Shown: in pieces, positions 1 through 33,493 of the stretch
Layout: each line of letters begins with the position of its first letter
Position numbering within the stretch: the stretch's first letter is position 1
From: Kipferlia bialata
Lineage: Eukaryota
NCBI GenBank assembly: GCA_003568945.1
Contig: BDIP01000075.1
Location: 1 to 33,493, forward strand
DNA length: 33,493 nt
Reading direction: 5' to 3'
Translations under genes and position numbers: made by a program
Notes under the pieces: model-generated
What the model was told of the DNA's origin: nothing
Database searches by the model: none
The model's input: the letters and a program-made list of their open reading frames with translations, nothing else

Positions 1-48
<48 letters not shown>
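1..48. repeat. (AT)n microsatellite
   Basis: Perfect AT dinucleotide run at the window start. Confidence 0.95.
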
Positions 49-51
<3 letters not shown>

Positions 52-60
52 CATAGTGTA

Positions 61-3000
61 ATGCTGATACTGACACTGACTGTTGCCATGATGCAGCTGG
101 TGGAACAGGTAACATTTGGCACACCCACACTATACTATCATACTGACACTACTGTTACCCTACTCTGACCCCAGTACTTCTGGATGATACCCTTCCCAGA
201 TGTCGAGGAGACACTTGACCTACTGGTCACTAAGGTACGTGTACGGTGGACATATGTAGTATGGTTATGACATTTAGTATGCATGTATGTGCACTCGTGG
301 TTTGTACCCCCCTGCCTCACCTAGGTCCACATGTCCATCTCTGCCATCGACCCCTCCTCCGTAGATGTGGGGACAGAGACAGTCACGCTGCAGGAGGGAG
401 AGGTACAAATGCACATCCAATATACACATATAGAAGTGGATGTGGTGTTTAGTGTGTCCACTTCTATTCTTTACCCCCAGGCCACTATCGCCCTGGATGG
501 TCTCTCCTTCTCATACTCCTTTGACTGGGAGTATGACGAGATAGGGTGGCCCTACATACACGACGGGGGAACAGGTGCGGAGGAGAGTATTTGCTCTCAT
601 TATCTGGTAATGCTAGAGGAGAGAGCAGGTCTCTCTCTCTCTCTCTCCCTCTGTGACACTCACCCTCCCAGGCACTGTGACTGTCTCAGATGTGTCAGCT
701 AGCGGGGCATTGGACTTCGGTGGGTATCCACAATACATAGTGTAGAGTATTCCATTTTGTTCAGTGTACCAGCCGTACTATTAATTCTACTCTTGGTTCT
801 ATTGTCAGTGTACCTCTGTAGCTGTCACACCCTCAGGCCTTGACACAAAGTGCTCGAGTGTCACAGCAGAGATATCAGACTTCAGGTGCAGTACCCACCT
901 TGTCAGTGTGTCACCATGATGGGCACACGTCTCCCTTGTCTTACATATACATATATATACATATATACACATGTGTATTTGTTCACCCGTCCTCACCCCC
1001 CAGTATGGACCTGGCCGGCAAGATCAAGGTGCATCTCGACGGTGAGTGCAGCAGTCTCTCTAGTTCTCTTTCTCTCTCTTACTCTGTATAGACCATCGCT
1101 GTGTGTAACTATATACACATTCCACCCCCTCTAACACCAAGGTGGTGCCAGTGCCCTTTACAGTGTCATTCTGTCTCTCTCCCTCTCTGTCCTTCTATGT
1201 CTGTATACCCAGCCACCCTAACCCCCAGGTGGTGCCAGTGCCCTGTACAATGTAGTCCTCAACACCCTCCTAGATGTATTGGACTCTGTCTTCACAGCAC
1301 TCTTTGAGGACAACGTGGCAGACATAGTGTCTCTGGCCATAGATGAGGTATGGGGTGTGGTATATTGGTCACATATTCAATTGTATGGGAGTGTGCATTT
1401 GAATATGGTTATCCTACCTCCCTTCCCACCCCAGCAATTTGCGTCGATGACCGACTTCATCCACACCGACATGTACGGGGACTATGTGACAGACTTCAGG
1501 TATATATATTCTGAGTCAGTGCATATATATATGTATATACATATATATATACATATGTATGTACGGGGACTACGTAACAGACTTCAGGTACTGACATAGG
1601 TGGCATATTGACTCTGAGTTAGTATATATACATATATATATACATATATATATACATGTGTATGTACGGGGACTACGTAACAGACTTCAGGTACGTCTAC
1701 CACTCTTTGTATGTCTATGTACATTTGACTTTGAATACTGATAGAGTGTAGAGATCTGGATTCTGAGCGGTTGATTTTAGTCTAAATGAACACTTTGTGG
1801 TCCAGTCATTATCATAGTCGTCTTCCCCTGACTCCAGACTGACTGACACCCCACTAGTGTATGACACCTACCTCGAGCTGTTCATGCATGGCTGGGAGTA
1901 CCCCCTAGATACCTACGATGCACCCCTGGAGGATGTGCCACAGTTCCCAGACACCATCCTGCAGAAGGTAGGGGGATAGTGTCTAACATATAGAGTGTAT
2001 ATTATACACATACAATTTGTGTGTATCGATGTTCAAATCCCCCCCTCTCCCCAGGACATGCAGATCAATATTGTATTATATTTGTCTCTATATACAAATT
2101 GTGTAAATGTATTTAAGCGTATACCTACTGTGACTATGCATAACCCCCAGGACATGCAGGTCAACCTGTCCCTATGAGTATATGAATGTATATTTCTATT
2201 AGTGTATACACACTGTTCATAGTCCTTGACACATTGTGACCCACAGGACATGCAGGTCAGTCTGTCCCGCCATGCCATCAACAGGACATTCACAGTGCAC
2301 ATAGCAGACAACCTGTTCACGGGTGGGTGGTGCATGAGCTGACATGAATGGGTGGTCTTCTATTGAGTAACCCACTGCACTGACTATGGGTCTCACCCCC
2401 AGGCACTGTCAAGCCGTCCAACCTGTCCAATCCCTCCCTGGGTGTACTGCTGACCACTGAGTACTACCAGGCCATAATGCCTAACCTCTATGCTAAGTAC
2501 GGGTGTATGTGTCTCTGCGCAAGAGTGTCCCACTCTTCTACTGTATATGTGATATGTGCGTCCACCTCACCATAGATACCCTGACCGGTCTCTGTCTGCC
2601 ACTCTAACGGCCACAGGGGATTCAGATACGGAGGTGGGGTGTAATGTGTTAATGGTACCAGTGTATATTCGTATACATCGCCGTCGTATTCACACACTCA
2701 CTGTGCAGGTCCTACCCTCCGGCCTCCTTGTTACAGCTGCCGTGTCTGTCACAGTCAGTGTGCTGAGTGAGGGTGGGGAGGAGGTATGGGGTATGCATAT
2801 ATCCACCATACTATCCTATGAATATGGCACTATCTGAACACACCCCACTGACCCCCCTAGATAGCTGAGGCGAGTGTCGTATCCATGAGTGGCACTCTGG
2901 GCATGGCCTGCCAGGTCTCTATCAGCATGGCCAACCACTGGCAGATAGCCACATCGGGGTGGTCCCCATACAACTGGACATTCACCCTCGATAACAGCAA

Positions 3001-3681
3001 GTGAGTCTTGGTATATAGTGTACACCTACAGTTCTTGCCTCCACACCATGCCAACCCCAGATACGACCAGTTTGACCCCAACAACTACATGCTGATGTCC
3101 TCCTATGCGGCACTGGAGCAGTACGGGGTGGCACCCTTCATGGAGTATAGGTATATAGTATAGTGTATGTTATAGTATGTGGTATAGTGTAGTAGAGGGT
3201 ATAGGGTATAGTTTATAGCAGTGGTGCCATATATAGAGTGTGTATGTGATGCTACAGAAGAGTACGGGGCGGCACCCTCCATGGAGTATAGGTGGGTAGT
3301 ATGTCACATATATTGGAGTATGTATTGCAAAGAAGAGTCTTCTAACATTCCTGTATGTAGTGTCACTGCTTGTTGTCCTGTCTCACCTTAGGTTGCACGA
3401 CAACATCAGAATTAGTATGAGTATCGTATTGTATCGGTATCAGCACCAGTAATGTGTAGAACGTGTCTCTTACCCCCCAGGTCCCACTACGATGCCATCA
3501 ATCTGCCCATGTACTCTAGATGCGTGGGGTTCAACGAGGATACAACCATTGTCAGATACCAGGTACAAGTATGAATGCAGTCTAGCTGTATATTGTCATA
3601 TTGTATAAATACACTAACTCTCAGGACGACGCAGCACTCATCGGGTTCGATGTGCAGAAGGTTCCCTACCCTGACTGCTGA
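61..3681 (+). CDS. BPI/LBP/CETP (TULIP) family lipid-binding protein; multi-exon, 5' end uncertain
   Basis: Phase-consistent GT-AG exons splice to YFWMIPFPDVEETLDLLVTK-VHMSISAIDPSSVDVG...ATIALDGLSFSYSFDWEYDEIGWPYIHDGGTGTVTVSDVSASG...KIKVHLDGGASALYNVVLNTLLDVLDSVFTALFEDNVADIV, resembling the BPI N-domain (IPxP motif, W-x-Y beta strand, 'HLDGGAS.LYN' helix). Later exons give DMQVSLSRHAINRTF...IMPNLYAKY (BPI C-domain-like). Stop TGA at 3679-3681. Confidence 0.75.
1559..1696 (+). repeat. Two intronic copies of the exon end + donor site at 1471-1505
   Basis: atgtacggggactacgtaacagacttcag|gtac at 1559 and 1662 vs exonic atgtacggggactatgtgacagacttcag|gtat at 1471. Confidence 0.9.
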
Positions 3682-4080
3682 GTGGCCGTGTCAGACTTGT
3701 TGAGAGAGGAAGAGAGGTCAAAGGAGATTGAGCGATACCAATATAGATACTTCCCAAATGTCATATAGGTCTTATGATGTATGATGTAATTAATGTCAGT
3801 TGCATTCTACATACAGAATTGTGTTACTTGTTGATACCTGGTAGTGTCGGGGATACCGACTCGGGATTGCTGATGGCCTTGCCTCGAAGGAGAATTAGCC
3901 TGAACAGTGCATATTGATACACTCAATTGTTTCATGGCAGGCTGTTCAGCGGTTGTCACTGTACAGATCCCCAACCCGGTATCTTCTGGTCCCTCTCTGA
4001 CCTGTCAAATCCAGCCTCCATATCAACTCGCTGGAACACTAGACCGTCTGAAACAACTACCCACCCACCTTGGCTCTCAG

Positions 4081-5337
4081 GTGGTTCGGAGGCATGAGAT
4101 CCAGCATATGGGATGACATATGCCCTGTGTTCAAAGGACATCCGGTCGGTGAGGAGGGACATGACAGAAACACACAGTGTCTTCCAATCACTCTACCCGC
4201 CCTGTCTACAGCTGACAGAGGACACGTTGAGGGTACGGTACAGTCCACCACGACTGTGACACTGATACTGCGAAGACACTGGGGACTCTCTGTCATACGT
4301 CTGTACACGATGCTTGGTCCCCTATTCCAGTACTCTTCTACACTGCACTTCAGACACGACTCATATCTACCCCTAACCCAAAGCCCACCTGCCTAGACCC
4401 CACGGCCGCAGGTCCCAATCCTCCCTTCACACCAAGGCACACAACTCACATCACACACAGAGGGTGGCGAACGAGAGGCGGAGCAGGTCCTCTCTCTCTG
4501 GTGTGTATATTGAGGGTGGAAGAAATGCGTCTGGGTCCGCCTTAGTGGTGGCCGACCTAACACAGAAGGTACATGAATGATATAGATGTTGTGGTATTAC
4601 ATAGGTGTGCACCGAGACCTCTGTCGCCAAACCACTCTCCTATATGGTGCTACACTGTCGCGGCGAGACTAACCATATTCATCAACTATTGCAATGCCCT
4701 CCATAATTGACGTTCTCATGCTCATTACCTATGACCCTAACCATCAGAACCTGAGACTGTTTGACTCTGCCCCTCCCTGGACCGAGGCAGACTATAACCC
4801 ACTGCCCACCGTACCCCCAGACCCAGATAGGTTCACTCTCCTGCAGCCAAGACACGAGCTGTTCCCCATGTCGGTACGGGTGTATATGATAGTAGAACAC
4901 TCATACTGCAACAATATGGCGGTGACTGAGTAACTAGCACACTACTGAGTGATATACTTGGGGTAAATACAGTGACGTGAAACTGACACTAGCTCCCCAA
5001 GCTAGCCCGGGTGTCCCCCCTAGAGGCATCTATCCAGAGACGCCAGGGGTATGGGGGGACGGGTCAGTATTGGGGCAACGGGACAGCAGGCCTCCTCCGT
5101 CCCCCTCCACCTCGAGGTGCAGATACACTCTGTGACCTATCTCCAATCCCTGAGTACAAGCTGCACCCTGCTGGCAACACCCCTCTGCCCTGTGAGGACT
5201 GGATGAGGAAGCAGAGAGGCAGCCTCGCAATCCCTCCTGCAGATGGCAACGGTACGTTGGCCAGATACTCGTCCGTCGTAGTGTCCTCTCTCTCTCGCGT
5301 TCCTCAACAATGTGGTATTGGAGTAGTACAACAGTAA
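4081..5337 (+). CDS. Hypothetical spliced protein (at least 4 exons; start unresolved)
   Basis: Exons ~4081-4232, ~4384-4568, ~4748-4873 and ~5001-5337 are joined by GT-AG introns with matching phases (1,0,0) and CTAAC/CTGAC branch motifs. No recognisable domain. Confidence 0.45.
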
Positions 5338-6422
5338 GACTTAAACTAAGATCATCTAAGTTAGATCTCTATCTCTTACTCCGCTGCTAATGAAACAGGT
5401 TCTATCATGCGTTCGTGCTCTGAACAACCCACACGCCGTGGAAATAGATGTGGCAGACACAAGAGCAGGTCTCGCAGAGAGCAGTCGCAAGACTACTCAA
5501 ATTGAGTAACTCAATGGACCAGTAGAATTTGACTGAATAATAGTATTGTAATCCTGTCCAAAGTGGTTATGGCTTCCTGATTCACGCAGATAATATATGT
5601 GAGATAAATGTATGTCGCCATGTGTGTTCCACATTCAGACGCGTAAGTATGAGTGACTGACAGATTGAATTGGAAGGATCCAAGGTTACGTTCAGAGTCT
5701 GAATACAATTACGAACACACTGTTGTGCTCAGATGTTCAACACTGATTGTGTAAGTACTACATGTGTATCGTAACCATGAGTCATGCCGCTACGCATGCA
5801 CTGTATAATGCACAGTGTGGAGAAGACTAAACAGTCCAGAGAAGGCATAGTGTCAGAGAGATGCCTTCACCCCGTCCTACCACTCCCACCACCAGCTGTC
5901 CACGTTTAAGACGCCTACCACGCAGCAACTTGACTGCCTTCAGTTTAGTAGGTGTGCTGGGGTACATATCGCTTCGGCTTAGCACCACACTTAGTCGCCA
6001 AGTGCTGAGTCGCTAAGTGGGGACAAGTGTCTCTTCTTGCTAGCCTCAAGTGGCAATGCCAGAGAAACCTGAGCAGCCCATTGCTCTCTCCACCCTCTTG
6101 GCTCAGAGAAAGGCAGGGTCGGTGGCAGACACACCAGCTACAGGTATACAGCAACCAGCGCCTCCTAGGAAAGCGATAGTCGTACTCTTCATATAATGCA
6201 TCAGATCTTCATGTAATCCTGTCGTGTGCTGTATTCAACACGTCAATGTGTTACTGTCGACATGGTCATGCCAAGCGATGTATATGTATTGGCTTTCCTT
6301 ATATCAGCAATACACTCTTCTGACTAACCAGGTGGCGACGCAGGTAATGGACCGTTACTTGGGAACAGTTACACCAGCCAGTGCCATGAGGTAGAGGCCC
6401 TCTCTCACCCTCCCCTGCTTAG

Positions 6423-7064
6423 GAGGGGACGCCGTCTTGTACCCGTGCAGGTGCATGATGTGAAGGCGACCGCTCACTCTGCCTCCTCAGGGTCATGTCT
6501 TCCCCGTCCACCCACACACCCTCGGCCCATACAGATAGGGTCTATCCAGCAGAAGGTATGCTTCATCATACAAGTCATCCTATGGAGGCTCTACTCTTCT
6601 TTACCGGTCAGCTCCCACAGCCCCTTGGACACCCCTCTCTTGTCCCTCCCCAGGGGGTGCGCCCATGTGAAGACATGCCACTACAGGGTTTGGTACTTAG
6701 AGGGGGAGAGAGACTCTCTCAGAGAGACCATGGCATGGAGGGACTGACCAGGGCAGTGAGAGTGGACACCAGCACAGACTCTGTGTCTGTGAGTGTCATG
6801 GGTGACACATCTAGGGAGGGGAGCCCCATGGAGAGTGCCTGCCAGACTAGAACACACGCTGTGTCTGGTATGACCCAGCACTCAGGTACACACAGGCCAA
6901 CCCAACGCATTCCCTGCTACAGAACAACAGACCTCCCACGCCTGGCTCCCACAACACAGAGACACCAGAAGACAAGAGAGAGCCTGGGGTCTCTGGGTGG
7001 GAGTAGAGGTCTCAGGTCCGAGGCATGGAGGCCATGTGCCTCAGGAACAGTGAATACCGAGTAG
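6423..7064 (+). CDS. Hypothetical low-complexity spliced protein, 3' exons
   Basis: Exon ending ...IGSIQQK|gtatgc (~6555) splices in phase 0 to ccccag|GVRPCEDMPLQ..., which is open to TAG at 7064. Upstream exons unclear. Confidence 0.3.
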
Positions 7065-7163
7065 ATATCAAGAATCATGTTATACTCAGAAATCAATTGA
7101 TCAAGAAATTTCGAAATGATGAAACAGATCAATTTTGAAATGTGAAAACAGACCCTCACACTG

Positions 7164-10100
7164 ATGTCCCCTCACTGTATGGAAAGTGATTGTGGTGCAA
7201 TGCAGGCTGACAACCCGGAGCCTGATGCAAGTGTGACCGCTGAGGTCTGTGGAGTGTTAGATACAGACGGGGTGGTATCAGAGGCGGGTACAGCAGGGGA
7301 CATATCTGACCCCCATACACCCGAAGATACGGGTGCCAGTGGAGCTACCACTGACCCGTCGGCCTATATGGGCACACAGAGAGTGCCAACACTGCTGCTA
7401 AGGTATTATGCCGCCGTCTTCAATAGCCTCTGTACTCTCGCAGTTTGTTCCCTGCATTCCATGCACCATACACCATACCCAGCGTGCACTCTGCTGTCAC
7501 TAACCCCAGGGTAGCGTGGCCAAGTGTGATTGGTATGCTTGTGCAGGTAAATGCAGTGTTTATTCTGGTGGTACTGTATGGTGATACTGATTCTAGTATC
7601 ATGTGTTAGTGTATGGATTGCCCATGCTTCAATCGTTGTCACATGAGCTGGGGCAATTACGAATCTGACTCCTACTCTCTTCTATGTCCCTCATGCCAGG
7701 CCCTGTACAACGTGGTGGACTCCATCTTTGTGGCCCAGGGGGTGGGTACAATGGGGGTCGGGGCTCTGGGTATGTGCATGTACCTTTCTCTGTGTGCATG
7801 GATACACCAGTTCTGTAACACTCTATGTATATGACAGTGGTGTGTAGTCTGGTCACATATCCTTCCTATCTTTCTCTCTCTCTGCGTCTCCCTCCGTTCC
7901 TGATATTTCTTTTCACTACATTCTTTTTTCTTCTTCTCTCTCTCTCCCCCCCCCCCTTCTCTTGCTCATGCACAGCTGTGTTCCTCCCCATCGAGGTGAC
8001 TCTGTACGCTGCCATAGGTATGAATCCACATGCATTGTCACACACACACACACAAGTATATATATATTCATTTCTATTTCCCATCTCTACTTCTCTCTCT
8101 GCCCCTCCCCTCATACGCCAGGGAATGTGTTTGGGAGTGGGGCTGCCGCCATGATAGCCAGATCTCTGGGTGCCAATGACACTAAGAGGGCAGAGGTGTG
8201 TGTGTGTATGTGTGTGTATATATCCCTCTACACCCCCCAACCTCTTAGGCTGTGCTGCTCAACATGCTAGTGGCCTGTGCCGCACAGAGCATCATCATCC
8301 CACTGGCATTCCTGCCCTGGTTCAGCACATTCCTCAGGCTCTTTGGTATGCGTCATGTTGCATTCTCCTAGTCATAGTCCCCCTGTAACCCCCAGGTGCC
8401 ACCGATGCCATCCTACCTGGTGCTATAACTACAATGTATGACAATGCATACGTGTACACTCACCCTGCCAGGTGCCACTGATGCCATCCTGCCAGGTGCC
8501 CTGGAGTACGGTCGCATCCTGACAGTGTTTGTGTGTAGGTACGGTGACTATTCAGCTCCATACCCTGTATACACCTCTCTCTTCTCATCTCCTCTACTGT
8601 CATGACCAATGCACAATCATACCCCTGCCTCCCCCCCCAGCTACATGTTTGGCCAGTCCCTGCCCCACATCCTGAGGGCACTGGGCTATGAGAGGCTATC
8701 CATGCAGATGGTAGTGGGTATGTGATCAATACAATGTAATAGTCATATAGTGTATGGTGGAGCCAGTGCCCTTGATGTTGTGTTCTGCCCCCCCCTCCTC
8801 CCCTCACCCCCAGCCTCTGCTTGTATCAACATGGTCATCGACCCCTTACTCATCTTTGGGTTTGACATGGGTATCAGTGGGGCAGCCATCAGTACAGTGG
8901 TGGCACAGACAGTGCCAGGTATGTGTATGTACATACTAATATGATACTGGATATCCTATGTATCTGTATCCACCCCCCCACCCCAGCTGTGCTTGCCATT
9001 CTGTTCCTCATGAAGGAGACGCAGCCAGTCAGGATAAGGTGGGGCAGGGAGTATACGTACGTATAGGGTGGTGTATACGTTGTGTATGCACATGTACAGT
9101 GTATGTAGCGCTGGAGGAGTCACGATCAGATGGGAACTACCTGTGACATTGATGGGAGTGCACATCAGTTCTATCACTTGTGTTTAGCAGCGTCAGTGAT
9201 GTCTCTCTGACCCTAGGTTTGACAGAGACATTGACTTTGCCATCATGAGACGCTTCCTGGGACTAGGTGAGTCAGTCACATGGTCTGTTGTCCCTGAGTG
9301 TTTGACTATTTGTATATGTATTGTCTATATGTGTTATTCCCTCTCACCTCAGGCTTCCCCCAGATGGGCCAGCAGTCCTCCCAGGCACTGCCCGTGGTAC
9401 TAGGTGGGTGTGATACAGTGCATGTGTATTCTCAAATCATATATGTGTCCCTTATGCGTAATGTAACCCCAGGCAACGCCCTCATCAAGCACTTTGCCGA
9501 CCCCGCTGATGTAGACACACTCATTGTGGTGTTCAGCGGCATCCTCCAGCGGTGCGTCCACTCAATATCAACATAATACTTATCTCTATATTACTCTGTA
9601 GAGCCATGCGCATGTGAGTGCATCACGTGTTTTCATATGACACAACAATTTGAATTCCTCCCCCCCCAGCTACCTCGCTCTCCTCATCCCCCCCCCATCA
9701 TCGCTCTTACATTATATATATAGTATATGTAGTATTGCTATATCTATATATTACTGTATACCTCATTCCAAGGTACCTCGCCCTCCTCATCTTGCCCATC
9801 ATCGGTATGACAGCCGGGTATCTACCCGTGGCCAGTTACAACCTGGGGGCCAAGAACTACCACCGCTTCATGCGCGTAGTACTGTATGGCCTGTTGTTCA
9901 GCGGCTCCATAGCAACTGTGGGGTGGTTAGGTAGGGGTATATGGCTGCAGATAACAGTCATGTTGTCATCCAAGTTCTGTTTCCAGAAGGGATATCCATC
10001 GTTGAGCACCATCTGCCTATATATATATATATATATAGATATATAGGCAAAGTATATCCTATCCTGACCCCCAGGCACCCTCCTCGCCCCTGCCCTCATT

Positions 10101-10923
10101 GTACAGGTACTGGGTGGAGACGACCCTGCCCTGACCGATCTGGGCGTGTCTGTCATGAGGCACTGGTGCTACGGGTTCCTACTGGTGTGCTTCCCATACG
10201 TGGCAGCAGCCACATTCCAGGTGGGGATACTATGTATGCATATGTATACTACAGTGTCGTTGCTACCTGTCTCACCGCAGGCCCAGTCCCAGGCCCTCCT
10301 GGCCACAGCAGTGGCCCTTGCCAGACAGGTATGCAAGGGGTAGACAGATGCATATGCTTGCCTATCTCTCTCCCATTCTGTCAATCTCCCTCTCTCCCTC
10401 TCTCTATCTCTCTATCTCTCCCCCTGACCCCCCAGATGCTCATCATGCTGCCAACCATGGCCATCATGCCCATGATCACAGGGTGGGTGGATGTATATGT
10501 GTACAATATGAGTATCTATATGGCTATCTATAGGGAATACATCAGCCGTCACCCACATGCCCATGATCGCTGAGTGGATGTATACATATGGCTGTACTCA
10601 TCACTCATAGGATCAGCTCCACACATTGTCCCTCCCCTCATCCCAGCAACATTGAGTCGATGTTCTACGCTGGCACTGTGAGTGATGTGTGTGCTGCTGT
10701 CTCATCGATGCTGCTGATGGGGTGGTATGTGTACAGGCCCCTGGTGCCCCTGCTGGCAGAGGAGAAGAGGGAGAGAGAGGAGGCAGAGGGGGCAGACGCC
10801 CTGGAGAGCCAGTGTAACGCAGAGACACCAGAGGGAGAGGGAGAGGGAGAGAGTGTAGTGGAGACACTCGCCGTACCCACCTGTGGGGAGGGAGAGGTAG
10901 CCGTTGAGGTGGCAGATGAGTGA
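7164..10923 (+). CDS. MATE family multidrug/toxin efflux transporter (MepA/DinF-like), multi-exon
   Basis: Spliced translation: LLRVAWPSVIGMLVQALYNVVDSIFVAQGVGTMGVGAL...FGSGAAAMIARSLGANDTKRAE...FGATDAILPGALEYGRIL...SACINMVIDPLLIFGFDMGISGAAISTVVAQ...GYLPVASYNLGAKNYHR...RQMLIMLP. These are hallmark motifs of both MATE repeats. Acidic N- and C-terminal tails; stop at 10921-10923. Confidence 0.93.
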
Positions 10924-11150
10924 GATGTCGCTACTAACAGTAGTAGGTGACAAGTAGCCGGCCATATTTGGTTCCCTGCCTGTCTATTCTTATAGGGTCA
11001 CAAGTAGTATTCAGATTCATTTACGTTCCCATAGTTTGAGAAGAATAGATACTGTGACGAGTGTATTGTGATGTCGCTGCTGTCCATTGATAGTGGGTAG
11101 GAGTGCAATGGAACCATCTTGTCAATCAATTCGTCAATCGTAACCAATCA

Positions 11151-14100
11151 ATGGAATCCCACACCGATGAGCACATTGATCCCATTCCCATCTCTTCTAC
11201 TTCCACACAGACACATATGGTATCCTGCAGCACTGTGTCGTCTGGTGTTGTGGGCGGTGGCAGCTCCTTCCACTCCCTGACCCCACCCCCCGTGTGTCAG
11301 CTGACAGAGGACACATGGTGTGTGGTGGTATTGGTTATATGCATTATTAGTATCATACCATATACATATAGTCTGATGCCAGGTTTGCCTGTGGTCTCCT
11401 GGTGGCCAACCCAGGCACGCCAGAGGCTAGTGTGCAGGCACTGTCCCTGACACCTGAGGGAGGTAGGGGGGGGATAGTGGGAGAGGGTAGATACTATCGA
11501 TATGCACGTCTCGTCTGTTCACACTGATGACAATGTCATTAATCATAGATCGTCCACACGGGTACTCCACCTCTGTCTCATGGTATACTCTGTCTATGTG
11601 TGTCTACGTGTCTGTTTATGTGTCTCTGTCTGCACTGACCCCCTAGACCACTGCCAAAGGCATCTATCTCTCTCTGTCTCTCTCTCTCTCTCTCTCTGTC
11701 TCTGTGTCAGTCTGCCCTGACTCCCAGACAAGTCCCCCTTTGCCAGAGAGGTGGGCTGCTTCAACTCTGTGGATGCAGTGCAGACCCTCCCCCCCTCCTC
11801 CATTGGACCCAGGCTCATGGTGATGGGGAGCCTCGTGTACCAGGTGAGTATCTATTCCAGGTATATATACACAGTATACACAGTACACACATGATACATG
11901 TACCAGATAGGGGTGGACAGGCAGTGATTCATACTGATGGTGATGGGGAGCATGGTGTACTAGGTGAGGGCTGGACAGGCAGTGGTGTTCCTAGCAGTAG
12001 TCTCCCCCCCCCTCTCTGACCCCTCAGGTGGACGGGTACTCCAGCACATGCTCCAAGGCAACATGCATACTTCAGTTCAAGGCCCTCCCCGACTCTCCCT
12101 CCCTCTCCCCCTGTGTGTCTCTGTCCATCCTCAGGTGTCAGTGTCTGTATTTGTATATGTATCAGTGATACATATCTATAGGTATATATACTGATCCTGA
12201 CACTGACCCTCAGGGCATGGAGGCAGGGGGAGTGGGGCAACGGCATGGAGTACAAGGGGGTGCTAGGTAGGGTGCATATTTTTACACACACACACACACA
12301 TATATATATATACATAAACATATAATGCATATCACGAGGGTACTCTAGTGATGTTGGCAAGGCTAAGGATATATACAGTATCACCTCTCCTCCCATACCC
12401 CTTCCATTGACCCCCAGGTGACGGACGTCTGCTCCTCAAGGTGTCCCATGGGCCTGGTCTCATGATAGCCCCTACATCCCTGCTAGACAAGGCTGTGATG
12501 TCACAGGAGGAACTGCAGAGGTGTGGATATGATATACACAACTGCTTTGTTTACAGATTAGTAGGCTTCTAGTGCTGGCTACCTCATCTTACCCCAGTGC
12601 CCTCGCTGACCCTGCCTATACACATATATATTTGTATATTGAACGAGAGTCTCTAGTACAGTGTATTGTATAGTATTGGGTTCCCTGACCCCAGTGCCCT
12701 TGCCGACCCTGGCCACATCCACCAGAGCCTGGTCATGACAGAGGAGTACTCAGAGACAGTGCCGGAGGAGGTATGGCATGGATGTACTTCTACACACCTA
12801 CTCGGAGTCAGTCGTGTGTACATGTATCCCATAGTCTTACCCCTTAGGACCGGTATGTCTCCACACCACACTTCATTACTTCACATAGATGCCTATATCA
12901 CCTCACCTCAGTGCCGGCCTGTCTCTGTGGACTATGACCCTGAGTATAGGATGGATGACATCCGGCTGACTGCTCTGCCAGGGTGGGACCTGGTGGCTAC
13001 ACCCAACGTGTGCCTGGCACTCAGGTGGGGGCCCCATTTTCATTATTGATACTGATACTGATACTGATACTACATCTATCCGTGTGGCTGTATATGTATG
13101 TGTGTGTGGTTCTACTGCCTGGTTACCCTCTCTCACCATAGACACGGATCCACCAAGCCCGTGACCCTGACCCTTGTGGACAAGGCAGACGGGGCAGACA
13201 TCAACACCCCACCCCTGTTCTCCCTCCTGACCGACCCCTCCTCCCCCACCCCCACCCACCTCCTGCCTCTATACAAGACAGGTACCCTGGTGACACCCAT
13301 CCCCATTCCCACTGTGCTCTCTGCACTGGAGGGTGACATGGACGTGGACCCAGTCTGCATAGAGGTAGAGACAACACCCACCTCCTTCGGGGAGACCAGG
13401 GTGGTGGCTGGTGACATGGTCATAGCAGCCAGTGACAAGGTGGGACCGGGTATACTGAACTATCTCAATCATCTGTACGTTGATGTCATTTCCTATGTCT
13501 TACCCTGTAGGCCTCCCCACCCACCCCCTTCTTCTCCTCTGCTCTCGATGAGGCCAAGGCAACCTTCACCAGGTGTATGGCAGAGCAGGGTGTAGAGGCA
13601 GACAACCTCAAGGAGTACCCCAGGGCATTAGGTGATATGATCAGCATGACATTAGTGAAGATCTCTGTTCGCTCATCTTCCCTCTCCTTCTGACCCCAGG
13701 CTACTCGTTCCTGTCCGACTCCGTCCTCCCCCTCCCCACCCCCTGCTACCAGACGGTGGCTGCCATACACGTCAGTGGGAAGGGGCTGACTCTGCTGTGC
13801 TCGGTGGGCAGTGACACTCAGGTGGGACTGCTATTCTGTCTGTACTGACCAGTGCAGCATCTGCTAAACCCTATCCTTTATCCTACCCTGATCCCAGGTT
13901 GCCCTCACCCTGACTAGGGACGAGGTCACAGCTGGCACTGTACCACTGGGTGAGGCATGTGACATGGCCGCACTGGCTAGGCTCACCCAGGTATACATAT
14001 ATAGATATGTTTTTGTATACTGTATACTGACGGCTCATTATGCCCTGACCCCCCAGTTCTCCCAGTACACCGCCCCTCCCTTCGGCTCCTCTAGTGACAA

Positions 14101-15896
14101 CGGCGTGACACCTGTGGTGAAGTGTACGTTATGCTTAGGGTAACTGTTAGTATAAGGCGGCTTACCACTATACCACACCCCTCTCTAACTCTAGTAAGCA
14201 AGTTCATTCAGGAGCTATATCCAGATATACTATTGTGTCTATGACTGGTACTCACATCTATCTTACCTGTCTGAACCTGCCTCATCCCATCTTTTACCCT
14301 TGTATATCTCTAACTATATATACATATATATACGTATACTCCTCTGACCCTAGTAGGCAAGTTCATCCAGGAGGCCATGCCGGCCAAGATGGACGTGTAC
14401 AAGATCACACACGCGCCCAAGTACTACAGGTATACTATCCACATATATATATGCATAGTACTAAATTTTTATTCCGATATATACCGACGCACCCAAGTGC
14501 TACATGTACTCTAGATTGACGTATTCATATATGTACTTTAGCAACCAATGCCACCAAGCACTACAGGATGCTATATATACCGGTACTAATACCACAGGAT
14601 CCGCTATGTCCTTGTGGGTGACAAGACAGGGGAGGGAGAGGACCCCCTCTCCGCTGTGCCCATGGGTCTGAGACACCCAGACATCGAAGTCATAGAGGAG
14701 GCAAGGTAAGGGGACGAGGCTGCGTGTAGTAACTATAGCATAACTGTCCGTCCCGTCTCACCCCAGGCTGGGCGACATGATAGGTGCCCCCATCTGGAAG
14801 GGTGGCAAGAGCAACCCCATGAACGTGGAGAGCGGGTTTGTTGTGGGGTTCTCCGATGGAAGAAGGGACGGGGGAGCAAGGTGGGTGTAGCTGTACCTTT
14901 TGGGTACATATGATTGTTCATAGCTAGTATCCTTGTGCCTCTACCCCCCCCCCTCACCGTAGGGTTGGTACTCAGCGCAGAGGCTCCTCCGGCCTAGGGG
15001 GTGCACTGGGGTGGGGCACTGACTGGGCCGGTGTCCCTGTGCTGGTGTCCCTCCCCAACAACAAGCAGGTTGGAGAGCAGGCCCCCAAGGCAGAGTATGA
15101 CTGGAACGCGGGTACTATCAAGGCAGCCGGCCTCACCCACCCCCTACCCTACAGAGGGTTTGAGGTGGTCAAGGAGAAGGGGTGGGGGGGAGCACCAACC
15201 GTGGACCTAATCATGACAGACCCAGGTAGTGGCAGCGATATGTATGCGCATAGATATGCACTGTATAGTGTATAGCCGTTCCACTGACCCCCAGCCTATG
15301 ACGACAGTGACAGCTGCCCCCTCATCACTGACGCAGCCACTGGCAGGTGGAACACATACGCCAGACCAGGCGACGGCTGTTGCTACGCTGAGACCATCGC
15401 CCTGCACGAGTCGGTGCCTGTACCCGAGTCGGAGGACGACCTGTTCAAGCGCTTGACTCCCATAGAGGGTGTCAACGCCCGTGAGTACACCCAGTCTGGC
15501 ACTGTAGGGGAGGCTGGTGAGCTAGAGGGGGTGGGCAAGTGGATGCAGTTTGCCTTCGGGGTGGGTGTCGACACAAACCGGGCAGGGTACTTCACCAAGC
15601 ACCTCTTTAAGAAGAAGGACTTTGTGTCCGTGGCTGGCCTAGGGGAGAGTGGCCCCGAGGCATTCATCTTCGACGAGGAGTACCACGGGGGTGTGGGCTG
15701 GGAGAGCGTCACAGGGTTTGAGCCCGAGGCCCCTGTGCCTGGCGGGTGGTTCTCTGACTCGGGGTGGGGGGACGGGTGCTACTTCTCCTTTGTGCTGAGG
15801 GACGGGAGGGGCAAGGCAGTCGGGGCCAGGATTCTCTACGTCCAGGAGCCAGAGCCTGAGGCAGAGGCAGAGGGAGAGGGGACTGCCGACAAGTGA
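11151..15896 (+). CDS. Large multi-exon protein with C-terminal DUF4241-like domain
   Basis: About 16 phase-consistent exons. The last two give IMTDPAYDD...ATGRWNTY...FGVGVDTNRAGYF...FSDSGWGDGCYFSFVLRDGRGKAVGARI, matching the DUF4241 signature (GVDxG...SGWGDGxY...D..G..V). The N-terminal part is unrecognised. Confidence 0.6.
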
Positions 15897-16165
15897 GACC
15901 TCTGTCTCGTTTAGCTTAGGACAGTGTGCTTGATGGGTTCATACAAGAGAGCCACCTACCGTACTGACAACTAGATAATTCCGATTAGGGAACGCAGACG
16001 ATATATTTACTATTACGAATAGATTGCGACAAGGCTGAACACTGAATCGAAGAGGAATGGTGAAGAGAGACCCGGATGACTCCAGTGGACTCCTGAGTGT
16101 GGACTCCACACTGTGGTGTGAAGCATGAAAGTCCCAACCCCACGTCAATGGTGTGAACACTGGTA

Positions 16166-16557
16166 TCACTGGTACTGCAGTGCGTGCAACGCAGCCCCTG
16201 CGTCCTCGTCCCAAGGCTTTATGCCCTGGATATCAGAGTGATATGATCTATATAGATATGAAATACAGATGTATATGATACATAAACACTGATAAAGTAG
16301 ATGCGTGGTCCCACCTGTGCCAGTAGCTCCTCTGCATAGTCCCCCTCCTCCACCCCGATGTATGCACCGTCTGTGTCCACCTCGTCCATCTCATACCCAA
16401 ACTCATCCTCCAGCTGGGGGTCAGGGGGAGAGGAATAGAATAGTATGCGGTATGGAACATAATAGTAGAGAATATAATAGTGCAGAGGAGAGAGAGGGGT
16501 CAGGGGGAGACACGGGGGAGAGGAGTACAGAATAGAATAGTATTGAGGAGAGGGGGG

Positions 16558-16596
<39 letters not shown>

Positions 16597-17419
16597 GGAG
16601 AATTATGCACACATGAAGGTTCGAAGAGAATTACTCTAGAGAAATACAATATCAGGAGCGAAAGGAAGGAACATTCAGGATATAGAGGGAGTATAACATG
16701 GGCACCAACCTTGGCCAGGATGCTCTTCTCCCTGGCACTGCCCTCGGGGTCTCTCTCAATGCCAACCTGGGGTGGGGAGGGGCATATAGACAGCTAAGAA
16801 GGTGTGTCTGGAGAAGCCAGAAGACTCTGTAGAATCCCTAATAGTCTGTACTGGGATATCAAGCGCTGATTCAGATAGTGGTATCTAGGAATGCATCCAC
16901 CCCCACCTTGAGCATATCCACTATGTCCTGCACAGTTGCCATGGCTAACTGTCTTGCTAGGATGTAGGCCTTCAACTGAAGGGTAAGGAGGGAGAGAAAA
17001 GCAAACACGGAGGAATACTATACATTGATAAATACGGATAGATAGTCAAAGAGACAGAGAGGGGTGGGTTGGTGATACATACATACTGCAAACACGTAGT
17101 CTATATACGCTACATATACAACAGTTGTCCCCACCCCGTCCTTGCTCATGTTCTTCTCCCTGCCATACTCCTTAGACTGCCAGTCCAGATGCTCCTTGGC
17201 AATGTTGTAGCCCTTGCGGGCCTGAGTGAGAGATAACGGGAGAGAGAGAGAATGGAGAGACAGGCGTCTGAGGCACAAACCAGGTGAATCTCCGTACCAG
17301 GTTCCTGCGCCGTCTGTTCTCCTGGGCCTCCTCAATGTCCATGGCAAGGTCCATCTCTCTGGGGTGAGAGAGATATAGATAGGGGGGGGGGGGGGGGGGG
17401 GAAGGGAGGGAGAGAGAGA

Positions 17420-17458
<39 letters not shown>

Positions 17459-17713
17459 CTGTCTGAGAAAGAATAAGAGATACACTATTCTGTGGACATT
17501 GGGACCATACAATAGGACACAGCAGCTCAGAAATATATACATACATTGGCGACAGAATACACACAACTGACAATGCTCACCTAGCATCTCTGCGTACTGG
17601 CTGAAGCTGAGGGCTGTGACGTAGAACAGCTCTGGGGTGCCAGAGGCAGAGGACGCATACACACCCAGGGCCATGCCGCAACAGTGCTGCAGGAGGAGAG
17701 GGTCGGAACCTGG

Positions 17714-17747
<34 letters not shown>

Positions 17748-20700
17748 CTCGAAGCCTGGGTAAGAGAGAAGAGCACAAGATGAACTAAAAGCAAAGGTGT
17801 GTATACGCACCGCATGCTGTGAATACTGACTGCATCTTGAGGATGGCGGCCTCTGCCACCTCCACCCCAGTGCCCATGACCCACTCTCTGTCCTCGCCCT
17901 CCAGCTCCACACCTGCCTGTGTGACACAGGGCAGGAACGAGAGCGTGGAGGTGGGGGAGTAGGGCTCCACTCCACCCAGGGCAAGGGGGGAGAGGGGGGT
18001 CACCTGGGTGTAAGAACTCATCCACATCATATATTGGGAACTGACTGATGAAGGTGGGAGCTATATGATACTGAAGTACATACCTTGCAAGAAGCAATGG
18101 GACCGGTAGATGCAAGGGAGTGCACCAGCATGGGAAGTCCAAAGAACTTGGCGCGCTTCTCAGTCTTGTCACCAACCGTGTGGGACTGCAGGGCTGGCTT
18201 GGGCATGGACACAACTGTGTGGCCCTGGTACTTGGGGTTCTGCAGCATCCTGAGGGTCAGAGATAAACTCGATCGGAACACCACAATCCTGTCAATAGGA
18301 CACATACACACAAATGCATAAATATGTCCAAGTACACCATATGCATACTTACCTAAGGAATGCCTCTGGGACAGGGGACGCCATGCCGAGACCAGACCCA
18401 CCGGCATAGGAAGAGCTGATGGATAAGAGGGGTGATGGAGGAACACTACATAGAGTTCTGGTACATGCATATATATCCCATGTCCTACCTGCTGAAGAAG
18501 GGCTTGACTGTGAAGGAGGGTGTGAGCAGCAGCCACTCCCTCTCTGTGTTGGGGGGCACAGACTGGATGTGTACGGCTAGCTCACCTGGGTGTAAGCGAT
18601 ACATACAGAGAGAGTGTGGGTAATTACTACATACCCAGCTCGAGCGGCAGTGTGAATGCCTTGACTGTGTCGTTGGCTACAAGGTGGGACAGCAAAGGGG
18701 GGGCAAGGATCTCGCCGATGAAGGGAAGGTGGGTCACCTTGAGGTGAGACATATACACGACTATGTAGTAGGAATGTAGTAGGCATGTGTATCTTGTACT
18801 ATCCGTACCTTGGGGTACATGCCCCCTGCCTGGGAGGCACCCATGGGGAGGGAGTAGTCAACACTGGTGCTCTCACCCAGTACAACTGCCTCGACAGAAG
18901 GGGAGGCATGGGCGGCAAGGGACAGACTGGGAGTAAGGCGGTGGGGAACATCTACATACACTACCTACCCACACAATCCATAAGGAACTCACCCCTCGTT
19001 AGCAGATATGATGAGCCTCTCGAGGTCACTGCCAGCCAGGCACTTGATGGGGCCAGAGGAAGCACTGTCAGCTGGGGGTGGGTATCGAGTAATTAATAAT
19101 TGAGATAAACATACCGCGTAGTAAACCCCACCTGTGTCCTCGAGTGTCATCTGTGTCTCCAGCTTCCAGTTGGAGCTGGTCTTATACTGCATCGTGTTCT
19201 CTCTCAGGAACCTGGAGGCTGGGAGCAGATCCCTGCCTGCATGGTAAGGTTAGGATGAAAGAGAGCAAAAGGTTATGATTCATTAGAGGTAAGGAGGAGT
19301 TATTATGGATATGCGAATAGGATTCGTGAATATTCAAGAAACGTACCATACATTCCACAGAGCAGCTGCTTTCCCTTGAGCTGTCCGATAGACATGGCGC
19401 AGAAGCAGAACCTAAGGTCAGACTGATAACATGTATCAAAGATACAATACAATCTTCATACACAAAGACTATACACTCCCACCTGTCAATCTTGAAGGTG
19501 ACTCCCTTTGCAGTGTCAAAGATAATACAATATACATGTCCAGACTATCATTGATTTGATGTCCAGACTATATAGTCCCACCTGTCAATCTTGATGGTGT
19601 CTCCCTTTGCAATGTCTCTAATGGGCCACATCAGAGGCAGGAAGCCGTCTCCCACATAGAACAGAGCGGCCATCATGTTGGGCCTATGATAAGAGGGATT
19701 GATACTATAAAGACATTGTGTTCTGAATAATACGTAAGGAACACACACGTGTTATTACACACACACACCACTCACCTCTCACTGCCTGATGTGGTTGGGC
19801 TCTGATGGGCCATGGCAAACTCCTAGGGGTGAGGGTACATATTTAGGAAGACAGAGTAGTATGAAACATGCTTAAGGATAAATGGGCTAAGAATACCCAC
19901 ATGTATACACACACACATATATATATATATATATATTGTGTTTAAGAGAGAGAGAGCTATACCTGAGGAGGCAGCACTGAGATGGTTGTGGTCTCTCCCT
20001 CTGCCGTCTGGATCTCAGCAGACAGGACACGGCGCCAGAGCTCAGTTGTGACACTGGATGTAAGAGAGAGAGAAGAAGAAGGAAGAGAGAGAGAGGGGTT
20101 GTATAGGACACGGTGCCACAGCTGGGTGGTGACCCAGGTGTGAGACCAATAGGGATACATATTACTATACTCATATATCAGAGGGCTCATAGAAGAAATA
20201 CACAAAATGTACAACAGAGATTGATACGTATGAGAAATACCCACCTTGTGTGTGTGCCCTCTGGGATGGTCTCTGGCTTGAAGGGCACACAGGTGGCCTG
20301 CTTGTTGATGGCTGTGAGGCGGGGACATCTGGGGTGAGGATGTATGATACATCGTAATTCATACTATTTACTTATAGTATATATATACCCACCTCTCCAC
20401 CACCACCCTGGTCTCCACTGGGAAGAAGTCGGGGTACAGCACCTGGGATAAACAAAAACTTCCACTGTTGTGTTTGACACATATTGAGATAATTAATGTA
20501 CTCTCTCACCTCCTTGAGCTTAGGAAGGGATGTAGTGTTGTTGAGGAGGGCGAGTGCCCTCTCCCCGACCTCCTCTCCTGTGCTAGTGAGGGACATGCCC
20601 AGCCACCCAGCAAGGGCAGAGACGTACTCTGTCTGGGGTGAGGTAACACTGCTATATAGACTTGTATGTACAAATAGAGACATGCCCAGCCACCCAGCAA

Positions 20701-22582
20701 GGGCAGATATGTACTCTGTCTGGGTTGAGGGATATAATACATACAGAGAGCAACTGATACCCCGCTAAGGGCGATATATACCATATGTACCCACCTGTGT
20801 CTGGGCTGGGAGTCTGAGGTCGATGGTGTCCACCTGAGGATGAGTGGTGCCAATCATGTAGAGTATTCAGCATGTCTCGAATGAACATGGAGGTCTATCT
20901 AACTCTCTCTATCTCCATTATATATATATAAACTTGTACATACCTGTGAGGGTGGCAGCATGGGGCAGGGTGCAAGGGAGGCACGAAGTGTGGTGATCAT
21001 GCCTGGAGTAAGATGGAGATACCACATATTGGGACAGTAAATGGAGACGCCGATCTCCTGATATGGAATGGGAAACTGTAACTGTAACTTATGGAGGGCA
21101 CCTGATATGGACTCGAACTCTCCTCTCTCCTCGAGGGCCAGGCCGTTCAGAGAGGGGCACACTGGGGTGAGAGGGAGAGAGGGACAGTATGATGTTGTTA
21201 GGGTATGTCTCTCTGACGCACCCAGCCTGAGTGCCTCTACGGCCTCTCATTCTGGTAATGCATATATGTGATATATATATGCTACATGTATGATTGATGC
21301 ATGATTGATGTATGATTATAAGTAGCACTTACCAAGCCTGAGTGCTTCGATGGCCTCCCTCCTGTTCTTGAGCACAAGGGCTGGTGTGAGACATGATGAT
21401 AATACAACACATATGTTGATTTAGGGAGGAAGAGAGATGACGACTGTTCTTTAGTACAAGGGCTGGGGTGAGACATTATATATATACAATTCTACATACC
21501 CAAGTAGAGAGACCGAAAATGTCCATGCAAGGACAGTCTCTGGGGAAGGATCCGAATATATATTACATATACACACATATATATATAGAGAGAGATACCG
21601 TGCCTAGGGGTGTGTCTGACAGGTCCATGTCACACAGAGAGGTCAGGGGTGCAATAAAGCGGCACAGGGACTGCACAGAGGAGATGGGGTTGGAGGACAG
21701 ATCGATGGAGAGCAGGCTGGGGTGAGAAACGCAAGTTACACTGTAACGGCATCGCGTAGAAACAACACTCACTTGTCAAACACCCTGCTGAGGTCGACTG
21801 CGGGTAGGTCCTGGACACACCTCCCGTGAAGGTCGAGGGAGCTGCCGCCTGATGGGTTAGTAATATGTCTATGTGTGTATTAATGCAGTGTAAGTGGGTG
21901 TATAGAAATGGCGTACCTGGCTCGAATCTCTGTGCATCAAGGATGTCTGCCACACAGAGTGTGTGGGTGGGGAGCTCGGTGGGCATCTTGCGCATGACAG
22001 AGGAGTAGCTGGGAGTCAGGCAAAGAATGCCCAATTATAAGAAAGCTTTATGAAACCCTAACCACTACTATATGCAAGTATACACTCGTGCTGTCTCTCT
22101 CACCTTGGCTCGTACTCTGCGTCACTCATGTCAGTGGTGGAGTCAACACCTGGGGTGAGAAGGGGAGTATGTACAGAGGTATACACAATCTGTTATAGAC
22201 TCTAGCGACTCGTACCCTCTGCCAGGATGGCTCCGTCTGTGAGGGGTGTGTTGTCAGAGTATCTGGGTGTCTGGTACACACAGAGTACATCGGCCAGACG
22301 GTCAAGGACCTGCAGAGTGAGGGGGAGACCGACACTTTGAAGAGAGAGAGAGTGAGTGATTATTCATATATTTTACATACCTTCTGATCCTCGAGTGTCT
22401 CAGCCACACTCCCAGGGGTGAGGTCACCTACGGGTGAGTATAGAGGATAATACTATACATATTTTGAAATAGACACAAATAAGTTATGATAGTGTGTATA
22501 CACGCACCATAGAACACTGGGACGTCCATGAACACTGTGCTCAGCTTCTTGAGGGGAGAGGTGGCAAGGGACACAGGGCCCT
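16166..22582 (-). CDS. TTLL12-like protein: LRR region + SET-like domain + degenerate tubulin-tyrosine-ligase-like region; 5' end unresolved
   Basis: Minus-strand exons encode LRRs (LLSIDLSSNPISSV..LTSLCDMDLSDTPL; CPRLTAINKQ cap). They also encode EFAMAHQ...PNMMAALFYVGDGFLPLMWPIRDIAKGDTIKID, resembling the TTLL12 SET-like segment (APLFY...LLWPLRDL..GEEVTRD), and VTHLPFIGEIL. The last exon GIKPWDEDAGAALHALQYQ* ends at 16166. Confidence 0.6.
17382..17458. repeat. Poly-G / (GA)n tract in intron (polypyrimidine on the gene strand)
   Basis: Two long G runs separated by GA repeats. Confidence 0.9.
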
Positions 22583-22810
22583 GGGATGAGGGGTGCTAAG
22601 AACACCGGGTATATATACGTATATAGACACAGTAGAGAGATAAGAAATATAGAGCTTGGAGAGGTGGCAAGGGACACAGGGCTCTGGGGGGTGAGGGTAT
22701 TATAGAGATACAGTATGGGGAGATAGTGTTATTCGGAGGCATGGAGTGGAAGTAAGTGAGGAATGAGGGGGGGGGGGGGGGGGGGGGGGGAAAACAAGGG
22801 AGAGAGAGAG

Positions 22811-25323
22811 TATCTGTGCCCACAGCCACCTGGGTGCGCCTGGGAGGGTAAGAGAGGAAGAGAGAAGAAAGTGCATGGGAGAGAGAGTTGAAGAAAGAGA
22901 GAGAACATGCAAGGGAGAGAGAGAGAGTATGGTAGAGAGAGCGAGAGAGTACCCATGTGTACCTGAGTGGGTTGAATGCCGTGCAGTGCACCTCTGCATT
23001 GACAGACAGGGTGCGGAGGGCCCTGTCCCTAGGGGTAAGAGGTATGTATATATATATAGAGAGAGAGACAGAGAGAGAGAGAGAGACAGGGTGCGGAGGG
23101 CCCTGTCCCTAGGGGTGAGGTATATTATATATATATATATATGGAGAGAGAGAGAGAGAGAGAGAGACAGGATGCGGAGTGACCTGTCCCTAGGGGTGAG
23201 AGAAAGCATATCCATACATATTGTGTGAGAAAGTGTGTGTGTGTGTGTGTGTGTACTGTATACCTCCCGATGTCCCAGATCTTGACGCTCTTGTCATATG
23301 AGCCAGATGCCATGAGTCTCACCAGACGGGTGGAGTGGGCACTGCCTAGAGAGTAAGAGAGAGAGGAGGGGAGAGAGAGAGAAAGAGAGGGGTTATGAGT
23401 CTGACAAGGCGGGTGGAGTGGGCACTGCCTAGAGAGTCAGAAATAGACAAGACGTACATATTTACACAGCATAGTACAGTATATAGTATATATATATATA
23501 TCATACACTACCTGGCCTAGTCCCCGACTTGTCCCTCCCCCCACTCAGCATCTCCATGGCCTCCTCGTCTCTCTCCCTGTCCCTATCGGCCTGGGTGGCA
23601 GCTGCGGGTGAGGTCTATGCACATATGTTTGTATATATTGAGAAAGAGAGAAAAAGTATGTACTTTCTCCCTGTCGGCCTGGGTGGCTGCTGGGAGAGAG
23701 AGAGAGAGATAGAGAGAGAAAGTACTTAACTAATAGTATACAATGAGCACACATACCTAGCCCTGCCTGACTGGCTGTTGCATTGAGGGCAGCCACGACA
23801 GAGTCAGCTGGGGGGTGAGTATAACACCCAGACTAAGAGAGAGACGGTCCCTAACTGAGTACACACCTAGCCCCGTAGAGAGAGAGAGTTTGTGTGTGGT
23901 AGTGGGGATATTTTTAACTGTACAGTACACACCTAGTCCCGTTGACCCCTGGTTGGGCAGTGGCTGCAGAGTGACAGAGGACACAGTGTCTGGGGGTGAG
24001 AGGGAGAGAGAGAGAGAGAGAGTGACAGAGGACACAGTGTCTGGGGGTGAGAGGGAGAGAGANNNNNNNNNNNNNNNNNNNNNNNNNNNNNNNNNNNNNN
24101 NNNNNNNNNNNNNNNNNNNNNNNNNNNNNNNNNNNNNNNNNNNNNNNNNNNNNNNNNNNNNNNNNNNNNNNNNNNNNNNNNNNNNNNNNNNNNNNNNNNN
24201 NNNNNNNNNNNNNNNNNNNNNNNNNNNNNNNNNNNNNNNNNNNNNNNNNNNNNNNNNNNNNNNNNNNNNNNNNNNNNNNNNNNNNNNNNNNNNNNNNNNN
24301 NNNNNNNNNNNNNNNNNNNNNNNNNNNNNNNNNNNNNNNNNNNNNNNNNNNNNNNNNNNNNNNNNNNNNNNNNNNNNNNNNNNNNNNNNNNNNNNNNNNN
24401 NNNNNNNNNNNNNNNNNNNNNNNNNNNNNNNNNNNNNNNNNNNNNNNNNNNNNNNNNNNNNNNNNNNNNNNNNNNNNNNNNNNNNNNNNNNNNNNNNNNN
24501 NNNNNNNNNNNNNNNNNNNNNNNNNNNNNNNNNNNNNNNNNNNNNNNNNNNNNNNNNNNNNNNNNNNNNNNNNNNNNNNNNNNNNNNNNNNNNNNNNNNN
24601 NNNNNNNNNNNNNNNNNNNNNNNNNNNNNNNNNNNNNNNNNNNNNNNNNNNNNNNNNNNNNNNNNNNNNNNNNNNNNNNNNNNNNNNNNNNNNNNNNNNN
24701 NNNNNNNNNNNNNNNNNNNNNNNNNNNNNNNNNNNNNNNNNNNNNNNNNNNNNNNNNNNNNNNNNNNNNNNNNNNNNNNNNNNNNNNNNNNNNNNNNNNN
24801 NNNNNNNNNNNNNNNNNNNNNNNNNNNNNNNNNNNNNNNNNNNNNNNNNNNNNNNNNNNNNNNNNNNNNNNNNNNNNNNNNNNNNNNNNNNNNNNNNNNN
24901 NNNNNNNNNNNNNNNNNNNNNNNNNNNNNNNNNNNNNNNNNNNNNNNNNNNNNNNNNNNNNNNNNNNNNNNNNNNNNNNNNNNNNNNNNNNNNNNNNNNN
25001 NNNNNNNNNNNNNNNNNNNNTCTATATACGTCTATGTTCCCCTTTGCTGTGCCTGCTATGAACATGGCCACAGGGGTCGGGGTGGTGTCAGGGAACAGGG
25101 CAGAGGCTGGAGGTGAATGACTCAACTACACGATAATGTATGAAACTACGCGGTGTCGCACCTACACGCTTGATCTCCTGGTGGGGCACTGCCTCTAGGC
25201 ACTGCACCGGGTGGGAGAGAGAGAGCGGCATGGCGAGGGAGAGAGGGGGGTGCCTAAACTTGGCGGACAGGACCTGGTTGAAACCAACCACTGGCTGGGA
25301 CTCGTGGCCTGACATAAGGGTGT

Positions 25324-25360
<37 letters not shown>

Positions 25361-26641
25361 TCACGTACTTGGAGTGCGAGGAGTAGGGCCAGAACGACCC
25401 CTGCTGCTCTCTCTCTCTGCCTCACGACCCCTCACGCGTCCATCGTCACTACCCCTACTACTCTCTCTCTCTGCCTCTCTCCCTCTCCCCCCCACTTTTT
25501 TTGCGAGCTTGTCGCTCTTCCCCCCCAGTGTCTCCAGTCCCTCCAGCTCCTCCAGCTCCTCCAGAGCCAGTGGTTCTCTCTCTCTCTCTCTCTCTCTCTC
25601 CCTCTCTCCCTGGTCCATATCATCCACAGACATCGAGAGCTCGACACTCACGTCCTTCTCTGCCTCTACCCCACCTCCTCCGTCATCGACGTTTGAGACG
25701 TCGTCATCCTCACCCAGAGAGACGTTGTTCATCTCTCTCTCCCACTCATCCTCGGCCTGGGGGGTCAGGGACACGCTCTATATGTACAATAAGTATATAT
25801 ACATATCACATATATATTCTGTGTATGTACCTCCTTCTCGGCCAGGGCACGGAGCTCCCTTTCTCTCTGGCTCTCTCTCTCATCGTCCCCTGGGTGCTGG
25901 TCCATGGGCACTGCCCCTCTCTCTCTCCCGCCCATTGGGGCAGGTGAGACAGAGGGAGAGGGAGAGGCAGCAACGGCCAGCAGAGAGGTGGGACCGTCAG
26001 CCTTAGCCTCTCTCTCTCTCTCCCTTCCCTTTCCCTTCTCCTTGCGGGTGGGTGTACGGGGTGGGACCAGTCTGCTCCGTCTGGCAGGTGACTGCGCCTG
26101 GCGCTCCCTCTCCCTCTCCTGCCGCATGTGGGCCCGTCTCTCTCTCTCCCTGTCCCGGGTCTGGGGGGTGGACGGGTGGGCCTGGAAGTCAGAGAAGAGT
26201 CCATATATAAATCGAAAATCAATCTTAGAACTAATCTATAGGATCAATCCTAGAATCAATACCTGGAGGTCTGCGACCTTGTCCTGTAACTCTCCTACAG
26301 TGCCCCGGAGGGCAGCAATCTTCCTCTTGTGTGCCCCACACTCTAGACAGGTGGAGGACTGACACATTAGAATATCTACACTCACAACACATTTTAAGAT
26401 ATGATTAGTAATTCATATAATCATCTGGGGAACCCTATGCAAACATGAATAATACGCTCGCCAAATAGGAGGAGTCTAGAAATAGGAGAGTCACATTACC
26501 TGTACCGCCTTGTATGTAGCCAGCTCTCTGCTCTGCACATCGTATCTGGGGAGTGAGAGGGAGCAACAAATGGGGAGCAGATATACTCACCGCCAAAGAA
26601 TTATTCAGATACTGAGTTACCGGACATTGCAGATACATACT

Positions 26642-26674
<33 letters not shown>

Positions 26675-28596
26675 GGCTTCCCCACCTGTGCTGCAGCCAC
26701 TCGTACTTGGCCCTGAGTGTAGATGGCTTCCCGCTCTTCTTACTCCGCTTGGTCCCCTTCTTGGGAGGGAGTCTGGAGTCAGGGAGACCCGGCCTCCGCT
26801 TGACATACCCTTGCAGGGTGTCATTCCTACAGTAAGGGTGTAGATACAGAAAAGACACAGCTTAGAGCAAACAAAGTGCGGCATTAGAACACTTTAAACG
26901 GTGATAGATGCATACCTAAAGAGGGGCTTGGAGAGAGATGCGAGGAGAGAGCTGAGGCTGCCTGGGGTCTCAGGGGCCGGGGAGGCACTGCGCCTCTCCC
27001 CCCCTGCCTGGGCGCTGTCTAGCCGCTTGAGGAGGTCCTCCCCCTATAGGGTTAGATCTTGTACAGGTATAACACTAAACACGGATACAGTAATACTGCA
27101 TAATGATGCATACTGTCAGCTATATATGTATACCTTCTGGAGCTGTAGCGCGGCATCACGGAGTGCGTTTCCGGCTGCTGTGACGCCTGCACTAATGGCT
27201 GAGACTGCCTCCATAACCTGTGTCTTAGTACACTAAATAGTACAGGTGTACATTCTTAGCATCTGTGTATCATTCTCGTAATTAGCAAATTCTTGTATGA
27301 TATGTATCCATACCTCTGAGTACCCATTGAGCTTGGCAGCAGGGAGGGCATATGCTAAGGGGTGAGTATGGGTAATGGGGTGATATCTCCTTAAATCAAT
27401 ACTACATGTACATATAATATACAAATATACCTGGGCGCGATGGCCCCCCATCGGGTCTGTCCACCACGGGCTGGACCTCACAGGAGAAGGCCTCGACTGA
27501 CCTGTCATAGTTGGCAACACGGTCCACTGAGGGTAAGAGAGAGAGGTAAGAGAGAAGACTATGGCAAGGAGAATGGAGTAGAAGGGACACTCTGGCAAAC
27601 GCACCCAACTCCACACCGCTAACACTGGGACGGCTAGAAAGGCCCATTGGCGTGGACGGGCGGCCAGTAGAAGGCCTTGCTCTGGGGTGAGAGAGTGGGA
27701 AGTGGCGGGGAGAATGGAAACATACATACACATGCAGTGCATACCTGTGACAATGCCTCTCCTCTCTCAGTAGTGCGTGGCCCTGCTCAATAAGGTCGTT
27801 GGAGCTGGGGGTGAGAGCCAGATTCAAGAAGTACAAGGCAAAGGCATGGCCTATATATATAGGCAGGGAAACCAGGAAGTGACAACAACAAATAGACACA
27901 GAGGGTGGGGGGTGGTATACAATACTAGAGCGTGGCATAAGCCATATCCACAGACAATGGCAGGTAAGAGTGAATATTGCTGCACCAGAGGTGCACATTG
28001 CATATATGTGTATATACAATTTCTGGGTACCTGTTCAACAGTGAGCTCACTTGGCTACCCCTGCCCGACCGAGGCCTCTCTGCCGCAGAGGCCTCAATAC
28101 TGTCACGCAGCTTCTCCTCGGAGGCCCCGATTGATGCCAAGAGCTTCTCCACCAGGGAATTGGCAGAGTCGGTGATGGTATGGGCGTGGGATGTTAGAGA
28201 CACTAATGGCTCCTCCACCTCCACACCCTCTAGGGCAGCCCTAAATTCGGACAGCATCTGGTAGTCGTGCTCTATGGCCGCTGTGGGATGGGATGCTGCA
28301 ACAGCCTGCCTCACTGCAGTGGTACGAGTGTCTCTCAGCTGAGCCAGCTTCAACTGGGTGACCATAGCTTGCACCCTAGATAGGGAGGACTGAATACTGG
28401 TGTACTCAATCCTTGACCCTACTGCTGGGCCAGACTGAGACCTGGAGAGATGGGCTAGCGATGATGCTGGCCGACGGGGATGGGAGTGGGGCGTAGACTC
28501 TATCCCCGCTCGACTGGCGGGTCGTCTGCTCTGACGATTGGTACTGGGCAGGCGTCCCCCCCCGCTTCGGAGAGGGGTGGATGCATCCCCTTGCAT
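22811..28596 (-). CDS. Coiled-coil/low-complexity protein with C-terminal WD40 repeats; interrupted by assembly gap, 3' end unresolved
   Basis: ATG at 28596 (MQGDASTP...), then phase-consistent exons with coiled-coil (KIAALRGTVGELQDKVADLQ) and RE-rich segments. WD40 motifs follow: FIAGTAKGNIDVY before the gap and LMASGSYDKSVKIWDIGRDRALRTLSVNAEVHCTAFNPLRRTQVAVGTD after it. Continuity across the gap is inferred. Confidence 0.6.
23003..23200 (-). repeat. Three tandem copies of acceptor + exon start (RDRALRTLS) separated by (GA)n/(TA)n
   Basis: agacagggtgcggagggccctgtccctaggggt at ~23003 and ~23083, with a variant at ~23163; period ~80 nt. Confidence 0.9.
24063..25020. other. Assembly gap (N run)
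   Basis: 958 consecutive Ns, preceded by a (GA)n tract. Confidence 1.
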
Positions 28597-28936
28597 CACT
28601 GAAAACGCTGACACTCTTGCACGCAGAGTTGCGCAACTTGAGAAGAGTGGAGTTTTGAATGTTGACAAAGCCAAAAATATCTATAAACCCTGATCGGGGG
28701 ACATCTTCGCTGATTCAGGCCGAAACAAGTACCATCATTAGAGCCTCTATGGTGTTCGCACCAATAGAGGATGAATAGAGGAAAGCCTATTCAAAAGGTC
28801 AGACTCCACTAGAGCACACACCCGAATTTCGTGCCCAACTCCCTAGTTAGTAATCACTCAATGCATAAGATTCAATTTCCAACACCAACAACAAACGAAT
28901 ACTCTGGATGTCTATTCAACGAAACCGGCAGGACAA

Positions 28937-29420
28937 TTACTCGGCCTTCTTGGCGGAGGTGTCTGGGGTTAATACAAATTGGGGGAGACAGGTAAGCGAC
29001 CGAAACCCATATCTAGCTAAATGATACGTACTGTACTTGAATCCGTTGTGGAAGCGCTTGTCGACAGTCTTAAGGTGAGCGCAACGGCCGGTTCCCTGGG
29101 TTCTTCTGCGGAGAGCCTTGTAAGCCCAGTTGTCTGGAGTGAGAAGAGAGGAAAAAAGGAACGCATCGAAAACCAAAGTAAAGCACAACACGTACACTTC
29201 CTGAGCCTGCTCTTGGGGAAAGCGCAGGAAGAGCACTCCTTCTTCTGGATGTGGAAAGAGTGGCCACCGCACCTGGGGCACAGAGCGTGGAGCTTCATGT
29301 GGCGCCTACCAGCGGAGTATGTTCCCTTAGTCTGCCGTCAGAACCCAATAAAAGCACCTACCACAAGCCAACGCCCGCAAACCTCTCTATCCCACCAATA
29401 ACACAAGCAACACTCACCAT
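28937..29420 (-). CDS. RPL37: 60S ribosomal protein L37 (eL37); exons 29420-29418, 29331-29196, 29133-29032, 28962-28937
   Basis: Spliced: [88 protein letters not shown]. Contains the C2-C2 zinc finger and the YNW...RRR.GTGR motif. Confidence 0.97.
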
Positions 29421-29653
29421 CTCTTACTACAATACTCAGAAAACCAGCATTCCACCACAGCTTGTGATCGCCTCTGCTTTCAGTTTCGGAGTTTCCGGTC
29501 GGAGAGTCGGCGAGAACCTTTTTGTGAGTGTGATAAACATTGTCTTTGGCGTTGTTCAGTTCCTTGAGAGGCTACACCCTTATGCAATTCAGCGAGTCTG
29601 TGAGATATGACAACAGCAGTGAGTGATACGTTTTCTCGTGAGACAAGTCAGAG
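29421..29653. promoter_or_regulatory. Putative bidirectional promoter between RPL37 and EF-2
   Basis: 233 bp between divergent ATGs of two translation genes. Start contexts are near-identical (AGTAAGAGATGG vs AGTCAGAGATGG). Confidence 0.6.
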
Positions 29654-32230
29654 ATGGTTAATTTCACAGGTATGTGGTGTTTATGTGTGTTGTATCGGTA
29701 CCTATATGGGTTTTATTGTCATTTCTAACCCCTAGTCGAGCAGATGCGTGAGGTTATGGACCACACGGACAGGATCCGTAACATTTCCGTGATTGCTCAC
29801 GTCGATCACGGAAAGTCCACCCTGACTGACTCCCTGATCGCTGCCGCTGGTATCATCTCCATGGGACGTGCCGGAAACGCCCGTTTCACTGACACCCGTT
29901 CCGATGAGCAGGAGCGTTGCATCACCATCAAGTCCACCGGTGTGTCTCTGTACTACGAGTTCGCCATGGAGGAGGAGAAGGAGGGATACCTCATCAACCT
30001 CATCGACTCCCCAGGCCACGTTGACTTCTCCTCTGAGGTTACCGCTGCTCTCCGTGTGACTGACGGTGCTCTTGTTGTCGTCGACGCCATCGAGGGTGTG
30101 TGTGTGCAGACTGAGACCGTTCTGCGCCAGGCTCTTGGAGAGCGTGTGGTGCCCGTGCTCATGCTCAACAAGGCTGACCGTGTCATCCTTGAGCTCCAGC
30201 TCTCTCAGGAGGAGGCTTACCAGTCATTCTGCCGTACCATCGAGACTGTGAACGTGCACATCGCCACCTACCAGGACGAGGCCATCGGCAAGGACCTCTG
30301 CGTCGGACCCATGGAGGGAACCGTTGCTTTCGGATCTGGACTCCACGGATGGGGATTCACCCTCAACAAGTTCGCTGAGATGTACTGCGGCAAGATGGGC
30401 TCCGAGAAGAAGGACAAGTTCCTCAACAACCTCTGGGGAGACCGTTTCTTCAACAAGAAGACCAAGAAGTGGGGCAAGAAGCAGCACTCTGCCGAGGGCA
30501 AGGAGCTCCCCCGTGGATTCTGCATGTACATCCTCGACCCCATCTACAAGCTCTTCGACGTCGTCATGCACGAGCGCACTGAGGAGTGGACCGCCATGTG
30601 CGCCAAGCTCGGAATCAAGCTCAACGCCGACGAGCGTGAGCTCCGTGGAAAGCACCTCCTCAAGAACATCATGCAGAAGTTCCTCCCCGCCGCCGAGGCC
30701 CTCATTGAGATGATCATCAAGTACCTGCCCTCCCCCAGGCAGGCCCAGAAGTACCGTGTCGAGACCCTCTACACCGGACCCATGGACGACGAGGCCGCTG
30801 AGGCCATCCGTCAGTGTGACAAGAACGGTCCCCTCATGCTCTACATCTCCAAGATGGTTCCCACCTCCGACAAGGGCCGTTTCTACGCCTTCGGCCGTGT
30901 GTTCTCCGGAACCGTTGCCACCGGCCAGAAGGTCCGTATCCTCGGAGCTGACTACGTCCCCGGCAAGAAGAAGGACCTCACCATCCGTTCCATCCAGCGC
31001 ACTGTGCTCATGATGGGAAGGGCCACTGAGATGATCGATGACTGCCCTTGCGGTAACACCATCGCCCTTGTCGGTATCGACCAGTACATCGTCAAGAACG
31101 GTACCCTCACCACCCTCGAGTCCGCTCACTGCATCCGTGCCATGAAGTTCTCTGTCTCCCCAGTTGTGCGTGTTGCCGTTGAGGCCAAGAACCCCTCCGA
31201 CCTCCCCAAGCTCGTTGAGGGACTCAAGAGGCTCGCCAAGTCCGACCCCTGTGTGCAGTGCTACACCTCCTCCACCGGAGAGCACGTTGTTGCCGGTGCC
31301 GGAGAGCTCCACCTTGAGATTTGCCTCAAGGACCTCCAGGAGGATTTCTGCGGATTCCCCCTCAAGATCTCCAACCCCGTTGTGTCCTACATGGAGTCCA
31401 TCTCTGGATCCTCCGACCACGTCACCATGGGCAAGTCCGCCAACAAGCACAACCGTATCCACTTCGAGTGCCACCCTCTCCACGAGGACCTCGTGACTGC
31501 CCTTGAGACCGGCGCCCTCGGACCCTCCACCGACAAGAAGGAGATGGCCCGTGAGCTCGTCAACAAGTACGAGTGGGACTCCGATGATGCCAAGAAGATC
31601 TGGGGATTCGGCCCCCACGGACGTATCTCCAACCTTCTGGTTGACTCCTCCAAGGGAGTGCAGTACCTCCACGAGATCAAGGACCACGTCCACTCTGGAT
31701 TCCAGCGTGTGTGCGAGGCCGGTGCTCTCTGTGAGGAGGAGCTCACTGGAGTTGCCTTCCACCTGATGGACGCCACCCTTCACCCTGATGCCGTTCACCG
31801 TGGAGCTCCCCAGGTCATGCCCGCCACCAGGCGTGCTTGCCTCTCCGCCATCCTCTGTGCTGACCCCATCCTCCTCGAGCCCTTCTTCCTTGTGGAGATC
31901 GCCGCCCCCGAGACTGCCATCGGTGGAATCTACTCCGCCCTTTCTTCTCGCCGTGGACACGTGTTCTCTGAGGAGCAGCGCCCAGGCCAGCCCATCCTTA
32001 CCGTCAAGGCTTACCTCCCTGTCGGTGAGTCCTTCGGATTCGATGCCGCCCTCCGTGCCGCCACCGGAGGCCAGGCCTTCCCCCAGTGTGTGTTCCACCA
32101 CTACGGACCCATCAACTCCGACCCTCTTGCCGACGGCTCCCAGGCCAACGAGCTCGTCATCGAGATCCGTGAGCGCAAGGGCCTCAAGTCCGCCGTGCCC
32201 ACCTGCTCCGACTACGAGGACCGCCTGTAA
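29654..32230 (+). CDS. EEF2: Eukaryotic translation elongation factor 2; exons 29654-29669 and 29736-32230
   Basis: MVNFT|VEQMREVMDHTDRIRNISVIAHVDHGKSTLTDSL, DEQERCITIKST, NLIDSPGHVDF, GAGELHLEICLKDL, diphthamide loop DAVHRG, GQAFPQCVF, C-terminus YEDRL. One phase-1 GT-AG intron at 29670-29735. Confidence 0.99.
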
Positions 32231-32475
32231 GGCTTGTGCAGCCTAGACATGTTGACGTGTGGAATAGATAGAATATATTATTGATGCTTGTTCTTGGTGT
32301 TGTATGTTGGTGTTTGCTTTGTGTATTGAATGTGTGTTGTTGCTGTGTGCGTGTCAAAGCCGTCATTCAAAGCCTCTATTCTCCTGTTACTTGACACACA
32401 ACACGCAAAACGACAACACAGTGACACTAATGAACACCACACAGACTGTCTGTGACAGACACCTCTCGACACTCT

Positions 32476-33430
32476 CTACCTCCGGCCATATGACCTCCAT
32501 CCCTTCAACACCTGGTGTGAGTCACTCCAATATCCATACAGTCACACACTACGTATCGCTCCTACTAAGAGTCCCACCTGCACCCATCCGTTCTCAAAGG
32601 ACCGCACCCCCTCTGCCCCCCAGCGGATGTTGGTCAGGGCCTCCAGCCTCTCCTTGCGCTTGCCAGCAGGGGGCGGGGCATCGGAGCCTGGGGTAGGGAT
32701 ACCGGCCATACAGTATAGAGTATCAGTATTCACTCTCTCTCCCCGGTTTAATATATAGTGTATTCCATGTCAATAATACCGGTTGTCGTATAGTATTGTA
32801 TCTAACCTGGTGGGGCTGCTGCCAGTCTCTGTGCACAGTTTCGGGGAGGGGAGAAGACCTGCCTGTCAGAGCGGCATCAGTATATATGTATACGTCAATG
32901 TGACAGTGTGTATCTGTACCTGGTCTATTGTCAGGGCGAACATGTCATCCAGCAGTCTGGGCAGCAGCTGGTAGGAGACCTGGGGTCAGGGCATATACAC
33001 ACACAGCCATAGACAGCCAGATAGAGTGGTTCCGAGAGAGGGAGACTGTACATCTCACATACCTCACTCTCAAATGCAATGCAGGGGTTGGTGTTGACCT
33101 CGATCAGCGTCATGTTCAGGTCCTCGTCCAGCATCAGGTCATACCTAGTATGAGCACCTATATATAGAGAGAGAATACATATATATACAATACGCACCCG
33201 AAGAGCTCAAAGCTGTTTGTTGTGCCCTGTGTCCCAATCTTGCCAGCCACTGCCAGGAGGGACTGCTTGACAATGTGGGTCATGGCAGGCATGAAGAAGT
33301 CATCAACCTTCCTAGGGATCAGTATAATGTGCTAGGTGTAAATATGATATGCTCATTGGCAGCCTACCTGTCTGTGACTGTCTCCAGGTGGGACAGGGGC
33401 AGCATGCAGTCATTGGGCTGGTAGTCCTCT
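32476..33430 (-). CDS. Tubulin-tyrosine ligase-like (TTLL) polyglycylase/glutamylase family protein, 3' part
   Basis: Spliced: ...MTHIVKQSLLAVAGKIGTQGTTNSFELFG|YDLMLDEDLNMTLIEVNTNPCIAFESE|VSYQLLPRLLDDMFALTIDQ...FENGWVQ|VLKGWRSYGRR*. The catalytic FELFGxD...IEVNxxP motif is intact. The gene continues beyond the window. Confidence 0.9.
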
Positions 33431-33440
33431 GAGGGGTCAG

Positions 33441-33442
<2 letters not shown>

Positions 33443-33493
<51 letters not shown>
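33443..33493. repeat. (GA)n microsatellite, intronic pyrimidine tract of the TTLL gene
   Basis: Perfect AG repeat to the window end, directly upstream (on -) of a CTGACCCCTCAG acceptor. Confidence 0.95.

What the first reader, a model, noticed from the sequence alone, without database searches (positions are those of the whole stretch)
1131..24062. Pervasive 'splice-junction echoes': introns contain copies of their own splice site plus flanking exon
Seen: about 20 introns in five unrelated genes, on both strands, contain a second (sometimes third) copy of a splice site together with ~15-45 nt of the adjacent exon. Acceptor echoes lie upstream of the real acceptor (e.g. 1142 vs 1229; 2055/2151 vs 2247; 8396 vs 8472; 9670 vs 9773; ~12598 vs ~12694; ~14196 vs ~14357; minus strand ~20135, ~20720, ~21462, ~22683, ~23110/23190, 23428, ~23690, ~24040). 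Donor echoes lie downstream of the real donor (1559/1662; ~3260; ~10556; ~11934; ~14487; minus ~19480, ~23865). Spacing is ~50-190 nt, mostly ~75-120. The spacer between copies is usually dissimilar AT/TA/GA-rich sequence, so only the junction-spanning part is recognisably duplicated. I saw none in RPL37 or EF-2. Inference: a recurrent mechanism targeted at exon-intron boundaries is remodelling introns (e.g. homology-directed repair or strand slippage at microsatellite-rich introns, or splice-linked insertion with long target duplications). It could relate to how this lineage built its very high intron density. I know of no description of this pattern, but have not searched the literature.
Basis: partly seen in the sequence, partly recalled or inferred. 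Interest (0 to 1): 0.9.

Follow-up and report, generated by a model that had tools for sequence, protein, structure and literature searches.

The report
Duplicated splice junctions inside Kipferlia introns
In this stretch of the protist Kipferlia bialata, about one intron in six carries a skipped second copy of its own splice junction plus a short piece of the neighbouring exon, likely scars of imprecise DNA repair copied from an already diverged partner chromosome.

Summary
The echoes are real. In Kipferlia bialata, 19 of 110 curated introns, plus one truncated intron, hold a copy of their own splice site and 17-44 nt of adjacent exon, 76-159 nt away. Exon segments 30-60 nt from junctions gave 0 of 162. 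Single DNA contigs span both copies for 16 of 20 events, and RNA uses the outer site in 9 of 9 testable introns. Echoes lengthen existing introns (median 184 vs 80 nt); none creates one.

Both copies look as if they diverged under selection. Echo-versus-exon dS/dN is 4-5, where copy-then-decay allows at most 2 (P 0.005-0.03). Echo splice sites differ in sequence but score like real ones. Intron-side homology fades after about 12-20 nt.

Best reading (inferred, 0.5): junction-spanning duplications left when recombination copied from a diverged homologue and ended by end-joining. The junction bias then follows from selection and from exons being the only alignable sequence. The donor haplotype was not found, and donor-side echoes alone show no synonymous excess. 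The pattern did not appear in 10 literature searches.

The parts
1142..1166 (+). acceptor echo (25 exon nt; real exon starts 1229; offset 87)
   Evidence: one DNA contig spans both copies
1559..1587 (+). donor echo 1 of exon end 1471-1499 (offset 88)
   Evidence: not bridged by a listed contig
1662..1690 (+). donor echo 2, identical to echo 1 over 29 nt
2055..2067 (+). second, shorter acceptor echo of the exon starting 2247
2151..2172 (+). acceptor echo (real exon starts 2247; offset 96); contains AG|GT
   Evidence: DNA contig
3261..3291 (+). donor echo of exon end 3120-3150 (offset 141)
   Evidence: DNA contig
8396..8423 (+). acceptor echo in the MATE gene (real exon starts 8472); 3 of 3 differences synonymous
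   Evidence: DNA contig
9670..9688 (+). acceptor echo (real exon starts 9773; offset 103)
   Evidence: two overlapping contigs
10556..10573 (+). donor echo of exon end 10465-10482 (offset 91)
   Evidence: DNA contig
11934..11963 (+). donor echo of exon end 11814-11843 (offset 120)
   Evidence: RNA joint skips 184 nt; DNA contig
12598..12614 (+). acceptor echo (real exon starts 12695; offset 97)
   Evidence: RNA record offsets; DNA contig
14195..14214 (+). acceptor echo (real exon starts 14354; offset 159)
   Evidence: DNA contig
14487..14505 (+). donor echo of exon end 14411-14429 (offset 76)
   Evidence: DNA contig
19483..19517 (-). donor echo of exon end 19582-19616; intron side clearly homologous; 3 of 3 differences nonsynonymous
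   Evidence: RNA joint skips 170 nt; DNA contig
20105..20134 (-). acceptor echo (real exon starts 20053); its AG is lost
   Evidence: RNA joint skips 191 nt; DNA contig
20676..20719 (-). acceptor echo, the longest (44 nt; real exon starts 20632)
   Evidence: RNA joint skips 162 nt; DNA contig
   Evidence: RNA joint skips 171 nt; DNA contig
21444..21462 (-). acceptor echo inside the GC-AG intron 21603-21381
22658..22683 (-). acceptor echo (real exon starts 22580); 5' end of the intron lost at an apparent mis-join
23081..23108 (-). acceptor echo (real exon starts 23028), nearly identical, spacer homologous: youngest verified type
   Evidence: not bridged by one contig (identical run longer than 31 nt)
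23162..23189 (-). second, more diverged acceptor echo of the same exon
23395..23428 (-). acceptor echo (real exon starts 23345); 3 of 3 differences synonymous
   Evidence: DNA contig collinear over 420 nt (record 5)
23668..23689 (-). acceptor echo (real exon starts 23601)
   Evidence: RNA piece ends at the outer acceptor
23858..23876 (-). weak donor echo (13 exon nt plus intron start)
   Evidence: one search hit; p=0.055
24022..24062 (-). identical acceptor copy beside the scaffold gap; unverified
   Evidence: no contig bridges it

Best explanation
Each echo is a head-to-tail duplication across one existing splice junction that the major transcript skips, and it likely arose when homologous recombination copied from an already diverged allele or homeologue and then ended by microhomology end-joining instead of annealing. 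Shown: the structure in DNA, use of the outer site in RNA, lengthening of introns, and a pattern of divergence that spares coding and splice-signal positions in both copies. Inferred steps: (1) a break in an intron is repaired from a homologue whose exons still match (~90%) but whose intron has largely diverged; (2) synthesis crosses the intron and 17-44 nt of the next exon, too little or too mismatched to anneal; (3) polymerase-theta-type joining fuses it to the resident intron remnant, placing two working versions of one junction in tandem; (4) selection keeps only events with one junction and a short exon piece, which the spliceosome ignores (exon-definition-like choice of outer sites); (5) the echo then decays.
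For: Sd 30.5, Nd 21.5 over 521 nt in 20 events; dS 0.24-0.29, dN 0.056-0.06, dS/dN 4.1-5.2, against at most 2 if an identical copy simply decayed (P 0.005-0.031 for kappa 1-4). Seven of 18 events with two or more differences are all-synonymous (null 2.2, P 0.003); acceptor echoes are 22 of 31 synonymous (P 0.001). Echo acceptors score 9.9 bits against 10.1 for real ones; the half-decay null is 6.3 (0 of 4000 simulations reach it). Echo donors score 5.96 against 5.96; null 2.9 (P 0.0095). The free branch-point base differs in 7 of 13 while T-n-A is kept in 11 of 13, AG in 12 of 13 and GT in 7 of 7. Intron ends are homologous (acceptor nt 7-12: 48 of 78 identical against 0.37 for random pairs) but fall to background by about 20 nt. 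The intron minus the offset has ordinary length (P 0.69). No duplications were seen in 4.9 kb of unannotated DNA (3.9 expected, P 0.02). Literature: metamonads lack NHEJ, and fornicates lack Rad51A and have two Dmc1 paralogues (PMC8516963 section 8). K. bialata has PolQ, Spo11 and five Rad52 entries (its supplement). Dmc1 tolerates mismatches (PMC8682777 abstract). Recombination that cannot anneal ends by microhomology joining (PMC5104497 abstract). k-mer peaks suggest diploidy (PMC5874029 passage).
Against: No donor haplotype was found. Protein searches for two echo-rich genes and EF-2 returned only the window's own protein and one 52% paralogue, and no close relative was in the metagenomes. 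The laid contigs listed no other letters, but I used a 95% likeness cut and contigs drop variants. Donor echoes alone show no synonymous excess (8.5 of 21, P 0.57). A codon-position-only test gives P 0.063 and the conservative-substitution test P 0.086. Two events have two or more differences that are all nonsynonymous (3151 and 19581), and the events at 19581 and 23029 fit in-place copying. Spacers are never under 43 nt (0 of 20000 simulations), which random break positions do not predict. Microhomology at the joints could not be tested. One window only.
Confidence: 0.5

Rival explanations
1. Ordinary in-place tandem duplication (slippage, staggered nicks or sister-templated repair) makes identical copies. 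Selection leaves junction-spanning ones, and very fast slippage in the microsatellite-rich introns erases the intron part.
For: The youngest events have homologous spacers with microsatellite length change (23029 p=0.005, 19581 p=0.009; combined P 5e-4 over 21). The two echoes at 1559 and 1662 are identical while their spacers already differ by indels. Donor echoes fit the neutral ratio. A few intron-only repeats exist.
Against: It caps dS/dN at 2, and the observed value is 4-5. It cannot explain why invariant splice bases stay while adjacent free bases differ in 7 of 13 (P 3e-4) and 12 of 28 (P 3e-5). None was seen in unannotated DNA.
Confidence: 0.25
2. Echoes arose in place but stay under selection in cis: as minor alternative or nested splice sites, or as a backup that gives a working gene when the repeat contracts by single-strand annealing.
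For: This would also keep splice strength and reading frame. The echo acceptor scores above the real one in 6 of 13.
Against: RNA contigs show only outer-site use, 9 of 9. The offset is a multiple of 3 in 9 of 20, and only 2 of 20 allow a protein-neutral second route. One echo has a stop codon and one has lost its AG. Contraction load is second-order selection (inference).
Confidence: 0.12
3. A splicing- or RNA-linked process (transcript- or cDNA-templated repair, or reverse splicing) inserts an unrelated intron end and duplicates only exon sequence at the junction.
For: Spacers are nearly intron-sized (median 65 vs 80 nt) and mostly unalignable. RNA-templated repair has been proposed for a related fornicate (PMC8516963 passages).
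Against: The intron ends of the two copies are more alike than random introns, and all 3 real TAG acceptors have TAG echoes. It predicts dS/dN of 2. A spliced template carries no intron end.
Confidence: 0.08
4. Assembly artefact: two haplotypes stitched in tandem.
For: The draft is short-read. The window has a gap and at least one apparent mis-join. The DNA run may be the source of the assembly.
Against: Separately built contigs with depth 430-490 and no differences run through echo, spacer and real site for 16 of 20 events. The echo-to-spacer joint sequence would exist in neither haplotype. Only the identical pair at 23971-24062 remains open.
Confidence: 0.03

Closest known systems
Human F7 intron 7 minisatellite (PMC1557585; abstract seen)
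   Same: A repeat unit spans an exon-intron boundary and leaves silent but functional donor pseudo-sites; the most upstream donor is used.
   Different: One locus with many 37-bp units and identical pseudo-sites. Here there are 2-3 copies at about one intron in six, on both donor and acceptor sides, with diverged intron parts and a selection signature in both copies.
Intron gain by tandem genomic duplication (Rogers model; PMC3265369 abstract; PMC4974935 passages)
   Same: A local tandem duplication inside a gene leaves the protein unchanged.
   Different: There the duplicated segment is exonic with AG|GT and makes a new intron. Here it spans an existing junction, no intron is gained, and AG|GT occurs in 2 of 20.
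Internal gene duplication, Gao and Lynch 2009 (not held; seen only as cited in PMC4974935)
   Same: Internal duplications are common and can include intron sequence.
   Different: As cited, they copy exon segments or whole introns. I could not check whether single-junction copies are described there.
[quoted passage not shown]
   Same: Copying from a donor that ends by microhomology joining, without classical NHEJ.
   Different: A reporter assay with kilobase tracts from the sister chromatid; here the tracts would be about 100 nt from a diverged homologue (inferred).
Engineered duplicated 3' splice sites (wt14 minigene; PMC1450099 passages)
   Same: A proximal acceptor followed by a short exon piece without a donor is largely skipped for the distal site.
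   Different: An artificial mammalian substrate; here a natural, repeated arrangement in a short-intron protist.
Introner elements (PMC9860276; passages)
   Same: Both are recurrent events that shape intron sequence.
   Different: Introners are families of similar inserts that create introns. The spacers here form no family within the window. Kipferlia is not named in the main text; supplements were not checked.

Membership tests
Tandem-duplication intron gain (Rogers/Hellsten) | Duplicated segment is exonic and holds AG|GT | tested here: not met
   All span an existing junction; AG|GT in 2 of 20
Tandem-duplication intron gain (Rogers/Hellsten) | A new intron is spliced between the copies | tested here: not met
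   Outer sites used in 9 of 9 RNA-testable introns; the two AG|GT cases had no displayed RNA joint
Whole-exon tandem duplication / mutually exclusive exons | Both ends of the exon are copied | tested here: not met
   Copy covers at most 52% of the exon and 44 nt; 0 of 162 distal segments
Introner / transposon insertion with target-site duplication | Inserts form a family of similar sequences | tested here: inconclusive
   No family within the window; genome not held
Introner / transposon insertion with target-site duplication | Short target duplication (a few nt; recalled) around an unrelated insert | tested here: not met
   17-44 exon nt plus homologous intron ends
F7-type junction-spanning minisatellite | Repeat unit crosses the junction; inner pseudo-sites are silent | tested here: met
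F7-type junction-spanning minisatellite | Array of many near-identical units | tested here: not met
   2-3 copies; spacer homology significant in 3 of 21
In-place (identical-copy) small tandem duplication | Echo decays neutrally: dS/dN at most 2 and splice signals erode | tested here: not met
   dS/dN 4-5; splice scores kept; donor subset alone is compatible
Homologue-templated recombination ended by end-joining | Two copies pre-diverged under purifying selection | tested here: met
   modest n, carried mainly by acceptor echoes
Homologue-templated recombination ended by end-joining | Donor haplotype carries the echo's letters in its working exon | not testable with these tools
   No second allele or close relative found
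Homologue-templated recombination ended by end-joining | Microhomology or templated insertion at the new joint | tested here: inconclusive
   By eye only: short CT-repeat overlap in the youngest cases; parental intron unknown

The most novel reading that the evidence does not exclude
Kipferlia introns are a fossil record of recombination between homologues about 20-25% diverged at synonymous sites. A Dmc1-only, NHEJ-less repair system pairs them through exon islands and often finishes by end-joining, stacking two allelic versions of a junction in tandem. This would be a genome-wide engine of intron lengthening and sequence replacement, indirect evidence of inter-homologue exchange in a metamonad, and thousands of natural splice-site competition experiments showing exon-definition-like choice in a short-intron protist.
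Probability: 0.42. Interest if true: 0.86.

Novelty: new variant of a known kind. Interest (0 to 1): 0.72.

Why it matters
(1) Intron length: 18 of the 26 introns of 150 nt or more are echo introns, so this one process explains most long introns in the window. (2) If the window is typical (untested), a genome reported to have 124,912 introns (PMC5874029 passage) would hold on the order of 20,000 echoes. (3) Neither sex nor parasex has been observed in metamonads (PMC8516963 passage); echoes would let past exchange between diverged homologues be measured from a single genome. (4) Equally strong inner splice sites are ignored, so the rule for splice-site choice in a reduced spliceosome becomes directly testable. 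(5) Echoes mislead gene predictors: my own model twice read them as micro-exons.

Tried and rejected
- No whole genome is held, so there was no genome-wide test.
- The metagenome scan with EF-2 gave 32 loci at 42-61% identity and no close relative; they were not used.
- Protein searches found no near-identical second copy. This is weak evidence for the two searches limited to longer proteins.
- No run is on record as RNA. X2 is a guessed RNA run, but it shows GT-AG joints. RNA cover for the genes at 1-3681 and 7179-10923 was not among the displayed joints.
- Contigs cannot show minor isoforms or heterozygosity.
- The earlier-findings look-up was empty.
- Gao and Lynch 2009 was not held.
- Pfam on single exons confirmed MatE and a WD40 fragment and gave a weak SET_TTL hit. 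It gave nothing for the first gene (the BPI/LBP-like label is my recall) or for the last gene.
- Rejected: the hit at 21101-21003 as an echo; recursive splicing (only 2 of 13 acceptor echoes begin with GT); whole-exon duplication; intron gain; haplotype stitching.
- The conservative-substitution test was not significant.
- Ten literature searches listed no description of this pattern. Subscription papers and most supplements were not searchable.
Full report
Source and annotation. The window's EF-2 is identical to a protein labelled Kipferlia bialata on a 33,493-nt contig; the next full-length relatives are about 65% identical. No whole genome was available. I built a gene model and curated it by hand to 110 complete introns with open frames. 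The model is well supported. Gene C (11151-15896) is identical to the database protein P0121, 892 of 892 residues. The LRR/TTL-like part matches P0123 at 787 of 787 residues. Two spliced contigs of run X2 map to the models with a constant offset at 5 of 5 and 7 of 7 listed pieces.

Noticed in passing
window 22755-22802: Apparent scaffold mis-join at a poly-G run. RNA contigs of the genes on both sides continue into sequence that is not in the window, yet the database protein P0123 (1734 aa) fuses them, together with the gene beyond the N gap.
   Followed up: partly
window 21381-21603 (minus strand): A GC-AG intron, supported by frame, RNA length and the database protein.
   Followed up: yes
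window 11621-11646 and 16496-16510: Copies of the intron's acceptor end with little or no recognisable exon part; possibly older or truncated echoes.
   Followed up: partly
window 17710-17757, 12848-12865, 9120-9145, 14540-14570: Weak, probably decayed echoes below the significance threshold, seen by eye or at marginal p.
   Followed up: partly
window 3151-3260: Spacer built from degenerate repeats of the junction-proximal hexamer, suggesting slippage seeded at the donor.
   Followed up: no
window 17380-17460: Long C/G runs inside an intron; the database protein places 6 extra residues here. Possible local mis-assembly.
   Followed up: no
window 3682-7178: 3.5 kb without a convincing gene model, with a few low-depth X2 pieces and no local duplications.
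   Followed up: no
window 11151-15896: An 892-aa protein with no Pfam family above cut-off. The only relative found is a 52% identical Kipferlia paralogue.
   Followed up: partly
all introns: The branch motif CTNAY sits only 6-10 nt from the intron end (T-n-A in 83 of 91 echo-free introns), so branch point and acceptor are nearly fused.
   Followed up: partly
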